In this document: positions 1 to 62,575 of the stretch, in pieces
Layout of the letters: every line of letters starts with the position of its first letter
How positions within the stretch are numbered: the first letter of the stretch is position 1
Source: Pseudomonadota bacterium
GTDB lineage: Bacteria > Desulfobacterota > UBA8473
Length of the DNA: 62,575 bases
Assembly: GCA_043818015.1 (NCBI GenBank)
Contig: JBDRGH010000003.1
Span: 1-62,575 of the forward strand
Direction: 5' to 3'
Program-made: the position numbers and the translations under genes
Notes under the pieces: model-generated
Told to the model about the DNA's origin: nothing
Seen by the model: only the letters and a program-made list of their open reading frames with translations
Databases searched by the model: none

Positions 1-399
1 TTCCAAAAAATCTATTCGTCTTCTTTTGCAAGCAGGGCATCTAAAATCATATTCCTTGCCTTGTATTATGCAATAGTATTCTCCGCTATTATAGAAAGAT
101 TCTACTTGTCTGTACTGGTCGTGATTGAAGAATTCAAAGAGGTTTTCCTCTCTCTTTCCACAAAAAATACAGGGAATGTAGCCGGTGATAGGGGTAATAT
201 ATCTTACTACGAAATCTGTTAATTCCCTCGGAGAAATGGAAAGCTCTTTTCTTAAAAAGAAGAAAAAGCCAGACTCATCATTCCAGTATAGCTTCTGTAA
301 GAAATTGTCCTTTCTTATTTTTTCAATTATTTCCTCCTTGTTTGTCGCATTCTTCAATAAACTATAAAGATCAATCAACTTTCTTTTTTCATCTTCCAT
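1..399 (-). CDS. hypothetical Zn-ribbon protein (3' end runs off the left edge)
   Basis: ATG at 399-397 with AAGGAGG 8 nt upstream. My hand translation of the minus strand gives 133 codons with no stop down to base 1 (MEDEKRKLIDLYSLL...CIFCGK...CPACKRRR). It is absent from the ORF track because no stop lies in the window. Confidence 0.5.
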   Translation of the reverse strand, partial: MEDEKRKLIDLYSLLKNATNKEEIIEKIRKDNFLQKLYWNDESGFFFFLRKELSISPRELTDFVVRYITPITGYIPCIFCGKREENLFEFFNHDQYRQVESFYNSGEYYCIIQGKEYDFRCPACKRRRIDFLE

Positions 400-402
400 T
401 CT

Positions 403-600
403 TTATACCTCCTTCTTTTCCGCTATATTGGCAATGGCCCTCAGCCAGTTCGCCAGCCCTCTGGTTCCGATCAGGGACCGGTATTCCTTCTCCACCTCAT
501 CATTGCAGTCCTTGCAGAACACAAAGCCGGTGGCAAGGTCCTTGACCAGTTTGGTCCATTCACCCTGATTGCACATCATGCATTTCTGTGCTGTTGACAC
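403..600 (-). CDS. small CxxC/CxxC zinc-ribbon protein
   Basis: 65-aa ORF with CMMC...CKDC cysteine pairs. The track start is GTG; in-frame ATGs at codons 8-9 are alternative starts. Co-directional and tightly packed with its neighbours. Confidence 0.45.
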   Translation of the reverse strand: MSTAQKCMMCNQGEWTKLVKDLATGFVFCKDCNDEVEKEYRSLIGTRGLANWLRAIANIAEKKEV

Positions 601-823
601 GTTTCTTCCCCCTCTTTGTGATTCTTTCTATGTAGTGGTTATCTTTGGTGGGATCGGAGAAATAGGTTTGCATTGCTGTTAAGGAGACGCCTGCTTCTTC
701 CGCGAGCTGTTTCATGAACAGCCACTTGGAGTGCTTTCTGCTGTAGGCATACTTATACAGCTCGAACATCTGCCCCTGATAGTTGAAGTTGCCCTTCCAA
801 AGGTCTTTTTTGTATTCTACCAT
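560..823 (-). CDS. putative helix-turn-helix DNA-binding protein
   Basis: 87-aa ORF; ATG at 823 with GGAGG a few nt upstream. The segment MKQLAEEAGVSLTAMQTYF looks like an HTH. Confidence 0.45.
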   Translation of the reverse strand: MVEYKKDLWKGNFNYQGQMFELYKYAYSRKHSKWLFMKQLAEEAGVSLTAMQTYFSDPTKDNHYIERITKRGKKRVNSTEMHDVQSG

Positions 824-1041
824 TCTGCCTCCAAATAAAAAGCCTGCTTAAACCGACTCCCTGGCCTCTCTGGATTTATTATTATCTTCGCCGCCCCCAC
901 GGTACTTGATAATATCCAAGGAGCCTGCTCAAACAGGCTTTGTTTACCAGAGAGGATCTAAGTTTATTTGTTATGGGGGATTTTATTTTCTTATACCTTA
1001 TATTTTCTCGAAAGCAAACTAGATTTTTAAAATTAAATTTT

Positions 1042-1146
1042 GGCTGGCAGGGAGAAAGGAGATGACTGATTTTTCCACGGTGCATGCAGCCCTCATTCTC
1101 CCAGGCAAGCAAGAGAAGGGAAGAACCAGCCAAAGCCCTGCCAGCC
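1042..1146. repeat. perfect 11-bp inverted repeat closing an 83-nt interior
   Basis: GGCTGGCAGGG at 1042-1052 and its exact reverse complement CCCTGCCAGCC at 1136-1146. It lies in the 444-nt gap between the WecA-like gene and the HTH gene. Confidence 0.6.
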
Positions 1147-1267
1147 TAGGCAACTTGTATCCAAGGTCTGTTACTTTTTCATTTGAGCCTCCTCATTGAA
1201 ATTCATTCTCTCTTATATTTATATTATAACTTATTTTTTAAGTTTTTTAAAATTATTTTTAAAAAGA

Positions 1268-2068
1268 TCAGATCCACAGAGCCAAAAGACCTCCCAGCAG
1301 TCCAACTGTCCACAGCGTCCCCATTGCTGCAAGTTGTGAGTGCGTTATTTTTACCAGCTCATGGCTCAGATGATCAAGACCTCCTTTGGCCGGAGATTTC
1401 TTTTTCAGCAGTCTCCTGACCGTCACGAACGTGGTGTCTGCCAATGGCACCACCAATATCAATAAGGCCAGAAGACCGACTCTGGCATCCATGCTCATGC
1501 AAGCGACGTTGAGTCCAATGAACAAGGCTCCGCAGTCACCCATGAACACCTTGGCAGGCGGAAAGTTGAACACGAGAAAGCCGCAACAGATGCCCAGCAG
1601 AACCATAGTCTGTAGAGGATTGCCTGTCAGCAGTCCTATGAATACAAGAGCTATGATGGAGACTCCCGTGGACAGACCGTCCATGTTGTCGATCAGATTG
1701 AAGGCATTCGTCAGACCCACGATCCAGAAAACGCTCAAGACAAGAGTGAGAACGGGATGGACAAACCAATGTAGCTGCCATCCAAAAAATACCAGAAATA
1801 GAGCCGCCGCTGTTTCCGTCAACAGCTTGACTCTGGGACTCAAAGGTTTCACGTCATCAACCAGTCCCATAAACCAGATGATGAGAGAAGCCACAAACAA
1901 AGGAGATATTAAAGAATAAAAGGCAAACACAGGAAGGAATGTAATTCCTCCAGCCGTTGGGATCTTCTCCGCGTTCCACCTGTCGTCTGAAGGATAGCGA
2001 ATGGGCAACTTTGGCAAAAAAAACCTCAGCAAGAGAGCAGTAACAGCACAGGCAACCAGAGAAGTCAT
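1268..2068 (-). CDS. GT4-family polyprenyl-phosphate sugar-1-phosphate transferase (WecA/MraY-like)
   Basis: 266-aa multi-TM ORF with the family motifs GLVDDVKPLSPRVK, NAFNLIDNMDGLS and FMGDCGALFIG. It is shorter than typical family members. It starts 4 nt after the epimerase stop. Confidence 0.8.
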   Translation of the reverse strand: MTSLVACAVTALLLRFFLPKLPIRYPSDDRWNAEKIPTAGGITFLPVFAFYSLISPLFVASLIIWFMGLVDDVKPLSPRVKLLTETAAALFLVFFGWQLHWFVHPVLTLVLSVFWIVGLTNAFNLIDNMDGLSTGVSIIALVFIGLLTGNPLQTMVLLGICCGFLVFNFPPAKVFMGDCGALFIGLNVACMSMDARVGLLALLILVVPLADTTFVTVRRLLKKKSPAKGGLDHLSHELVKITHSQLAAMGTLWTVGLLGGLLALWI

Positions 2069-2071
2069 GAT

Positions 2072-3028
2072 TTACTCCTCCTTTATCGTTCTTAAGACAA
2101 TATCTTCTACTGTTTCCTTCGGACTCCATCCCAGCAAGGATTCAAGCAGACTAACATCTGCGCTTCTCTTCAAAGCATCCTCAAACAGCTCCGTCCCGTA
2201 TGCCTCTTCGTAAGGGATGAAAGTTATGGGAGACTTACTCTTTGTTGCCAGCTTAACAATCTCTGCTAATCCCAAGATGGAGACTTCTTCCTTGCCTGCT
2301 ATATTTATCACCCTGCCATTCGCCTTTTGGCAATCCATCAGCTCATACAGGATTTTGACAAATGTCTTGACATATGTAAAGGAACGAGTCTGCTCTCCAT
2401 TCCCGAAGACAGTAATAGACTCATTGGCAAATGCCTGCTTTATGAATCTTGGCAGCACCATTCCGTAAAATCCTGTCTGTCTTGGTCCAACAATGTTGAA
2501 TGGCCTAACTATCACCAAAGGCACTCTGAAGTGCTCGTGGTAGGAGAGAGCGAAAAACTCATCCACAGACTTGCTCAATCCATATCCCCAGCGGAGACTC
2601 TTGACAGGAGATCCTATAGTGCCAGGATCAGTTTCCTTCAGATCGCTCCCACCATATCCATAGACCTCTGAAGAGGATATAATGAGGGCTTTTTTCCCAT
2701 GTTGTCTGGTACTTTCTAATACGTTCTCTGTTCCTTCTATATTGGTCTTCAATGTTTTCAATGGATGCTTGAGATACTCCATTACTCCGACTACGGCAGC
2801 AAGATGGTATGTCTCGTCGTTGTTTCTGACGAGAGTATCCAGGAGACTCTTGTCAAGAACAGAGCCTTCCCACACAGACAGACTTCTATTTTTTTTGATC
2901 TGCTTTAAATTATTCCGAGATCCAGTTGAAAAGTCATCTAATATCGTCACCAGACGGCCTTGGCTCAACAGAAAGTCCGTCAGGTGCGAGCCGATGAAGC
3001 CTGCGCCACCCGTTATCAACGTCTTCAT
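2072..3028 (-). CDS. NAD-dependent sugar epimerase/dehydratase (extended SDR)
   Basis: Rossmann motif TGGAGFIGSH at the N-terminus, then SSSEVYG and YGLSK (YxxxK). Confidence 0.85.
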   Translation of the reverse strand: MKTLITGGAGFIGSHLTDFLLSQGRLVTILDDFSTGSRNNLKQIKKNRSLSVWEGSVLDKSLLDTLVRNNDETYHLAAVVGVMEYLKHPLKTLKTNIEGTENVLESTRQHGKKALIISSSEVYGYGGSDLKETDPGTIGSPVKSLRWGYGLSKSVDEFFALSYHEHFRVPLVIVRPFNIVGPRQTGFYGMVLPRFIKQAFANESITVFGNGEQTRSFTYVKTFVKILYELMDCQKANGRVINIAGKEEVSILGLAEIVKLATKSKSPITFIPYEEAYGTELFEDALKRSADVSLLESLLGWSPKETVEDIVLRTIKEE

Positions 3029-3239
3029 TCTTTTTCCCTTTCCAGAACCAAATCCTCCACGGTTCCTTTGAATTTTATTTTTGTCGGGGATAAGTGCAGG
3101 ATCACTTTCGGCACTATGCGGGCAGCGTCGTGCACAACTTCATACCCTATGCAATTCAGAACCCTTCTCCCGTTTATCATGATCAGGCATTCTTCACTCC
3201 CTATCCCATCTTTGATTTCTAGCATCATTTTTAATCCAC

Positions 3240-3878
3240 TTAAGATATTCTCTTGCCTATCTCTGAAGCTGCCTTCAACAATTTGCTCGGAACGATCCCT
3301 TCTGCCGTCTTTTTGTCTGTGGTTCTGGCCACGGTATATCCGGTATACGAAGCGGTAAAAGCACTCCATAGAGTGGCTCCCTGCCATAGGACCAACTCGA
3401 CTACCAGCCCCAAAAGCTCTGAACTCACTTCTGCGATCGTCAGGATAGCTATTAAAACTGGGGTCCCTATGGTGTACCCGATCGAAGTCTTTCCCAACAG
3501 TAGCATCATCTTCGGCCTTGCCTGCCTCACCAAAGGATCGTCTGAAAGCAGTGCAGCTTTAATGACGTCCCGACCACCTGCCTGGTCGTCATATTCAAGT
3601 TTCTTATCCTCGTAGGCTATTCTTGCCATCTCGACTTCTTTATTGTTTTTATCTTCCGCCATTTTAGCTTGAATATCCGGAGGCAGTGGCGTTTGTCCTA
3701 CCTGCTGCAAACCGCTGGTTATGCTCTGGAGTCCACTCTGAATCTTGCTTCCAGCCTCGCCACCTACAGCATCTGCAATTTCTCCTATGCCTTCCAGACC
3801 AAGAGTCAACACTTTTCCAAAAGGCAGCATCTCGACCACACCTTTTCCGATCGTTCCTAGTAACGCTTTCCAGTCCAT
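3240..3878 (-). CDS. holin-like membrane protein (resembles 3-TM GTA-type holins)
   Basis: 212-aa ORF immediately downstream of the endolysin. Hydrophobic segments IGYTIGTPVLIAILTIA and LLGLVVELVLW follow an RQARPKMM motif. Confidence 0.45.
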   Translation of the reverse strand: MDWKALLGTIGKGVVEMLPFGKVLTLGLEGIGEIADAVGGEAGSKIQSGLQSITSGLQQVGQTPLPPDIQAKMAEDKNNKEVEMARIAYEDKKLEYDDQAGGRDVIKAALLSDDPLVRQARPKMMLLLGKTSIGYTIGTPVLIAILTIAEVSSELLGLVVELVLWQGATLWSAFTASYTGYTVARTTDKKTAEGIVPSKLLKAASEIGKRIS

Positions 3879-3891
3879 AATTTACCTCCTC

Positions 3892-4323
3892 TCAAGGTTT
3901 TACTATGAGTAATCCCTTATAATTTCTTACATCAAAGTGAAGCCAGCCAACGCCATCCTCAATGCAAGTAATGTATTGAAAAATGGAGCCATCACTTCCG
4001 GTCTTACCTGCTTTAATATCCCGCCTGATCTCTTCGGCTGTAGTTTCTACAGAGACAAGATCAAGAGCCCTGCCAAATCTATGCTGGGAATAGTCTGCTC
4101 CTATTCGACAGTCAGGCGGCCTCCATCCTCTATACTGATGCTCTCCTTTCCAATACCAAGTATTAGCAATCATTTTTCCGTAACGCTGTCGTATTTTGTC
4201 TCCAGTATAGAGTGTTCGTGAGTCAAAAAGCTGCCAGATTACCCAGGGCCTATCCTTAAGAAGTCCATAGGCGACTTTAGGAATCAGTTCGTAAGACTGG
4301 AAAAACTTAGGTATATAATCCAT
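3892..4323 (-). CDS. peptidase M15 family endolysin
   Basis: Zn-ligand pattern SQHRFGRALD (H-x6-D) plus WLHFD, as in M15 D-Ala-D-Ala / L-Ala-D-Glu peptidases. 143 aa. Confidence 0.75.
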   Translation of the reverse strand: MDYIPKFFQSYELIPKVAYGLLKDRPWVIWQLFDSRTLYTGDKIRQRYGKMIANTWYWKGEHQYRGWRPPDCRIGADYSQHRFGRALDLVSVETTAEEIRRDIKAGKTGSDGSIFQYITCIEDGVGWLHFDVRNYKGLLIVKP

Positions 4324-4561
4324 ATTACTTCCTCCTAAATAATTTTTTGAGGATTTCTCTAGCTTCCCTTTCGATCATCTTCCTTCCTCTCTGATCTGTG
4401 GGCATTCTCTATCTTGTTGGCCACCTTGTGGAATATCTTAGCATCATCTCTGTTAAACATCTTCTTCAGTTCTTTGCTTGGAGTCAGAAGAAGGACTCTG
4501 CACACTTCAAACGACAGATTATTCCCTAACTTTATCATCTTTGTCCGCTTTTTAAATTTTT

Positions 4562-5434
4562 TTATGCTGTCACATAGGTAAGACTTAGATACAGCTCTGA
4601 AGTTGCCACTATATGGTCGGAGACATCGTTACTATATCCAGTCGTAATCATTTCAAGTATTGTGGCATATGTAGCTCCCCCAGAATTTACTATTCCCAAA
4701 GCTCCGCCTGAGCCAATGGCATTTATATTTGAAGGTATGATAGCCCCTGAAAAAACATTCAGACCTTCCGAAAGGGTTGCCGCTGCAAAAGGTAAATTCA
4801 CCCTAAGCGGCCCTACTGGAGCAGTGACAGAGCTGACAATTATTTGACCATGAACATGCACTACTCTTCCAATTTTTGTATAGCCCAATGAATCAAAAGC
4901 AGACCTTAGTGTGATGTTTCCACTTGTCCCACAGGTCAAAGCTGTTATATATGAACCTTCTTCATAATCGTCTAGAGTATTGGGATCAGCACTTGCCACC
5001 TGAGAAGCAGGAAAACCTATTTGTCCATTCGTTATGGTCGTTCCGCTGGGAGAAGTCACATAGGTAACAGCACTAGCTTCAGTAAAAGTAGGATTCTGCA
5101 TTTCAGTATCGATCTTGTCAATCACTTGCTCTCTAAGAAGGTCAGCTAGATCTGCATCTCCTTGATAAGGTCTTGCAAGATTTTTATTGACAGAAAAAGA
5201 CCTCTGGATCATGTACTTCTTGTACGTGATGGTGGTGCCCGCCCAGTTGCTGGCCAACGTGAGTTGGGTGTTGCTGTCGACGGAGCCTATGACTGCCGTC
5301 GGCTGGGCATCGATGTCCGGCTTGTAGACGTCAGCCGCCAGCACAGACGAGCTCCAAAGCGTGCCATATCCAGAAACGATGGCCGCTCCCGGAGTGACGC
5401 TGCTGTAGCCTACTCGGTATTGTTCTGAGGACAT
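4562..5434 (-). CDS. tail fibre-like protein
   Basis: 290-aa Gly/Ser/Thr/Ala-rich ORF downstream of the J-like gene. The N-terminal segment VTPGAAIVSGYGTLW...TQLTLASNWAGTT resembles fibre N-termini. Confidence 0.4.
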   Translation of the reverse strand: MSSEQYRVGYSSVTPGAAIVSGYGTLWSSSVLAADVYKPDIDAQPTAVIGSVDSNTQLTLASNWAGTTITYKKYMIQRSFSVNKNLARPYQGDADLADLLREQVIDKIDTEMQNPTFTEASAVTYVTSPSGTTITNGQIGFPASQVASADPNTLDDYEEGSYITALTCGTSGNITLRSAFDSLGYTKIGRVVHVHGQIIVSSVTAPVGPLRVNLPFAAATLSEGLNVFSGAIIPSNINAIGSGGALGIVNSGGATYATILEMITTGYSNDVSDHIVATSELYLSLTYVTA

Positions 5435-5610
5435 TTTGTTTTCATCTCCTTTTCTAGTTCGCTTATCTTCTTTGCCTTCTCTTCTATGTCTTTGTCCATG
5501 CTCCTAATCAGAGATCTGAGCTGGAGGATTATCATCTCTTTCTCTCCGAGCGTGTTCTGGAGATCCTCCAGATTGATCACCGCTTTTTGTGTTTCCATAT
5601 AATACTCCAT
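5410..5610 (-). CDS. small coiled-coil protein
   Basis: 66-aa charged, heptad-like ORF lying between two fibre-like genes. Confidence 0.3.
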   Translation of the reverse strand: MEYYMETQKAVINLEDLQNTLGEKEMIILQLRSLIRSMDKDIEEKAKKISELEKEMKTKCPQNNTE

Positions 5611-5681
5611 TAAAACCTAAATCTTAATTTAATTCCTTTTTCCCTATCAGAAATGATGAATTCCCAGCAGGTTCAATTTGT

Positions 5682-6515
5682 TCATTTCAGTTTAAGTTTC
5701 TTGCATAATATATAATTCGCCTTTGGAATTACTTTTTTTATAGGTTGTACCGGTATTCTGGATAACCATGCTTCATCCCAATCAGGAGGCAGGCCGACCG
5801 TCACTTCTTTTGTCGGCCATTGAGGGTTTGACATTTCATCAATTTCATAATCTTCTGCTATCACGTCAAGTAAATCTTTATCAGGCTTATTTTCTGACTG
5901 AATAGTCTTGACTCTCATTTCCTGCAATTCATCATTCGTGGGATTAATAACAATAATTTCATGTTTATCAGCTTCATAACTTAAAAATGGATGAGATCTT
6001 AATAATGGTTTGCCACCATTCCCAAAACAAGGATGATCGGGAGCTTGATACATAGAAATAATTTGTTTTGTTATTTTATCCCGTAAAATGAAAATCCAAA
6101 AAATTTCACCGGATGCTGTGACATATCGTTGTTGAACATATAGAGTTCGGGCAGCATCATGAGGATGAAGACAAATTGATGTAACATATGATGTGGTTGT
6201 CCCAGCTCCAACAATTAAATCAGCAATTTCTCCGGTTTGATAAATAGCATTAGCTTTTATTTGTCGATAAAATCCATATTCCCCACCAGGCAATGTTTGA
6301 ACTGACAAGCTATCACCAGCATGATTTACACTTCCCTGGCTCGTTTTTAATTTTGCCTGGGCAACGGCAGAGGCGGCCAGCATTCCTTCGGTTATGCCTA
6401 AAGCTGCAACTCCTTCTACTATATCATCTTCTTTTAATGCTCTAAAATTCTCCCTCATATCAGCAGCCACAAGGCTACCACCAGTTACGGGTTTAGTTGA
6501 ATCATATGCACACAT
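5682..6515 (-). CDS. tail tip/fibre-associated hypothetical protein
   Basis: 277-aa ORF directly after the J-like gene. The N-terminus (KPVTGGSLVAADMRENFRALKED) resembles fibre/baseplate protein N-termini. Confidence 0.4.
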   Translation of the reverse strand: MCAYDSTKPVTGGSLVAADMRENFRALKEDDIVEGVAALGITEGMLAASAVAQAKLKTSQGSVNHAGDSLSVQTLPGGEYGFYRQIKANAIYQTGEIADLIVGAGTTTSYVTSICLHPHDAARTLYVQQRYVTASGEIFWIFILRDKITKQIISMYQAPDHPCFGNGGKPLLRSHPFLSYEADKHEIIVINPTNDELQEMRVKTIQSENKPDKDLLDVIAEDYEIDEMSNPQWPTKEVTVGLPPDWDEAWLSRIPVQPIKKVIPKANYILCKKLKLK

Positions 6516-6544
6516 TTTATTTACCTCCTAAATATTTTAATATA

Positions 6545-9500
6545 TTACGCCCCTATCACTACGATATTGCACTGACCCCCAACATCATCACCAGCTAAAT
6601 TATATAATTCTACCGTTACACTGCTTGATGACTGCGCTGTTATTAAAGGTACAAGCGGAGTAGCCCCAACTGGTGTTACAGTTATTGCAGGAGTGGTATT
6701 GAAACCACTTAGTGATATACTTGTGCCTCCTATAGCAATGGTTTCATTTACCTCCATCCCAAATAAATTTACAATATTGCCTAAGTAAGTCAGCCCATAT
6801 AAAATTATTCTATCTGAGGTATCTGATGTATTGAGCGTTACTCTGATTTTGAAATATTGAAAAGTAAATAAATTACCAGTAGCTCTATAGGTGTCTCCAA
6901 TAGTATTTCTTATTGTTAGATTTTCCCAATTATCATCATCTAAATCAGGGTCATTTGTCCCCCAACTTATATCATCTATTGAATAAATAGCCTCAAAACT
7001 TGGCGTAGTCGATGCTGGCGTATCTTCTACAAGATTATACTGTAACGCTATTTGTAATGTTTTAAGAGCGCTTAAATCCATTGAAGCAGATGTCCAATTA
7101 CCCGAAGAGTCTGTTGGAGTGTCCCATATCCCCGTATCCCAAACAGCACCACCATCATCCCATTCTGTGGCTGTAGATATTCTGATAGAAACACCATAAT
7201 CTGAGTGAGTATCGGCATCTATATCTGTTTCTGAACCATTAGATAAGTCTATATCTGTTAAATCATGCTCATATTCATCTCCTGCTCCAAGGACTTTCTT
7301 GATATAGTCCATTGCCTGACTTAAATCACCATATAGCGTTGAAATAAATTTATCAGCGGTAATAGTGCCTGCTGCTATCTGTGCGGCGGTGATGGTGTTG
7401 GTATAGATATTCCCCCCATCAATCAGGGTTCTGTTACTTGCAGAAGACCATGACCAGGCGAGCCCATCCACCCGCTTGAGATAGACATTGTCCAAGGCGG
7501 TCCAGCCATCGGCAGTAAGGGCTCTGACAAAAACGGAAAGGAATTTTGTGCCAGCAGGGACAATTAAAGTGCCAGATCTTGCTGTCCAAACATTGTCCGT
7601 ACCAGTAAGTTCTGAGTGTGTTATCCAGACTAAATCCTTATCCCATCTGCCTAAAGCTATGCCATAAGTACAAGTTCCATCACTCTTTGCTGATCCACCG
7701 AACTCATAAACTTCACCTTCGTTAACCTCAAAATAACGATATGTATTATCAGGATTTATCTGGAAAACATTCTTATCGATACCAGCCCTCGTAACTTCCA
7801 GATATTTATTGCTGTCATCCCCTCCCGCTACCTCTGTTGAAATCCCGACTCCACTATCCCAATAATAAGCATTCGTGCCGTCCGTCTCCTCAAATCCGCC
7901 ATTCATGAGCATGTTCTGGAGGCCGGGATCGCCGATGATCCCTATATACATCATTTCTGCGGCAATGACAGCGGCAGTGACTGAGGAAACTGCAAGACAA
8001 TCTCCTGTGATTGTTCTTGCTGCAATCTGATTTGCCGTGATTGTGTTGGCCAATATCTTAGATGCTGTCACGCAGTTGGCCGTCAGTTTAGGAGTGCTAA
8101 TGGCATTGTTGCTGATGTGCGTTGTTGTGACTGCTGAAGACTGGACGGAGGTGCTGTTGACGGAACTCTCGTTGTTATAAAGATCCGCGGACTTGACGTC
8201 GAAATATATCGTGGCTGTGGGTCCGTGGGTTTCTATTTCTGTGCTACTCATGAAATAGGTGTATTTAGTGTTATAGATCACCTTCCATGCGCTTGAAGCG
8301 TCTCCCTCAACTCCCGTTCGTATAGAATAGTGATTCCAATCTGCCTCATTGGCAGAAGTCCAGGCAAATTCTCCTATCGTCAAAGATCCGACAGAGGACA
8401 GACCGATTGGAGCGGCAGGATTCTGGTTGTATATCGTTATCTGGGCGGGATTCTCACTGCGAAGGTTGTAGATGTTCCAGCGATAGACCTTGAAGGTGAT
8501 TGCTCCGTTGCTGGCTACGACATAATGGTCGAGGAAGTCGTCCTGCCCATCTCCATAAATATATGTGTACTTCAGATCCTTTGTATAGACTGTGTGCCTT
8601 AATGCTCCACCGACGAAGATCTGGACCTCATCATATTTCCAATATGAGTCTATAGAAGTGCCGCCAGCTCCAGTAGTTTCCTGTCCGGCTGCTTCACGTC
8701 CAGCCCCTCCTTCGCCGCTGCCACCTCTCCAAACAATGGTGACATTCAATCCGTCCCAAGTGTAATCATAATACTTGTTCTCTATTCTCAAGCCTTTTAC
8801 TATGCCCGGTCTCAACTGTACCCCATCGATCACTTCCGAATCAGTTGGAGCAGAATAAAACGGAGCGGCGACGTTGTTATCATTGACGGATTGAACTTTG
8901 ACCCATACGGTATTTCCTACCGTGAAGTTGGCTTTTACTCCATCAATGGAGTATCCCAACCCTCCGCTGTAATCATCTCCGTAAAAGTTCCATGCGCCAT
9001 TTCCCGAATCTGTATCAACCTTGACAGAGATTCTTGCATGGTCCCAAAAGACCATTTTGGTGGGCTTTGTATAAGTAAGGTTGACTGTAGGAACATATGT
9101 TCCATCTGTGTTCGTGTAGGCATCTTCAACTAAGGTGACGCCAGTCACATGATCCGGAGGTTCATAAGGATTAGGTGGCGTAGAATAATAACTGGGTTGT
9201 ACTTCCGCAGCTCTGTCGTCGTGAATTCCACTGTGATAAGCTTCCAATTGAAAAGTGCAGCGACCGTACTTGTCCTGCCCTTTCTCTATAATCCTGAACT
9301 TTTTACCAGACCATCCAGGATTGGGATGTGTGACTGTGACTATGTCGTATATTTCCAGCTTGGAAGACTCAGGAAATACCGTCAAGCTGCAAGTATAGTC
9401 TGTGTATTTGAACTTGTTGTACCAGAAGTGAACTCTCCTTCTGGCAATCTCCTCATCCGTAATGAAATAAGTAGATTCCTCATAAAGAACTTCTCCTTTA

Positions 9501-10934
9501 TTGGAGATGGAGGTCTCATCCCTCAATTCTACATAGTCCTTCTTATTATTGTTGTCGCCGTTGATATAGTGGATCCTGATAACATTTGGCCTCTCTGGCT
9601 GCGCCCAACTGAAAGAGCCTCCCACGATGTTTTCTTTGGTGAAGGCAAACACGGCACTTCCGCTTTGCTGCCACACCGGTTTGATCTTTCCCTGGGACCG
9701 GACGGAAGATCCGTGAAAAGATCTCCAGACAATTTTTTTCATGTCATTGACGGTCATCTCTGTGTCAAAAATGTAATCGAATCGATATCTTGGCTCGTTT
9801 CCTCCTGTTGGGACAGCATCACAGTATGTCTCAAGAGCCTGGAATGCCGTTGTGTTTAGCTCTGCCGACGTGATGCCCTCTAGATCGGTATAGATGTGAT
9901 ATAGAATGACTGCCGGATTACGTGTAAAGGCAGGTGCTCCTCCATCTATCGTAGCAAGCTTCTTTGCCTCTATGACAGAAGTGATCGTCGGAGTTCCACC
10001 GATCTGGGAATCAGCCGCTTCAAGAGTCAGAGCGAGATATGCAAGCCCTCTATATGCTTGAGCCTGATCAGCAAAACGTGAGTCTGCAGTCTGCGTCAGC
10101 GTCCCTGTGTATTCAGATTTTGATTTTATGGAAGAAGTAGCCTGAACCTTCACAGTATCAAAAAGCATCGTGCCAGCTGTAGAAGAATCCTTTCTTAGTC
10201 TGACAAGTGTCCTGCTGCTCGTGGCTGTAAAATCGACGGTAGCTCCTGACCATGCCGCCCCAGCAGCCACGGTGTCAGTTCCGATAATCACAGAAGATTC
10301 CGCATCCATGGCTTCAAGTTTGCCATTTTCTGCTCCGGAGGTCCCCTGTTTGATGTAGCACGTAGCCTGATAGGTCTTTCCAACTTCCGTCGTAAGCATC
10401 TGGCAGGCTACTTGATGAGTGAAAATTACGTTTAAGTTAGTCATCTCTAAACAATTTCCGGATTGTCCTCCAGCAATGCTATCGATACTGCAACTTATTT
10501 GGTTGCCATAATTTGGATAACAACCTGCACTGCTCCAGTTCTCAACATCGGAAGAAAAACCGCCGTTGGTGACAATGTCATTCTCGTAAAGACTCATCCA
10601 ATCAATATCATTGACGTAGACTGCAGAAAAAGGTGCTGATTTCCCCTTCACAGAGTCCCACCAAGAATGCTCTCGTGGTCTCACTTTCTAAAGATCTGAT
10701 GATGTTCCCGCCGACCTTTACTTTTCCGAATGCAAGAGCAATGGGAATGCCGGCAGAAACTGTATTTTGTATTGTCTCTTGGGAATAGGTAGGAGAGGAT
10801 ATTTTTGGCAAAGAAGGTGTCTCAGGAGTAAACCAGCTTATAACCTTTTCGTACAGCCATCCCATTGGTCCTATCAAAGGGTGTTTAAACGTGTATTTGA
10901 TAGGAGCCAATAAAGTTGTTATGAGACCGCCCAT
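6545..10934 (-). CDS. host-specificity protein J-like central tail fibre; reading frame broken at a homopolymer
   Basis: The 108-aa ORF 10608..10934 carries the conserved J N-terminus (GKVKVGGNIIRS...GLCEGEIS). The 1379-aa ORF 6545..10684 continues with VYVNDIDW and a Phage-tail_3-like core (RYRFDYIFD...KFRIIEKGQDKYGRCTFQLEAY). The two are +1 apart, and the break sits at the A5 run at 10627-10631 (T5 on the coding strand). Confidence 0.8.
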
Positions 10935-11342
10935 TTATTCCACCTTTAATTCAACTACATCAGCTATTTTTACGAATCCATACTTCATAAGTTCTTCTGC
11001 CAGCTTAGTCGTGGCTGTGATTCTTTTAACGCCTAATGATTTTGCCCACTCCTTTACTCTTTGCAATACTTCTGAGTTCTGTTCTTCTCCAAGAACAGAA
11101 AAAGCATAAGAGATAAAAAGATAATCACTCAAAGGAAGATTTACTAGGTCAAATACCACGATATAGCTATCGATCCTGTTCTCCTCAAAGTTGGCCCACA
11201 CGGCCACTTTCGGATTGTCTGCTTGAGATACCAGCCATTGCACCCATTCTGAATGCGTACAAGGCTGATACTCTTCAATATCATCTTTTACAGCCAGCAA
11301 TCCAGCCATCTCTTCAGCAGTCTCCAGTCTTTTTACTGTCAT
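10935..11342 (-). CDS. hypothetical protein with GNAT-like secondary-structure pattern
   Basis: 135-aa ORF occupying the lambda gpK position in the tip cluster. The beta/alpha order and the ...YLFISYAFSV...VLQRVKEWAKSLGVKRI...MKYGF pattern resemble the acetyltransferase fold, but no canonical CoA motif is present. Confidence 0.35.
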   Translation of the reverse strand: MTVKRLETAEEMAGLLAVKDDIEEYQPCTHSEWVQWLVSQADNPKVAVWANFEENRIDSYIVVFDLVNLPLSDYLFISYAFSVLGEEQNSEVLQRVKEWAKSLGVKRITATTKLAEELMKYGFVKIADVVELKVE

Positions 11343-12202
11343 TAATAATCCTGTTTCACTCTTACATGGAGGAAGCCTCCATAATTATTCCTGTTGTCGG
11401 CAGTTGGTCCCCAGGCACTTACTCCACTGCAGGCAACCCAAGTCTTAGGACAACCGGCCTTGAGACTGTATTGTGTGCCTCCACTGATGTTGGTGGAAAA
11501 AGCGATGTCGAATTCCACTGTGCCTCCAGAAAAAAAATCCACAACGATCCTTTCTTCGGAAGAGCCGCTCACAAGACAAGTCAATCGACCGTAATTCCAA
11601 AAATCGGCAGCTTGGTCCAAAGCGTTGTCGTAAAGGACGGTGACCCCTCCTCTGTCGCTTGCTCCCGTAACGTATAAAGGAGCTCCGGTCAGAGTGGCAT
11701 TGCCATCAATGTTACATTTTGTACCGCCGAAAGGCAGAGCGCAGGAACGTCCATATGCTCTCTCTGGATACTTCTTTTCCAGAGCTATGCCAGCTGTTGT
11801 CGGAATACTTATCCAGTTATAGTCGAAGTTTGGTTCTTCCATGATTCCAGCAAAGACTTCTTCATAGTCAGTCACGCCAGAAGTTCCACGATATATCTTC
11901 CAAATGGTCAATTTTCTGCCTTTAAATGGGGTAATGGCAGCGTATGTAAACATATCTTTCGCTGTATTATCCAACTGGACTGTCATCCTTCCTATCTGGC
12001 CTTCTGCAGAAGTACTGATGTCTCCATAAGTCAGAGCCTTTGCAACGTAAGTATTGCCGGCTACCGGAAAAGTCACGTTCGTTTTAGAAGAAGCATAACG
12101 CAGAGTGCCGGTATCCAGTTCCAAGATAACAAGATTGACTGGTCTTTTTTCTTGCGCCGCCTGTTGAATTTGAACTGCTGTTGAAAGTGTTTTTGCCATC
12201 AC
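11342..12202 (-). CDS. minor tail protein L-like (DUF2163/BR0599-like)
   Basis: 286 aa, positioned between the M-like and J-like genes. Cys-containing segments RSCALPFGGTKCNIDG and AGCPKTWVAC match lambda-L/GTA g13-type proteins. Confidence 0.5.
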   Translation of the reverse strand: MMAKTLSTAVQIQQAAQEKRPVNLVILELDTGTLRYASSKTNVTFPVAGNTYVAKALTYGDISTSAEGQIGRMTVQLDNTAKDMFTYAAITPFKGRKLTIWKIYRGTSGVTDYEEVFAGIMEEPNFDYNWISIPTTAGIALEKKYPERAYGRSCALPFGGTKCNIDGNATLTGAPLYVTGASDRGGVTVLYDNALDQAADFWNYGRLTCLVSGSSEERIVVDFFSGGTVEFDIAFSTNISGGTQYSLKAGCPKTWVACSGVSAWGPTADNRNNYGGFLHVRVKQDY

Positions 12203-12549
12203 ACATCCTTCTCGAAGGCAAAGTTAATTTCCCAAGATCTTGCTCTCGGCTCTTCGTTATAGCTGCCTCTCACATAGCGTACCGTCATCGTTGTTCCTGC
12301 GTTAAGATAGCTTGGGACAGAGGTCCAGACAAAGTTATCGTATCCACCACTGACCCCAGCCCTGTGGGCAGCGATCGTATTACGGACAGCATCTGATATC
12401 CCGTCAAAATGAAGATCGTATATGTCTTGAGAATTATCGTCTAACAGCTGATAGTCTTTCTTGAAATTTTCCGATGCTGTGATAATGACAGGATAAACCG
12501 GCTCTCTCGGATAAACCCACGTTGGAGTCACGCCGAATGCAGCTCCCAT
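12199..12549 (-). CDS. minor tail protein M-like (distal tail)
   Basis: 116 aa directly after the tape measure. The C-terminal pattern FVWTSVP...RSWEINFAFEKDV resembles lambda gpM. Confidence 0.5.
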   Translation of the reverse strand: MGAAFGVTPTWVYPREPVYPVIITASENFKKDYQLLDDNSQDIYDLHFDGISDAVRNTIAAHRAGVSGGYDNFVWTSVPSYLNAGTTMTVRYVRGSYNEEPRARSWEINFAFEKDV

Positions 12550-12550
12550 A

Positions 12551-14989
12551 TCAGTCTCTGCTCCTTATTAAAGATCTCATTTGTCCATCGTTCTGATAGT
12601 CTCTCCTCACCGCCCTCACTGCGATGGCGTCCAATGTTTCAGCCAGAACTTGCTGGTCCATGAAAGTAGATCCCTCCAGATGATAATGATTTTCCTGCAC
12701 AGGTCTCACAGAAGCATTCCCTTCTCTGTCGGAAAAGACGACAGGGATGCTGCCACCTCTGAGCGGAACGACAGCTTCGTCACCGCCCTCTCCGGCCCTG
12801 ATGAGCTGTCCCTGTCCATTCCCTGCTCCTCTGACGATGCCACCATATTCATAGGCTGGCGGTTTCTGGGCTGATATTTGCGCAATTTGAACAGCTCCCA
12901 TGGCCGCTGTTATGCCTGCCAAAACATAAGATATCGGAGGAGGCCAATTCCCTATAGCTTGTAAAATGCCAGCAGCAGTGTTGATGACAGCTTCCGCTAT
13001 CTTTGCCATTTTCATCACTCTGAACATCTTGTTGGCATTCTTGCTTCCTTCTACATAAAGCATCTCTGCGATGTTTGTCAGCATTGCAGCTCCTTGCTGC
13101 GCTGCCGAAATCTTCTCCTGCCATACGGCAAGAGAACTCTGTCTTTCTTTCTTAGCAATAGCTTGCGATTTTAATAAAGCTAACTTTTCCAATTGCTCCT
13201 TTGTGGCCCCGTGCTGCTTCATAAGGTCCACCTGCTTGGTATAAAAAGAGGTGATCTCTTCGATCTCCGAATCGTATTGCATCTTGATCTGCTCAAACCT
13301 GTTTGCGGAGGTCTTGAGCCTAAATTCTTCAAGCAGTTTTTGGATTTCTTTATAAGCTTCTAATTCCTTCATTCCTTGGCTTCTGAAATCCATGGCAGGG
13401 AGCATCGGCGTCTCCCAGGTGGCTGGTTTTGTTGGTTCTGCTCCTGCTGGCTTTGGACCATAGCCACCTTTTGGCATATTGGCTTTTGTAGTTATAGCCC
13501 ATTCAAGGATCTTATTTTTCCATTTCTCTATTCCCTCTGCTGCTTTTGAATAGGATATAGCAGCAGCATCCACTTTTACAATTTGACTTTCTAAGGAATT
13601 ATCAAGCACATCACTAAAGGTACGAAACTCTTCCGAAGCTCCTTTTAATTTTCGACCAGTCTCTTCTAAAAACTCTCCTGGAAATTTTTCTGCAAGCCAT
13701 GCGCCCTTTTCTAAAATCCAAGCCAATTTATCTGCAACGACTTTCATGACAGCTAAGACGGCAAACTTTACTGCTTGCCAAGCAAATTTTAAAGCCAAAA
13801 TGGGCTTGACAGCTGCAGCAGCTAGTAAGGTCATCATCACAAGAGTGTCCACCACAGCCTTCTGGATATTATCTCTGTTTTGACGGATGTAACTGGTTAA
13901 ATTCCTTAGCCCTTCTGACAGAAAATCAAAGATCCATTTTCCAGCTCCTTCGAATGCATAATAAATCTCAATGCCCGCCTCTTTCACATTACTTATGAAG
14001 ATCTTCCACCTTCCTTGGAAGGTGTCCATCATGCGTTCGTACATCTTGGCGGCTCTACCTGTTCCTTCTTGAGCCTCTATAAGCTTTTTGACAAAGCCGT
14101 CGAAATCAAGGGCTCCATCTCTGGCATATTCCGCCAGCTTCTTCATGTTGAGGCCGGCCCGTGTGCCGAACATGTCGACCGCTTGAGTGACTGTGATCCC
14201 AGCATCTCCTACCGTCTTCAATATCTCGCCAAAGGTATGAGTTTGTGGATTGACATCTTCAAACACCAGATTCATCTCTTTGAGAGCCTTCGTCACGGAA
14301 TCACCTTGCTTGGAGAGCTGTACCATGGACATACGCAGGTTAGTGCCGGCCATCGTCCCTTGCAAGCCAAGATTGACGAATTGAGCAACCGCTGCCGTAG
14401 TTTCCTCAAGCGACCAGCCAAGGGCTGCTCCTGATGTGCCGGCATATTTCATGGCCTCCGACAGTTTGTCCATCGTCAACAGGGAACTGGTGATGGCCTG
14501 AGCGTAGGTGTCCACAACCCTTTGAGATTCTTCTGCTCGTAAATTGAACTGCCTCAAGGTCGATGCCAATAGATAAGTGGCCTGCGCCATCTCTGTCGAA
14601 GTCGCACCGGCCAGCACCATGGCACTTCCGGTTGCTGCAAGAATTTGCTTGGTGTTCATGCCGGCGGAGGCAAGATCATACATGCCTTTGGCGGCCTCAG
14701 CAGCTGTGAAGGCAGTGGTCCTACCCAGTTCTCTTGCCTTGTCCCTCAGCAGATCGAGATCCCTTCCAAAAGCCTGTGCCACCGTGGCTGTCTTCATCAG
14801 CTCAAACTCAAACTTGCTTCCGACCAAGGCAGCAGCCGTGCCAATTCCAGCAATGGCAATTGCAGCCCGCTTGGCATATGTAGCTATGTCCTTAGCCCCT
14901 TGCTGGGCAATGCTCCCAACCTTGGACATGCCGCTTTTATAGCCTGAAATGTCCGCGCCGATTCTTGCAGTTAAGTGCTCAGTCGTCAT
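12551..14989 (-). CDS. tail tape measure protein
   Basis: 812 aa. TP901-type core (ELGRTTAFTAAEAAKGMYDLASAGMNTKQIL...LRQFNL), long helical and hydrophobic stretches, and a position after the G/GT chaperones. Confidence 0.9.
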   Translation of the reverse strand: MTTEHLTARIGADISGYKSGMSKVGSIAQQGAKDIATYAKRAAIAIAGIGTAAALVGSKFEFELMKTATVAQAFGRDLDLLRDKARELGRTTAFTAAEAAKGMYDLASAGMNTKQILAATGSAMVLAGATSTEMAQATYLLASTLRQFNLRAEESQRVVDTYAQAITSSLLTMDKLSEAMKYAGTSGAALGWSLEETTAAVAQFVNLGLQGTMAGTNLRMSMVQLSKQGDSVTKALKEMNLVFEDVNPQTHTFGEILKTVGDAGITVTQAVDMFGTRAGLNMKKLAEYARDGALDFDGFVKKLIEAQEGTGRAAKMYERMMDTFQGRWKIFISNVKEAGIEIYYAFEGAGKWIFDFLSEGLRNLTSYIRQNRDNIQKAVVDTLVMMTLLAAAAVKPILALKFAWQAVKFAVLAVMKVVADKLAWILEKGAWLAEKFPGEFLEETGRKLKGASEEFRTFSDVLDNSLESQIVKVDAAAISYSKAAEGIEKWKNKILEWAITTKANMPKGGYGPKPAGAEPTKPATWETPMLPAMDFRSQGMKELEAYKEIQKLLEEFRLKTSANRFEQIKMQYDSEIEEITSFYTKQVDLMKQHGATKEQLEKLALLKSQAIAKKERQSSLAVWQEKISAAQQGAAMLTNIAEMLYVEGSKNANKMFRVMKMAKIAEAVINTAAGILQAIGNWPPPISYVLAGITAAMGAVQIAQISAQKPPAYEYGGIVRGAGNGQGQLIRAGEGGDEAVVPLRGGSIPVVFSDREGNASVRPVQENHYHLEGSTFMDQQVLAETLDAIAVRAVRRDYQNDGQMRSLIRSRD

Positions 14990-15734
14990 TATGCATAGCC
15001 CTTATTGGCAAGCTTTCTGTTCTCCTCATCAGCCTTCAATTGGTTGTACTCCTCTTTGCTGCCCCTGATGTCAAAATAAATCTTATACATCCTACGCTCC
15101 CAGGAAGGAAGGCCAAGATATTTGCTATAAGGAAGGTGGAGCTCCTTGAGGCAGAACTCCAGTTCTCGATAAAACCTAGTGCAAGATTCAGGTCCGAGCT
15201 TCTCGCCTAGGATACGTCTAAAAAAGAGTCCTCCTGATCCTCCTTCCACTTGGTGAGGTCCTGGATGTCTTCAACGATTTGCATGAACTGATCCCCGGTC
15301 ATCCCCAGACCCTTCAGCACTGCAAGCTTCTGTCCTTTGTCAGCTATCTCCTCTCCCTTCTTGTTTTTGATGGGAACATCCAAGCCCTGCAGCATAATGG
15401 CGAGTCCCAGATCCTGATCATGCTTTTCTTTCGCCTCCAGATAGGCAGGATCTGAAAAATCCAAGGTTTTCACGTGCTGCCTCCTACTCAACTTCAACTG
15501 CTTTCCAACGTCACTGTTGGGCTCGACCACCTGGTTTATCACCGGCGGCTGCGGAGCCTTGCTTGTGTAAGTGTCTATCAGCTCTGAGACTCCCGTGGAG
15601 CAGATAGGAAAGACCAAAGCCTGAATCTTGCCCGCTTTGGTCACCTTGACCTTGGAAATTCCATTGGATTCAAAGATGGGACTTCCCTCCGTCAACTCTG
15701 TGATCTTTATCTCTTTCGTACCTTCTTCCTTCAT
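14989..15734 (-). CDS. tail assembly chaperone GT-like fusion (-1 frameshift product)
   Basis: ORF 14989..15249 lies in the -1 frame relative to ORF 15207..15734 and overlaps its 3' end. The slippery heptamer sits in the overlap. The stop overlaps the tape-measure ATG (TAATG). Confidence 0.65.
15207..15734 (-). CDS. tail assembly chaperone G-like
   Basis: 175-aa acidic ORF between the tail-tube and tape-measure genes. Confidence 0.65.
   Translation of the reverse strand: MKEEGTKEIKITELTEGSPIFESNGISKVKVTKAGKIQALVFPICSTGVSELIDTYTSKAPQPPVINQVVEPNSDVGKQLKLSRRQHVKTLDFSDPAYLEAKEKHDQDLGLAIMLQGLDVPIKNKKGEEIADKGQKLAVLKGLGMTGDQFMQIVEDIQDLTKWKEDQEDSFLDVS
15219..15225 (-). promoter_or_regulatory. -1 programmed frameshift slippery heptamer T TTT TTA
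   Basis: Checked codon by codon. The zero frame reads tct ttt tta gac (S F L D). The -1 frame reads ctc ttt ttt aga cgt (L F F R R), which matches ORF 14989..15249. Confidence 0.7.
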
Positions 15735-15749
15735 CTTAACTCCTCTCGT

Positions 15750-16364
15750 TTAATTAGTTCCTATTTCAGTGCAGCTACCTGTGAATGCGAAGATCTTCGT
15801 TACGCCTCCATAGACCTGCCCATTCAGACCGAGAGTCACAGCTTCCTCGCTCTCGGTTATGGTCTGCTCGTTGGGCGGAAAATACACCTCGTCCCACCTG
15901 TAGCCTAGATAGCTTGTTCCCGACCTCGACCAGAGGACCTCCACCATGAAAGCGACCTTGCCGCTGTCCGCAAAATTAGGGAGTCCGGCTGTCCACGTAC
16001 CGAGCTGCGGTATCGATGTCGTGTACGTCGCTCCCTGCCCCCTGCGGGTGTGCAGCGTGTGAGTCCTCACTATGGTGGCCCCAGAAAACCAGGTTGCCAT
16101 GGCCTCCGAACGGTCCGTGTCGGCTGTCCTTACACTAAAAGTCAACGGCAACGGCTCAAGCCTGCTGATCGACGGAGACTCTCTGTATCCTGCGTGATCG
16201 TCCGCCTTTCCTCTGTCTGAATAAAGGATCTCTTCCGTCCTCTGTCTTGCTATGGGACCAGAGAGATTGGCTTCTGTGAACAAGACCTCCAGATAATAGG
16301 TAGTGCCAGCATTGCCATGCTCTATGATCCTCAATTCTCCATCACGTGCCTGCCAAATAGTCAT
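15750..16364 (-). CDS. major tail (tube) protein, paralogue 2
   Basis: 204 aa; paralogous to 16389..16976 (YYLEVLFTEANLSGP, EPLPLTF, GYRWDEVYFPPNEQTITESEEAVTLGLNGQVYG). Positioned just upstream of the chaperones. Confidence 0.5.
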   Translation of the reverse strand: MTIWQARDGELRIIEHGNAGTTYYLEVLFTEANLSGPIARQRTEEILYSDRGKADDHAGYRESPSISRLEPLPLTFSVRTADTDRSEAMATWFSGATIVRTHTLHTRRGQGATYTTSIPQLGTWTAGLPNFADSGKVAFMVEVLWSRSGTSYLGYRWDEVYFPPNEQTITESEEAVTLGLNGQVYGGVTKIFAFTGSCTEIGTN

Positions 16365-16388
16365 TGTGATTCACCTCCTCCTATTGGA

Positions 16389-16976
16389 TTATGCCAACAC
16401 ATTCTTCACCTTGGCACCAGTAGTAACCCCTGATATCCTTATTATTGTCCCATAGACCTGCCCATTCAGACTGAGAGTGATTCCGTCCTCAGCCTCTGTT
16501 ATCGTCTGCTCTCCTGGCGGAAAATACACCTCATGCCATCTATATCCCAGATCTGTTGATCCGTCCCAGACACACTCGACGTTATAGCACTTTTTGGTCG
16601 TGTCTATAAAAGGTGGATTGCTTACCCCAGACACGTTACTGGTGTCCCCTTTCGTGGTTCCCAAGGGATGCAGATTCACCTTGCCACTTCTAAACCACTC
16701 GTCGAGATAGCTGACCCCGCTCACAGTATCGTTTATCTTGCAGGACACAGTCAGCGGCAGAGGCTCCATGACCGGATCGTCCCCTCCCTGGGCATAGTGG
16801 CCGTGCGCATCCTGCACACCCCTGTCCATGACTAACCTCTCTTCCGTCTTCTTCCTCTGCACGGGAGCGCTAAAATTCGCATCCGTGAACAGTAGCTCCA
16901 GATAATAGGCTATTTCAGAAGTTGTCCCAGATCCCGAAAGCAGACGAAGAATCCCATCCTTGTGCGTTAAAAGCAT
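16389..16976 (-). CDS. major tail (tube) protein, paralogue 1
   Basis: 195 aa; shares YYLELLFTDANFSAP, EPLPLTV and GYRWHEVYFPPGEQTITEAEDGITLSLNGQVYG with the downstream copy. Confidence 0.5.
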   Translation of the reverse strand: MLLTHKDGILRLLSGSGTTSEIAYYLELLFTDANFSAPVQRKKTEERLVMDRGVQDAHGHYAQGGDDPVMEPLPLTVSCKINDTVSGVSYLDEWFRSGKVNLHPLGTTKGDTSNVSGVSNPPFIDTTKKCYNVECVWDGSTDLGYRWHEVYFPPGEQTITEAEDGITLSLNGQVYGTIIRISGVTTGAKVKNVLA

Positions 16977-16988
16977 AATACTCCTCCT

Positions 16989-17210
16989 TTATCCCGAAGC
17001 TATCACTTCGGAAATATTTTTGGTCTTTATGTTCTTCCTCGAACCGACTTCCTCTTTTCCCTTCTCAGCATCTTCTTCCACTCCGACCACCTCGACCTTT
17101 TCAGCCACTTCTTCCTTCAGCACACCGGCCTGTCGAAGTTCATACTCAATCTCTTCTGCCATCCTGCGAGAATGTCCAAGAGAAATGACAACGTCTTTAA
17201 CCTTTCCCAT
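16989..17210 (-). CDS. small acidic hypothetical protein
   Basis: 73-aa Glu/Val-rich ORF with AAGGAGG upstream of its ATG. Confidence 0.4.
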   Translation of the reverse strand: MGKVKDVVISLGHSRRMAEEIEYELRQAGVLKEEVAEKVEVVGVEEDAEKGKEEVGSRKNIKTKNISEVIASG

Positions 17211-17304
17211 CTCTTACCTCCTTATATTGACAAAAGTATCTTAATAATAAACAGCGTGCTTCCTATAATCAACAGCCACTTAAGCCAAGGAAACAGATTG
17301 AATC

Positions 17305-17550
17305 TCATGTTTTCTTTGTTCTCTCTTCCATAAGAGTTTCCAGCTTAGTTATTCTGTCAGTGTTTGCATCAGCCTTGTCTTCAATCCTATTAAATCGACC
17401 AACCCCAAGGGATAGACGATCTTTAGTATTTTCCTTATTCTCATCGAACTGATCTTTCGACACGGCTTTATTGATCTTGTAATTAAGCATCCCAAAAATG
17501 AAAACTAACAGGATGCCAATAACTGATAGGATTATGTTTTCTACCGTCAT
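17305..17550 (-). CDS. small single-pass membrane protein with coiled-coil tail
   Basis: I prefer the start at codon 10 of the track ORF: its ATG (17550-17548) overlaps the cyclase TGA (ATGA at 17547-17550, checked). One TM helix (IILSVIGILLVFIFGML), then a charged helical tail. Confidence 0.55.
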   Translation of the reverse strand: MTVENIILSVIGILLVFIFGMLNYKINKAVSKDQFDENKENTKDRLSLGVGRFNRIEDKADANTDRITKLETLMEERTKKT

Positions 17551-18134
17551 AATTCCTTTACCCGCATCGATACGCAATGAAAAGGAGAATCTAAAATATT
17601 TTTCAGAGTTCTTATGACAGATTTAGCTGGATAGCCTTTGATGTATGGTTCAAGATCCTTATATACGGACTTTGTCATGAGCAATTTGTATTGTGGAGTC
17701 TTGTCTCCATTACGAGCTTTTACCAGCCTTGCTGACACATTAAGAGCCCAACCACTGTATTCTTTAGGATCGTTATTTATTTTGATCAATGGACTTTTGT
17801 CTACTCCAAAAGTAATCCCAACGATTTTCGGCTCGACTTCTAAATAATCCGTTATCAAGTTCTGCATTTTTTCGGCAAAATGATTTGAGAACTCTTTTGC
17901 AAAATGAAACAACCTTCTGGCTGGATCAAAATCAAATAGCAATACCCAGCCATCCCCCATAAACTTATAAGGGATAAAATCATAGACAACAGACGTCTTG
18001 ATCAGATATTCCTTTATCCACATCAAAAGATTCACCCATGCCTGTACATTTGAAGACAGAATCAGACTTTTCATGATTGTAGAAGAAGAACAAATATCAA
18101 ATTGCATTACCGTATAGTTTTCTACATGTTCCAT
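17547..18134 (-). CDS. class III nucleotidyl cyclase-like protein (bare catalytic domain)
   Basis: 195 aa. YTVMQFDICSSS, YKFMGDGWVLLF, VGITFGV and GWALNVSARL fall at the positions of the class III cyclase motifs FxDIxGFT, KxxGD, RIGIHxG and GxxVNxAxR. ATG at 18134 with GGAAGGA upstream. Confidence 0.6.
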   Translation of the reverse strand: MEHVENYTVMQFDICSSSTIMKSLILSSNVQAWVNLLMWIKEYLIKTSVVYDFIPYKFMGDGWVLLFDFDPARRLFHFAKEFSNHFAEKMQNLITDYLEVEPKIVGITFGVDKSPLIKINNDPKEYSGWALNVSARLVKARNGDKTPQYKLLMTKSVYKDLEPYIKGYPAKSVIRTLKNILDSPFHCVSMRVKEL

Positions 18135-18138
18135 ATTA

Positions 18139-18630
18139 TTAATCCTTCCATTCTCGTAGCCATTCCAATTTTACTGTATAGTTATATTGAAGCCAATTCT
18201 CATTCGGTATCGCTGTATCAGTGGTTATGCCTGCAACTACCATGAGGCATGCCCAAGGTCTCGTTGTGCCGCCCACATAATCCCTCAAGGGGATGGAAAC
18301 TCCGCTGTAGAGATGCTTGTTTACTGTGTCTCTTAAGACATAATGTCTGTTACTGGCCGTTATATTCTCTTTGTTGACAAAACAGTTTGTGTTCAGCAGC
18401 ACAGAGGCTGTATTGCCTCTTGTGTTAGACGACGCCTTTGGCTGCCAGGACGGGTCGTTGAATCCCAACAACCGTGGCTGTATCCATTCATACGCAGCAG
18501 TGGCTCCGCTCTCGAAGGGATATCCTTCCCAGGAGATCTTCAGAGACTCCGCCGTCTCCAGATTGTCCCTCAAAAACTTCTCTACCGACCTCTTCACGTT
18601 GTCCAAAACTGAAGTTGCATTCTGTGTCAT
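18139..18630 (-). CDS. tail terminator/tail completion-like protein
   Basis: 163-aa ORF after the gp10-like gene. Its pattern (ISWEGYPFESG...EWIQPRLLG...GNTASVLLNTNCFV) resembles gpU/DUF4128-type proteins. Confidence 0.4.
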   Translation of the reverse strand: MTQNATSVLDNVKRSVEKFLRDNLETAESLKISWEGYPFESGATAAYEWIQPRLLGFNDPSWQPKASSNTRGNTASVLLNTNCFVNKENITASNRHYVLRDTVNKHLYSGVSIPLRDYVGGTTRPWACLMVVAGITTDTAIPNENWLQYNYTVKLEWLREWKD

Positions 18631-18769
18631 TTACCTTTTCTTTCCACCTCCTGCTCCTTCAGACGGGTGGCTTTTAGGTATCTCCCCGAACTCCACTTCG
18701 CCATCGGATACAGATATTCTCTGTAATAGCCATTGCCGGTGACGTTATCACAGCCTAAGCAGCTCTCTG

Positions 18770-19254
18770 TTATATGTGAAACTTTTTCCATCCCTGTTGC
18801 ATCTCCTTTCCCAACTGGCGAGGTAGCTTATCTCCTGTCAATTTTCTCATGTTTATACGAAGTACTCCAAAAGGAGCTTGTAAACTGCTCCCATATTCAA
18901 TGAACAATATATAGTGCACTGCATTGATAAGGTCTATATACCTATTTAATCCCGTCAGATGCTCCTTATAATCTCCTTGTCCTTTCCCTTCTGATATGGC
19001 AACATTGTCATTTCCTTCTTCCGACCAAGGCATGGACAGTCCTCTTGCGCTGGCATACCAGCCACTCCGTGCGCGACCTGTGGCAACTAAACGGGATGGC
19101 GATAATCGCTGGTGTTGGAAACTATCAATCTCAGCAAGTCAAAGGCAAACTTCTTAAGAACTAAGTTAGCTTTCTCTGGATACTGCTTTATCATTTTCTG
19201 GACATGATCATTGAATTTCTTAGTCTCCATCCTTATCGTAAACTCTTTCGCCAT
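18770..19254 (-). CDS. HK97 gp10-family neck/tail-completion protein; reading frame broken
   Basis: The upstream part (ATG 19254 with AAAGGAGGTG before it) ends ...SNTSDYRHPV*, with the TAG at 19089-19087. The -1 frame continues ATGRARSGWYASARGLSMPWSEEGN...NAVHYILFIEYGSS, which is the conserved TGRxRSGW and xxEYG part of the family. Confidence 0.6.
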
Positions 19255-19276
19255 CCCTAAACCACCTCCTTTCCCA

Positions 19277-19687
19277 TTAGCCTCTCCTGCAGTGAAAGAC
19301 AAAGCTGAGGTCCAAGGGATCAGTCCACACGTTTATCACACCATAAGTGACCCCGCTTTCGACCAAGACGTCTTTGTTCCTCGGAATTCCTGAGACCAAC
19401 TCCTTATAGACCAAGAACCTAACATCGCCGATCTCAAGGTCACCTCCACCTAAAAAAACTTCTCTGTCGCTGAAGTTACCTTTTAAAGCGTCGACTTCTC
19501 CGTAATCGGTATATACCGAAGAAATGGACTGGCTCTCCGGATCAAAATCGTCCAATTTGCTCTCGTCGAACTTCCTGTATTTGACGGTGACGTGGTTGCT
19601 GATCGATGAATCTCTGGTCAGGTCTCCAACTATGTTTTTGATTCGCGTGAGGGATCTCGTGCTCAATAGCTGCCTTGGCTGTGCCAT
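19277..19687 (-). CDS. head-tail joining (head closure-like) hypothetical protein
   Basis: 136-aa ORF between the adaptor-like and gp10-like genes. The call rests on position only. Confidence 0.35.
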   Translation of the reverse strand: MAQPRQLLSTRSLTRIKNIVGDLTRDSSISNHVTVKYRKFDESKLDDFDPESQSISSVYTDYGEVDALKGNFSDREVFLGGGDLEIGDVRFLVYKELVSGIPRNKDVLVESGVTYGVINVWTDPLDLSFVFHCRRG

Positions 19688-20082
19688 CAGACAGGATCTC
19701 CCATGTATTCGGAGTCATCTTCCCCGAATTCGCTGATCTCATAGGCAAAGGAGTCGATGAACTCGACCACGGCCCCTTCCTTGGCCTTCTTCTCATACTT
19801 CTCTGCCAGCTTGTTCCAGTATTCGGGCACCTTGGTTCTGTCAATCTCGAATCCAGACAGTTTCAGCCGCAATGCTCCCAGGATCTCATCGGCCGCCAAG
19901 GCATTGCAGCCATCTGCCGCAGCTGCCCAGACGTCTTCCGAGTTCAACTCAAGAAAGGCATCTACCTCCGCATCGCTGAACACATAGTGCTCGCCCTTGA
20001 TCGGCACGACTTCATCAGTCGTGTCCCTTATGAGGAGCCTTACTTTCCCTCTGCTCGTCGACAGAGAATATGAATATGACAA
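19687..20082 (-). CDS. head-tail adaptor-like protein
   Basis: 131 aa. VRLLIRDTTDE...FSDAEVDAFLELN resembles the N-terminal motif common in phage head-tail connector proteins. Confidence 0.4.
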   Translation of the reverse strand: MSYSYSLSTSRGKVRLLIRDTTDEVVPIKGEHYVFSDAEVDAFLELNSEDVWAAAADGCNALAADEILGALRLKLSGFEIDRTKVPEYWNKLAEKYEKKAKEGAVVEFIDSFAYEISEFGEDDSEYMGDPV

Positions 20083-20091
20083 AATTCCCTC

Positions 20092-20430
20092 CTATGTCTG
20101 GTCGGCCACCCGCATGTGCACGTCAGCCTCGAAACGAGGATTGGTGGCATCGGGCAACGTCTGGTCGCTTGTGACTTTGGAAGTGATGGTGTATATCATC
20201 CCGCTCGTGCCTCCCTTGACCCCGACAGTCACCACTCCCGCACTCTCAGAATATCCTGCCAGCACGGTCGTGTCCACGGAAGTGCCGGAGCTATCTGTGG
20301 CATTCACTGCATAAGTCAACACGGAACCAGCTCCAAGGTCCTCGGTGAAATCAACGGTTATGCTGAGCTTCTCCCAAGGCTGCTTCTCAAAGTGGTTCTT
20401 CTCAACATTATCGACCAAAATCTTGCTCAT
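20092..20430 (-). CDS. hypothetical beta-rich (Ig-like?) virion protein
   Basis: 112-aa ORF, Thr/Ser/Val/Gly-rich. Confidence 0.4.
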   Translation of the reverse strand: MSKILVDNVEKNHFEKQPWEKLSITVDFTEDLGAGSVLTYAVNATDSSGTSVDTTVLAGYSESAGVVTVGVKGGTSGMIYTITSKVTSDQTLPDATNPRFEADVHMRVADQT

Positions 20431-20534
20431 TTTACACCTACAACCTTTTTATAAAAGTATATTCCATAGATTATGTCTTGATAAAATTTCTGCCAATAAA
20501 GCAGCTATTGTAACTAACCTATTGATACTATTAA

Positions 20535-21071
20535 TTAAATGCCATCGTCATCAAGGAATTGAGAATAAGTAACCTCAACCGTGTCTCCACTGGCCACGCC
20601 CCTTGAGACGCCGCTGAATTCTGCCACGCAGGCCAGGGTCGCCGTCACGCAACTCTTTTGCGAACAGCCACAGATGAACCCGCCCCAGATCGTGCTAGTG
20701 CCACTCATCACAAACTGCGCCTTGTTGGCAGAGTTCGTAATGCTCCTTCCAGTAGCCGAAGCAGTAGTCCATATCTTCCTGTCACCATTGTAACAGTTGC
20801 ATATATTCCATCCAGCATGACTTGCAAGAGTATCTGCTGTGGTCACCGCTCCCGTCAGCTCCATCAATCCGACATACCAGATAGCCGTCGCTCCAGAGCT
20901 GTTGTAGAGTATGTTCAATGCAGAAGTCATCATCGTGTTGGTGACTACGTTGTGAGCATTCTCCTTCCATTTTGGCTGCCGAAGGTCATCGACAGGAATT
21001 GAGCCATCATAGCAGACAAAGTCAAAAATACCTCCCATCCTCATTTTTTCCTCCATCTCCACTACCTCCAT
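20535..21071 (-). CDS. hypothetical protein
   Basis: 178-aa ORF, co-directional. The start is uncertain because there are several in-frame Met codons near the N-terminus. Confidence 0.4.
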   Translation of the reverse strand: MEVVEMEEKMRMGGIFDFVCYDGSIPVDDLRQPKWKENAHNVVTNTMMTSALNILYNSSGATAIWYVGLMELTGAVTTADTLASHAGWNICNCYNGDRKIWTTASATGRSITNSANKAQFVMSGTSTIWGGFICGCSQKSCVTATLACVAEFSGVSRGVASGDTVEVTYSQFLDDDGI

Positions 21072-21119
21072 TTTTTATGATATAAATATTATAATAAATC
21101 TGGCTGGCATTAAAAAATC

Positions 21120-22877
21120 TTAATGCAAGGTAAATCCCTTTTTCTCAGCTTTCTTTCTGAAGTCCAATAACCTTCTATCTATAATAAAATCTATCTTTTC
21201 GGCCTTCTTCTTAAAATCCAAAATCCTTCCTTTCCCCACAAACTCAGTCTTCCTTCCCTTTAGGACAAATCTCACTGATATCTGATATCCAGCAGTAGCC
21301 AAATAAGTGTAAGCCACAGTGTCCTCAAACTTACCGCTATCTGAGATGATGGTGCTAAACTTTACCAGAGCAGAAGTGATATCTCCTATCTTAGAAATAT
21401 TACTTATATTCATCTCGAATGTCGTTACTGCATTTATTGTGTCTCCAGCCTTTATGCCATCAAGAACAGAGAAGAAGATAGCTGCCAATTGCTGATCAAC
21501 TGCATCCACAGCTTTCGATCCATCTGCAATCTGAGCTAACATCTGGCAGGCCGCATCAATCGTATCTTCAAATGCCAAGCCCTCCGTTATCTCGGCAAGG
21601 ATCTGCAGCTTGGATGAGAGAGATTCCTTTGTCTTGAAGCCATCTGTCATCTCAGCAAGGACTTGCAGGACAGCCAAAAGGGTATCTTTTGTCCTTAAGT
21701 TATCAGTTAATGCCTCTCTGAATTGGGCAAAAGCAGTGAGCGAATCCACAAATTTCAGGCCCTCTGCTATCGCCACTTCAACTAGTATGCCGGCAACTAT
21801 TTCAACAGCTGCCAGATCTCCTGCCTTTAAGGCATCCAACAGTTGCTCTACGATTTGCAATATAGCCGATACCGAGTCCTTTAAACTAGAACCGTCGGAG
21901 ACGCTTTCCAGGATCTGCAATGTGGTTGATATCGAATCTTCTAGATCTATCGAATCTAAAACAGAAGTCTGGATCTGGACTAAGGAATGTAAAGATTCTG
22001 CAAATTCCAGACCCTCTGAGATCACCAAGGCCAGATTTTTCACAAAGGAAGAAGCATCTTTCAAGTCAGAACCGTCGGAGATGCTTTCCAAGACCTGTAA
22101 TATGGCTGAGGAAGCATCTTTCAAGTCAGAGCCATCAGAAATGCTTTCCAAGACCTGTAATATGGCTGAGGAAGCATCTTTCAAGTCAGAACCGTCCAGT
22201 ACAGACGCAGCAATCTTTACTCTCCCTGGAGAAGAATCCATCTCTTGAAGACCATCAGCTATGGAAGTGCTGAATTGTGCTGCCGCATTCAGAGCTTCTC
22301 CAGAGTTCCAGCCCTCTGTGACTGCAACCTGATAGGTCTCGCCGCCTACCAAATCTGCTGCTGACCAATCATTAAAACTTGCCCTATTCCAATAACCAAA
22401 TATACCAGCATAATTTCCTTCTGTTATATCTGCATCAGTATCCGCACATTCTGTAATACCACCAACTTCCATTAATTGAGTTGCACCATCAACTGTCAAT
22501 TTAACAGTTTGTTCACCCGCACCAGAAGGATCGGTATCTAAATTTGTCCAAGAATTATCCACCAATTTACAAAGTCTGTAGCCTTCCGCATCTGAATGAT
22601 TAACATACTGGGCAAAGTAAAAAGTCGTAGTACTGCTTGCCTGACGAGCAGTAACAGCACCGTCAGGCGTATCACCAGCTCCTTGGGCTTGTATATCTGC
22701 CTGAACCCAATGGTCAGGCCCATCCAAAACTAATGCTGTATAACGAGCGTTATTTCTATTTTGCGCTGTTTGGACTTCAGCTCTATTGCTTACTATATCA
22801 ATATCGCCAGTATCTTCAGTCCAATTAGCTCCTATCTCGCCATCATCTCTATCAAAATTGTCTGATACAGAGGCCAT
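21120..22877 (-). CDS. repeat-rich fibre-like protein (lectin-like N-domain plus about 17 copies of a 20-aa repeat)
   Basis: 585 aa. The N-terminal domain is roughly 200 aa. It is followed by a periodic x-D/E-G-x3-K/E-D-x5-LQ-I/V-L-x-E/S-I/V unit repeated through most of the protein. Confidence 0.65.
   Translation of the reverse strand: MASVSDNFDRDDGEIGANWTEDTGDIDIVSNRAEVQTAQNRNNARYTALVLDGPDHWVQADIQAQGAGDTPDGAVTARQASSTTTFYFAQYVNHSDAEGYRLCKLVDNSWTNLDTDPSGAGEQTVKLTVDGATQLMEVGGITECADTDADITEGNYAGIFGYWNRASFNDWSAADLVGGETYQVAVTEGWNSGEALNAAAQFSTSIADGLQEMDSSPGRVKIAASVLDGSDLKDASSAILQVLESISDGSDLKDASSAILQVLESISDGSDLKDASSFVKNLALVISEGLEFAESLHSLVQIQTSVLDSIDLEDSISTTLQILESVSDGSSLKDSVSAILQIVEQLLDALKAGDLAAVEIVAGILVEVAIAEGLKFVDSLTAFAQFREALTDNLRTKDTLLAVLQVLAEMTDGFKTKESLSSKLQILAEITEGLAFEDTIDAACQMLAQIADGSKAVDAVDQQLAAIFFSVLDGIKAGDTINAVTTFEMNISNISKIGDITSALVKFSTIISDSGKFEDTVAYTYLATAGYQISVRFVLKGRKTEFVGKGRILDFKKKAEKIDFIIDRRLLDFRKKAEKKGFTLH
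22051..22197. repeat. 60-bp tandem repeat, 2.4 copies
   Basis: Copies begin at 22051, 22111 and 22171. Copies 1 and 2 differ at 4 positions, all synonymous; both encode SDGSDLKDASSAILQVLESI. Confidence 0.9.
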
Positions 22878-23518
22878 TATTCACTATCCTCATCATGCCA
22901 GAACCATTGTTTTCTCTTGATTGTGCCAAAGAGCCTCTTTGTGGTTTCATCGTCATGGAACATGATCTTTTTTATCACCTGCCAAATCGGAGTTGAAGGC
23001 GTTATCCATCCAGTTGGAATGTCTAAATCCTGCAAATGGTGATTTACTTTTTGCCTCTTTTCTGCTGGAATATCTCCGACAGTTGAATACATATCAAAGT
23101 TTTGGTTCTCTATCTTGTGCATTGCCCACGATGCAAGCTGTGTAGAATGAATGACATAAGCCAATATATCCCTGATAGTATTGTCCAAAGTTGCCCAACC
23201 GAAATTGAAGCCAACACTTTCTAATTTGGTCCTTATTGCTTGCCTTCTGGTAGAATCGATTTCACTCAACTGCCTATCTAATGCACCTTCAGGAAAAGCA
23301 AAAATCTGTGGTACATTTGCCATTACATCTGCATGAGCAGTATCGGACAGATCATATTTCATTATGCACCACATCAGGGCATTGGGATGTATAGCCTGAT
23401 AAATGAAGTGGGGTTCATTGGGCCAATTCTCGACAATATACCGCCTTAGTTCTGAACTATAGGGATTGTCATGAGTTCCGTCTCCAATCACTTTGCAAAT
23501 GTAATATCGTTTTGTCAT
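22877..23518 (-). CDS. hypothetical protein
   Basis: 213-aa ORF. Its stop abuts the start of the repeat protein. Confidence 0.5.
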   Translation of the reverse strand: MTKRYYICKVIGDGTHDNPYSSELRRYIVENWPNEPHFIYQAIHPNALMWCIMKYDLSDTAHADVMANVPQIFAFPEGALDRQLSEIDSTRRQAIRTKLESVGFNFGWATLDNTIRDILAYVIHSTQLASWAMHKIENQNFDMYSTVGDIPAEKRQKVNHHLQDLDIPTGWITPSTPIWQVIKKIMFHDDETTKRLFGTIKRKQWFWHDEDSE

Positions 23519-23549
23519 AATATCCCTATATTATTCTCTATGTCTGCAT

Positions 23550-24164
23550 CTATACAATTCTGACAGATGAAAACAAATTCATTATCCAGGCGATGATCTT
23601 CTTGATCAGGCTCACCAGAAAGTTTTGTGGTGGCGCCGGGGCCTGGGTATCTATCTTCCTTGTTAATTCGACACTCGGAAGACTTTCATTCCCTTCTGTA
23701 TCGTAAGCCGTCGCTACCCAGAACCATGTGCCATCTTCTACTTGGATCATTACTTCTTCTGTACCCCCAGGATTCGGCCCTCGTGCAAGATCTGCTTTTA
23801 AGTTTGGTGACCCTGAACCATAAACATAAACCCCTGACTGATTGGATTGATATAGTCTATATCCTGCCAAGTCTGCCTCTGAATTACCGTCCCACTTAAA
23901 TGTAACTTCAGCAGCAGCAAAGACCAGCGACGGAACCAATAGAAACAAACCTAAAAACAGCATAGGCAGTTTTCCTGGAGTGGTCGAAAATACTGCGGTA
24001 ATTATTTGCTTTACACAAGATACAATCCATTTGAGAAACCTCCAGATGAAAGTCAAGATGTCGGAATTGCCCTTTATCTTTTCTATCTTCTGGATGATAA
24101 GGTTCAAGAGAAGAAACCCTATCACAATTACTTCCCACCACTTGATTAAAAATTCGGTTATCAT
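23550..24164 (-). CDS. membrane-anchored fibronectin type III-like protein
   Basis: Two N-terminal hydrophobic segments, then AAEVTFKWDGNSEADLAGYRLYQS...WFWVATAYDTEGNES, typical of an Fn3 domain. Confidence 0.5.
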   Translation of the reverse strand: MITEFLIKWWEVIVIGFLLLNLIIQKIEKIKGNSDILTFIWRFLKWIVSCVKQIITAVFSTTPGKLPMLFLGLFLLVPSLVFAAAEVTFKWDGNSEADLAGYRLYQSNQSGVYVYGSGSPNLKADLARGPNPGGTEEVMIQVEDGTWFWVATAYDTEGNESLPSVELTRKIDTQAPAPPQNFLVSLIKKIIAWIMNLFSSVRIV

Positions 24165-24177
24165 AATTCATTCCTCC

Positions 24178-24489
24178 TTATAGTTTTATTTTCTTTCTTT
24201 CCTTCTTGTCTTCGCCCATTAGTTCGACCAGCTTGCTGAGCTTCTCCGAGATGTCCATCAGCAAGAAGGTCTGCAACTGCCAATGGGCATCGTGCCTCGT
24301 CTCCACGTCCTTGGCAAGGTTGTAGGCAAACCAGCTCACTCCCGCCTTGTACGGTGGCCTCAGAAGCAGATGCTTCTGCACCAGTTCCGGAAAAATCTCC
24401 GGGTGGTCTTGGAAATATCGCCTTCTGTCTGTCAAGCTGGTAAAATCATACTCCGTGATCTCTTCTTTCGTCTCTTTGTCCATCGTCAC
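24178..24489 (-). CDS. hypothetical protein
   Basis: 103-aa ORF. Its start overlaps the upstream stop by 4 nt. Confidence 0.4.
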   Translation of the reverse strand: MTMDKETKEEITEYDFTSLTDRRRYFQDHPEIFPELVQKHLLLRPPYKAGVSWFAYNLAKDVETRHDAHWQLQTFLLMDISEKLSKLVELMGEDKKERKKIKL

Positions 24490-26438
24490 TCTCCTTTCGG
24501 TTCTTCTTTTGTTTCGTTTTCGGTTACGGGCGGTTGCTGTTCTACCGTCGCTGTCTGCTGCTTCTGAAGCAGCTCCTCTGGGCTCAGAAACTCTCCCGTC
24601 GGGATGTCATAGTGCCACCCTTCCGGAATGTTCAGCCTTCCAGCCTCCTGGAGGATGACGTTCTGAATTCCCACCTGTAGGTTTTGCTTTTGGAGATCCA
24701 GATTCTGGAGTCTCTCGTGGAAAAGTTGAATGTTGAGTTTTGCTTCTTCCTTCACTTTCTTCATGATCTCTCCTCTCCTTGGAAATGGTATGTATGGTTC
24801 TAAAAAATTCAGCTTCTGTATTGCTGGCACGAATGTGGGCAGCAGCCTGTATGAGGTGGCATAGTGCCTGTAAGCCAACTCCTTGTTTCCGACGACCTCT
24901 GCTGCCGTGGCCATGTTGAGATACACCACCCATCCCGGGCTCATGCCGTCATAGTTGTGCCACATCTCCTCTGCATACTTATAGGCTGTTTGAGGAGAGA
25001 CGTTGAGATGGCCGATCAGCAGATAAGTATTGTACATGGTCTCTTTTGGAGCCCATTTCACCGTGCTGTTGCAGTCCAGTTCTTTCTGCCTCAGATTCTT
25101 TCCCTTCTGAAACCTCATGAAATAATAAGATGCTATGACGTCCTTCGCCACCATCTCCCACAAGAACAGGGCGAAGAAGGCGGCCAGCATCGGAAGAAAG
25201 ACGAAGGGCAACGTTACCGTCTGGAATGCGGGAGAAGCCAACAGGACGATGAAGCCTCCCAGGGCCCAGAAGACCATCCCGGTGGACGGTATCCTCAAGC
25301 TGAAAAAGAAAAGGCCATGGATGGCGATGGACAGGAAAGCGGTCAGCAAGAACAGCATCAAGAGGCTCCCCTCCAACACCATGGCACCAAAATAAAAGAT
25401 GCTTCCCACGAGACCCCAGCGGATTGCAGAGCCCAGAAGTCCAAGCTCCACCAGATCCTCAAGCCAATCGTTGTGGCACTCCCTCGGCTGCGGGGTGATA
25501 TACCTGTTTGGATCCAAGAACTCTGGATCCTTGTCGTTTAAAGCTGCCTGGGCAAAGTAGACCAGCTTTCTGTAAGACCTGAGCCCGTGTCCCTGCCAGA
25601 TCTTCTGCTTGAACAGATGCCATCCGGCTTTCCAATAGCAGATCCTGTAACGCAGAGTGGCCAATTTGGTGGTCTTGCTCCCGTTTATCCTCTCCTTGTT
25701 TATCCTCTCCCAATTCTTCCACAGCCAGGCAGCCACGACAACTCCAGTCAAGACGGTAAAGGGGATCAACGCCTTCAGCCAGTTTATGCTTATAAAATTT
25801 CCAAAGGAGAGGAAGAGAAAAAAGCCATAGACGGAGCCTATCAGGCCGAGCAATGCTCCTCTGCACTTGGTCTTCCAGAGCAGGAAGCAGGTCAACGAGA
25901 CTCCGAAGAGGAAAAAGAATGACACGGACAGGGACAGGTAGATCCCCAGCCAGAACATGGGAAGGATGTAGCTGGCGAAGAAATTCATGTTCCCTATGGT
26001 GCTGATCGGCCTCTTGTCCTTGGAATCCATCTTGAGCCTGGTGGGAAAGACAAAGTCGATCCCAAATGTCTGCCCAAAGGCATATAGCTGAACCAGGGAG
26101 CCTGCGCCATACATTACGATCAAAACAGAGAAGAGGGAAGAGGGATCCAGATGGACGGCAAGGATGAAGACCAAGAGCAAAGGAAGCTGGACGGCAAACT
26201 CCTTCCTGGCTCCGTCGAGGACCTCGGTCCAAAAGGTATTGACCGCCATGTATCCAATCAGCGAAAGAGAGAGCAATACCGGAAGATCAAGAAGGATCTC
26301 TCCTGTCCCCAGCAGGATCATCCCGATGCCGGAAAGCAAACAGAGGAGAGCCGTCTGCGGAAGACTGAAGATGTCGAAGAGCACCATTGGAGCGAAAATC
26401 ATAGGAGCAATTACTATCAGATAAAAAACCCATTCCAT
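24486..26438 (-). CDS. O-antigen ligase/polymerase family (Wzy_C) membrane protein with TPR-like C-terminal domain
   Basis: 650 aa with about 10 or more hydrophobic helices. Wzy_C-type signature WQGHGLRSYRK...ECHNDWLEDLVELGLLG. The soluble C-terminal region is helical-repeat-like. Confidence 0.75.
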   Translation of the reverse strand: MEWVFYLIVIAPMIFAPMVLFDIFSLPQTALLCLLSGIGMILLGTGEILLDLPVLLSLSLIGYMAVNTFWTEVLDGARKEFAVQLPLLLVFILAVHLDPSSLFSVLIVMYGAGSLVQLYAFGQTFGIDFVFPTRLKMDSKDKRPISTIGNMNFFASYILPMFWLGIYLSLSVSFFFLFGVSLTCFLLWKTKCRGALLGLIGSVYGFFLFLSFGNFISINWLKALIPFTVLTGVVVAAWLWKNWERINKERINGSKTTKLATLRYRICYWKAGWHLFKQKIWQGHGLRSYRKLVYFAQAALNDKDPEFLDPNRYITPQPRECHNDWLEDLVELGLLGSAIRWGLVGSIFYFGAMVLEGSLLMLFLLTAFLSIAIHGLFFFSLRIPSTGMVFWALGGFIVLLASPAFQTVTLPFVFLPMLAAFFALFLWEMVAKDVIASYYFMRFQKGKNLRQKELDCNSTVKWAPKETMYNTYLLIGHLNVSPQTAYKYAEEMWHNYDGMSPGWVVYLNMATAAEVVGNKELAYRHYATSYRLLPTFVPAIQKLNFLEPYIPFPRRGEIMKKVKEEAKLNIQLFHERLQNLDLQKQNLQVGIQNVILQEAGRLNIPEGWHYDIPTGEFLSPEELLQKQQTATVEQQPPVTENETKEEPKGE

Positions 26439-26567
26439 TTATATTCCTTTCTGTTTAGAATATAAGTAATTTTTCTTGTTTATTGTTTATCGGAAACAGC
26501 TTTTATTTTTCCAAGCACTTCTACGGAAATGGAGATAAGCACAGTGTCATAAGTATAATATATCGTT

Positions 26568-28166
26568 TCATAGAGCCTCCTTTGACTTTACTAATCTATC
26601 CTTAATCCACTTCGGAGCTTCAAAAGCAAACCCTGCCTGCGCTGCTATTTCTGCCTGTGCAACCGTGGGAATATTCTTTGTGTAGACTTTGCCATCAGTT
26701 TCGTTAAATTCCACACCTTTTTTAAATTGTGGTTTTTGTACCTTCTTCATCTCCCACACAATCTCAATCTTTGGCTTTACCTCACCGTCAACAAGCTCAT
26801 AGCCTGTGATAGTTTCACCGAGCTTTTTGCCTTGTTTAGTTACCTTGCCGGTTTTCGGATTGACCACTTCATACAGCACTCGTTCATCAACCTCCACCAT
26901 CTCAAAGGCTTCTTCTTTCGTAACTTCAACTTCAGTGGTATTCTCTTTTATCCACTCTTTCTTCCATTGCTCTTTGTATGCAGCTTCAAGGTCAACGGAC
27001 TTGGGTATATCTGCATAATAGATAAAGGTTTTTCCTGTGAGTTCCTCAATCGCTCTTATTGCACCTGCCATATCTACGTTAATCTTTTTCCCAAGTGCCT
27101 TATTTTCTGCATAGTAAGACCAGGGATATGCTTCATTTGGGTCTGGCTGAAAAAGACCAAAATTATGCGGGGTTAATTGAGGATTGTTGCCAGACTCATC
27201 TAAGGCAAATAATTCAGAACTTCCGGTCACATCTTTTGCGTGTATCATACAGCCATTAGCCGGATTCCCCGCTGGGTCTGTATCAGCATTATGTATATAG
27301 AGTAAATTACCAATAGCAACATCCTCACTGCCCACATTTGCTGTAGCTTTCAATACATCTCCACCAATCTGCAAAGGTTTGTCTTGTGCAGAGTAGTTCA
27401 TAATCCTCTGACCGTTGGTTCCGTCAGTCGAAAAGACTCCGATTACATCACCGTAAAAGCAGACACTTAGATCAGTCTGTGACCCTGTTAATGCTCTGTC
27501 TAACACAACAGACGTTCCATCATCAGAGATTATACGATACCACCCCTCATCTGCCGCTGTAACAGTATTGGATATATGGACAGCCATGCCTGCCGAAAGT
27601 GAAAGACCATGAGCAACACCTCCAACATCAGTGATAGTTGAGGTTCCATTGGACACTCCATTACCTTCCCAACGACCTACCCTTGTGTTTTTGCCAAGCA
27701 AAAAACCATCATTCTTATCGTCCAGTGTAACGATAGTATGCCCATCGTCCCAAGGGGTTGTTATTTGGAGGTCTACATTTGGACCATAGGTTCGCAAAAT
27801 GGAAGTCCATGCTTCTGTACTCTGCAAAAGACCAGAAGCAGTCCAAAAATTGCTTGCATCACCACAAACCCAGTAATCCGCTGCCCCACTCAACCCACTA
27901 CTCGACAAGTCAATCCCCTTCGTAGCTGTGCCGAGAGAGCCAAAGACTATGCCATCATCATTAGTATCCCCACCCATAGTAACACGAGTGGTTGCACCTA
28001 CAGTAAAATCTCCACTTGCATCAAGGTCGGTAAACGAGCCTGCTGCTGGCGTAGTGCCGCCGATTGCTCCTGGCTCTTTTGGATCAAATCTTTGTCCCTT
28101 CCAAGCAATTAGGAGTAAAAAAGAGAGTAAAACCAAAGTTATAGAGATCCTTTTAAATTTATACAT
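26568..28166 (-). CDS. signal-anchored/secreted hypothetical protein
   Basis: I prefer the start at MYKFKRISITLVLLSFLLLIAW (codon 14 of the track ORF, just past the upstream stop at 28180). The central part is beta-rich and the C-terminus is Lys/Glu-rich. Confidence 0.55.
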   Translation of the reverse strand: MYKFKRISITLVLLSFLLLIAWKGQRFDPKEPGAIGGTTPAAGSFTDLDASGDFTVGATTRVTMGGDTNDDGIVFGSLGTATKGIDLSSSGLSGAADYWVCGDASNFWTASGLLQSTEAWTSILRTYGPNVDLQITTPWDDGHTIVTLDDKNDGFLLGKNTRVGRWEGNGVSNGTSTITDVGGVAHGLSLSAGMAVHISNTVTAADEGWYRIISDDGTSVVLDRALTGSQTDLSVCFYGDVIGVFSTDGTNGQRIMNYSAQDKPLQIGGDVLKATANVGSEDVAIGNLLYIHNADTDPAGNPANGCMIHAKDVTGSSELFALDESGNNPQLTPHNFGLFQPDPNEAYPWSYYAENKALGKKINVDMAGAIRAIEELTGKTFIYYADIPKSVDLEAAYKEQWKKEWIKENTTEVEVTKEEAFEMVEVDERVLYEVVNPKTGKVTKQGKKLGETITGYELVDGEVKPKIEIVWEMKKVQKPQFKKGVEFNETDGKVYTKNIPTVAQAEIAAQAGFAFEAPKWIKDRLVKSKEAL

Positions 28167-28179
28167 CGTTAATCCCCCA

Positions 28180-28395
28180 TTAGTCTTTTTTATACTTTTC
28201 AGCAAATTTTGAACCTATTTTGCCACCAAATAGAAGACTTATAAGCGTGGCATCACCAACTGTAAAATTGAACAGTTCCCCTTTCATAAAACACAGACCA
28301 GACCAAGTTCCTATAATTGTAAAAATAGTAATAGCCCACACAATTCTTGTGATGGATAAATTACCATCATCATCCTGAAATGCTTTCGCTGCCAT
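28180..28395 (-). CDS. small two-TM membrane protein
   Basis: 71 aa. Hydrophobic segments IVWAITIFTIIGTWSGLCF and ATLISLLFGG, with a basic C-terminus. Confidence 0.45.
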   Translation of the reverse strand: MAAKAFQDDDGNLSITRIVWAITIFTIIGTWSGLCFMKGELFNFTVGDATLISLLFGGKIGSKFAEKYKKD

Positions 28396-28407
28396 CTTAA
28401 ACCCCCT

Positions 28408-28782
28408 TTATCTCGCTAATATTAACCAAGCATTAAGAGCAGTAGCTTGACTTGTATACTCAACTGCTCCAATTTTCATAAATGGGCAAGCTTCTGGATC
28501 AAAATATGCAGCATCTGTACCAGCAGCAGCTTCTCCAGTAATACTTGTCCCGCTTGTGGCGATCTTTGATGCTCCAGTAGGAATAACATAGTCCCCTGCA
28601 TACTGCTCAGAAATTGAATATACCCATGTGATTCTGCCTCCTCCAGTGATAGCCCACTTTAGAGTGAAAGCATTATATCCGGCTGGTATCCTTATCGGAT
28701 CTGACCACGTGGTCGTGCCAGAAGCAGCTGTGGTGAAAGATATCGGTATCACATGGGGTGCTGGATTTTGTAACCATCCCAT
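28408..28782 (-). CDS. hypothetical beta-rich protein
   Basis: 124-aa ORF with GGGAGG upstream of its ATG. First gene after the terminator-like hairpin. Confidence 0.45.
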   Translation of the reverse strand: MGWLQNPAPHVIPISFTTAASGTTTWSDPIRIPAGYNAFTLKWAITGGGRITWVYSISEQYAGDYVIPTGASKIATSGTSITGEAAAGTDAAYFDPEACPFMKIGAVEYTSQATALNAWLILAR

Positions 28783-28801
28783 AATCTTACCTCCCTATTT
28801 T

Positions 28802-28830
28802 AAAAAGGACATCCCAATCGCGAGATGCCC
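28802..28830 (-). terminator. intrinsic terminator-like hairpin
   Basis: The minus strand reads GGGCATCTC-GCGATT-GGGATGTCC (9-bp stem including 2 G-U pairs) followed by TTTTT. It begins 13 nt after the stop of 28843..29388. Confidence 0.5.
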
Positions 28831-28842
28831 TTCTCTCCTTGA

Positions 28843-29388
28843 TCATACTCCCACTGCTATCCAGTGGATTGTACAGCCTGTCCATCCCGTCACGCCTGAT
28901 CTTCCAGGAGTACAAGTTGCACAGAGGCCAGCCGAATCCATGGTATTGAGACGCAGGGTAACGCCACCACCAGTACCAAGGGCATTCCTCTGAAAGTGTC
29001 TTCCATGAGGATAATCTGCCCGTCCCGTGGTAACTGAACTGCTCTCGTAAGAAAAGACAAATGCATGGATAGTAGTCAGTCCGGTAGTAATCTGCACAGT
29101 GCCATCAGAAAGTGTCGTACCGCTAGGATTCAGTGCTCCTGATACCAGGCTAAAAGCTCCTCTATAGATCTTATATGCTGCCTGGCCGAAATCCACACTT
29201 CCATGAAGTGTCGCAGTTGCGGCAGCAGTTATATCTTGAGATGTAGTTCCAACCAAAGCGCCAACAAAATCCGTGGCTATTATTTCAGCGTTTGGACCGT
29301 CGATTGTTACTCCAGAAGGTTTTGTGGTAAGGTAATGGGTTTCTACCGTATTTCCAGATCTTGTTAATCTTGTCTTTTTACGTGCCAT
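28843..29388 (-). CDS. tandem paralogue 3 of a 180-aa family (function unknown)
   Basis: MARKKTRLTRSGNT...HGSVDFGQAAYKIY...CTIHWIAVGV; AAGGAGG upstream of the ATG. Confidence 0.65.
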   Translation of the reverse strand: MARKKTRLTRSGNTVETHYLTTKPSGVTIDGPNAEIIATDFVGALVGTTSQDITAAATATLHGSVDFGQAAYKIYRGAFSLVSGALNPSGTTLSDGTVQITTGLTTIHAFVFSYESSSVTTGRADYPHGRHFQRNALGTGGGVTLRLNTMDSAGLCATCTPGRSGVTGWTGCTIHWIAVGV

Positions 29389-29402
29389 ATCTATTTACCT
29401 CC

Positions 29403-29951
29403 TTAAACTCCCACTGCTATCCAGTGGATTGTACAGCCCGAGTATGAGTCAGCGCCAGGAAAACCGAGAGGTGTGCAGGCTGAAACAACGCCGGCAGCAC
29501 TGATGGCATTGAGGAACACGGTAACTCCGCCGGCAGTCTTATATCCAACCGCATGATGTATCAGTCTTGGGAAAGTTGGATTACCTTGCGAAGCTGCGCT
29601 GTGCTCTAGAGATATCTGAATCGCATGAATGGTGGTCAATCCTGTAGTAAACTGTATGGTGCCGGCAGAAAGAGGAGTCCCTCCAGCAATTCCTGATCCT
29701 GATGTCAGATGCTCCGCTCCCATGTAGACCTTGTATGCTGCCTGGCCGAAATCCACACTTCCATGAAGGGTTCCAGTCACATCACCACCAACCACTGTTC
29801 CAGTCAGAGTTCCAACTAAGTTGCCAGTAAATGTGTCAGCAGTCGCTGTTGCATTTGGCCCGTCGATTGTCACTCCAGAGGGTTTTGTAACAAGGTAATA
29901 AGCTTCTATCGTATTTCCAGATCTTGTCCATCTTGTCTTTTTACGTGCCAT
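29403..29951 (-). CDS. tandem paralogue 2 of a 180-aa family (function unknown)
   Basis: MARKKTRWTRSGNT...HGSVDFGQAAYKVY...CTIHWIAVGV; AAGGAGG upstream of the ATG. Confidence 0.65.
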   Translation of the reverse strand: MARKKTRWTRSGNTIEAYYLVTKPSGVTIDGPNATATADTFTGNLVGTLTGTVVGGDVTGTLHGSVDFGQAAYKVYMGAEHLTSGSGIAGGTPLSAGTIQFTTGLTTIHAIQISLEHSAASQGNPTFPRLIHHAVGYKTAGGVTVFLNAISAAGVVSACTPLGFPGADSYSGCTIHWIAVGV

Positions 29952-29965
29952 ATCTATTTACCTCC

Positions 29966-30508
29966 TTAAACTCCCACTGCCATCCAGTGGATTGTGGCTC
30001 CCGTCCAGTCTAGAAGACCAGGTGTGCAAGGTACACATACATTGGCAGCACTAATAGTATTAAGAAATACGGTGACGCCACTGGCAGTCTTATATCCAGT
30101 CATATAGTGCATACCCCTTGGAAAGAGAGAATGGCCTTGCGAGGTTGCGCTGCTTTCCAGAGATACAGAGAGTGAATGAATAGCAGTTAATCCTGTAAGG
30201 AACTGGATAGTGCCAGCAGAAAGGGTCGTTCCTCCGGCAGCTGTCACTCCCGCGTTGTCTCCTAATCCGTGTGCTCCCATGTAGACCTTGTATGCTGCCT
30301 GGCCGAAATCCACGCTACCGTGAAAAGTGCCAGTCACATTACCAGTCAAAGTACCAGTTAAATCACCAGTTAAATCACCAGTTAAAGTTATGGCTCCCAA
30401 TGTCGCATTTGGACCGTCGATTGTTACTCCGGAACCAGGCAAGGTAGTAAGGTAGTAAAGTTCTGCTGTACCCCCCGAACGGGTAAGTCTTGTTTTTCGT
30501 CTTCCCAT
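29966..30508 (-). CDS. tandem paralogue 1 of a 180-aa family (function unknown)
   Basis: I prefer the start at MGRRKTRLTRSGGT (codon 12 of the track ORF), which has AAAGGAGGA 8 nt upstream. Ends ATIHWMAVGV. Confidence 0.65.
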   Translation of the reverse strand: MGRRKTRLTRSGGTAELYYLTTLPGSGVTIDGPNATLGAITLTGDLTGDLTGTLTGNVTGTFHGSVDFGQAAYKVYMGAHGLGDNAGVTAAGGTTLSAGTIQFLTGLTAIHSLSVSLESSATSQGHSLFPRGMHYMTGYKTASGVTVFLNTISAANVCVPCTPGLLDWTGATIHWMAVGV

Positions 30509-30531
30509 AATTACGATTCCTCCTTTTTTAT

Positions 30532-30768
30532 TTAAAGCCAAGTTGGAGAGGAATATCGCGAACTCATCTCTGCTTGGCTTTCGTGAAAGGCTGATAGCCT
30601 TTCTTGCACTTCTTCTCGATCGTCCAGAAAGTCCTTCTCCCAGACGACCAACGTGCTAAATCCATACTGCTTAAAGTGGTCGATCCTGCACTGAGGACCG
30701 TCCCCTTCATGCCAATAGTTGCCGAACAATTCTATCAGCTTCTTCTGGCCGTCGACGTTCGCAATGGG
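30532..30768 (-). pseudogene. C-terminal remnant of a Vsr/DUF559-like (PD-(D/E)XK) endonuclease
   Basis: The open frame has no ATG and reads ANVDGQKKLIELFGNYWHEGDGPQCRIDHFKQYGFSTLVVWEKDF. This matches only the xxGxYWH...G(F/W)xVxxxWE tail of such nucleases; the N-terminal part is absent. Confidence 0.35.
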
Positions 30769-30811
30769 TTAGCCAGATGAGAACATCAGCTAACCCATTG
30801 ATTTTATTAGA

Positions 30812-31978
30812 TTAAGTACTCTTAAAAACGAATCTGAAATCGCGGGCACCAACCCCTCCATAAAATCTTACTTTATGCCGAGATTTGATGTCAGCTTCAA
30901 ATTCCCTGTAGTGGCCAGGCTTGGCGTCCATCGTCTGCAGCGGCCATACATTTATCCACAAGAAGCACCTTTTAAAGTCACCCCAGTACCAGTATGAACT
31001 CGAATTGGCAGTGATCCACGGCGACGTGTAAGGCACGAACTTTCCGCGCCAGTATGACGGTGCCCTTTCAGCAGTCTCCGGGTGCGTCGGCGAACTGGAC
31101 AGCTCCCAGGCCTCCTCCATGAGGTCGACGGGGAACAGGGCCGGCTTGCCGATGATGCTGGCAAGCATGTAGTTCGTCTCTGGACTGTCGTCCGTCATTT
31201 GGTGCGCCAGCTTCTCCACTGCCGCAAGTCCTGCCGCCCCGAAGGGGTTGCTGGCCGCCAGGTTGTCCCCCGTGTGCGCAGTCGTGGTGCTCGCGTTGCC
31301 GTAGATGGCGACGGCGCTGTCGCCAGGCATCCACACATTGCTGTTGGCGTCGATGCAGCCCTGCACGATCAACTGTTCTTTCTTGGCCGCACAGCCTTCT
31401 CCTATTCCTTTGGCTTTAAGGAGTATTTGGCCCGTCTGATCCATCATGATCAACTCTTCCGTGACGTCGATGATCCTCCCCCACTTTGTCGTCTTGATGG
31501 TCACATACTTCTCCTCGAAGCCGGTTCCCTCATAATCCTTGCCTTCCGGAACTTCCAGAGGAAGGACATGGGCGGTCGTTCCCGTGATCGTCTCCTTCTT
31601 CAGCTTACCAGGCATCTCCGTGACCAAGTACTGCCCGATCGTGTCGACGCTGTTGTAGCCCTCGATCATCGTCTTGCTGATCAAGGCTCCGGTGATCTTC
31701 TCGAACGAGCCGGTCCCGACGGCCTCTCTCTTTGTCCTACCCCACAGACCAACGTCGGGATAGAAATTATGTCCCGTGTCCACATAGAGTGCCCCCCTCG
31801 GGGTCCTCATGAGCGGAGCATTGTCGGTAAAGGCATCCCAAAGCTCCCTGATGGATATCTCTTCGGGCTTGATCTCATCCTTTTGGATTGCCTCCATGAT
31901 GATGTCCACGACAGCTATGGCTCCCAGACTCTCGTAAAGCTCCTTTAAGTTTCCTCTCCCTTTTTCGTTAAAAGCCAT
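30812..31978 (-). CDS. major capsid protein (probable)
   Basis: 388-aa ORF with a strong AAGGAGG site. It follows the scaffold and decoration-like genes. GC-rich backbone composition. Confidence 0.6.
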   Translation of the reverse strand: MAFNEKGRGNLKELYESLGAIAVVDIIMEAIQKDEIKPEEISIRELWDAFTDNAPLMRTPRGALYVDTGHNFYPDVGLWGRTKREAVGTGSFEKITGALISKTMIEGYNSVDTIGQYLVTEMPGKLKKETITGTTAHVLPLEVPEGKDYEGTGFEEKYVTIKTTKWGRIIDVTEELIMMDQTGQILLKAKGIGEGCAAKKEQLIVQGCIDANSNVWMPGDSAVAIYGNASTTTAHTGDNLAASNPFGAAGLAAVEKLAHQMTDDSPETNYMLASIIGKPALFPVDLMEEAWELSSSPTHPETAERAPSYWRGKFVPYTSPWITANSSSYWYWGDFKRCFLWINVWPLQTMDAKPGHYREFEADIKSRHKVRFYGGVGARDFRFVFKST

Positions 31979-31995
31979 GATTCATGACCTCCTTC

Positions 31996-32499
31996 TCATT
32001 GAATTTTCCCTCCGGGGCCGATGATCGACCTCAAAAGGAATGTAATGCTTGCACCCCTCACCACATCTCTCCTGGCATAACCAAGAGGATAGGTGGATCC
32101 GGACTCCCACAGCACAACCTTCTGGCTGTAGAGCGAGGTGCCAGATCCTGCCGGCATGGCCACTTGGCCGACCTTGTAAGTCTTCGGCGACCTCAGCGGA
32201 AATTTGAAATATCCGCTCGTGGCGACCGCGATGTTCTCGGTCGTGCCAGAATCAGAACTACCTGACGCCACCCCGAGAAAGTTATCGGCAGCCAGCTTCT
32301 GGTTGCTTGCCAACGTCTTGGTCGCCCCACCGATCATACTGAACGGATATGCTGAATTGTTGGCGGTGGAAGTCCCGTTGTTTCTGAGTCCATCCATCCT
32401 GTCGAGGAAGATCAGATCTCCCTTCTCAATCTCGGTCGAGCCCCTCGCCTCCACTGCCACCGACAACGTTGGCCATTTTATGTGCCGATTGGTATCCAC
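31996..32499 (-). CDS. head decoration-like protein (DUF2190-like), paralogue B
   Basis: 167 aa. Shares SAYPF, FLGVA...G.T..IAVATSGYFKFPL with the upstream paralogue. Confidence 0.4.
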   Translation of the reverse strand: MDTNRHIKWPTLSVAVEARGSTEIEKGDLIFLDRMDGLRNNGTSTANNSAYPFSMIGGATKTLASNQKLAADNFLGVASGSSDSGTTENIAVATSGYFKFPLRSPKTYKVGQVAMPAGSGTSLYSQKVVLWESGSTYPLGYARRDVVRGASITFLLRSIIGPGGKIQ

Positions 32500-32510
32500 A
32501 CACCAGCCTT

Positions 32511-33038
32511 TTAAGTCATGCCTCCTGTCACAATAGCTCCACGACCATATTTTGTACAGATGGCGATCCTGGCCGTCTTTGCTGAAACTTTCGTTTCACA
32601 CACCCAACCAATGGAAACTCCAGCGGCATTCAGATGCACGGTGTATGAAGCCGTGGTGCCCGACGTTGCTGAAAAGCCAGTTGGATGAGCCAATGCAAGA
32701 GCGCCAACAGTGATGCCTGACGTCGCCTTAAGCGGAAATTCAAACACTCCAGCGGTGGCACAGGCGATTGTGTCTGTGCTGCCGTGAGGACTGTCGTCCA
32801 AGGCAACCCCACAGAAAGAAAAGTTGAGGCGTGTCGTTCCAGATGCCGACGTTGCCACAGTAGATGCAGATGCAAACGGATAGGCATAATTGGTGCCTCC
32901 AGATTTGGCTCTCAAAGCCGTGTTAAGATCAATCCAGCCGCTCTTGGCGACGATCATCAGGTCTCCAGGCTTGACGGTAACGCAGTCAGGCACTGTGACG
33001 TTGATGGGCAGCATATCTCCGTATAAATGTCTGTTCAT
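32511..33038 (-). CDS. head decoration-like protein (DUF2190-like), paralogue A
   Basis: 175 aa. KPGDLMIV, YAYPF, FCGVALDDSPHGSTDTIACATAGVFEFPL. Confidence 0.4.
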   Translation of the reverse strand: MNRHLYGDMLPINVTVPDCVTVKPGDLMIVAKSGWIDLNTALRAKSGGTNYAYPFASASTVATSASGTTRLNFSFCGVALDDSPHGSTDTIACATAGVFEFPLKATSGITVGALALAHPTGFSATSGTTASYTVHLNAAGVSIGWVCETKVSAKTARIAICTKYGRGAIVTGGMT

Positions 33039-33068
33039 AGTTCATTTCCTCCTTCATTTTTCTTATTT

Positions 33069-33578
33069 TTAGGCTCGAATGGATTCGACAACTTCTTTCT
33101 TCTTTGCATCAGTCACCTTGGCACCGCCCTCTAGTACAAACTCCTCACCAGACTCCGTGACCTTGCCCTTTGTGGCCTCGGCAATGTGTTGTCGCTCTTC
33201 GATGGCCTTTTTAATCTCTTCATCATCAAGCTTGAGCAGACTCTCCATGAAAAATTCAGTCTTGAGCTCCTTTGGGAGTTTGGCCTCCTCAACAAGCTTG
33301 TTGACTGCTATTTTCTTCTCAGACAGGCTCTTCTCAGCCTTGAATGTGTCGTTTTCGCCTTTGAGTTGATCATTTTCCTTTTTGAGGTCCTCATTTTCCT
33401 TCTTGAGGTCCTCATTGTCCCTTGACAGCTCCTGGTTGGTCGTGGCCTCTGCTTCCACCTTGTCCGTAAGAGTCTTGATCTCCTCGTTGGGATCGGTGCT
33501 CTCTTGGATGGCCTTGAACAGCACAGGATTATACTGCTTGATATTCTCTATCGTTAATTTATCGATTCCTATTTCCAT
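33069..33578 (-). CDS. scaffolding-like coiled-coil protein
   Basis: 169-aa highly charged ORF with heptad-like repeats (NEDLKKENEDLKKENDQLKGEND), upstream of the capsid genes. Confidence 0.5.
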   Translation of the reverse strand: MEIGIDKLTIENIKQYNPVLFKAIQESTDPNEEIKTLTDKVEAEATTNQELSRDNEDLKKENEDLKKENDQLKGENDTFKAEKSLSEKKIAVNKLVEEAKLPKELKTEFFMESLLKLDDEEIKKAIEERQHIAEATKGKVTESGEEFVLEGGAKVTDAKKKEVVESIRA

Positions 33579-33605
33579 CTTTTGGTTCCTCCTATTGATT
33601 TTGAT

Positions 33606-34850
33606 TTAGTCTGGCAAAACAACAGATGGAAAGACTACCACCGGTTGGTCTGCCAGTTGCGCCAGTTCAGGCTTTTCGCCTTCTTCTGGCTTAACTTTCG
33701 GCAAAATTTTTCCAAGTTCCTTCTCCAAATCGTCAAGAACATTGTTGATCTGCTTCCGCTTTTCAGAAAAGGTCTTAAATTCACCATTCTTGTCTCTCAT
33801 GAGATCGTAGATCATGTCGTTGGCCTTCCACATCAGCGAACTGGCCTTACTACGGATCTCGTCCTGTTTGATTTTGTCTGATAAGATACCCTCTTTAATA
33901 TCTCCTATCAGCCGAGGAAAGTATTCTTCAAGGATGGAAGACAGCTGCTCTGCAAGCTCCACATCTTCCTCATCAAGCTTCTCATCTGTGCTCTCCCAAA
34001 GATTATCTATCGTGGCTCCGGAAGCGACAAGGTCGACCGAATGAAGCTTGTCTACATCGACTATGGACTCCTTTCCCTTGTCATCAACGAACACCCTCAC
34101 ACGACTGTTGACACTGTTTCCGACCTTGGCGGGTTGCATCAAAGCTATGTCCTGCACAAGATCCCAATAAGCCTCCCTCACGAAAAGGTCTGCATGGATT
34201 TTGTCTCCGTTTTTTCTTGGCGAATCATAGACTCCGACCCAGTCCTTCAGGTCCCTCACGCCATCCCTGTCCTTCGTTTCACTTTTCGAGGGATGGTTCA
34301 AAAAGCACTTCACTCCCTGAGAAAGCCTGACGAGAGAGTCGATGGCCTTGTCCGTGTAGACATAGCCGTTATCACTTTCTCTCTTCCCAAAAATACAGAC
34401 GTTCTTGATCATGTAGTTTTCAGGGTCTATGTTCTCTTCCTTGACATCTGCCATCGGATTCGACAGCTGCTCTGATATCTCCCTGTAACGCATGCCCAAT
34501 CCGAAAGGTCTGAACAAATGGAGTTTCTGCTTCTTCGCATATTGGCCTATTTTGTGCTTCTTCAAAAGATCGTCTATCTTCTTCCTCACATCAGCAGGGA
34601 TGCTCATCGGCTTGCCTGTTCTGGCACCAGCTATTGCTGCTGCTATTGCCCTCAAGGCTCCGAGATTGACATTGCCAGCTTCGTCCTTGTAAGGCAAATG
34701 CCAAAGATCCTTAGTTTTCCCGTCTCCCTCTATCCACAAGAATGCTGATTTTGGAAGCTTGCTTTTGTCCACGTCTGCCCAGCTTTTATCCGAAACTCCC
34801 TCCTCTATCTGAAGGGTGAGCAAATGTTCTATAGTATCTCTTTCGTCCAT
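33606..34850 (-). CDS. putative prohead protease/scaffold-type head maturation protein
   Basis: 414 aa, between the head morphogenesis and scaffold genes. N-terminal motif KSKLPKSAFLWIEGDGK...WHLPYKD...LRAIAAAIAGARTG, as seen in phage head-processing proteins. The assignment is tentative. Confidence 0.35.
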   Translation of the reverse strand: MDERDTIEHLLTLQIEEGVSDKSWADVDKSKLPKSAFLWIEGDGKTKDLWHLPYKDEAGNVNLGALRAIAAAIAGARTGKPMSIPADVRKKIDDLLKKHKIGQYAKKQKLHLFRPFGLGMRYREISEQLSNPMADVKEENIDPENYMIKNVCIFGKRESDNGYVYTDKAIDSLVRLSQGVKCFLNHPSKSETKDRDGVRDLKDWVGVYDSPRKNGDKIHADLFVREAYWDLVQDIALMQPAKVGNSVNSRVRVFVDDKGKESIVDVDKLHSVDLVASGATIDNLWESTDEKLDEEDVELAEQLSSILEEYFPRLIGDIKEGILSDKIKQDEIRSKASSLMWKANDMIYDLMRDKNGEFKTFSEKRKQINNVLDDLEKELGKILPKVKPEEGEKPELAQLADQPVVVFPSVVLPD

Positions 34851-34861
34851 AGAAAGTTCTC

Positions 34862-35254
34862 CTACTTTTTAGGAGTCAGCTTCGAGCCCACAGTTCCGAC
34901 TCCTGTCAAAGGTGTGCCGCAGACAGAGCATTTGATCTTGTTGCAAGGAACGCCTCTCTCGTGAGAAACGGCCTTCTTATACTCGGAGCACTTCGCATTC
35001 GGACAGGCACATCCATCAGTGCCACCGGCCCCTGCCGGTGCCTTGCCTTGCCCTTTCTGCTCTTTCTTGGCAGCCGGTTCAAAAGTGCCTCCCTTGCCAT
35101 CGCAATGCTTCTTGGCAGTAGCCTCCGTCCATTTGCCGACTGGATAACGGAAAGCCTGGGCCTCCGAACCCCCACCTTTCTTGAAGCCAATCACGATGTT
35201 GGGATTGACCTTTGCATTATATACGAAACGTGTGTATCCTTTCGGATCATGCAC
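34862..35254 (-). CDS. hypothetical Cys-rich protein
   Basis: 130-aa ORF with a GTG start in the track. C-terminal cysteines CACPNAKC...CNKIKCSVC. Confidence 0.35.
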   Translation of the reverse strand: MHDPKGYTRFVYNAKVNPNIVIGFKKGGGSEAQAFRYPVGKWTEATAKKHCDGKGGTFEPAAKKEQKGQGKAPAGAGGTDGCACPNAKCSEYKKAVSHERGVPCNKIKCSVCGTPLTGVGTVGSKLTPKK

Positions 35255-35344
35255 ACGACAGCTATGGAAATTTTCGTAAGGCGACTTCTTTCTCCTTCTA
35301 TTTTACGATTCCAGCAATCTGTTCTGAACTATGGAAATTGGTAA

Positions 35345-35540
35345 AATTCTTCATTTCTTCTGATTATAATAAATAACTTTAAAGTTAAAAAATAATTCAA
35401 CCGCTTTCTAACTAAATATTTCTCATTTTTCTTCACCAAATAAGAAAAATCCTTTAATTACTAATAGTTAGATAGCTATTTTTCTTTTTCCCTTACCAAG
35501 CAGATATATAATTTCCCCTAAAACTTCCTATTTCCATTAA
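35345..35540 (-). promoter_or_regulatory. AT-rich intergenic region, candidate promoter for the head operon
   Basis: Long AT-rich gap between GC-rich genes. There is a perfect minus-strand TATAAT at 35367-35362, but I found no good -35 element. Confidence 0.25.
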
Positions 35541-36614
35541 TCATCTTTTCTTTTTAGCTTTCACCTTCAGCTTCTCAACAGTCAGTAGCCTATTGTCCTT
35601 CACCATCTCGCTGAACTGGATCTTCCCGTCCTTCCACAGACTATAGCGACTCTTGCCCATGATGCCCTCTACAAAGCCCGGGGACTCAAGCTCCTGCGCC
35701 TTGAGCCAGTCATGGTAGGTGACTGTCGACGGAATCTGGCCGCCCATGTTATCTATCGTCTCCTTCGGGAACTCTTCCCTGTTTATCCCAAGTTCCTTCC
35801 AAGATCTGGTGCAGGGAGAATAACAACATCGGCAGAAGGGGTGTTTTGGCAAAATAGGAGCGTCGGCAATGTTGCTATCATACAAAAATATTCTCCCATC
35901 ATCACTCCCGCATACCAAACATGTCCTTCTATCAAGGGTAGACGTATATTGTATACCCTTCAGCACGTCCTGATTTGCATCGTACACCGCCTTGCTGACA
36001 CTGTTGCTCACCCTCTGGATCTCCGTCCTGGCTATCATCGCTGACCTGTCGACGAGGATCCGTCCCAATTTTCCGCCCATCTGTCTGCCCAGTCCGATCA
36101 GCTCCCTGCGAGCAGTGGCCATGTCCTCGCCGGTGATCACTGCCTGGGCCAACCGACCTCTGATGGCCCTTACTGCCTCTGCGTTGTGCCACAGCATCCG
36201 ATCTCCAAACAGCTCTCCCAGCATCGGCTGCTCCACCAGCGCAAAGATCTGTTCAGCAAGCAGCCTATTCAGGACGATCCCCACTCTGCCCAGAACGTCG
36301 GCCAACGGTCCCTCTGCCAGACCGGCCTGTACCGCAGCAAACTCGTTCAACTGGCCTATCAAGTTTGCAACGGAGCTGGAAGTGGCAGCATCCAACACCA
36401 CATTGATCTCGTCCACCATGTTCTGAAGTCTCTGCATACGCCATTCGCGGGTGAAGCCAGACCATAGTTCCGCCTGTGCCATCCTGGCATGGAGAATCGC
36501 CTTGGCCTCCATGAATGGCTGAACGACCTGCTGGATGGCATTGTTCTCGAACCTACGAATGTAGTGAGCCTGCCTCAAGATCTGGTTTCTCAGTTGGGTG
36601 TTTATGTCCGTCAT
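35541..36614 (-). CDS. head morphogenesis protein, SPP1 gp7 / Mu F family
   Basis: ARTEIQRVSNS...TSTLDRRTCLVCGSDDGRIF motif. Positioned after the portal. Confidence 0.8.
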   Translation of the reverse strand: MTDINTQLRNQILRQAHYIRRFENNAIQQVVQPFMEAKAILHARMAQAELWSGFTREWRMQRLQNMVDEINVVLDAATSSSVANLIGQLNEFAAVQAGLAEGPLADVLGRVGIVLNRLLAEQIFALVEQPMLGELFGDRMLWHNAEAVRAIRGRLAQAVITGEDMATARRELIGLGRQMGGKLGRILVDRSAMIARTEIQRVSNSVSKAVYDANQDVLKGIQYTSTLDRRTCLVCGSDDGRIFLYDSNIADAPILPKHPFCRCCYSPCTRSWKELGINREEFPKETIDNMGGQIPSTVTYHDWLKAQELESPGFVEGIMGKSRYSLWKDGKIQFSEMVKDNRLLTVEKLKVKAKKKR

Positions 36615-37546
36615 CTATCTTCCTTCTGCAAAATCCATTGGTAAGACTTTTTTATTCCCTCTTCAATCGACACTTTCGGCTCCCACTTGAGAACCTTTCT
36701 TGCCAGGGAGATGTCCAAGACATTCACAGGAACGTCTATTCTCCTTTCTTCTTTATACCTTATCTCGATCTCTTTCTCTGCAATCGGTGCCATCACTTTG
36801 ATCAGATCGTTCAGAGAGGACCCGTTTCCACTTCCGACATTGAATATATGGTGCTTTGTCTGTTTTGAGTCCATCGCTCTTAGGCATGCATTGATAAGAT
36901 CCTTAACATAGATGTAATCCCGAACGACACTGCCATCTCCCCAAATGACCAGAGGATCTCCTCTCACGATCTTCTTCAGAAAAACGGCAACGGCTCCCTG
37001 AGACCTGTCCGGGTCCTGCCTCTCTCCGTATGGATTCGAGAAACGAAGACTGACGTAGTCCAAGCCGTAAAGCTGATGATACAGATGAAGGTGTTTTTCG
37101 ATCATCAGTTTTGAGATGCCATACGCACAGATCGGATCGGTCGGATGGTCTTCGGTAATCGGGATCTCATCAGGAACTCCATAAACCGTTCCGCCAGACG
37201 ATGCAAAGATGATCCTCTTTACGCTGGTGGACTTTGCCATCTCAAGCAGATTCATGGTAGGGACCACGTTGGTCTCAACGTCATAAATCGGGTCTTGGGT
37301 CGAAGACTGTGGGTCGGTCGTGCTGATGAAATGGAAAACGTAGTCCATCCCTCTGATGGCCTTTCGGAGATGGCTCTTGTTGGTGAAGTCGCCTCCGAAC
37401 AGACCTATCCTGTCCAGGTTGTGGCTGACGTTTTTCGTGTCCCTGTCAACTTTGTCGAACACCGTGACTCGATGTCCCTCATCCAGCAATCCATCCACGA
37501 GATGCGAGCCGAGAAAGCCGCATCCGCCCAGGACCAAGCACTTCAT
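36611..37546 (-). CDS. NAD-dependent sugar epimerase (GalE-like SDR)
   Basis: MKCLVLGGCGFLGSHLVDGL, ASSGGTVYG and YGISK (YxxxK). I prefer the ATG at 37546, which has GAGGA upstream. The stop overlaps the gp7-like ATG (ATGA at 36611-36614, checked). Confidence 0.85.
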   Translation of the reverse strand: MKCLVLGGCGFLGSHLVDGLLDEGHRVTVFDKVDRDTKNVSHNLDRIGLFGGDFTNKSHLRKAIRGMDYVFHFISTTDPQSSTQDPIYDVETNVVPTMNLLEMAKSTSVKRIIFASSGGTVYGVPDEIPITEDHPTDPICAYGISKLMIEKHLHLYHQLYGLDYVSLRFSNPYGERQDPDRSQGAVAVFLKKIVRGDPLVIWGDGSVVRDYIYVKDLINACLRAMDSKQTKHHIFNVGSGNGSSLNDLIKVMAPIAEKEIEIRYKEERRIDVPVNVLDISLARKVLKWEPKVSIEEGIKKSYQWILQKEDR

Positions 37547-37559
37547 CTCGTCCTCACTT

Positions 37560-38996
37560 TCAGCCTTCATTTGCCATAGGATTGTATGCATCATCCCCCT
37601 GCTCATCTTGCATGTGGACCTTCTCCGTCTCCGGATCGAGGCCCCGCTTCAGCTGCCAGGTCTTCCTGCTCACAACCTTGTTCCTGTACTCGATCTCCAT
37701 GGCCTCGTCTTCCTGCTTGATGTCCTGATGGATCAAGGGCTGAAACTCTACGTCGACTTCCGTGGAAGTGTTTTTGGGGAGTGGGCCGTGATCTATGGCA
37801 TTCTGTATCACGGCTCCGAAGATGTCGCTGTAGATGGTCTCCGCAAAATCCTGCCAATCCTCGATCTCCCTCACGAAGGGATTCTGGGCTATCATCGTCG
37901 AACTGTAATTTGCATTCGAGTAATCCGCGGTAAGGATCATCTCCGGAAAGCCGACTCCGGCTGCCACGGAAAGGAGCATGTTCCTTCCGTCCTCTGCCAC
38001 GTCGCTCGCATTGATGTTGGGAGAGAGTAGCTCATATTTGACGTTTGGTCCGGTGGTGATGACCGTCCCCCTCTCCAGCATCTTCGTCTTCTTGCGGTCA
38101 GACTCCTTCGTCTCAGACTCCAGGTTGTCTCGAAGCGCCTGTATCTGAGCGGTGGGAGCATCAACGTGCTTCACCAGAGCTATCGCCGTCCTGACCTTGT
38201 TGAGGACGATGCGGTCTTCCATCCAGTCCTTGTACTTCTTCAGCATCGGAGCGCAGACTTCAAGAAGGCTGATGCCCCTCTTCATGTCCGCATCCGCAAA
38301 GAGCTTATAGTGCAGGATCTCCTCCGCCGGAATCCTGGATTGAAGCTCCCCGTGATCGTCGCAAATGTAATAATGCTTGTAGTCTTCCACGTCATCCGGA
38401 TTGTGCCCTATCCCAAACGAGACCTTCTCTCCCTTGTGCAGATCCTTGTCGTCGACCTTCAGGCCTGTGGGCGTCCTGACCTTGCCCGGACGGATGAATC
38501 GAATCTTCACCAAGCCATCTTCATTTGTACCACCCTTGAACAGCCTCATAATGACCTCACCGTCCCGAAAGAAGCGGACGAAGATCTCCTTCTCCTTGAG
38601 GTTCCATTTCCTCTTCTTCGCCATGTTCTCTTTGGAGGAGCTCTCTCTCTTGAAGTTCACTATGATCTCCTTGACCTTTTCGTTCTTGTCCTTGGGCATG
38701 ATGTTGGCACCCTTGCCCACAACGAACTTGACCATCGTGCGCACGATGGCACGGGCATGGAGATTGGTGCGCCACAGCCTGTAGGCCTGCTCAAGCATCT
38801 CCCTGTGCTCCTCTTCCGTGGGCCGATATCCGGCCTCAGAGCCGTGCAGTATCCAATCAGAGTCCTCTTCCTTTTGCACTATGTTGCTTGCCTCCGCAAG
38901 CTGCTGCATGTTTTGATTGATGTAGCCAAAGAGGCTCTTCCGTTGCTCCAGCTCCAGCATGCCTATCTCTCGCTTCAATCTGTATCTCTTAAACAT
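37560..38996 (-). CDS. portal protein
   Basis: 478 aa, downstream of terL with only the radical SAM gene between them. TAGGAGG lies before the ATG. Size and composition fit phage portals. Confidence 0.7.
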   Translation of the reverse strand: MFKRYRLKREIGMLELEQRKSLFGYINQNMQQLAEASNIVQKEEDSDWILHGSEAGYRPTEEEHREMLEQAYRLWRTNLHARAIVRTMVKFVVGKGANIMPKDKNEKVKEIIVNFKRESSSKENMAKKRKWNLKEKEIFVRFFRDGEVIMRLFKGGTNEDGLVKIRFIRPGKVRTPTGLKVDDKDLHKGEKVSFGIGHNPDDVEDYKHYYICDDHGELQSRIPAEEILHYKLFADADMKRGISLLEVCAPMLKKYKDWMEDRIVLNKVRTAIALVKHVDAPTAQIQALRDNLESETKESDRKKTKMLERGTVITTGPNVKYELLSPNINASDVAEDGRNMLLSVAAGVGFPEMILTADYSNANYSSTMIAQNPFVREIEDWQDFAETIYSDIFGAVIQNAIDHGPLPKNTSTEVDVEFQPLIHQDIKQEDEAMEIEYRNKVVSRKTWQLKRGLDPETEKVHMQDEQGDDAYNPMANEG

Positions 38997-39031
38997 CCTG
39001 AGTCCTCCTATACGAAATCTAAAAAGCTTTT

Positions 39032-40438
39032 TTAAAAAGCTTTCTGCACCAAATTTTTATCTGTAATCCTTTTCCACTCAACACTCCTGATCTCTTCCAA
39101 CCATTCCGGAGTAAAATCCTTAGTTCTTATCACTCCTTTGGAAAATCTATATTTAAGGTAGGGAGCATTTTTTACAAGAAGACCTTTTCTTTGGCACTCT
39201 TTTAACAGGCGAGTACCTGGATATGGAGTGGCTATGAAAAAACCCAAATTATCCAAAGCTAGGGTCTCTGCAAAATCAATGGTCTGCCAGATCATCTCCT
39301 TGGTCTCTCCAGGCAACCCTATGATAAAAAAGCCATTGACTGCTATTCCTATCTTTCTTGCAAAGTCCACCAGGGAAGGAACTCTGTCAAGTTTTAATGG
39401 CTTGCGAATGATCTTGTCAAGGACATATTGACTACCTGACTCTATCGCCAGTGAAATATTGTAGCACCCACTATTTTTCATTTTTTTAAGTAGTTCTTCA
39501 TCAAGGTGATCCACAGAAATACCATTTGGAGTGGACCAAACCAAATCCAGCTTTCTATCAATTATGCCATCAAAAATACCCAAAGCCCTTTGCCTATCCG
39601 CTAGCAGACTGTCGTCTTCAAAGTAAATTTCTCTAATTCCCTGTCCGTTCACCAACTCTGTCAACTCCTGCAAAATACTGCTTACAGACCTTGTTCGAAA
39701 TTTTTGTCCCTGTATAAGACTAACAGAACAAAAAATGCAATTCCAAGGGCACCCTCTAGAAGTCACTACAGAAGTATAAGGTTTCCTTATTAGAGTTCCA
39801 TGTGCCACTCCAATATCCTGATACTTTTCCATGGGCAGTAAATCTCTGGCAGAAAACGGTAACAGATCCAAATCTTTAATCCAGCACCTATCCTTCAAAT
39901 TTATATGAGTCTTCTTTCTTGCCTTAAACCCAAGGCCTCCTATACCATTCAGATCTCCGCCTGTCTGTAATGCCTCCAACAGTCTAAGGAAAACCTCTTC
40001 TCCCTCTCCTAAAACTACAAAATCTATGCTTCTATCCGCCAATATCTTTTCAGGAAGTGCGGTAGGATGAGCGCCTCCTACCACTGTATGTACCTCTGGA
40101 TCAACTTCTTTTGCCAATCTACAAACATTGTACATGCTCTCCTCTAAAAAAGAAAACAGGCAGGACACTCCAACCACATCCGGCTGAATATCCCTTATGC
40201 GCTCTTTTATGGAAGCTTCGTTCAAGCCATAGCGAAGGCATCCCTCCGGCAAAAGCTCCTCAGTGTTAAACCCCTCTGCAACAGTATCCAATATCGTCAC
40301 CGAATAACCATTCTCCCTTAAATATGCAGCAATATAGGCAAGTCCTAAAGGAGGGCAAGATTTTTTAAGCTCCCTACCTTTGAATATGGTCATTGGTGGA
40401 AAAATAAGCAGTGCTTTTAATTTATTCATCTTCCTCAT
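39032..40438 (-). CDS. B12-binding domain radical SAM protein
   Basis: LLIFPP...[23 protein letters not shown] (B12-binding-type N-domain) and [13 protein letters not shown] (CX3CX2C). I prefer the start at codon 68 of the track ORF, whose ATG overlaps the terL TGA (ATGA at 40435-40438, checked). Confidence 0.85.
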
Positions 40439-42216
40439 CCATGTTCCACCTTCTCGAACCAGTATCCCTCTTGCTCCACCTCGTCGAGCACGGGGACAAG
40501 GTACTGCAGAAGGAACGGCGGAGCGCTCTTCACCACGTATCGGGCCGTGTCCATGCCGTGGTCGTTGATCTTCAGCGGTTGTCTCCTGACGACCTTTCCC
40601 TCCAGAGAGCGGGGATACTTGTAGTTGTTGAACTCCCAATCGGTGCCCTTCAGCTCCGGATTGTCCCAGTCCTCGTAACCCTTGACGATGTAATAATGGG
40701 CCTCGCCCCCCTCCCTCCTCAGATGCAGACGCATCATGTCAATGCCGTCCTCGACGGCGTTGTCGGCAGGGAGCGTCGCGATGTTGTAGAGCTGCTCCAG
40801 GTCGATCCTAGCCTGCTTCGCGGACGGGTCGGCAAAGATCAGCTCCCCCTCCACGTATCCCGGACTCCTGCGGATCTTCTCCGCATGGTCCGCCATGGTG
40901 TCCCCGGCAGACCTGTACTCGTAGAAAAGATAGAACGTGATCAGAGCCATGTTCAGGATGCCCCCCTGCAGGACCTCGGGGTCGTATGCTCCGTGGCTGT
41001 CGTTTACGGCGCGCTGCAGAGCCGCGACGTCCGCACGATACTTGCTGTAGACGAAGGGGTGTCCCGGAGAGGAGCCGAAGTCGATGCCGCTCACGATGAG
41101 CAGGCCGTCGCCGGACGGTCCGATCCGTTCGATCCTGTGAAAGTCCTCGTCGTACTCCTTCCCGTACACCTGGACCTCCCTGCTCGGCCTCTTGTTGAGC
41201 CACTGCGTCTCGAACGTGTCCTCGCTCATCGTCTCGTACTTCCTGACCACGTCCGAGACCTTGTAGAAGCCATCGGCATTGTGGGCAAGGCCCTTGCAGT
41301 ATTTCCACAGCGGGCAGTCCCCGTGCTTCGGGTCCCCCTTGCACTTCCTATCACACCTCTCGATCACCTCCCAGATGCACCAGGCATAGACGGAGGTATT
41401 GTTCTCCCTGGACTCGTCCAAGAGCCTCTGGAAGGTCCCGACGTCGTACTTCCTTGTTGAAAGGAACACCTGCTGGGCGGTGATGTCCTCCTTGCTCATC
41501 GTCATGGAAAAGCTCTCCTGCAGGACCTCCCAGTCCATCAGCTCCACCTCATCGATGCGCGCCTTGTTGGGATGGGGGCTGTTCAGGCCCTTGACGCTCC
41601 CGGTGATGACGCTCAGCATGGACTCGTTCCCGTACGTGCTGGCGGACCGCGTCGGGTCCTTCCGCAGGAGGGCCTTCAGCTCCCTGGTCCTGTGGAGCTT
41701 GGTGAAGTAGGCGTACATCCTGTCCGCCTGGTCCCTGGTCGCCCCTGCGGAAGCGATCTCGCAGTCCTCCTTGAACAGCATGTCGAGATGGTTCAGTATG
41801 GCGGTGTTGAGCGTCTTGCCCCCCGTCCTGTTGGCGAAGACGATGCAGTCCCCGACCCTCTCGAAGAACATGTCGGCAACGTAGTCGAACGGCGACCTGC
41901 AGCCGTGTCCGGGCCCGTGGTCCCCGCAGAGCCTCTTCCTCGGGATCTTCCATCCGAGATACTCCCATATGTACCACCACAGGACTTCCTCGTTATGGAT
42001 GCCGACGTCGACGAGCCTCACGAACAGGCCGTAGTCGATCTTCTCCGCCTCAATCTTGTGGTTTTTCTTGTAGGCATCCCACAAAGTTATGAGGTTGTGG
42101 AATTCGTCCTCATCGATCTGCTGCTGGTTTTCGATGCAATGGGTGAAAGCCTTCGAGAAGCAATCCTCGGGCCGCAGGCTTTCGTCGAATGATGCCGGCA
42201 GGCTGCCCACGTTCAT
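40435..42216 (-). CDS. terL: terminase large subunit
   Basis: 593 aa. Walker A-like [11 protein letters not shown] in the N-terminal ATPase region and a C-terminal nuclease-like region. ATG at 42216 with GGAGG upstream. Confidence 0.85.
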
Positions 42217-42239
42217 CCGTTCGGGTTGACCTCCGTTTT

Positions 42240-42285
42240 TATATAATTCATTCTGTGAATTATATAACTTTTTGTGCTTTGTTAA
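42240..42285 (-). promoter_or_regulatory. candidate promoter overlapped by a perfect palindrome, upstream of terL
   Basis: TATATAATTCA (42240-42250) and TGAATTATATA (42256-42266) are exact inverted repeats with a 5-nt spacer. The minus strand reads TTAACA (42285-42280)-N15-TATAAT (42264-42259), ending about 40 nt before the terL ATG. Confidence 0.35.
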
Positions 42286-43119
42286 AAAACTGTCGGTTCC
42301 TGATGCTTGCCACTGCTGTAAATATTTTGCTATAATTTTCTGGAATTGCCGTATAGGAGCTGTAAATCAGAAAACAGGAATTTTGGTTCCCCCCTACCCC
42401 CATCTCTCGATCTCAAAAAATTCAAATGTAGCCGGCCCTTTGCATGCCCCCACAGGCTGATGCTTTTGGAATCTGCCAAGCAGCCCCGCAAAGCTTCCAG
42501 CAGCTCCCCCTTCTTCCTCTTGCCGAACTCTGCGCCTGCCGAAGTCCCCCGCCAGCCGTCCTTGGATCCCAGCTCCTCAAGATCAATGCCTTTTAATGCC
42601 TTTCCGACAACCCCTCCCATCTTATCCATCCTCGCACCTCCTTCCTGCTGCATTTCAACAGGCACCAGGTCTTCAGCCAACGCCACCGTCTAAGATGCCA
42701 TGGGGCTGCGCCCATCTTCCAACCGTCGGTGAACCTTATCTCTTCTTCTCCGATGAGCGTCCTTGCCTCCTTTCCCTTGATCCTTTCCACCTCCCGTCGC
42801 ACCTTCTCGCGTCGTATGCAGGCAAGCAGAACAGGCCCCAAGCCATGCGGTCGGTCTCCGACAAGGGCACGGCCGCTCTTTCCGATGCAAGTCTGTGACT
42901 GGATGATGCAACCAACCAAAGATGGGCGTAAGAGACCATTCAGCGTAAACCTTTGGTGGCAGACAGCAGTATGGCAATGGCAGCCCCTCTCTTTGGTTGA
43001 ATATCCTTAGTGTTGTCAATGTGTTAGGCAGGTGTCATGGCAGCCTGGCAGTCGCAACTCCTCATGGTCCCACCATCCCATGGACACAGAGTCCGCTGCC
43101 TCATTGACGCCGTTTTTAG

Positions 43120-43196
43120 TACTTCCCTCCATCGGATCTTTACTTCCCCCATACTTCCCTCCATCGAATCTTCACTCCCCCCATACTTCCCTCACC
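43120..43196. repeat. phased direct repeats (iterons)
   Basis: A roughly 32-nt unit repeated 2.4 times. The core TACTTCCC (one copy degenerate, CACTCCCC) starts at 43120, 43141, 43152, 43173 and 43184, giving spacings of 21/11/21/11 nt. Confidence 0.75.
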
Positions 43197-43426
43197 GCCT
43201 CAACTTCTTTTCTCGTTGTCTTGCTCTGTGGCTGAGCATGGTCTTCTTGTGCCTTTTTCATCTTCTCTCTGTGTCTTTCTTCCCGCTCTTTGAACCCCTC
43301 TCTGCTCCCAGTCCTTTTGAATTCGGCCAAAGCTTTCAGAGCCTCCTTCGTCGCTCGGCGTTTCCGTATCTCCACAACCTTTGTCGTCGGCTCTGCCATG
43401 ACCTTTTTCACGTCAGCCACTTCCAC
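43172..43426 (-). CDS. small basic hypothetical protein
   Basis: 84-aa Lys/Arg/Glu-rich ORF. Its 3' end overlaps the iterons. Confidence 0.3.
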   Translation of the reverse strand: MEVADVKKVMAEPTTKVVEIRKRRATKEALKALAEFKRTGSREGFKEREERHREKMKKAQEDHAQPQSKTTRKEVEAVREVWGE

Positions 43427-43620
43427 GACGTTCCGTTTCCGATCCTACTGACCGTGTTCTGGCTCACGCCGAACACCTCTGCTATCGTTCTCTGAAGGTT
43501 TCCAAACCTCAACAGCGTCCTGATCAATCTCACTTCATCTTCCGTCAGCTTCGCGTTCCTGTTCCTATCTCCGCACCTGTACGTCCCATAATCTGTCTCC
43601 GGGGTCAGCCGTCTCGTCAT
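43408..43620 (-). CDS. HTH DNA-binding protein
   Basis: 70 aa. NAKLTEDEVRLIRTLLRFGNLQRTIAEVFGVSQNTVSRIGNGTSW is a typical phage HTH motif. Confidence 0.5.
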   Translation of the reverse strand: MTRRLTPETDYGTYRCGDRNRNAKLTEDEVRLIRTLLRFGNLQRTIAEVFGVSQNTVSRIGNGTSWKWLT

Positions 43621-43645
43621 CTCAAAGCCGCTCCCTCCCAGACGC

Positions 43646-44137
43646 TCATTTCTTCTTCCCTTCTTCCTCCGCCTGCTTCCTCAGCCAATCGCCCATCGTG
43701 CTCCCGCCTTTCTTTCCCGCCTCTTCAGGCGGGCGCTCTTCCTTGGGTTTCAAACCGAGCTTCGTCTGCAGCCTCTCTATCATGCCCCTGCGTATCGCAG
43801 CATCGACGTCTCCGGTCTTTGCCTTCTTTATCGCGTCTATCAGGACCTCCTTCTCAAGAGCCGTGTAGAGCGCCTGGTTCTCGCCGGACTGATCGAACCG
43901 CCCCTTCTGCAGGATGTACCCCTTGATCGCCTCGTTCTCCAGCCACCTGTCGACCTGCTGCTCGCCGGCCAAAGGGTCCATCAACCTGCCGGCATCATAC
44001 TTGGGTATCCCGCCGCAGACGTAATCGCAAAACTCCTTCTGCCTGGTGGTCAACTGGTCCGGGTCCGTGTAAGAATCGAGCGACGGACTGCCCCTTCCCT
44101 TCACCGGCTTTTTGATTTCTAAAGACCTTCTTTCCAT
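43646..44137 (-). CDS. putative terminase small subunit
   Basis: 163 aa. LTTRQKEFCDYV resembles the N-terminal motif of Terminase_2-type small subunits. Upstream of terL on the same strand. Tentative. Confidence 0.4.
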   Translation of the reverse strand: MERRSLEIKKPVKGRGSPSLDSYTDPDQLTTRQKEFCDYVCGGIPKYDAGRLMDPLAGEQQVDRWLENEAIKGYILQKGRFDQSGENQALYTALEKEVLIDAIKKAKTGDVDAAIRRGMIERLQTKLGLKPKEERPPEEAGKKGGSTMGDWLRKQAEEEGKKK

Positions 44138-44193
44138 ATTACAATCCTGGCATGATTTTGTTGCATCTCATTTGCGGATCATTTTTGAACCGT

Positions 44194-44589
44194 TTACGGC
44201 AGATCGAGATCCCCGTCGTCGCGGATCTGGGAGAGCCTTATCAGCTCCTCTATGCTGCTGTCGTGCAGATAGCCCGTCTTCCGCCCTCTCGGATCCCTTT
44301 CCTGCTCCTCCCTGCCCTTGTCCTTCAGCCTCTGGAGCAAGAACCTGAACTTGTCCCTGTGGATGTTGAAGGCCTTCGACACCAGGTAGAAGCTGATCAC
44401 GTCCTCCCGCATCTTCCTCTCCTCTTCTTCCATGAACAGCCAGTCGGCTGCCTGCCTGTGCCTTCCGTGCCCCTCATCGAACTGCATATAGTCGTTCACC
44501 GTCTCCCGGAGCAGCATCCACCACAGCTGAGGAAAAAGGCGGACGTCCATCTCAAGGAAGATCTGCTTGCCTTCGAGTTCATCCGCCAT
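44194..44589 (-). CDS. hypothetical protein
   Basis: 131-aa GC-rich ORF, co-directional. Confidence 0.4.
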   Translation of the reverse strand: MADELEGKQIFLEMDVRLFPQLWWMLLRETVNDYMQFDEGHGRHRQAADWLFMEEEERKMREDVISFYLVSKAFNIHRDKFRFLLQRLKDKGREEQERDPRGRKTGYLHDSSIEELIRLSQIRDDGDLDLP

Positions 44590-44631
44590 CTATCGTGCCG
44601 TCCCGTCGACCATTTGTTCCGTCCTCTCTTT

Positions 44632-45330
44632 CTACAAGAATCCCTTGACGTATCCGATCTCGAACGCCTCTGCCGCACTGAAGCCTATGCAGCTCCCCCT
44701 ATAGCCGGCCAGATCCAGCATCCCTTTGACTGACCTGGGATGCGGAGGCCCTTTGGCTTCCCCTTCATAACATTCGAAGGCTTGCAACTTCATCGGCAGG
44801 GTGTCCTCGATGTCCACGTACATCGTCGGATGGAAGAGGCGCTCGGAGCAGAACCTGTCCGTGGAGGACGGCATCTCGAAGAAGAACAGGCCCTTGCAGT
44901 CGGGAAATGCCTCCGGCCTGAAGACGGTCTGCACAGCTTGGGAAGTCATCTGGTGGTCTACGTTGAGGTCCCTTTGGAAGTGGGTGAAGACGTAGTCAGG
45001 AGGCCCCAAAGCTCCCACCCATCGCTCGATGGCTTTGACGATGGAGAGCATGGGTCCGGAATCGAAGCTGTTGTCGGGAAAGTCCTTAAAAGACAGGTTC
45101 TTGATCCCGAGTATCCTTGCCGCTTTCCTGCTCTGACGTTTCAGATCGGCCACCACGTCGTAACTGGCGCCATCCCGACTCATCTCTCCCTCTCCAAGGA
45201 TGAGGCAAGAGATTTCGTATTCCTCGGAATACTTCGCCATCGTCCCTCCGCAGCCGATCTCGTCGTCCGGATGGGCGACTATCACGAACATCTTGAACAT
45301 CGAATCTAACTCCTTCATACCTTTTGACAA
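44632..45330 (-). CDS. PIG-L/LmbE family deacetylase
   Basis: VIVAHPDDEIGCGG and NVDHQ motifs. Confidence 0.8.
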   Translation of the reverse strand: MSKGMKELDSMFKMFVIVAHPDDEIGCGGTMAKYSEEYEISCLILGEGEMSRDGASYDVVADLKRQSRKAARILGIKNLSFKDFPDNSFDSGPMLSIVKAIERWVGALGPPDYVFTHFQRDLNVDHQMTSQAVQTVFRPEAFPDCKGLFFFEMPSSTDRFCSERLFHPTMYVDIEDTLPMKLQAFECYEGEAKGPPHPRSVKGMLDLAGYRGSCIGFSAAEAFEIGYVKGFL

Positions 45331-45537
45331 AAACTTGAGTGCTTCCTTACCTTTTTCGGCTTATCAAAAATTTTTTTCTTGCAGTCCTTACAGATTACCA
45401 TATAATAAGAATACAAGCTGACCTTGTACTGACAATTCTTACTCTCGTCATTAACAGCAAGCTTTATCTTATAAACACCAGATTTAATCCTTTTATACTT
45501 CTGGCATGCAGGACAGTAAATGACTTCCGCATCAGAG

Positions 45538-46308
45538 TTAAGATTGATTCTTTCCGCTCTTCATCTCTTTTTTACCCACATTGTTTTCCGTCAGAATCTC
45601 CAGGCTTCTCGGCCCGTGGTTCAAGGCCAGATCCACCACGCTCATGTGCGCATGAAATTCTCCAGAAGTCTTCAACTGATGCTGTCCATATGCTGGATGC
45701 TGGTAATCCTGATACGCGATCTTTATTCCCGCCTTCTCAAACTTCTTTTCCTCCAGATAGCCTTTCCCTAACGTTCCACTGAAATAGATGTCCGCCTTCT
45801 CTCTCTGACAGATCTCCAAAACCAGATCGCTCTTCGTCCCGATGAGAGGCGGATCATAAGCGGAGCTCTTCTTGATCTCAGAATCTATCCCAAGCATCTT
45901 GCCCAGATAAACGGAAGAGAACTCCAGATTGGCGTCCAAGTCCTTCCAATCGAACACACGCATCAATCTGAACATCTCCCTCATCGCATGCCCGTGTTCG
46001 GGCTTGTCCCAGTAAGGAGACTTGGAATAGCACAGGCTAATCGAGCGGAGATGCTTATCCAGCCAGTTCACCCTTTCATCCACCAGAACCTTGCTGATCT
46101 GCTGCTTGGAATCGGCTTTGGTCAAGGCAGGAATCGTCAGCCACATCTCCCTTCCGTCAGGCTGGAGGATCCTGTTGCGATTAATGAAGCTGTTCTTTTC
46201 AAACTGGACCGTATTCAGTATGACAAAAATATCTGCAACAGACATCTTATGAAAATATCCAAGCCAAGGAATATAGGCTGGCTGGTGTATGGATATTATC
46301 TTAGTCAT
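45538..46308 (-). CDS. WbqC-like family protein
   Basis: IHQPAYIPWLGYFHKM...NTVQFEKNSFINRNRI N-terminal signature. Confidence 0.75.
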   Translation of the reverse strand: MTKIISIHQPAYIPWLGYFHKMSVADIFVILNTVQFEKNSFINRNRILQPDGREMWLTIPALTKADSKQQISKVLVDERVNWLDKHLRSISLCYSKSPYWDKPEHGHAMREMFRLMRVFDWKDLDANLEFSSVYLGKMLGIDSEIKKSSAYDPPLIGTKSDLVLEICQREKADIYFSGTLGKGYLEEKKFEKAGIKIAYQDYQHPAYGQHQLKTSGEFHAHMSVVDLALNHGPRSLEILTENNVGKKEMKSGKNQS

Positions 46309-46456
46309 TTTTTATTCCTCTTTTGAATATGAACCAATTCTCCAGTTCCAAAGTCTTCAACAAAGGCCTCCTGTTTTTAGGACAGCAGCCATACTTCTTC
46401 TGATATGTGATTATTGAGTTTATCCTTCTCACTCAATTTAAAGACAATCTTTTCCG

Positions 46457-46894
46457 TCATTTAAGCAGCCCAAAGACTCTTCTTTTGGTCTGCTTTATCT
46501 CAAACCGTCCCTTTTTCTCATCGAATAACATGTCCAGCAATCCAAGATCCAAGCTCTCTGATTGGAACATGCTAACTGTTTTGTTGAAGGCCTCTTGACA
46601 CAGTTCAGGAGACATGCCCATCCAATTTATGCAGTGCAGAGCACTCAATGCTTCATAATCATGAGCATCTGGCACAAAGGAAGTCAACTTCAAGCACTTG
46701 TCTATAGTACAGATGCTGAAATAAGTGCTTTTGAACATGTTCTTCAAAGCAGTTATCACCACTTCCTTAGTAAACTCGTCCATCTTTGTTCTTCCTTCTT
46801 TTCCCCAGACACTTCGTTTGCAGAAATAATAGCAGAACAGTTGGTGTGAAAGAGGCCAGCTATAGTACAAATTCTTGCTGTCTTTATCAGCCAA
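46457..46894 (-). CDS. hypothetical protein
   Basis: 145-aa track ORF. A later in-frame start (MDEFTKEV, ATG at 46783) is equally plausible. Confidence 0.35.
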   Translation of the reverse strand: MADKDSKNLYYSWPLSHQLFCYYFCKRSVWGKEGRTKMDEFTKEVVITALKNMFKSTYFSICTIDKCLKLTSFVPDAHDYEALSALHCINWMGMSPELCQEAFNKTVSMFQSESLDLGLLDMLFDEKKGRFEIKQTKRRVFGLLK

Positions 46895-46996
46895 AATACA
46901 TCATGAGATGCCATCACTTTTACATAGGCTAAATATGCCTTTTTTATTTGCTTTCTTATGGCTTTTTTCTTTCTTTGTTTTAACCATCTGGATTTT

Positions 46997-47599
46997 TTAT
47001 CTTCTGTTTTCTTTTCCATTTCTATATAGATGCATCATAAAAAAGTTTTTAGAAGTATCGTGTCTCAGACAAATGTATGGCGTCAACAGAAAGACAAAAG
47101 ACAGTATCTTACCAGCATCGAAATGATATTCACCCTTGCCGTCAGGAATAAGGGACTCTGCACTCAGGCAGTCGAATATCAGAAGTTCTCGCGTAACCAG
47201 CCAGGCTTCTTCTATCAGTTTCAAAGCCTCTCGGAAAGGATAAAGGTATAAGACGCCATTCATGATGATAATGTCGTGCATTGCAATAGGCATAGGCCAA
47301 GTACCTTGCAGGACATTTATTTCCATCTTCTCTTTTTCGACTTTTTCAACCACTTTTTCGGAGACATCCACCCCTAGATAATCGATGCTGGCAAAATAAT
47401 CATCCAGATAATCCTTCAGATCGCAGAAGCCACAACCTATGTCAAGCACGGATTTATAGTTAAAGTCTGTGGCCTCGGAGATCATCTTGAACTTCAACTC
47501 CTGCGATTCCTTGGAGCCATAGTCCAAGGCTTGGATCGAATGGCCATGCTTATCTATTAAGTAGTCGAAAAAACACCCAACATTTTTCATATTCCGCAT
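46997..47599 (-). CDS. class I SAM-dependent methyltransferase
   Basis: Motif I VLDIGCGFCD, then YLGVDVS, and IIMNGVLYLY. Confidence 0.7.
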   Translation of the reverse strand: MRNMKNVGCFFDYLIDKHGHSIQALDYGSKESQELKFKMISEATDFNYKSVLDIGCGFCDLKDYLDDYFASIDYLGVDVSEKVVEKVEKEKMEINVLQGTWPMPIAMHDIIIMNGVLYLYPFREALKLIEEAWLVTRELLIFDCLSAESLIPDGKGEYHFDAGKILSFVFLLTPYICLRHDTSKNFFMMHLYRNGKENRR

Positions 47600-48017
47600 T
47601 CTCTGCTAAAAAGTTATGCTCCATAAAAAAATTTGCCCCTTCATAGCTATCCTCTTGTACACAAGCTTTGATTCTAACAATGCCTGGCCAAACTTTTTTT
47701 ACTTCTTCAATTCCTTGTTCTAATGCTTCAGAACCAAGCTTTCTATCTCTGTATTTCCCAAGTAAATAAATATGAACTTCGCAGAGAGCATCGTTTCTTT
47801 TCTCAAATCTGATATGGCCTATTAACTTTCTTTTATAGACGATTATGAATGGCAAACAAGAGAAGAACATTTCAGACAAACATTTTGAAAACCAATGATC
47901 ATGCTCCTCCCAAGACACTCCTTTTTGAGACAAAGAGTTCTCGATGATCTCCGGCAGGTTCCGCCACCCAAAAAGTAGCTCCCTATCTTCTTCTATTATC
48001 AGTCTGAGCTTGATCAT
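47550..48017 (-). CDS. GNAT N-acetyltransferase (PseH-like)
   Basis: LRLIIEEDRELLFGWRNLPEI...EEHDHWF N-terminus, as in PseH-type acetyltransferases. KYRDRKLGSEAL lies at the CoA-binding loop position. Confidence 0.65.
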   Translation of the reverse strand: MIKLRLIIEEDRELLFGWRNLPEIIENSLSQKGVSWEEHDHWFSKCLSEMFFSCLPFIIVYKRKLIGHIRFEKRNDALCEVHIYLLGKYRDRKLGSEALEQGIEEVKKVWPGIVRIKACVQEDSYEGANFFMEHNFLAENAEYEKCWVFFRLLNR

Positions 48018-48289
48018 CCTAACTTTACCTCTACTGGTATTGTGAAGACCATCTGCTTTCCCTGTTCTGTGAACTCTTCGGTGACTTGCGGCTTTTCCAG
48101 ACCCTCGTTAGCTGCTTTTAATATCACGGCACATTCATCGAGATTCCATCCCCTGCGATAATTCTTGACACTAAATCGATTTTCTTCTCCGACTTTTCTT
48201 GTTATCAAGATGAGAAAAGTACCTTCTTCAAGACACAACACAACATCTTTCTTTATCTCTTCCAGGATCTGGGAATTAAGCTTGTTCAT
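48014..48289 (-). CDS. hypothetical protein
   Basis: 91-aa ORF with 4-nt overlaps on both sides. Confidence 0.4.
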   Translation of the reverse strand: MNKLNSQILEEIKKDVVLCLEEGTFLILITRKVGEENRFSVKNYRRGWNLDECAVILKAANEGLEKPQVTEEFTEQGKQMVFTIPVEVKLG

Positions 48290-49209
48290 GCTGACTCCTT
48301 GTCCTTCTTGTAGAGAATCTCTTCAATATCATCTCTCATTTTACATAATTGTTTCAACTCCTCTGGATCAATACTGCATACTTGATCTGGTCCAGGAAGA
48401 GTTTTATCTAAGGTGAAATGTTTCTCAATGATTCTGGCGCCAAGAGACATAGCCACCACTGCCGCTGTTATCCCGATCGTGTGATCGGAGAAGCCTATAT
48501 ATGAATTCTCAAATATACTTTTAATCGGAGAAATTTCTAATTCTTCATACTCCCCTCCAATATTAACCTCTACTGAAGTTTTACTCTCTTTTATTTCACG
48601 CTTTGTCAAATTGATCCCTTTAAAAGTTTGTATACACTCAAAGAAATGCAATTTAGATGGTTTTACAGGATATTCGGAAATACAATATAACCAACTAATT
48701 TCCTCTTTATTAAATAAATCAATTCCTTTCTTAAAATGTAAATAATCTGGTTTGAAGTCAAATGAATATATATATCCATCACTAACAATTATAGGCTTTC
48801 CTTTAGTTATTATAGCTTTACAAAGCTCTTCATTTAAAGCATCGTCACTGGCTATCTTGTACCTGTCCACCCCAACGTCATCGAGCCAGCCCAGCCTCTC
48901 AAGATCACTCACCGATGCAAGGAAGTCAATGCCAGCCCTCTCGCATTCAGACTTTATCCAGAACACCTGCCTCCTGCCTAGCCTTGCGGCATATATGGCC
49001 TCCCATTCCAGCTTTGAAAACTTTTCAGGCTCTATAGGAGGGTCCCCGAAAACAGTCTTCGGATCGTACAGCTGGATCTTCACCGTGTCGGCCTTGCATT
49101 CCGCAGCCTTGTGGATCATGTCTCGAAGTAAGGAAGCATCACCACAGTGATTGATTCCTAATTCTGCAATTATTTCTATATGATGTTTCCTTTCCATATC
49201 CCACCTCAC
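48286..49209 (-). CDS. NeuB-family nonulosonic acid synthase (PseI/NeuB-like), no SAF domain
   Basis: IIAELGINHCGD...ADTVKIQ, KIASDD, and GFSDHTIG...GARIIEKHFTLDK motifs. There is an extra segment of about 40 aa before GFSDHT. The protein ends without the usual C-terminal SAF domain. Confidence 0.8.
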   Translation of the reverse strand: MRWDMERKHHIEIIAELGINHCGDASLLRDMIHKAAECKADTVKIQLYDPKTVFGDPPIEPEKFSKLEWEAIYAARLGRRQVFWIKSECERAGIDFLASVSDLERLGWLDDVGVDRYKIASDDALNEELCKAIITKGKPIIVSDGYIYSFDFKPDYLHFKKGIDLFNKEEISWLYCISEYPVKPSKLHFFECIQTFKGINLTKREIKESKTSVEVNIGGEYEELEISPIKSIFENSYIGFSDHTIGITAAVVAMSLGARIIEKHFTLDKTLPGPDQVCSIDPEELKQLCKMRDDIEEILYKKDKESA

Positions 49210-49556
49210 CTTACCATACCCTAATCTCGCCTATACCCTTTCAAAAGGGCCTTCTTTTTGCCATGAACACAAGCATAAATAATGTGTAAAGGAATCGTTA
49301 TAAACAGCAAGATAAAACCAAATGCAATAGCCATTATATGCATTACAATAAATAAAAAATGTCCCATCTTTATCCTTTTATTTTTTCTTTATCGGTCTGC
49401 TTAAAATTGAATCACTCCTCTTCACCTTATCGACAAGAAATTTCCTTTTCCTTATTAAGCTCTCGTGCATCTCAAAGGTAATTTCTTTTAAAGTTGCAAG
49501 TTTCTCCAAGTATCCTAAGCTAATCTTTGCTGTTTTAACCTACTCTCCCAAAAGCA

Positions 49557-49853
49557 TCAGTGCTGCTCATGGATTGAAAACACAGAATACCAGTCTCCCA
49601 GCGTACCAACAAGTAGACGCATAAGGCTATCTTTAACGTGAAGATACCCCCCAAATGCCTCTGGAGATATATGAACAAACCAGCATTGCACAGGGGTTGT
49701 TTGTGGTTCTTCCCATTGAATAAACTCTACAAGAAAAGCAAAACCCCTACGCATTTTTACAATGCCCTCACTTGCCCGACCTAATTTACCATCATAATAC
49801 ACCAACACTTTATCATTCTTTTGTGTGTCAAAATCCACCTTACTCTCCCTCAA
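49557..49853 (-). CDS. hypothetical protein
   Basis: 98-aa ORF with a 4-nt overlap with the GT2 stop. Confidence 0.4.
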   Translation of the reverse strand: MRESKVDFDTQKNDKVLVYYDGKLGRASEGIVKMRRGFAFLVEFIQWEEPQTTPVQCWFVHISPEAFGGYLHVKDSLMRLLVGTLGDWYSVFSIHEQH

Positions 49854-50626
49854 TAGATAATATCATATGTTTCAACCAGATAATACCTAAAAAGACAGAT
49901 CAGATACCAGTACAGAGGCACCTGATCCTTCCATCTCCTTACGACCTCTCTGCTCTCCTTTCTCCTTCGTCTAACCTTAGAGATGACACTCCCCTCATGC
50001 ATTCTCAGAAAGCCCAAAGGGAAAGGAATATAGCCCACTTCTGTTTCATGGGCCAGCTTGAGTAGCAGATCCCAGTCATGTGAGATAGTGAGGCGAGCAT
50101 CATATCTATACTTCTTGATCAGATCAGTCCTCACCATAACGGAGCTATTTGGAATAAAGTTCTTGAAGAGCAAAAGTCGAAAGCAGTTGCCGTTGAAAGG
50201 TTTTGACAACTGAGACCACTTTTCCTTCCTGCCATTTATCAATAATAGATCATGATAACTTATCCCGACACCCAACCACTCCATAAATTTAACCTGTCTT
50301 TCCAGCTTCTCCCTTGACCAAAAATCATCAGAGTCCAGAAAAGCAGTATATTTCCCTTTTACCAGACCAAGACCTGCATTCCTCGGAGCAACTGGAGAGC
50401 CACTATTCTTTCGCAAAGACCACAAGATCAGATTGCTGTCAAACTGTTTGCTATTTATCCATTTCTCCCAGCTTTTTATGATGTCCGGAGTCTCATCAGT
50501 AGAGGCATCGTCTATGACGATCAGCTCCCAATGCTCATATGTCTGCTTCACCACGGAATCGATAGCATCTCCTATGTATTTGGCTCCATTATATACCGGC
50601 ATTATGATACTAACTTTTGGTTTCAT
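49850..50626 (-). CDS. family 2 glycosyltransferase
   Basis: VSIIMPVYNGAKYIGDAIDSVVKQTY..WELIVIDDASTD, followed by a DSDD motif. Confidence 0.85.
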   Translation of the reverse strand: MKPKVSIIMPVYNGAKYIGDAIDSVVKQTYEHWELIVIDDASTDETPDIIKSWEKWINSKQFDSNLILWSLRKNSGSPVAPRNAGLGLVKGKYTAFLDSDDFWSREKLERQVKFMEWLGVGISYHDLLLINGRKEKWSQLSKPFNGNCFRLLLFKNFIPNSSVMVRTDLIKKYRYDARLTISHDWDLLLKLAHETEVGYIPFPLGFLRMHEGSVISKVRRRRKESREVVRRWKDQVPLYWYLICLFRYYLVETYDIIY

Positions 50627-51804
50627 TCCAACAGCTCCTTGTAGAATTTCACATACCTTTTCATTGTTCTGTCGTAGGAATAATGCTCCTCAAAGATCCG
50701 CTGGGAGTTCATGCCCATCCTCTGCCTAGATGCCTTTTTCTCGATCAGATAGTCAATGCAGTCTCTCAACTGCTTCACCTCTCCTGGCTCGACAAGAAGG
50801 CCATTCATCCAATCCACAATCTGTTCAGCCATCCCAGCCACTTTGGTCCCGACGATAGGCTTGCCGAGACTCATCGCCTGCAAGACAAGGATCGGGAAGT
50901 CCTCGTGAGCGATGGATGGCTGAACATAGATGTCGCAGGCATTGATGTAGGAATAGCCGTCCTTGACGTTCTTTCTGAAAAAGACCGGCCTTATATCAAT
51001 AGACTCCACCATGAGAGCCAGCTCTTCTTTCCCTTCTCCCACCAGCAGCAAAACCACACCATTCCCGTGCTTCTGGACCAACTCTCTGAACGCTTTCAAT
51101 AAGTAGGTCTGTCCCTTTCTCTTTTCAAACACGCCCACACAGACAATCAAGACGTCCTCTGGAAGCACTCCCAAACTTTTCCTGACTTTCTCCCTGTCCA
51201 CCAGAAGCTGGCTGTGAATGGTGTTTGGCATGACTCTGAATGCAGGAGCACGATGCCAAAAAAGCTCTTTGATTTCGCGGCTCACCGCATGAGAAGCCGA
51301 CAGCATCACATCCACCTCCTGGCTCACGAAATTGTCCATCGGCTTCTCGATCAGCCTCTGGATGAAGTTCCTCTTTTTCGGGAGATTGTTGATGAAGTAA
51401 ACCACCTTTTTCACCTTTGCCATCCTGCCTGCCAGCACAGCTGCTTGACAGCTTATCGGCCCTGGATATCCTCCGCTATTTATCACAAGAATCTCTGGTC
51501 TTATCTGCTTCAGCAGTTTATAGATCTTTATTGCATCAAAAGGCACACAAACATATTTAACCATGCGAAAAAGCTTATTCCCATAAAATCTAGAACTGAG
51601 CAATTTTAACGGAAAATAAGGGCACTCAGCACCGGCTATATTCCACCACCAAAGCATGACACGCTCAAACTCCTCTCGATAGGCAAAACTAAAAGAAATC
51701 TGAAAATTCTCCTTTATAAGAGCACTCGCAAATAGGCAAGTGAGCATTTGCTCAGAGCCACCACAGCGAAGATTGTCTGTATAATAGTGAATTTTATTTT
51801 TCAT
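50623..51804 (-). CDS. GT-B glycosyltransferase (Glycos_transf_1, GT4-type)
   Basis: C-terminal EDFPILVLQAMSLGKPIVGTKVAGMAEQIVDWMNGLLVEPGE (E-x7-E region). Confidence 0.85.
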   Translation of the reverse strand: MKNKIHYYTDNLRCGGSEQMLTCLFASALIKENFQISFSFAYREEFERVMLWWWNIAGAECPYFPLKLLSSRFYGNKLFRMVKYVCVPFDAIKIYKLLKQIRPEILVINSGGYPGPISCQAAVLAGRMAKVKKVVYFINNLPKKRNFIQRLIEKPMDNFVSQEVDVMLSASHAVSREIKELFWHRAPAFRVMPNTIHSQLLVDREKVRKSLGVLPEDVLIVCVGVFEKRKGQTYLLKAFRELVQKHGNGVVLLLVGEGKEELALMVESIDIRPVFFRKNVKDGYSYINACDIYVQPSIAHEDFPILVLQAMSLGKPIVGTKVAGMAEQIVDWMNGLLVEPGEVKQLRDCIDYLIEKKASRQRMGMNSQRIFEEHYSYDRTMKRYVKFYKELLE

Positions 51805-51891
51805 CCTTTATATAATCCCTGCCTTGCCTTGCCTTATCCAGCCAAGCTCACACTTTATTCTAGCAGTAAGCCCAATTTAGCCAATGGATAC

Positions 51892-54231
51892 TCAATGGTT
51901 GATCTTATTCCAAGCATTCAAATCCTCCACCATCTCTTTCTTTAAACCTATAAGTTCCTCATCTGAAAAATCAGTGAAGTTAACAAGCAAGCTTTCGCCC
52001 TGCTCGTTGTCAGACAGCCTTAAACAGAGGTCCTCCTCTTCATCCAGCCTCCTTTCAGAAGAGCCGAAATAACCTTGCATCCTCATCCACTTCCACAAAG
52101 GAGTGCCTGGGTATGGCGTCAGAAAGAAGATGGCATGGGGAGGCAGATTGTGCTGCTTGCAGAAGGCAACTGTCTCTTGAAGCGTCTCTCGGGTCTCTCC
52201 TGGAGTTCCTATGATAAACGTTGCCTCACAATCTCCAAATATGTCCTGGGACATCTCAACTGCTTCGTGACACTTTTCCACAGTTGTCCTCTTATTCAAT
52301 CTGTCAAGTATCTTTTGACTTCCTGATTCAACTCCATACCCGACAAGAACGCAACCAGCATCTTTACAAAGTCCTAATATCTTTCTGCCCACAGTATCAA
52401 CCCTAGCACCACATTCCCAGCTAACTATCTTGTTCATTCCGGAGAACACCATCAACTCACAAAACTCTTTCACATTCTTTTTATTGGTTATGAAAATGTC
52501 GTCCCCCATCAGAATGTGCTCAACTCTATAATTTTCATACAGATAGACAATCTCATTAAACAGCGACTGAGCATCCCTATATCTATACTTAGTTCCCATA
52601 TAGTCGTGATAGCAGAAAAAACAATTATGGACAAGAATATCATTAGCAAAAAACCAATCATACCCAGGAATTGACATGCAATAAACATCCTCTTTCTCCG
52701 AAAGTTTTTCAATTGATTTAACCTTATGATTACTTTGCTTAATCTGCCCTTGCTTTCTTTTTATCCAGCCAGCTCTATAGTTTGCTTTATGCTCCTCAGT
52801 ACGTTTCTTTCCTAAATTACTTTTTCCTACTTTTTCAGCCCATTCTTTAGTTATTATTCTGCCTTTAAGTTTATTTGAGATCTTCTTTTTAACCTCTACA
52901 GAACGTTCTATTCCATATAAAGGACTCTCCTCTCCTCTTTTACCATAGTTAGGATTGCTCTCTCCTAATTTACTAAGTCTATAATTTTCTTTTTGTTCAG
53001 GAGTTCTTTTTTTACCCAAATTCCTCTCTTTAGCTCTTTCAGCCCTTTCCTGTGGAGATAGCTTAAAGACAGGATTTTTCTCTCCTTTCCACTTCTCACT
53101 AAACCCAGAATGCTGTAGTATATGCTCTTTATGGTTTGAACACAGCTTTAAATTAGTAGGGAGGTAGTTCTTCTTATTTTCATCAATATGATGAATTTCT
53201 TCTCCCTTCCTAAGCTCTCTCCCAAGAAGCCTTTCCATCATAGTTCTGGCTCCTCGTAATTGGCCTGGGTATTTGCAAGCCACCACACTCTGGCCTGGCT
53301 GAAGATTTTGAGCTTCAACTTCCCATTCTTTCCTTGGCTGAAATTGGTTTTTATATTGCAAAACCATAAATCTATGGTCTGAAGTGCAATCAATATGACT
53401 CCCATCAGTAAAATGAACTCTTACTAGCTCTGCATCTTTTCTTGTTTTAAAAATAGCTTTAGGCTTAATATAAACTATTCTCTTTGTTTTTGGATTACGA
53501 GTAAGGATCAAAGGAGTCTGCCCTACCAAATCTTCTATTTTCTTCTTCCCATCTGGAGTATCAAGAAGAGTATCTCCTCTCAAACAATTGAAAGGACAGC
53601 CCCTGCTACTGAGTATGTTCATGGACTTTGGCACTTTTTCTGCCTTTCCATCAGTCCACTTTGCCTTGTTGATTGTGCTTCCCACCGGATTGTTGGCATA
53701 GATCTCTGTCGGAAAGAGATCATATGCCGGCAATGGCAGTTTGTTGATATCTTTAATTGGGTATCTTTTGTCTGTTGAAATAATTTCTTCGCCCCTTCTA
53801 TAGACAATCCCCGGAGTCATGAACCTTGTTTTCTTTTGTTCCAATTCGTAAAATAAATCTAAAGCAGTCACCTCTCCCTCTCCAATGACACAAACGTCAG
53901 CTCCTGCCTTTCGGAGCATGATCTCAGGAATACTGCTCCCAAGGACGCCGCCAACTATGATAGGAATGTCCGTATTATATCCTTTAATCTCCTTAATAAG
54001 CCATTTCACATAAGCATAGTTTGTAATCAGTCCTGTGACGCCCACAGCATCATATTCCAGAGAATAGAGCTTAGAAATTACTTGATCCTCTGAATATCTA
54101 TGAGCATTGATATCCAATATTTCGACATCATGATCCTTCTCCAGTACCTGGGCTATGTATCCCAGGCCCTGCGGAAAGCAGTTGGGAGGAGCCCATGTCC
54201 TAACCGGAGGATTAATGAGTAGTATTTTCAT
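51892..54231 (-). CDS. B12-binding domain radical SAM protein interrupted by an intein
   Basis: N-terminal LLINPP...GLGYIAQVLEKDHDVEILD and IIVGG. The cluster motif is split as GCPFN|C...VHN|CFFC. The extein is 458 aa and the intein is 321 aa. Confidence 0.85.
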   Translation of the reverse strand: MKILLINPPVRTWAPPNCFPQGLGYIAQVLEKDHDVEILDINAHRYSEDQVISKLYSLEYDAVGVTGLITNYAYVKWLIKEIKGYNTDIPIIVGGVLGSSIPEIMLRKAGADVCVIGEGEVTALDLFYELEQKKTRFMTPGIVYRRGEEIISTDKRYPIKDINKLPLPAYDLFPTEIYANNPVGSTINKAKWTDGKAEKVPKSMNILSSRGCPFNCLRGDTLLDTPDGKKKIEDLVGQTPLILTRNPKTKRIVYIKPKAIFKTRKDAELVRVHFTDGSHIDCTSDHRFMVLQYKNQFQPRKEWEVEAQNLQPGQSVVACKYPGQLRGARTMMERLLGRELRKGEEIHHIDENKKNYLPTNLKLCSNHKEHILQHSGFSEKWKGEKNPVFKLSPQERAERAKERNLGKKRTPEQKENYRLSKLGESNPNYGKRGEESPLYGIERSVEVKKKISNKLKGRIITKEWAEKVGKSNLGKKRTEEHKANYRAGWIKRKQGQIKQSNHKVKSIEKLSEKEDVYCMSIPGYDWFFANDILVHNCFFCYHDYMGTKYRYRDAQSLFNEIVYLYENYRVEHILMGDDIFITNKKNVKEFCELMVFSGMNKIVSWECGARVDTVGRKILGLCKDAGCVLVGYGVESGSQKILDRLNKRTTVEKCHEAVEMSQDIFGDCEATFIIGTPGETRETLQETVAFCKQHNLPPHAIFFLTPYPGTPLWKWMRMQGYFGSSERRLDEEEDLCLRLSDNEQGESLLVNFTDFSDEELIGLKKEMVEDLNAWNKINH
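52624..53586 (-). mobile_element. intein with HNH homing-endonuclease and NUMOD3-like repeats
   Basis: Residues 216-536. Cys1 (TGT 53586-53584), block B TSDH, terminal VHN (AAT 52626-52624) and a +1 Cys. HNH motif EEIHHIDENKKNYLPTNLKLCSNHKEHILQH. Repeated GKKRTxEQK-type motifs. Confidence 0.8.
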
Positions 54232-54644
54232 CCTATAAATGGCCTATTTTTAACCCATTGCCTATTAGCTTCCTTTTGAACAATTAAACAGACTTGCTTC
54301 TTCCCTTCTTCACTTTCTAGATATTCCTTTGTGATCCTTTTTATATCTTTCGCTCCTTGCTTACTAAAGTCCGTTTTTATTATTACATCGCTCTTTGCGT
54401 TTTCTAGTTGCTTTTCAGCCCTCTCATACACCTCCTCAGAGACATACGGAAGCTCCGAGAATCCACTGAGGGAATAGCCGATGAGCATGGCAAACTGCTC
54501 CCGATCCTCATCCGAAAAAGGCATATTTACAATTTGGTTCAAGTCATATGAACCGGCATTCAGCAAAAATCTGACAATTGCGTTCTCCTTAAAACGTGCA
54601 ATTCCCTCATCATCAGTAAAAACAGGTTGTATTGGTCTCATCAC
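54228..54644 (-). CDS. hypothetical protein
   Basis: 138-aa ORF with 4-nt overlaps on both sides (ATGA at 54228-54231, checked). Confidence 0.45.
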   Translation of the reverse strand: MMRPIQPVFTDDEGIARFKENAIVRFLLNAGSYDLNQIVNMPFSDEDREQFAMLIGYSLSGFSELPYVSEEVYERAEKQLENAKSDVIIKTDFSKQGAKDIKRITKEYLESEEGKKQVCLIVQKEANRQWVKNRPFIG

Positions 54645-54922
54645 AGATCTCCCATCTTGTTTTTGCCATCAATGTAGAGCATCTCGGGCCTCTCCACCGC
54701 TGGCAGCCTCATTGTAATCTTCAGCCGCTTCATCATCTTCCAGACTCCCATCTGGGTGATTCCCACCAGATTGGCTATGTCATAGACGCTACGGCCGCCA
54801 TCGTACAGGTCTTGGAACATTCCGGTCACCGTGCTGTATCCCATCTTGTCCGCCTTCTCCTTCCACCTGAGATAGACCTTAGGATACTTGAAAAGCCTTG
54901 CTTCTTGCTCTGACGTCATCAT
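54641..54922 (-). CDS. HTH DNA-binding protein
   Basis: 93 aa. SVYDIANLVGITQMGVWKMMKRL is HTH-like. Confidence 0.45.
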   Translation of the reverse strand: MMTSEQEARLFKYPKVYLRWKEKADKMGYSTVTGMFQDLYDGGRSVYDIANLVGITQMGVWKMMKRLKITMRLPAVERPEMLYIDGKNKMGDL

Positions 54923-54971
54923 CTCCTCTTATTTAGATTATAACTTATTTTTATCGATTTTTAAAACATTT

Positions 54972-55748
54972 TTACTTCTTTGCCTGCCTCCTCAGCAAGG
55001 ACTGAAAATCAGAAGAGCCGAAGTCTGGCAGCAAAGTGGTCCTACACGGCTGATAGCTGATAAATGTCTCTGCGTACTCAAAGCCATACTGCCTGCCCCA
55101 CTCTTTCTCCATGGAATTGAGCCGCGACCACACCACGTCCTTGGTGTTGTACTGACTCGGCATCGATATGAACGCCACTGCCTTCTTCTCTATCACTTTC
55201 GTAATGTCCACGACCACGTCTGGAGGCACCACGTTCCTACCCAACTTCACCATGTTCGGATGGAACTGGTAGCCATAGAAGAACACGTTCGAGACTCGAC
55301 AAGGCTCAAAACCCTCCATCTCGACATACCTTCCAGCAGCCACCGAAGCCTCCATGCTCTGCTGTCCTATGTAGGAATGGTCTGGATGATGGCTTTCTGC
55401 CGGATGATGGGTGACAAGAACGTCTGGTCGAACCTTGCTGATGATTTCTGCTATTGGCTTTCTGTGCAGGATTCCAGGATCAAAAAAGATTCCATCATCA
55501 AAGCCGAGAAAAGATCTGTTCTCTTTTTTCACATCGAGGACGTCCAATGCATCCTGGCACTCATCTATTTTAGCTCTCTCAAACTCACCTATGTTTGACA
55601 TCTGCTCTTTTGATAATGGATGAGAAAAAACACCTAAAGTCACTGCCATAATAAAGACTTCATCTCCAGCTTCGATGTGGTTGGCTATGGTGCCAGCAGC
55701 CAGGTCGATCAAATCAGCCGGATGTGCACCCACAAATAAAAGTTTCAT
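54972..55748 (-). CDS. PIG-L/LmbE family deacetylase
   Basis: LFVGAHPADLIDLAAG and VTHHPAESHHPDH motifs. Confidence 0.8.
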   Translation of the reverse strand: MKLLFVGAHPADLIDLAAGTIANHIEAGDEVFIMAVTLGVFSHPLSKEQMSNIGEFERAKIDECQDALDVLDVKKENRSFLGFDDGIFFDPGILHRKPIAEIISKVRPDVLVTHHPAESHHPDHSYIGQQSMEASVAAGRYVEMEGFEPCRVSNVFFYGYQFHPNMVKLGRNVVPPDVVVDITKVIEKKAVAFISMPSQYNTKDVVWSRLNSMEKEWGRQYGFEYAETFISYQPCRTTLLPDFGSSDFQSLLRRQAKK

Positions 55749-55825
55749 TCTATCTCTCCTCTATTAAAAATTATTATTAATTTATGTCTCCTTTTTGAAT
55801 TTCATTTTCATCATGGTTTATTTCT

Positions 55826-56521
55826 TTATTTTATCCCTCCTTTTTCTAAAAGTTTCCTCGCAAAAAATTCTGCCAATTCAAAATCAACCTCTGTGTTTAT
55901 GTCGATTGATCGTTCATATGGCATCTGTAAGACTCCCAATTCATTGAGATACCAGGTCTTCTGCTCCAGAAAAGCACCCACCTTCGCCCAGTACATAGAG
56001 CCATTTCCGACAACTCTCAGGCCTACAGCCTCTATCAGCTGCTCTTCCCTAAGATCGAATAACTTCATACTCTCTGGCTTCCACATATTCATTTTGTTCT
56101 TATAGAGAGCCTGCCACCATGGCTGTACGAATTTGGTAACTCCCATCACCCCTTCAAACCCCATCCTCAGCATGTGCCTGTATGCCATCTCGATGTCCGC
56201 AGCCGTCCTCATGGGAGCGGTCACATACAAGCAGCAAAAGTTGTCGAACTTTCCCAAAACTTCTTTACCCAAGATGTGCTCACATACCTGAACAAGGGTG
56301 CATCTGTTCTTTGCCATAGAGTTGTGCCACCAAAGGACATTGCTCTCTGTATACATTTCCCATTCTTCGATATTAGAATAAAGCAAGATGACATCGAAGC
56401 AGCCGCTCTGTTTGGCAGCCTCGATGGTCCATTCCACGATCGGCCTGCCCAAAAAATCCCTCGTGTTCTTATTTAGACACCTGCTGCTGTATCTCTTGGC
56501 CGGTATGATCGCCAGGTTCAT
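55826..56521 (-). CDS. acylneuraminate cytidylyltransferase family (CMP-nonulosonic acid synthetase, PseF/NeuA-like)
   Basis: N-terminal LAIIPAKRYSSRCLNKNTRDFLGRPIVEWTIEAA signature. Confidence 0.85.
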   Translation of the reverse strand: MNLAIIPAKRYSSRCLNKNTRDFLGRPIVEWTIEAAKQSGCFDVILLYSNIEEWEMYTESNVLWWHNSMAKNRCTLVQVCEHILGKEVLGKFDNFCCLYVTAPMRTAADIEMAYRHMLRMGFEGVMGVTKFVQPWWQALYKNKMNMWKPESMKLFDLREEQLIEAVGLRVVGNGSMYWAKVGAFLEQKTWYLNELGVLQMPYERSIDINTEVDFELAEFFARKLLEKGGIK

Positions 56522-56552
56522 AATTACCCTCCTCTAATGGATAGAATGTTAA

Positions 56553-56915
56553 CTATTGAATTGACTGTAATCGCTTAAGCTCTGCCTCAGCTTTCCCGAT
56601 CTCTAAAAGCGTTTTATTGAGTTTCTCCAGCAGACCTGGATCGTCCGGATATTTAGCCAGCATCAGCCTGATCTCCATCTCCATCTTTTGCCAATAATAA
56701 AGCTTGTCGTAGGTCCTCTGAATCTGCGTCTGCTTCTGGATACCCTGGATCGCTTTGGTTGTCTTGTCCATGCACAGCTCGTGGTACTCCTTAGTTACAA
56801 AGTGAGCATCTACCGCCCAGATGCCAGCCAGCAAAGCAAGGACAATAATCATTCCACTCATAACTTTCTTCATCAAATTATTTTTTTGCCCCTTTGTCAT
56901 CTCTTTTCCTCCCAA
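56553..56915 (-). CDS. membrane-anchored coiled-coil protein
   Basis: 120 aa with one TM helix (MSGMIIVLALLAGIWAV), then helical charged sequence. Confidence 0.4.
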   Translation of the reverse strand: MGGKEMTKGQKNNLMKKVMSGMIIVLALLAGIWAVDAHFVTKEYHELCMDKTTKAIQGIQKQTQIQRTYDKLYYWQKMEMEIRLMLAKYPDDPGLLEKLNKTLLEIGKAEAELKRLQSIQ

Positions 56916-57946
56916 ATTAAAGACTCGTTTGGATTCTCAAGCTCCTGAGCAAGAAAATCATGAGGTGTATAATCTTCAAAAAGCCGTCCACTCTGTAAAA
57001 AGCATTTCAGCTTAAGCACTCCCTCTTCGACTGTAGAAAAAGATTGCAGACAGTTGCCAAAAAGATCCTTGACTCCCACCTTCAGAGGGATGCTCTTCTC
57101 ATGATACAGGCACAAGACCGGCTTTCCTGCTCCTATTGCCTCAAAGAAGGCTGTCGATCCGACATCGACCACTATCGCATCAGCCTCTCTAAAATATTTC
57201 TGCTTACTTCTCTTCACCCATCTCATCCTCTTCATGTCCGACGTTTCCGATTCAAAATGCCTCACCATCAGATTTGGCTTCTCTCGATCCAGCCGTGGAT
57301 CATGGCACCAGGTAACTCTGCATCCGGAGGAGACGAACGTCTCCCAAAATGCCAAATTGTACACATGCCTCTCCTCGTTGCTGAGCAAGCATCCAGAAAC
57401 GTGCACACGGTCAGAAGGATGGTTGAACATCGGAATATACAAGAGCTTCTTAATCCTCTGTCCAGGAGAAAACGTGGTTTTTTTTGGCAGATGTCTGTTG
57501 AACTTCCTTATCTCTGCCCTCCCTCCAAATTCACGGAAATACCTCCTGTTGAATTCATTGGGGATATATAAATACTCATAATCATCGACGAGCCCTTTGC
57601 GATCCGAATGATGGAAAATGTCGCAGCCGTGCATGACATAGCTCACTGGAATGCCAAACTTTTGAGCAGCCAGGACAGCGGCATTTATCTCTATATTCGA
57701 TTCCCTTTCTATCACCAGAAAATCAATCCTCTTTTTCTCTCTAAAATATCTCACCCACTTCCCATAATGTCCATAAAAGCGAGGCCAATACTCCTTCTCC
57801 ATCTTGACAAGGTCTTCGAAGTCGAGCATCTGCCAGCCGTCCTTAAGATCCACCAGCTTGAAGATGGACCAATGCCCCCTCAGAAAAGCTCTCTTAGCAT
57901 AGAATCGTAAGTGCCTACTTGCGGGAAGGAAGAGTATCCTGTTCAT
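56897..57946 (-). CDS. GT-B-like glycosyltransferase/hydrolase-like protein, function unknown
   Basis: I prefer the start at MNRILFLP, whose ATG overlaps the PseB-like TGA (ATGA at 57943-57946, checked). C-terminal ADAIVVDVGSTAFFEAIGAGKPVLCL resembles GT-B nucleotide-sugar-binding regions (PseG-, capsule- or Maf-type). Confidence 0.45.
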   Translation of the reverse strand: MNRILFLPASRHLRFYAKRAFLRGHWSIFKLVDLKDGWQMLDFEDLVKMEKEYWPRFYGHYGKWVRYFREKKRIDFLVIERESNIEINAAVLAAQKFGIPVSYVMHGCDIFHHSDRKGLVDDYEYLYIPNEFNRRYFREFGGRAEIRKFNRHLPKKTTFSPGQRIKKLLYIPMFNHPSDRVHVSGCLLSNEERHVYNLAFWETFVSSGCRVTWCHDPRLDREKPNLMVRHFESETSDMKRMRWVKRSKQKYFREADAIVVDVGSTAFFEAIGAGKPVLCLYHEKSIPLKVGVKDLFGNCLQSFSTVEEGVLKLKCFLQSGRLFEDYTPHDFLAQELENPNESLIWEEKR

Positions 57947-58929
57947 ATCAGCTTCCTTATCATCTTTCTCAATTCTCCAGCTGTCACTTGCCATTCATTG
58001 GTCTGCGAAGTGTAAGACTGTCCAATCGTCACTCCAGAAGGTTTAAACCTATCTCCGTCAAAAAATTTCAGGCCTGGCAAGATCATGAAGAAATCTCCCA
58101 TGTCAAAAGCCCTTTCGACTTCACTGGGAGAGACAAGAACTTCATGCAACTTTTCTCCAGGCCTGATCCCTGTGTAATCGATCCGATAACCCTTTGTTTC
58201 GTCACTAGTTGCAAGTGCCAAAGAGAGAACCGGACTGCTGGACATCTTCGGGACAAAGATCTCTCCTCCTTCCATCTCCTCGGCATGATTCAGAACAAAC
58301 TTAACTGCATCTGTAATAGTTATCCAGAACCGTGTCATCCTACTGTCCGTCACTCTGAAATAACCCTCTTCTTTCTGTTTCAGAAATATCGGCAACACAC
58401 TCCCTCTGCTGCCCAACACATTCCCGTATCTTACTACGGAAAACTTTGGCCCCAAAGTATTGGCAGCGACGAACAACTTTTCGGCAGTCAGTTTAGTGGC
58501 TCCATAAAGATTAATGGGATCAACAGCCTTATCCGAAGAAAGAGCAATCACCCTTTCAATCTTTCTTTCAACGGCCACTTCGATAATGTTCTGTGCTCCA
58601 AGTACATTTGTCTTCACCGCTTCACTTGGATTATACTCGCAAATTGGAATCTGCTTCATGGCTGCCGCATGAATGACGAGGTCCATACCTTTAAAAGCCA
58701 GAGACAACTTCGATTTATCCCTGACGTCGCCGATGAAATATCGCATTATTGACTTCTCTTCATGGGTATCCGGCCATCGTTTCTGCATCTCATACTGTTT
58801 ATCCTCACCCCTACTCAAGATGGCTATCCTTCTCGGCCCCATGGTCTGCAAGACTTTGGCACACTCCTGGCCAAAAGTACCAGTGCCTCCCGTAATCAAG
58901 ATACTCTTGTCCTTGTAAAAGCTATCCAT
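57943..58929 (-). CDS. pseB: UDP-N-acetylglucosamine 4,6-dehydratase (PseB/FlaA1/CapD-like)
   Basis: ILITGGTGTFGQ, FIGDVRD, IHAAAMKQIPICEYNPSEAVKTNVLGAQN, LSSDKAVDPINLYGATKL and RYGNVLGSRGSV give a near-canonical Polysacc_synt_2 signature. Confidence 0.9.
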   Translation of the reverse strand: MDSFYKDKSILITGGTGTFGQECAKVLQTMGPRRIAILSRGEDKQYEMQKRWPDTHEEKSIMRYFIGDVRDKSKLSLAFKGMDLVIHAAAMKQIPICEYNPSEAVKTNVLGAQNIIEVAVERKIERVIALSSDKAVDPINLYGATKLTAEKLFVAANTLGPKFSVVRYGNVLGSRGSVLPIFLKQKEEGYFRVTDSRMTRFWITITDAVKFVLNHAEEMEGGEIFVPKMSSSPVLSLALATSDETKGYRIDYTGIRPGEKLHEVLVSPSEVERAFDMGDFFMILPGLKFFDGDRFKPSGVTIGQSYTSQTNEWQVTAGELRKMIRKLI

Positions 58930-59459
58930 CTTTCTCCCTTCCTTTTCTTATAACATCATTCGGCTCTTTATACTCCAGAATATTAAGATGTCCGTTATGG
59001 AATCTTTCAGAACTTTCCAAAAATTTAATTTGATCCTCAAAATAGAATATTCTATTTCTTATCAGCATTACATAGTCTATCTCATGAGACTTAAATAGCA
59101 GCAATCTAATACTGCATATATACTAGAGTAGCAATTAGAGATATCAGAAAGCAAATAGCAAAAACGAGGATAAAAACTAAAAAACTTTCTTCTTTTATTT
59201 TTATTTCAAATTTTCTTTCCTGATAGCCTTTTTCTACGTCCAAGTATTTGAATAAGATCAGCTCCTAATAGTTCAATATTATATGATATTACTACTCTTT
59301 CAATATCAGAAATAGAAAAAGACATTTTCTCAAGCACCTCTAAAATTTTTCCATTTGCTTGCATAAACACAATATCTTTAACTCATTCCGCTATCTCATC
59401 GGCTACAACTTTTTTCTCCGAAAAAGTAAGTGGCTGCCAATTAAATGCCCCCAAAAAAA

Positions 59460-60308
59460 CTACCTCCTTTCGCACACAACCATATACCCAGCCCATCTGT
59501 TTAGAGGACTGAATAAGGTCAGAACCTTCCGCAAGCCCATCCAGAAAGCCATGGTAAAAGGGAGAAGTGCTTTCTCGATCCTTGCCTTCTCTCCTTCCCA
59601 ATCCGACGTCCTGTGGTTGTACCATCTGCCCTTTCTCTGGGCAACAAAAGCCGCCAGGTTCCATCTGCTCTTAATCCAATAAAGCTCCTTGATCTCAAAG
59701 CCATATCTTCTCAACAGCTCTCGCATATTGAATGGATCGATCCAGCACACATGATCCGGATTCACAAGCTCATCAGACATCAGCCAGGCATAGACGAAAT
59801 TGTCCATGTAAAACGGGGTGGGTGTTGTCAGGATCAATTTTCCTTTTACCTTCAATAAATAAATACAATTGCATAAAAAGAATCTAATACTATCTAAATG
59901 TTCGATCAGATCAGCTGCTATAATCAGATCAAAAGACTCCCTTTCAACAGACTTTTTCGATCCATACCACAAAGGATATGTCAGATCTCCTCTAAAGCAA
60001 TTTGGAAGATTCGTGCTTTCCTTATAATTCAAATCTATCCCAATAAGCTTCTTTGAAACTTTTGCCAATTCCTCATGCAGAGGACTCTTCCCATATCCTT
60101 CCAACGTGTGGTTCAAGAAGCCAGCATCCAGCACCGCCTTTCCCTCCGCAAGAGCAACGATGGCATCCACCTTGTCGACTGCTTTCGCCTTCCTGATCTG
60201 CCTTAAAAAATCCTGCCTGTCCTGAGATAGCTCCATTTCCTCATCCGTCCTTTCATGTTTCTGATAAGTGAAAACCAAAGATTCGACCAGAGCCTTCCCA
60301 CGAACCAC
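59460..60308 (-). CDS. SAM-dependent methyltransferase-like protein
   Basis: VLDAGF..., LIGIDL, FDLIIAADLIEHLD and LKVKGKLILTTP patterns. The start is uncertain (alternative ATG at 60236). Confidence 0.6.
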   Translation of the reverse strand: MVRGKALVESLVFTYQKHERTDEEMELSQDRQDFLRQIRKAKAVDKVDAIVALAEGKAVLDAGFLNHTLEGYGKSPLHEELAKVSKKLIGIDLNYKESTNLPNCFRGDLTYPLWYGSKKSVERESFDLIIAADLIEHLDSIRFFLCNCIYLLKVKGKLILTTPTPFYMDNFVYAWLMSDELVNPDHVCWIDPFNMRELLRRYGFEIKELYWIKSRWNLAAFVAQRKGRWYNHRTSDWEGEKARIEKALLPFTMAFWMGLRKVLTLFSPLNRWAGYMVVCERR

Positions 60309-61702
60309 AGAATTGACTGGTTCTCTGCTCCAAGCAGATTGATCTTCGCTCTATAATACAGCTTGGTCTTGTTCGGCTGAACTGGCCTTTCAACGTCTCC
60401 AAAAAGATTCTTGATCCCGAGCCTTCTTGCCTCTCTGACGAATCGAAGAAAACGACTTTCTCTTATAGAATAGTTATTGTCTCTGGTGCTCCACAGCAGC
60501 GGGGTCTCTCCCAACTCAATCCCATACTTCTCTGGATGGCTGTATCCTTCACTCCCAGGAAAAAATCCACACAGGTTGAGCGCCGGATTGATCTGATAGA
60601 TGAAGTCCCTGTTGTCTCTTAGGAACTGCAAGGTCTCTTCAAAATCCTGTTCAGTCTCTCCCGGCAGACCAAACATGAAGTTGAGATTGACCTTGATTCC
60701 AGCAGCCCAAGCTTCTTTCACAATATCTGGAATATCCGTTCCATCGGCACTGTTCTTGCCTATGCTCTTCAGCAGCCTTAGTACGGGTGTTTCCAGTCCA
60801 TAGCCTATAAATGTGCAACCGGCATCCCTCATCTTGTTATACAAGGGATAGTGCATCTCCTTCCTGATCGTGGCATTGCCCATACTCCATTTCACCCTAC
60901 TACCCAGACCACTTTTTATCATCAGATCGCAAAAGTTGTTCAGCTCCTTAATGTTGCCATTGCTCACTGAGTCGTGAAAATGGAAGAAAAACACCTTTGA
61001 ATGCTGTGATAATTGATAAACCACTTCACCAAAAACTCTGGCTCCAGATCTATTTCTATAGAATCCTTCGTGCAATCCCCTCTCAGAGCAGAAGATGCAC
61101 TTGTTGATGCAACCTCTACTAAACCACAATGGCAGAGAGCCCGAATAATCGTACTTCCGTAAATCGAAATCGGAATAGTCTGGAAATGGAAGCTTGTCAA
61201 GCTTGACAAGATCATATTTAGAAGAAAGAAGGGACTCTCCTTCAGCACTATAGAAACCCTTTATTTCAGAAAAACTCTTTTTAACCTCAATGCCTTCCTG
61301 CTCAAACTCCCATATCTGTGGACCACCCAGGTAGATATCAGCGACTCCCTTCAGTTCCTTCACCAGCAAAGAGGTGAACAGAGAAGACGAGTTCTGGACG
61401 GTGATCCAGATCTCTTTTGGCTTCCACTCTGCAATCCTCTTCCTGTACGTCATTATGAAAAAATAAAAATCCCTGTAAAAATCCAGGACGTCTTTCTGAT
61501 TCTCGCAATGATTGTATCCCTCAGCAAGCCGCCAATACTTCCTGTATCTCCTACCTGCAAACTGATACAGCTCAATATTAAGGTCAAGACATTTTGTCTC
61601 CAGACCTACCTCGTTGGCTACTGCCTTCAGAGAAGCCAGTCCCAGAGGAGGAGTAGTTGTGCCCCAGAATGGCGGCTGTATAAATAAAACATCTAAAGGC
61701 AT
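60203..61702 (-). CDS. B12-binding domain radical SAM protein
   Basis: VLFIQPP...PPLGLASLKAVANEVG N-domain and FSRGCINKCIFCSE (CX3CX2C). Confidence 0.85.
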   Translation of the reverse strand: MPLDVLFIQPPFWGTTTPPLGLASLKAVANEVGLETKCLDLNIELYQFAGRRYRKYWRLAEGYNHCENQKDVLDFYRDFYFFIMTYRKRIAEWKPKEIWITVQNSSSLFTSLLVKELKGVADIYLGGPQIWEFEQEGIEVKKSFSEIKGFYSAEGESLLSSKYDLVKLDKLPFPDYSDFDLRKYDYSGSLPLWFSRGCINKCIFCSERGLHEGFYRNRSGARVFGEVVYQLSQHSKVFFFHFHDSVSNGNIKELNNFCDLMIKSGLGSRVKWSMGNATIRKEMHYPLYNKMRDAGCTFIGYGLETPVLRLLKSIGKNSADGTDIPDIVKEAWAAGIKVNLNFMFGLPGETEQDFEETLQFLRDNRDFIYQINPALNLCGFFPGSEGYSHPEKYGIELGETPLLWSTRDNNYSIRESRFLRFVREARRLGIKNLFGDVERPVQPNKTKLYYRAKINLLGAENQSILWFVGRLWSNLWFSLIRNMKGRMRKWSYLRTGRIF

Positions 61703-61812
61703 GGTAACCCCCTAATATTTTCCTCACTTTCTACCATATTAAGAAGACTTTTCTATGAAACTACATCCCTACCTTACCACACCAAACCTGACCGTACCGC
61801 ACCGGACCATAA

Positions 61813-62575
61813 TTAGAATCTATGTCTCCAATAAGACAGAAATGTCTTCGGTAGGTCGACGATCCATGCCAATGCATAGGCAAATTTGTGCCCAGAGCAT
61901 GCGACCGTCTTCCAGTACAAGGGATTGGCTGTCCACATCCTCTCAAACATAGGGAGCACCTTAAACTTCCTTCCGAGCCTGTTCCTCAGCTTGCGCAGAG
62001 CCAGACCATGAGCCGCCATCCGAAATCCTGCCTGTCCCTTCATGCTGGCGTCCTGCAGCAGATGATATTCTTCCTTCCGTAATCTTGGCATGACATATTC
62101 GTCGTAAATTTGGGTCCCTGGATACGGGGTGCAAACGGAGACGGCCACTCCGCAAGGTCTGATCTCTTTCAGAAAGGATTTCGTCTTCCCAATACTCCCT
62201 TCGGTCTCTCCCGGCATGTTGACCATCAAGGTGCCAAAAGCCCGTAGTCTGTATTTCCTGCACCATTCGAACGTTTGCCTTATCTGCTGGATGGAGATTT
62301 TTTTATTAACTTTATCCAGAACCTCTTGATCGCCACTCTCCACTCCCACGTCAAGCTGGATGCAGCCACTTTCCTTTAAATTTCCTATCAGATCCTCCGT
62401 AGCTACGTCCGCCCTCGTCTGACAACCATATGGGATCCTTCCTAAATCTTTATCAAGCATTCGCTTACTCTTGAACCATTCTTCCATCCATCTCTTATTC
62501 AACCCGAACATGTCGTCCGAGAAGTAGAAAAAGTCAATCCCATACCTTTCTTTGAGCTCTGCAATCTCTTTTATG
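61813..62575 (-). CDS. radical SAM protein, C-terminal part (5' end beyond the right edge)
   Basis: The frame stays open upstream of the track start to the window edge (IKEIAELKERYGIDFFYFSDDMFGLN...). GCIQLDVGVESGDQEVLD and MVNMPGET are typical radical SAM core strands. Confidence 0.75.
   Translation of the reverse strand, partial: IKEIAELKERYGIDFFYFSDDMFGLNKRWMEEWFKSKRMLDKDLGRIPYGCQTRADVATEDLIGNLKESGCIQLDVGVESGDQEVLDKVNKKISIQQIRQTFEWCRKYRLRAFGTLMVNMPGETEGSIGKTKSFLKEIRPCGVAVSVCTPYPGTQIYDEYVMPRLRKEEYHLLQDASMKGQAGFRMAAHGLALRKLRNRLGRKFKVLPMFERMWTANPLYWKTVACSGHKFAYALAWIVDLPKTFLSYWRHRF

Follow-up and report, generated by a model that had tools for sequence, protein, structure and literature searches.

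A stretch of DNA on which genes for a nonulosonic acid lie beside the packaging genes of a tailed phage raises two questions: does this glycan island belong to the phage, and where would the phage use such a sugar? The window, 62,575 bp, is an entire deposited MAG contig, so the island cannot be followed past its right edge. Its phage context and the place of the island (44632-62575) next to the packaging genes, both proposed in a preliminary description, are borne out by profile searches, which identify portal and TerL genes together with an SPP1-gp7-like head protein, an HK97-type capsid protein, a cement protein, a tape measure protein and a tail fibre J-like protein (Table 1 gives coordinates and scores). 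The source is an uncultured siphovirus-like tailed phage, whose TerL/portal backbone is kept in 21 IMG/VR contigs, and several contigs of the same lineage are 105-112 kb long. MAG labels within the lineage conflict (Pseudomonadota, Planctomycetota, an archaeon) and do not fix the host. All island genes lie on the minus strand, and the 4-nt overlaps earlier called many occur at 7 of 20 gene junctions.

Could the island and the phage have been joined by chimeric assembly? This is unlikely, since 52631-62317 recurs at 99.96% identity in an independent ENA contig, since the island resembles the tail and structural part in tetranucleotide composition (correlation 0.87-0.93, vs only 0.45-0.6 in the comparison with four unrelated loci, L035, L132, L088 and L011), and since similar genes lie upstream of the terminase in related contigs, some of them 105-112 kb. 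NeuB, B12-radical-SAM, GT2, WecA-like, PseB, PseF and PIG-L genes are found upstream of TerL among L002/L044, L011/L042, L004/L046, L038 and L037, and in L037 island genes are joined to homologues of window genes 44194-44589 and 43646-44137. Glycan genes are also interleaved with structural genes: portal is separated from TerL by a radical-SAM gene and from a head-morphogenesis gene by an epimerase gene. The auxiliary glycan module is genuine and resides in the phage, but the system reaches further than 44.6-62.6 kb, taking in a fourth radical-SAM gene and GalE-like, Wzy_C, WecA-like and SDR genes.

Table 1. Glycan-related and packaging features of the window, with the matches that identify them.
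Feature	Coordinates	Strand	Evidence
WecA/MraY-family polyprenyl-phosphate sugar-1-phosphate transferase, 266 aa	1268..2068	(-)	~7 transmembrane segments; Pfam Glycos_transf_4 1.5e-34; WecA/MraY models 1e-16 to 1e-19, below cut-offs
SDR-family sugar 4,6-dehydratase/epimerase-like enzyme	2072..3028	(-)	Pfam GDP_Man_Dehyd 3e-48, Epimerase 6e-48; best NCBIfam LegB, 159 bits vs cut-off 475
Wzy_C-family polytopic membrane protein (O-antigen ligase / polymerase / O-oligosaccharyltransferase type), 650 aa	24486..26438	(-)	Pfam Wzy_C 2.7e-14; about 10-12 hydrophobic segments
GalE-like NAD-dependent sugar epimerase	36611..37606	(-)	Pfam Epimerase 1.1e-57; TIGR01179 1.2e-59, 202 bits vs cut-off 262; PHROG 540 1.9e-75
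Packaging context: portal 37560-38996, TerL 40435-42216	37560..42216	(-)	PHROG profiles: portal phrog_21 5.6e-37; TerL phrog_5653 5e-6, Walker A ANRTGGKT
Fourth B12-binding radical-SAM enzyme, 469 aa from ATG at 40441	39032..40441	(-)	Pfam B12-binding 9.6e-27, Radical_SAM 1.9e-21; CPWNCIFC; NCBIfam Sden_1168 family 4.7e-86, 289 bits vs cut-off 575; AprD4 6fd2 1.4e-25
PIG-L/LmbE-family de-N-acetylase 1	44632..45330	(-)	Pfam PIG-L 2.2e-20
WbqC-like protein, uncharacterised polysaccharide-cluster family	45538..46308	(-)	Pfam WbqC 4.1e-59
145-aa ORF	46457..46894	(-)	No family match
SAM-dependent methyltransferase 1	46997..47599	(-)	Pfam Methyltransf_25 2.4e-6, 28.6 bits vs cut-off 27
GNAT N-acyltransferase, PseH-like	47550..48017	(-)	Pfam Acetyltransf_1 1e-7; NCBIfam PseH 2.4e-10, 40.7 bits vs cut-off 93.1 (below)
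91-aa ORF, weak Ros/MucR-like zinc-finger match	48014..48289	(-)	Pfam ROS_MUCR 2.2e-4, 21.7 bits vs cut-off 25.4
NeuB/PseI-type nonulosonate synthase without SAF domain	48286..49209	(-)	Pfam NeuB 9.3e-49; NCBIfam NeuB/PseI equivalog models 163/138 bits, both below cut-offs
98-aa ORF	49557..49853	(-)	No family match
GT2-family glycosyltransferase	49850..50626	(-)	Pfam Glycos_transf_2 1.6e-32
GT4-family (GT-B) glycosyltransferase	50623..51804	(-)	Pfam Glycos_transf_1 5e-33
B12-binding radical-SAM precursor, 779 aa (B12-binding, intein at aa 216-536, Radical_SAM)	51892..54231	(-)	Pfam B12-binding 1.4e-20, Intein_splicing 1.7e-19, Radical_SAM 1.2e-14, HNH_3
Class-1 intein, 321 aa	52624..53586	(-)	HNH endonuclease; repeats similar to homing-endonuclease NUMOD motifs
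Two small ORFs, 54641-54922 and 54228-54644	54228..54922	(-)	Translationally coupled via 4-nt overlaps; no significant family match
PIG-L/LmbE-family de-N-acetylase 2	54972..55748	(-)	Pfam PIG-L 3.2e-21; BshB1 model 1e-21, below cut-off
PseF-like CMP-nonulosonate cytidylyltransferase	55826..56521	(-)	NCBIfam TIGR03584 1.4e-29, full length (aa 3-219 of 231), 103 bits vs cut-off 205.7; Pfam CTP_transf_3 2e-8
120-aa protein, one predicted transmembrane helix	56553..56915	(-)	Hydrophobic segment aa 22-40; no family match (Pfam, PHROG among profiles searched)
GT-B-fold protein, 349 aa from ATG giving 4-nt overlap with PseB-like gene	56897..57946	(-)	AlphaFold model
PseB-like UDP-GlcNAc 4,6-dehydratase (inverting type), first committed step	57943..58929	(-)	Pfam Polysacc_synt_2 2.8e-92; NCBIfam PseB TIGR03589 4.6e-115, 384 bits vs cut-off 407.75 (below)
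SAM-dependent methyltransferase 2	59460..60308	(-)	Pfam Methyltransf_23 7e-9
Radical-SAM enzyme b, 499 aa, class-B-like	60203..61702	(-)	Pfam Radical_SAM 2e-13; CINKCIFC at aa 198
Radical-SAM enzyme c, C-terminal 253-aa fragment cut by contig end	61813..62575	(-)	Pfam Radical_SAM 5e-17; HpnJ 5.6e-26 and AprD4 6.8e-20 models, both below cut-offs

Which sugar would the island make? Every gene assignment offered earlier for the island holds at the coordinates in Table 1 and is backed by profile searches, except that of the GT-B-like protein, which is backed by a structural model, and the profiles support a Pse-type nonulosonic-acid core accompanied by radical-SAM, methyltransferase and deacetylase tailoring genes. 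Because PseB, PseF, PseH and PseI equivalog scores all fall below NCBI curated cut-offs, the product is not fixed as Pse, Leg or another sugar. The PseB-like gene is 48% identical to its counterpart in an Omnitrophota cluster (L035). The NeuB-type synthase, confirmed to lack a SAF domain, keeps the GFSDHT, EKHFTLD and GPD motifs, carries a 31-aa insertion compared with phage relatives, and has as its best solved relative a 290-aa NeuB (PDB 6ncs, 2.5e-30). As first described, a PseC-type aminotransferase is missing, with no DegT/PseC-type gene in any frame of the contig, and no recognisable PseG was found on it; the homologous phage island of L037 carries a DegT aminotransferase.

The GT-B-fold protein has no significant sequence match in Pfam, NCBIfam, PHROG or PDB. 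Its AlphaFold model, built from a 60-sequence alignment (pLDDT 92.2), matches SenB, PglA, GT4, MurG and BshA in Foldseek (E 3e-8 to 1e-6, TM ~0.5) as well as viral GT-B glycosyltransferases. The family is rare (245 representatives), and its arrangement with PseF and PIG-L is kept in L022. The modelled fold makes the protein a candidate glycosyltransferase or PseG-type UDP-sugar hydrolase.

All three island genes first described as B12-binding radical-SAM genes do encode radical-SAM proteins, but two of the assignments are qualified and the third is not one long enzyme. The 779-aa gene, correctly recognised as B12-binding, owes its excess length to a 321-aa HNH intein, missed at first, which splits the CX3CX2C iron-sulfur motif between N and the second Cys, with borders that read GCPFN/CLRGDTLL...TSDH...LVHN/CFFCYH. 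The intact motif is missing from the precursor, and predicted splicing restores CPFNCFFC in a 458-aa product. This spliced extein has 3946 homologues, of which the best 120 are intein-free except the window's own protein, and among solved structures it is closest to 9ccb and AprD4 6fd2 (about 1e-14). Enzyme b matches Radical_SAM and not B12-binding in Pfam; its placement in class B is based on full-length similarity to B12-radical-SAM families, to which its NCBIfam matches are confined and a gene of which, in L035, it aligns with from end to end. For enzyme c the B12-binding domain lies off the contig and is present in full-length homologues, 43-50% identical, upstream of TerL in L002, L011, L038 and L046. 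The fourth enzyme, between TerL and portal, is not present at the same position in the closest relative, L001. Best family matches of the radical-SAM enzymes are scattered over P-methyltransferases, HpnJ, BchE, RiPP methylases and AprD4, and none of them reaches its cut-off.

Among the remaining island genes, related phage contigs have GT2 homologues (44-47% identical) upstream of TerL, a WbqC-like homologue (49%) adjoins the radical-SAM gene in L037, and L037 also holds a 45%-identical homologue of ORF 54641-54922. As listed, methyltransferase 2 begins 106 nt before the upstream gene ends; in L040, an independent contig, the protein is called at 258 aa, and a start further into the gene is probably the true one. 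From its zinc-finger match, the 91-aa ORF is a possible regulator.

How unusual is this combination? Against identified cultured phages the earlier term 'unusual' is apt: of 50,697 GenBank phage records, 3 encode a NeuB relative, and none of the 3 is an identified cultured phage. One belongs to an uncultured phage, one to a marine virus obtained by single-cell amplification, and one is a Moritella viscosa contig. The term does not extend to IMG/VR, where NeuB relatives turn up on no fewer than 245 viral contigs; PseB-like genes are present in 28 of the best 80 of these loci. The enzyme mix, also found in related phage contigs and in a bacterial sugar cluster, is a real and recurrent phage cargo that has apparently not been described before. 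The radical-SAM genes are tied to the sugar pathway by three observations: 12 of the same 80 loci have B12-radical-SAM genes within 10 kb, the best solved relative, AprD4, modifies a carbohydrate, and a homologue lies inside a cellular pse/neuB cluster. In the complete Omnitrophota genome CP070837.1, this homologue (44-50% identity across two extein segments) sits between a methyltransferase and CTP_transf_3 in a run with PseB-like, DegT, GNAT and NeuB+SAF genes, and the cluster also contains two more B12-radical-SAM genes, a Wzx flippase and a GT4. Since the homologous gene occupies this pseB-pseC-...-pseF-neuB cluster, radical-SAM decoration of the pathway is not a phage invention. Cellular nonulosonic-acid clusters of Omnitrophota-like type are the most likely source from which the module was acquired.

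Family membership suggests the following substrates and order of steps. The PseB-like dehydratase would act on UDP-GlcNAc, a 4-aminotransferase would be encoded past the contig end or supplied by the host, and the PseH-like GNAT would N-acylate the product. UDP release, for which the GT-B-fold protein is one candidate, would precede condensation with PEP by the SAF-less synthase and CMP activation by the PseF-like enzyme. Four class-B-type radical-SAM enzymes, one of them active only once the intein has been spliced out of its Fe-S motif, would tailor the sugar together with the WbqC-like protein and a pair each of SAM methyltransferases and PIG-L de-N-acetylases; C-methylation, deoxygenation and the exchange of one N-acyl group for another are examples of what they might do. 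The island GT2, GT4 and GT-B proteins may then assemble a glycan with the WecA-like initiating transferase and the lineage-conserved Wzy_C-family enzyme encoded elsewhere.

Where would this glycan go? One hypothesis is that it decorates virions. Glycan genes lie in or beside late structural operons, a siting that agrees with this use no less well than with classical lysogenic conversion, and the contig showed neither an integrase nor any lysogeny gene. However, the WecA/MraY-family and Wzy_C-family membrane enzymes on the same contig point rather to an extracytoplasmic lipid-linked glycoconjugate. The WecA-like homologue in L002 (37% identical) adjoins NeuB, the Wzy_C protein shares the block PQPRECHNDWLE with its L020 homologue, and full-length syntenic Wzy_C homologues between capsid and head-tail genes in 11 related viral contigs favour an envelope target; no flippase was found on the contig. 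There is also a precedent, since prophage EpaA/EpaB re-tailor pseudaminic acid of the Acinetobacter baumannii capsule (PMC12053666). Virion decoration is the less likely use, and the infected-cell envelope the more likely one, although acceptor choice is the least certain part of our reading. The preliminary interpretation as a whole is partly supported. We put at a little better than an even chance that the phage has captured a pathway whose product is a tailored, CMP-activated Pse-like sugar directed to the envelope of the infected cell, where a lipid-carrier-linked glycan moved outside the cytoplasm may serve late receptor masking or serotype-conversion-like remodelling.

A near-complete, heavily tailored nonulosonic-acid pathway is recurrent cargo of an uncultured phage lineage and has a cellular counterpart in Omnitrophota. 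The window, of 62,575 bases, spans one entire contig from an NCBI MAG that carries the label 'Pseudomonadota bacterium' (its protein MFH1623606.1 bears the locus tag ABID54_00430) and so allows no extension to the right. All of its genes lie on the minus strand. Positions 1-42 kb are a siphovirus-type morphogenesis module, and the co-occurrence of TerL, portal, HK97-type capsid and tape measure genes in one operon places it among the tailed phages (Caudoviricetes). The phage is distant from those in GenBank, where megablast found no close relative of the window, and its portal is only 24% identical to the portals of Rhodobacter and Bordetella phages. Promoter and terminator counts in the window equal those of shuffled sequence.

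Features of the phage module and of the glycan genes, in order of position on the contig
Feature	Position	Strand	Remarks
WecA/MraY-family polyprenyl-phosphate sugar-phosphate transferase	1268-2068	-	far left end, downstream of tail genes
Dehydratase-like SDR	2072-3028	-	best model LegB, below cut-off
Tail fibre J-like protein	6545-10684	-	7e-36
Tape measure protein	12551-14989	-	2e-61
Two tandem ~200-aa paralogues	15750-16976	-	upstream of tape measure gene
Wzy_C-family polytopic membrane protein, 650 aa	24486-26438	-	between capsid and head-tail genes
Three tandem ~182-aa Gly/Thr-rich paralogues	28843-30541	-	N-terminus MARKKTR
HK97-type capsid protein	30812-31978	-	Phage_capsid_4, 9e-15
Phage_cement_2-type tandem paralogues	31996-32499, 32511-33038	-	2-3 copies in relatives
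SPP1-gp7-like head (morphogenesis) protein	35541-36614	-	1e-54
GalE-like epimerase	36611-37606	-	between portal and head-morphogenesis gene
Portal	37560-38996	-	phrog_21, 5.6e-37
Fourth B12-binding radical-SAM gene	39032-40441	-	469 aa, between TerL and portal, few-base overlap with TerL stop
TerL	40435-42216	-	weak PHROG matches, Walker A ANRTGGKT, conserved synteny
NeuB-family synthase	48286-49209	-	without SAF domain
First radical-SAM gene of the island	51892-54231	-	779 aa, holds intein
Intein	52624-53586	-	321 aa, class 1, aa 216-536 of the 779-aa protein
GT-B-fold protein	56897-57946	-	
Second radical-SAM gene of the island	60203-61702	-	
Third radical-SAM gene of the island, C-terminal fragment	61813-62575	-	runs off the contig

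A fundamental question is whether the glycan island, which lies upstream of the packaging genes at 44632-62575, truly belongs to this phage. It might instead be host chromosome beside a prophage, or a bacterial sugar cluster mis-joined to a phage contig; the contig is binned in a bacterial MAG, GC, 0.55 over the 40-44.6 kb stretch, is lower in the island (0.40-0.45), and the island genes have close cellular counterparts. We consider this explanation very unlikely, and four independent lines speak against a chimera or prophage flank. An ENA contig from a separate assembly is 99.96% identical to the window over 52631-62317 and ends within the same gene. The tetranucleotide correlation of the island with the structural part at 1-30 kb is 0.87-0.93, the level found among structural segments themselves, compared with 0.45-0.6 for a set of four unrelated loci (L035, L132, L088 and L011), such that the island fits the structural part in composition and it is the TerL block that stands out instead. 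Sugar genes are also interleaved among the structural genes, and all genes are read from one strand with many overlaps. No tRNA was found on the window, nor any Rfam match, and no integrase or repressor family was found among its scanned ORFs, the contig being part of a probable 105-112 kb genome. The TerL block at 40000-44631 is itself a compositional outlier, with GC of 0.55 and tetranucleotide correlations of 0.70-0.81 as opposed to 0.86-0.94 among other segments, and 42.2-43.6 kb holds only dubious ORFs without an Rfam match.

The comparison with related phages points the same way. Twenty-one IMG/VR contigs have the TerL-portal-head-capsid backbone in common with the window at 44-76% identity, and upstream of TerL in several independent contigs of the lineage (L002/L044, L011/L042, L004/L046 and L038), 105-112 kb contigs included, lie NeuB, B12-radical-SAM, GT2, WecA-like, PseB, PseF and PIG-L genes. 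A 14.7-kb JGI contig (L037) carries SDR, GT4, GT2, radical SAM, WbqC, DegT, PIG-L, SAF-less NeuB and GNAT genes in that order, with identities to the window of 64-67% for the radical-SAM enzyme (two extein halves), 49% for WbqC, 48% for PIG-L and 49% for NeuB. Past its GNAT gene come homologues of window 44194-44589 and 43646-44137, the small phage genes that precede TerL, which links the island genes to the phage. The radical-SAM gene beside TerL and the GalE-like epimerase gene are missing at the matching positions in the closest relative (L001), which suggests that both were inserted recently among the packaging and head genes.

Profile annotation bears out every gene call that the preliminary description had made in the island. 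The PseB-like dehydratase matches TIGR03589 over its full length at 384 bits, against a curated cut-off of 407.75, with FnlA the next model at 231 bits. For the GNAT, whose fold scores 32.6 bits with Pfam (cut-off 20.7), PseH is the best specific model (2.4e-10; 40.7 bits, cut-off 93.1), and the PseF-like cytidylyltransferase matches TIGR03584 over its full length (1.4e-29; 103 bits, cut-off 205.7). The SAF-less synthase keeps the metal and substrate motifs of the NeuB family and matches Pfam NeuB (9e-49; 166.5 bits, cut-off 22.1), while both the NeuB and PseI equivalog models score below cut-off (163/400 and 138/340 bits, score/cut-off); its best solved relative is 6ncs, a SAF-less NeuB of 290 aa. 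An insertion of 31 aa at aa ~198-228 of this protein (CIQTFKGINLTKREIK...GGEYEE) is lacking in five related viral NeuB proteins, and the catalytic-type motifs of the window's synthase are intact. Profiles likewise support two PIG-L deacetylases, GT2 and GT4 glycosyltransferases, two SAM methyltransferases (one barely above threshold) and a WbqC-family protein (4e-59), for which there was no PDB relative and a literature search found nothing useful on function. The 4-nt start/stop overlaps, described earlier as common in the island, were found at 7 of its 20 junctions. A PseC-type aminotransferase is indeed missing from the window, as had been noted, with no DegT domain in the scanned ORFs and no tblastn match in any frame to two DegT queries. 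The contig ends inside the island, and the DegT gene of the 14.7-kb relative means that the aminotransferase absent here exists in a related island.

How would these genes act together? The module probably makes a CMP-activated, Pse-type 5,7-diamino-nonulosonic acid, through the PseB-like dehydratase, an aminotransferase, the GNAT, release of UDP, the NeuB-type synthase and the PseF-like enzyme in that order, and the aminotransferase would be encoded beyond the contig end or supplied by the host. In clustering PseB-, PseH-, PseI/NeuB- and PseF-like genes the window resembles the Pse pathway of Campylobacter and Helicobacter (PseB, PseC, PseH, PseG, PseI, PseF). However, it has neither PseC nor a recognisable PseG, its synthase is SAF-less, all four scores lie below the equivalog cut-offs, and it adds four radical-SAM, two methyltransferase, two PIG-L and one WbqC-like gene to a pathway that is carried by a phage.

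The GT-B-fold protein is a neighbour of PseB and PseF and had no sequence-family match in profile searches. An exhaustive profile search gathered 245 representatives of its family, and an AlphaFold model built from a 60-sequence alignment reached a pLDDT of 92.2, compared with 47.6 from 3 sequences. Because Foldseek matched this model to the PDB GT-B glycosyltransferases SenB, PglA, GT4, MurG and BshA (E from 3e-8), and to viral GT-B glycosyltransferases as well, the fold can be assigned as GT-B. Judged from the model, a PseG-type hydrolase and a transferase are both candidates, and no specific PseG similarity was detected. In its distant relatives, which are ~620-aa putative transferases from polysaccharide loci, the related part is the C-terminal half, and one relative, also in a polysaccharide locus, has a weak match to PF27859 (LIC12162); the literature consulted gave no link between LIC12162 and the Leptospira nonulosonic-acid cluster. 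Assignment of the family as a Maf/FlmG-type flagellin transferase was tried and rejected, as 25 relatives were without any Pfam domain save for one DUF6716 match. The family profile had no significant match among the proteins of the Omnitrophota cluster described below.

Three B12-binding radical-SAM genes had been reported in the island, and three radical-SAM genes are present, but the first holds an intein, the second has a Radical_SAM domain with no B12-binding domain found by Pfam, and the third is a C-terminal fragment whose B12 region lies off the contig, its full-length homologues in related phages having a B12-binding domain. The Pfam B12-binding score is 73.8 bits for the first gene and 93.7 bits for the fourth, beside TerL (cut-off 32.1). 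Within the Radical_SAM domain, the CX3CX2C motif reads CPWNCIFC in the fourth gene and CINKCIFC in the second, and in the fragment it lies off the contig. The intein junctions of the first gene, marked here by slashes, read GCPFN/CLRGDTLL...TSDH...LVHN/CFFCYH, where TSDH (block B TxxH) occupies intein residues 68-71; the intein therefore sits between cysteines 1 and 2 of CX3CX2C, and its +1 nucleophile is the second cluster cysteine. The 779-aa precursor has no intact CX3CX2C, and removal of the intein is predicted to give CPFNCFFC in a product of 458 aa. As far as can be read from sequence, the element has the Cys1, TxxH, C-terminal HN, +1 Cys and conserved host-protein site of a class 1 intein. 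It scores 70.6 bits with Pfam Intein_splicing (cut-off 35.8) and 21.1 bits with HNH_3, below the cut-off of 24.8, and its repeats resemble the NUMOD motifs of homing endonucleases. Homologues without the intein align to both sides of the insert. A search with the spliced sequence gave 3946 homologues, and of the best 120 the window's own protein is the sole one with an intein. No paper on inteins in radical-SAM motifs was found in the literature. In related phages, inserts of 1-1.6 kb split the TerL, portal and head-morphogenesis genes (L003 4340-7204, L010 2521-4530, L020 3035-5440 and L004 11887-14582), and many accessory ORFs of related phage contigs carry NUMOD3, HNH or HNH_repeat motifs. 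This suggests that inteins or homing endonucleases are frequent in the phage lineage.

Where does such a pathway come from, and how widespread is it? Among named cellular homologues, those of Candidatus Omnitrophota come closest to the spliced radical-SAM enzyme, at 46-48% identity. In the nonulosonic-acid cluster (L035) of a complete Omnitrophota genome (CP070837.1) the gene order is DegT, SDR, a 769-aa protein, B12-radical-SAM, PseB-like, DegT, a 376-aa protein, methyltransferase, B12-radical-SAM (the homologue), CTP_transf_3, GNAT, NeuB with SAF, a 627-aa protein, B12-radical-SAM, a Wzx flippase and a GT4-methyltransferase fusion. Since the homologue lies within this cluster, the radical-SAM-decorated pathway is a cellular design that the phage lineage carries in rearranged form. 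Both loci join a Pse-type core to several B12-radical-SAM genes, a methyltransferase and GT4, and the identities are 44-50% for the radical-SAM homologue (two extein segments) and 48% for the PseB-like protein. Unlike the window, the Omnitrophota cluster has DegT aminotransferases, a SAF-bearing NeuB and a Wzx flippase and no intein, whereas in the window the genes are ordered differently and are joined by WbqC and PIG-L genes. The literature searches yielded no experimental study of either locus. As for the host, the lineage includes 105-112 kb contigs, and two 111-kb relatives lie in bins labelled Planctomycetota and 'uncultured archaeon'; these labels conflict with each other and with the Pseudomonadota label of the window, such that bin labels are no reliable guide to the host, and assignment of a host from them was rejected. 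The phage contigs of the lineage are probably mis-binned. Similarity of the cargo genes makes Omnitrophota a possible host, but only as a lead.

Among 50,697 GenBank phage records, three have NeuB relatives (an uncultured phage, a single-cell-amplified marine virus and a Moritella viscosa contig), and six GenBank phage records have PseB-like genes, including unannotated Staphylococcus and Listeria phage records that we suspect of holding host DNA. In IMG/VR, NeuB relatives occur on at least 245 contigs, and within 10 kb on either side of the best 80 of these 245 NeuB loci there were PseB-like genes at 28, DegT at ~18, PseF-like at 13, B12-radical-SAM at 12 and PIG-L at ~12. A survey of 66 accessory ORFs of related contigs with Pfam gave asparagine synthases, GT2, B12-radical-SAM, NeuB, Glycos_transf_4, CTP_transf_3, a sulfotransferase and homing-endonuclease motifs. 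The asparagine synthases number three, one with a glutamine amidotransferase domain, and might be amidotransferases like those that make acetamidino nonulosonates. Literature searches returned no paper on phage Pse-type pathways or on radical-SAM genes in nonulosonic-acid clusters. The island had been called unusual for a phage, a description that fits only in comparison with identified cultured phages; the arrangement recurs in metagenomes and has its cellular counterpart. The original observation is in this way confirmed and extended, and its interpretation is supported in part.

On balance, we expect that the radical-SAM enzymes, methyltransferases, PIG-L deacetylases and WbqC-like protein would go on to re-tailor the sugar. 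An alternative hypothesis is that the radical-SAM, methyltransferase and deacetylase genes are merely co-located with the sugar pathway and act on a second glycan sugar, a lipid, a cofactor or a peptide. The best NCBIfam matches of the radical-SAM enzymes include models for P-methyltransferase, HpnJ (hopanoid), BchE, RiPP methylase and AprD4 families, all of them below cut-off; moreover, the fourth radical-SAM gene lies away from the island, beside TerL, and a gene like the terminal fragment is kept by related phages even at sites with few visible sugar genes around it (for example L038). Nevertheless, this alternative seems improbable. The homologue stands inside the Omnitrophota pse-like operon with a methyltransferase on one side and a cytidylyltransferase on the other, phage islands repeatedly place radical-SAM genes beside GT2, WbqC, PIG-L, PseF and NeuB, and the scanned ORFs showed neither a precursor peptide nor genes of a lipid pathway. 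That position in the Omnitrophota cluster is the strongest argument in this analysis for an action of the radical-SAM enzymes on the nonulosonate pathway. The best solved relatives of the window enzymes are AprD4 (6fd2; 1e-14 to 1e-25), which modifies a sugar, and the uncharacterised protein 9ccb. AprD4 reportedly does not bind cobalamin, GenK and GenD1 are class B radical-SAM enzymes that tailor aminoglycoside sugars, and a PIG-L-type deacetylase occurs in aminoglycoside-sugar pathways as well. However, identity to AprD4 is low, and the substrates in the window would be nucleotide-activated nonulosonate precursors, which to our knowledge are not a known substrate class of such enzymes.

The next question is what acceptor would receive the sugar. 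Our tentative answer is the envelope of the infected cell, reached by an extracytoplasmic, polyprenyl-linked route. We favour this route because the contig encodes a WecA-like initiating transferase and a Wzy_C enzyme with its His loop, and because the Wzy_C slot is kept in 11 relatives. The Wzy_C-family protein scores 53.7 bits with Pfam (cut-off 31.7) and has many hydrophobic segments, and the conserved His loop of the family, ECHNDWLE, is shared with a homologue. By its sequence it is a candidate O-antigen ligase, polymerase or O-oligosaccharyltransferase. A single-sequence search found none of its relatives, but a search with a two-sequence alignment found 11 full-length homologues in related viral contigs (L121-L131), all in the same slot of the order capsid, variable region, Wzy_C, head-tail genes, tail tube, tape measure. 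A periplasm-facing enzyme is thus a syntenic member of the virion operon, a placement for which the envelope route gives no reason. Serotype-converting phages such as Pseudomonas phage D3 and Salmonella epsilon15 change the host surface glycan through O-antigen polymerase or transferase genes; they are temperate, and their small conversion modules lie near lysogeny genes. The window likewise encodes a Wzy-family membrane enzyme and glycosyltransferases, but its Wzy_C gene is syntenic in the head-tail operon across the lineage and accompanies a whole sugar pathway. No lysogeny genes were found on the window, so that late-expressed receptor masking is only what we infer.

The main rival, which we judge somewhat unlikely, is glycosylation of the virion itself, in which soluble GT2, GT4 and GT-B enzymes would use the CMP-sugar and other nucleotide sugars in the cytoplasm on capsid, cement or tail proteins, and the glycan would shield virions or alter adsorption. 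The glycan genes do lie within the late morphogenesis operon, translationally coupled to TerL and PseB-type neighbours, and the tandem surface-protein paralogues (the cement pair and the Gly/Thr-rich trio) are candidate acceptors. However, WecA-like and Wzy_C-family enzymes have polyprenyl-linked glycans at or beyond the membrane as their substrates, out of reach of cytoplasmic virions; searches for a protein nonulosonate transferase of Maf or FlmG type gave no match, and no Ser/Thr-rich tail was noted on the capsid protein. Flagellins are described as receiving nonulosonic acids in the cytoplasm from dedicated transferases, and a virion precedent exists in Mycobacterium phages, whose glycans at capsid and tail-tube C-termini (Freeman et al. 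2023, cited in PMC12619734) involve glycosyl- and methyltransferases tied to structural genes. In contrast to the window, the cited passage on those phages mentions no nonulosonic acid, radical-SAM, polyprenyl-phosphate or Wzy_C part (PMC12619734).

Could the sugars instead hypermodify the phage DNA, for example as glycosylated hydroxymethyl- or hydroxy-pyrimidines? There are phage glycosyltransferases that put diverse glycans on DNA (Pyle et al. 2024, cited in PMC12619734), and glycosylated 5-hydroxycytosine is also reported in the literature. This explanation seems very unlikely. Searches of the contig for pyrimidine hydroxymethylase, thymidylate-synthase-like and DNA glycosyltransferase families gave no match, a negative of limited reach since the contig lacks the replication module. 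Moreover, we know of no role in DNA modification for CMP-nonulosonate pathways or polyprenyl-phosphate/Wzy_C enzymes.

Among the major surface determinants of bacteria are the nonulosonic acids, which phages use as receptors, which act as immune decoys and which contribute to the assembly of flagella. Where the literature searches found phages to be involved, it was on a small scale, as with the two-gene prophage module epaA/epaB, which turns Pse into 8-epi-Pse in the Acinetobacter baumannii capsule (PMC12053666). That module also has a phage re-tailor a pseudaminic-acid sugar of the host surface polysaccharide, but in that case two gene products epimerise the Pse that the lysogenic host makes, whereas the window holds a near-complete pathway with radical-SAM enzymes in an apparently non-integrated phage. 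Phage glycan cargo and nonulosonic-acid biosynthesis are both known, and the island, which combines them, is no new category; it is of interest for its radical-SAM/nonulosonate chemistry, for a Wzy_C gene that is conserved in the virion operon and for an intein splitting an Fe-S motif. It gives a defined gene set for learning what radical-SAM enzymes do to nonulosonic acids, a chemistry not found in the literature, and a natural example of an intein interrupting a radical-SAM CX3CX2C. It also calls for caution, since contigs of such phages land in unrelated MAGs and are annotated as bacterial sugar clusters. More broadly, it is a system in which to ask whether phages of lytic type alter the cell envelope or put glycans on their own virions. 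A bolder hypothesis, and an unlikely one, is that the lineage makes a chemically new nonulosonic acid, Pse-type and C-methylated, deoxygenated or rearranged by cobalamin/radical-SAM enzymes, which the Wzy_C enzyme deploys late in infection via a lipid-linked extracytoplasmic step. If true, the Fe-S-motif intein would make one tailoring step depend on protein splicing, and the lineage would have a novel phage strategy, in which particles are decorated outside the cytoplasm or receptors are masked on the dying cell and on its debris.

Follow-up and report, generated by a model that had tools for sequence, protein, structure and literature searches.

The locus lies within a 62,575-nucleotide stretch of DNA, hereafter called the window, where an open reading frame (ORF) overlapping the upstream ORF by 4 nucleotides at its start codes for a 779-residue B12-binding radical SAM (rSAM) protein interrupted by an intein (Table 1). 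Pfam profiles place its domains in the order B12-binding (residues 17-124; PF02310, E=1.4e-20), Intein_splicing (230-536) and Radical_SAM (535-690; PF04055, E=1.2e-14). The public record names this protein 'MAG: cobalamin-dependent protein [Pseudomonadota bacterium]'. The host gene codes for a putative phage sugar-modification enzyme and belongs to a tailed phage, in which it lies within a gene cluster for the biosynthesis of nonulosonic acids/glycans; three further phage contigs (L005, L006 and L007) carry intein-containing rSAM genes in a similar context, in clusters with NeuB, CTP_transf_3, DegT, PIG-L and WbqC genes. An NCBIfam scan for the specific rSAM reaction returned no equivalog at or above cut-off.

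Table 1. Features of the intein-bearing gene and of its rSAM paralogues in the window.
Feature	Position	Strand	Remark
Precursor gene, 779-aa B12-binding rSAM protein with intein	51892..54231	-	ORF and Pfam
N-extein, residues 1-215: B12-binding domain and start of rSAM core, ending in RGCPFN	53587..54231	-	
Intein, 321 aa, protein residues 216-536, Cys1 to Asn321	52624..53586	-	
Hint N-terminal half, intein 1-106; block A CLRGDTLL	53269..53586	-	pLDDT 89-97
HNH nuclease core EEIHHIDENKKNYLPTNLKLCSNHKEHILQH, intein 129-159	53110..53202	-	HNH_3 E=3.9e-5, just under cut-off
NUMOD3-type repeats LGKKRTPEQK..., GKRGEESPLYG, LGKKRTEEHK...	52768..53019	-	predicted helical, lower confidence
Hint C-terminal half, intein 283-321; block F DVYCMSIPGYDWFFA, block G NDILVHN	52624..52740	-	pLDDT 84-96
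C-extein, residues 537-779 and stop codon: remainder of rSAM barrel	51892..52623	-	
Intein-free B12-binding rSAM paralogue	39032..40438	-	31% identical to extein; site DNA 26/48 nt
Intein-free rSAM paralogue, motif SRGCINKCIFCS	60203..61702	-	25% identical to extein; site DNA 24/48 nt

A first-pass annotation had proposed a 321-residue insert in this ORF, and our re-derivation recovered the same insert and established its boundaries with every codon as claimed. At the upstream junction Asn215 (AAT, 53589-53587) precedes Cys216, the Cys1 of the intein (TGT, 53586-53584), and at the downstream junction His535 (CAT, 52629-52627) and Asn536 (AAT, 52626-52624) precede the +1 residue Cys537 (TGT, 52623-52621). 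The precursor reads ...SSRGCPFN/CLRGDTLLDTPDG...DILVHN/CFFCYHDY, with slashes marking the junctions, and the intein frame is open across all 963 nucleotides, with a GC3 of 0.28 as against 0.46 in the exteins. In-silico removal of the insert yields a 458-residue protein with the junction peptide ...SSRGCPFNCFFCYHDYMGTK, in which the anticipated CX3CX2C motif is regained as GCPFNCFFC. The first cluster cysteine, C212 (53596-53598), occupies intein position -4, the third ligand, Cys540 (52612-52614), lies in the C-extein, and the insertion point falls between X3 and the second cysteine of the motif; the position of the junction and the alignments together bear out the further claim that the +1 nucleophile is itself the second cluster ligand. 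An assembly artefact is ruled out by the in-frame, codon-exact junction and by the recurrence of the architecture in independent samples.

By its sequence and predicted fold the insert is an intein. It matches the Pfam Intein_splicing profile with E ~1.7e-19 to 1.7e-20, far above chance, and the NCBIfam model TIGR01445 (intein_Nterm) with 38.4 bits (> 24.5). The proposed signature of Cys1, a TSDH block B, a terminal HN and Cys+1 was located residue by residue: block B, IDCTSDHRF at 53368-53394, contributes Thr B:7 and His B:10 as the TxxH stretch T283-S-D-H286, and with Cys1, His G:6, Asn G:7 and Cys+1 these complete the catalytic set. With the exception of G:6, where His occurs in 58 and Lys in 17, this set is invariant or near-invariant across 77 relatives inserted at the same site: Cys1, Asn G:7 and the +1 Cys are each present in 77/77, as is the block B Thr, and the block B His is found in 76/77. 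The AF2 model of the intein has a mean pLDDT of 82, with both Hint halves at ~84-97, and its best Foldseek match is the NpuDnaB mini-intein at a TM of 0.87 (target-normalised); as this alignment spans residues 1-321, the nuclease is an insertion within the Hint fold. Judged by these residues, the intein looks competent to splice. Position 4 of block F is occupied by Cys518 (52678-52680) in place of the typical Asp; in class-1 inteins this position usually bears an Asp, which helps coordinate the steps of splicing and is typical but dispensable. A caution for splicing comes from the class-1 intein gp41-1, in which a Cys introduced at F:4 along with F65W and Cys1Ala led mainly to C-terminal cleavage (PMC7664689). 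Compared with most inteins, this cysteine at F:4 is the sole unusual detail of the element, yet it is typical of its family.

The internal HNH string reported in the first-pass annotation was found at residues 344-374, and its GKKRT repeats at 405-440 and 473-488, all between the Hint halves; profile scans agree with its view of a nested nuclease, which is HNH_3-like with NUMOD3 repeats. The expected model matches were obtained in different degrees: directly for Intein_splicing, below the gathering cut-off for Pfam HNH_3 (21.1-23.6 bits, cut-off 24.8), and above cut-off for NUMOD3 only when the nuclease region was scanned alone (23.7 bits vs 20.4, in 3 stretches), the full-protein scan being sub-threshold. 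Because the HNH_3 score falls just below its gathering cut-off, the nuclease was called HNH on motif conservation: His132, His133, Asn145, His155 and His159, all present here, correspond to near-invariant columns of the family in two alignments. Same-site relatives match HNH_3 at E<=1e-3 in 45/66 cases (best 6.5e-10), and only 3/66 possess the NUMOD3 extension. In a protein search, the repeat region also matches NUMOD3/GIY-YIG endonucleases.

The extein was then considered apart from its insert. Among the 120 matches listed in a search with the extein, 119 lack the insert and the remaining one is the window's own protein; these 119 homologues measure 362-477 aa, are at most 75% identical, and are all without PF14890. 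The closest extein among the matches listed (P0002, 75% identity) has no intein. The first-pass annotation had held that the flanking halves would be contiguous with intein-free rSAM proteins, as these 119 of 120 listed matches bear out; the flanks also align unbroken across the site in the extein alignment and in a single stretch (3-396) of the NCBIfam BchE model. The contrary case that it had considered, homologues keeping the 321-aa segment as a conserved non-excised domain, occurs in none of the 119 listed extein relatives. It had also suggested looking for intein-less alleles in relatives, and one was established at the DNA level on contig L002, which is syntenic with the window in having a PIG-L gene and a 140-aa ORF followed by the rSAM gene. 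The alignment of this contig covers window positions 54912-53582 and 52626-51892 and is interrupted precisely where the intein lies; 75/90 nucleotides are identical around the site, and its empty-site DNA reads CCGAAGTCAATGAATATTCTTAGTAGCAGAGGCTGTCCTTTCAAT/TGCTTCTTCTGTTATCACGATTATATGGG. The two paralogues of the window, likewise as noted before, are both rSAM genes and intein-free. Ectopic homing into them was set aside on account of their site DNA, which matches the home site at only 24-26/48 nucleotides. The family HMM finds a single intein in the window, and Pfam detects no Hint domain in its other large ORFs.

A related intein occupies the same site of other rSAM proteins in ~95 of the best 149 representatives of 50%-identity clusters. 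It was the exhaustive search of representatives that revealed this family, the word-index search with the intein alone being insensitive (14 matches, mostly NUMOD3 endonucleases). IMG/VR contains 106 relatives, and the same-site form occurs on at least 27 of its viral contigs; other related inteins are inserted ahead of either the first or the third cysteine in CX3CX2C. In contrast to this abundance, the 185,579 species genomes yielded only 23 loci, 23/23 in MAGs, and several of these are contigs that IMG/VR lists as viral. With tblastn, no relative was found on plasmids, and all matches among GenBank phages were distant HNH inteins residing in genes of another type. The intein is a clean example from a large, mostly viral family targeting CX3CX2C, and no novel type of element. 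The earlier doubt as to whether this insertion site had been catalogued is settled by the many occupants of the site among public metagenomic and viral sequences. Among the papers searched, none gave an account of inteins in the rSAM motif, except for reviews on the redox trap of the Pyrococcus abyssi MoaA intein; papers on Campylobacter phage IBB_35, Methanothermobacter, Borgs and Asgard viruses had no bearing on such inteins.

The closest inteins reside in distantly related exteins, with intein and extein identities of 63% vs 38% (P0287), 58% vs 27.5% (P0286) and 54% vs 26% (P0135), which indicates horizontal homing. The same site also hosts mini-inteins of 140-166 aa, and these fit a cycle of homing followed by loss of the nuclease. 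The gap in GC3 between intein and exteins likewise speaks for mobility, as does the lack of an intein in P0002. The distribution of the intein is sporadic and not fixed by lineage, a homing-like pattern.

We consider it very probable that the segment is a mobile class-1-type intein bearing a homing endonuclease and lodged in a phage rSAM gene. We infer splicing, the activity and target of the nuclease, and the dependence of cluster loading on splicing along the following lines. Translation would produce the 779-aa precursor with its cluster loop split as C212-P-F-N, intein, C537-F-F-C540. Splicing would open with an N-S acyl shift of Cys1 at the Asn215-Cys216 junction; the thioester would be transferred to Cys+1 (C537), cyclisation of Asn321 would release the intein, and an S-N shift would leave GCPFN-CFFC, a normal CX3CX2C able to bind a [4Fe-4S] cluster. 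Since the nucleophile at +1 doubles as the second ligand of the cluster, splicing should be a precondition of enzyme activity, and the enzyme, by the same reading of the motif, would be cluster-less until spliced. Once released, the 321-aa intein, equipped with an HNH core and NUMOD3 repeats, would nick or cut intein-less motif-encoding DNA during co-infection, and recombinational repair would copy the intein into the cut allele. The host gene is accessory, and selection for efficient splicing is hence expected to be weaker than in replication genes.

The cysteines that crowd the junction raise the alternative that splicing is conditional, with maturation of the oxygen-labile enzyme gated by redox or Fe-S status, or that Cys F:4 acts as a class-3-like branch nucleophile. 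Cys-4, Cys1, Cys F:4, Cys+1 and Cys+4 could form a disulfide or bind metal or Fe-S in the precursor, and there is a precedent, as related in reviews, in the P. abyssi MoaA intein, which a Cys-3/Cys1 disulfide holds in check until it is reduced (PMC3922620, PMC10663303). Moreover, Cys at F:4 is strongly enriched at rSAM sites, being present in 66/77 aligned relatives, 69/95 in a second set and 32/32 genomic loci, whereas 13/13 scorable relatives at the ribonucleotide reductase (RNR) site have Asp; even so, this could be the inherited trait of one clade, the sequences being non-independent. Class 3 inteins do employ Cys F:4 as a nucleophile, and across inteins overall the F:4 position bears Cys more often than any residue but one (PMC4031507). 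A few same-site relatives (P0293, P0221 and P0228) lack Cys1, with Pro1 in its stead, and have a non-His residue at G:6; the first of them keeps the F:4 Cys. Nevertheless, the presence of Cys1 in 77/77 aligned relatives makes the canonical first step available, and the class-3 WCT signature is missing, the residues at B:12 and G:5 being Phe and Val. We regard conditional or non-canonical splicing of this intein as unlikely. The same low standing attaches to the wider proposition that viral inteins of the rSAM motif are more than passive parasites, with a cysteine-rich center gating splicing, and with it the maturation of an oxygen-labile Fe-S enzyme, by redox, Fe-S or metal, or that they splice by way of a class-3-like branched intermediate at Cys F:4 despite lacking WCT. 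Assignment to class 3 proper or to the BILs was rejected, as Cys1, HN and Cys+1 are present and the W and T absent.

It is very improbable that the insert is a Hint-HNH domain which has decayed or been domesticated and is no longer excised, leaving a pseudogene or a permanent fusion. Such decay would accommodate the non-essential nature of the host gene, an F:4 residue other than Asp, the sub-threshold HNH_3 match and the clear degeneracy of some family members (the Pro1 variants; Ser or Glu at G:6). Against this, the frame runs unbroken over its 963 nucleotides, every splice-junction residue is intact, as are the His/Asn positions of the HNH core, the loop cut by the insert binds a cofactor and would be of no use unless rejoined, and the insert is scattered in its occurrence, with no fixation by lineage.

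These findings imply that the 'cobalamin-dependent protein' recorded for a Pseudomonadota MAG is the product of a phage rSAM gene with an unannotated intein, and they make the window an entry to a sizeable, apparently undescribed and mostly viral intein family. In its members the +1 nucleophile is one or another of the three cysteines that ligate the rSAM cluster, and their hosts are accessory glycan genes as opposed to the replication and nucleotide-metabolism genes in which inteins usually lie. The junction brings together up to five cysteines in an enzyme requiring anoxic, Fe-S-replete conditions, and hence, after the MoaA precedent, it offers a convenient natural test system for redox- or metal-gated splicing. 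The same-site mini-inteins of 140-166 aa could also serve as Cys+1 splicing tools.

Among known systems, the archaeal, chromosomal MoaA intein of P. abyssi, with its demonstrated disulfide trap (Callahan et al. 2011, as relayed in PMC3922620 and PMC10663303), resembles the present one, so far as those reviews describe it, in lying inside an oxygen-labile rSAM Fe-S enzyme with an N-extein Cys near Cys1 (Cys-3 in MoaA, Cys-4 here). It differs in belonging to another rSAM family, MoaA, and the comparison concerns its host and nearby Cys; redox-gated maturation by analogy to MoaA would be a speculative possibility here. The NCBIfam model NF038136, 'intein-containing Rv2578c family radical SAM protein', also describes intein-carrying rSAM proteins, and appears to cover this site already. 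The intein aligns to its profile positions 76-334, and in relatives the N-extein ..RGCPxx falls at ~62-75 and the +1 Cys at 335, such that the NF038136 insertion appears, from this alignment, to fall at the same position between CX3 and C. Its host family is, however, Rv2578c/SplB-like and has no B12 domain, and the protein here scores 26.5 bits, from the intein part only, with scores of 26-34 against a cut-off of 700, and so falls outside the NF038136 family.

The HNH-type inteins of phage RNR, thymidylate synthase and dCTP deaminase share a homologous Hint and HNH_3 architecture. The thymidylate-synthase-like P0124 shares 30% identity with the intein along 100% of the intein length, and its +1 Cys lines up with the catalytic cysteine of the ThyA PCH motif. 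RNR-site relatives (RRGANMG../C...FVHN/CDHPD) are among the top matches, as are unannotated examples from the dCTP deaminase of the cultured Aphanizomenon phage CL131 and from Campylobacter phage RNR. These nucleotide-metabolism inteins have Asp at F:4 and reside in other host genes, whereas the rSAM-site group has Cys F:4 and targets a metal-ligand Cys as opposed to a catalytic nucleophile. Class 3 inteins, such as that of mycobacteriophage Bethlehem DnaB, are alike in their Cys F:4 and in the phage origin proposed for the class (PMC4031507). They are defined by WCT (Trp B:12, Cys F:4, Thr G:5) and have no Cys1 or Ser1 (PMC7664689, PMC4031507), unlike the present intein, which combines Cys1 with Phe288 at B:12, Val534 at G:5 and Cys518 at F:4.

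The minus-strand ORF 51892..54231 encodes a precursor of 779 aa, and on re-derivation the boundary codons read by the first-pass annotation were all right, placing the junctions at SSRGCPFN/CLRGDTLL...NDILVHN/CFFCYHDY (slashes mark the splice points). When residues 216-536 (321 aa) are taken out in silico, 458 aa with GCPFNCFFC remain. These correct codons, together with the three Pfam domains found in the product (see table), show the intein-in-radical-SAM (rSAM) observation to be real and far past chance. Scanned alone, the 321-aa segment recovers Intein_splicing (Pfam E=1.7e-20) and the NCBIfam model intein_Nterm (38.4 bits; cut-off 24.5), and the solved inteins gp41-1, Ssp DnaB, DnaE and NrdJ-1 give weak but specific matches covering ~75 residues at its start and ~40 at its end. 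An AlphaFold2 model built on a 16-row alignment has a mean pLDDT of 82, with both Hint halves at about 84-97 and the central nuclease/NUMOD region at 54-92. A Foldseek search of the PDB with this model retrieved only inteins and Hint domains, led by the NpuDnaB mini-intein (TM 0.87, target-normalised), and the match extends over residues 1-321, as expected of a Hint domain with an inserted nuclease. The splicing residues are likewise complete: Cys1, Thr283 and His286 of block B (TSDH), His535 and Asn536, and Cys+1. The insert thus proves to be the intein that it had been taken for: a bona fide HNH/NUMOD3 homing intein, predicted to be probably active, which interrupts a phage B12-binding rSAM enzyme in its CX3CX2C loop. 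We agree that the +1 nucleophile is also the second cluster ligand, with Cys537 beginning CFFC after the junction, and the earlier proposal that cluster loading would depend on splicing is a reasonable prediction.

In the nuclease nested within the intein, residues 330-366 score 21-24 bits against HNH_3 (PF13392), slightly below its cut-off of 24.8 bits, and the window intein retains all the near-invariant columns of this region in the family alignments, namely intein His132, His133, Asn145, His155 and His159. A scan limited to the nuclease region recovers NUMOD3 over three stretches (23.7 bits against a cut-off of 20.4). Both the HNH motif and the NUMOD3-like repeats noticed from the sequence are present. 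A word-index search with the nuclease/NUMOD3 region found NUMOD3/GIY-YIG homing endonucleases as the closest matches. HNH_3 is present in 45/66 relatives carrying a related intein between X3 and the second Cys of the motif (hereinafter same-site), and NUMOD3 in merely three of the 66; hence, the 321-aa size reflects a NUMOD3 extension common to a small subgroup (P0287, P0291 and a few others).

The spliced sequence aligns unbroken with intein-free proteins, including the two paralogues in the window that the first-pass annotation had named for comparison. The NCBIfam BchE profile covers spliced residues 3-396 in one stretch over the junction. Among the 120 best database matches to the extein, one of which is the query's own record, 119 are proteins of 362-477 aa with B12-binding and Radical_SAM but no intein domain, and the nearest exteins (75-59% identity) are among these. 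The closest, P0002 (75% identical), reads SRGCPFNC/FFCYHDYMG in the extein protein alignment. Its contig, L002, keeps the gene order of the window, from a PIG-L gene through small ORFs and a 140-aa ORF to the rSAM gene. The DNA of L002 matches window positions 54912-53582 and 52626-51892, with the interruption located exactly at the intein; 75/90 nt flanking the site are identical. The intein-less allele sought in a related phage hence exists.

Searched exhaustively with HMMER, 1.84 billion cluster representatives yielded 2420 matches to the intein at E<=1e-3, 79 of them at E<=1e-30. Junctions extracted from the best 149 of the 2420 place a related intein at this site of the motif in about 95, which are rSAM proteins conforming to ..RGCPxx/C[LIV]xGDT ... 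VLV[HK]N/CxFC.. and, among 66 representatives, bearing Radical_SAM in 63 and B12-binding in 61. Full-length examples of these inteins have 270-330 aa, and the smallest are mini-inteins of 140-166 aa. Related inteins also occur before the first Cys of the motif (G/CPFSCAYC, P0219), before the third (CPYKCTF/C, P0247), before both the first and second in one protein (P0211), and after the second Cys with Ser at +1 (P0192). A pattern scan of IMG/VR recovered 106 relatives, with the same-site intein in 27 of 77 fetched loci; the same scan of 185,579 species genomes gave only 23 loci, all from MAGs. Five of the 23 have the same-site intein, and IMG/VR also lists the contigs of three of these as viral. 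The window intein is therefore one member of a large same-site family, mainly viral, that is already in public databases and partly modelled by NCBI; the limited literature searched contained no description of it.

We also observed that contigs 139 kb, 88 kb and 46 kb long occur identically in the GTDB and IMG/VR sets (L010 and L012 against L053 and L033; L014 against L059). Their GTDB bins are an archaeon, a Patescibacteria bacterium and a Paceibacterota bacterium; because IMG/VR lists the identical contigs as viral, they are likely viral sequences mis-binned into MAGs. Homologous unannotated HNH inteins were further seen in a thymidylate-synthase-like gene (P0124; L003/L004 6001-7614), where the +1 Cys presumably aligns with the catalytic cysteine of the ThyA PCH motif, and in the 555-aa 'dCTP deaminase' gp069 of the cultured cyanophage Aphanizomenon phage CL131 (L110 949-2616).

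The inteins most similar to that of the window sit in distant exteins, and the nearest exteins are without one: intein and extein identities are 63% and 38% for P0287, 58% and 27.5% for P0286, and 54% and 26% for P0135. GC3 is 0.28 in the intein against 0.46 in the exteins. Together with the empty site and the mini-inteins, these features form the pattern typically left by homing and subsequent degeneration. A plausible candidate for the recognition target of the nuclease is the conserved DNA coding for the cluster loop; the sites in the window's own rSAM paralogues share only 24-26/48 nt with the home site.

Only Cys518, which occupies block F position 4 (F:4) where Asp is usual, deviates from the textbook class-1 residues. 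Cys occupies F:4 across the same-site family (66/77 aligned, 69/95 by regular expression and 32/32 genomic loci), against Asp in 13/13 scorable relatives at the RNR site from the same HMMER match list. A class-3 reading was rejected, as the defining 'WCT' signature (PMC7664689, PMC4031507) is absent: B:12 is Phe and G:5 Val in 73/77 each, and Cys1 is invariant. Three same-site relatives, P0293, P0221 and P0228, have Pro at position 1 instead of Cys1 and Ser or Glu instead of His at G:6, with P0293 keeping Cys at F:4; they may be decayed copies or may splice by a different route without an N-terminal nucleophile. Cys at F:4 may be no more than a trait of one clade, or it may play a part in a junction where Cys-4, Cys1, Cys F:4, Cys+1 and Cys+4 meet, though a hypothetical redox or Fe-S gating of splicing is given a low probability.

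The window represents all or a large part of the genome of a tailed phage, with nearly all genes on the minus strand; the public record of the contig is that of a Pseudomonadota MAG. Similar glycan clusters with orthologous rSAM genes, intein present or absent, occur on phage contigs L001, L002, L005, L006 and L007, the intein-containing genes being on L005 and on L006 and L007 (with SU10-type portal and capsid). The window has four rSAM genes, one cut by the contig end. The B12-binding rSAM gene 39032..40438 lies between the portal and terminase genes, an odd place for a metabolic gene, and among NCBIfam models it scores best against the Sden_1168 P-methyltransferase family (289 bits, under the family cut-off).

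Features of the precursor and its surroundings in the window
Feature	Position	Strand	Remark
Asn215	AAT 53589-53587	-	re-derived
Cys216	TGT 53586-53584	-	re-derived
His535-Asn536	CAT-AAT 52629-52624	-	re-derived
Cys537	TGT 52623-52621	-	re-derived
B12-binding	residues 17-124 of precursor		Pfam E=1.4e-20
Intein_splicing	residues 230-536 of precursor		Pfam E=1.7e-19
Radical_SAM	residues 535-690 of precursor		Pfam E=1.2e-14
rSAM paralogue, intein-free	60203..61702		motif region SRGCINKCIFCS
rSAM paralogue, intein-free	39032..40438		aligned with spliced sequence at motif
Fourth rSAM gene	61813..62575		frame open to base 62575; Radical_SAM profile positions 61-165 only; CX3CX2C region, with any intein it may carry, beyond contig end
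Central tail fibre, tape-measure, head-morphogenesis, portal, terminase	e.g. 6545..10684, 12551..14989, 35541..36614, 37560..38996, 40435..42216
Nonulosonic-acid/glycan cluster	about 36611..37606, 45538..46308, 48286..62575		NeuB, CTP_transf_3, PIG-L, WbqC, Polysacc_synt_2 and other epimerases, GT1 and GT2 glycosyltransferases, methyltransferases
Wzy_C-domain (O-antigen ligase-like) protein	24486..26438		among structural genes

Among known systems, NCBIfam already holds NF038136, the 'intein-containing Rv2578c family radical SAM protein', to positions 76-334 of which the window intein aligns; in relatives, the RGCPxx N-extein falls at about 62-75 and the +1 Cys at 335 of this model. From these alignment coordinates, the intein of that family very probably sits at the same CX3/C position. 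The limited literature searched discusses no other rSAM intein besides that of Pyrococcus abyssi MoaA, in which a disulfide between Cys-3 and Cys1 keeps splicing blocked and has to be reduced first (PMC3922620, PMC10663303).
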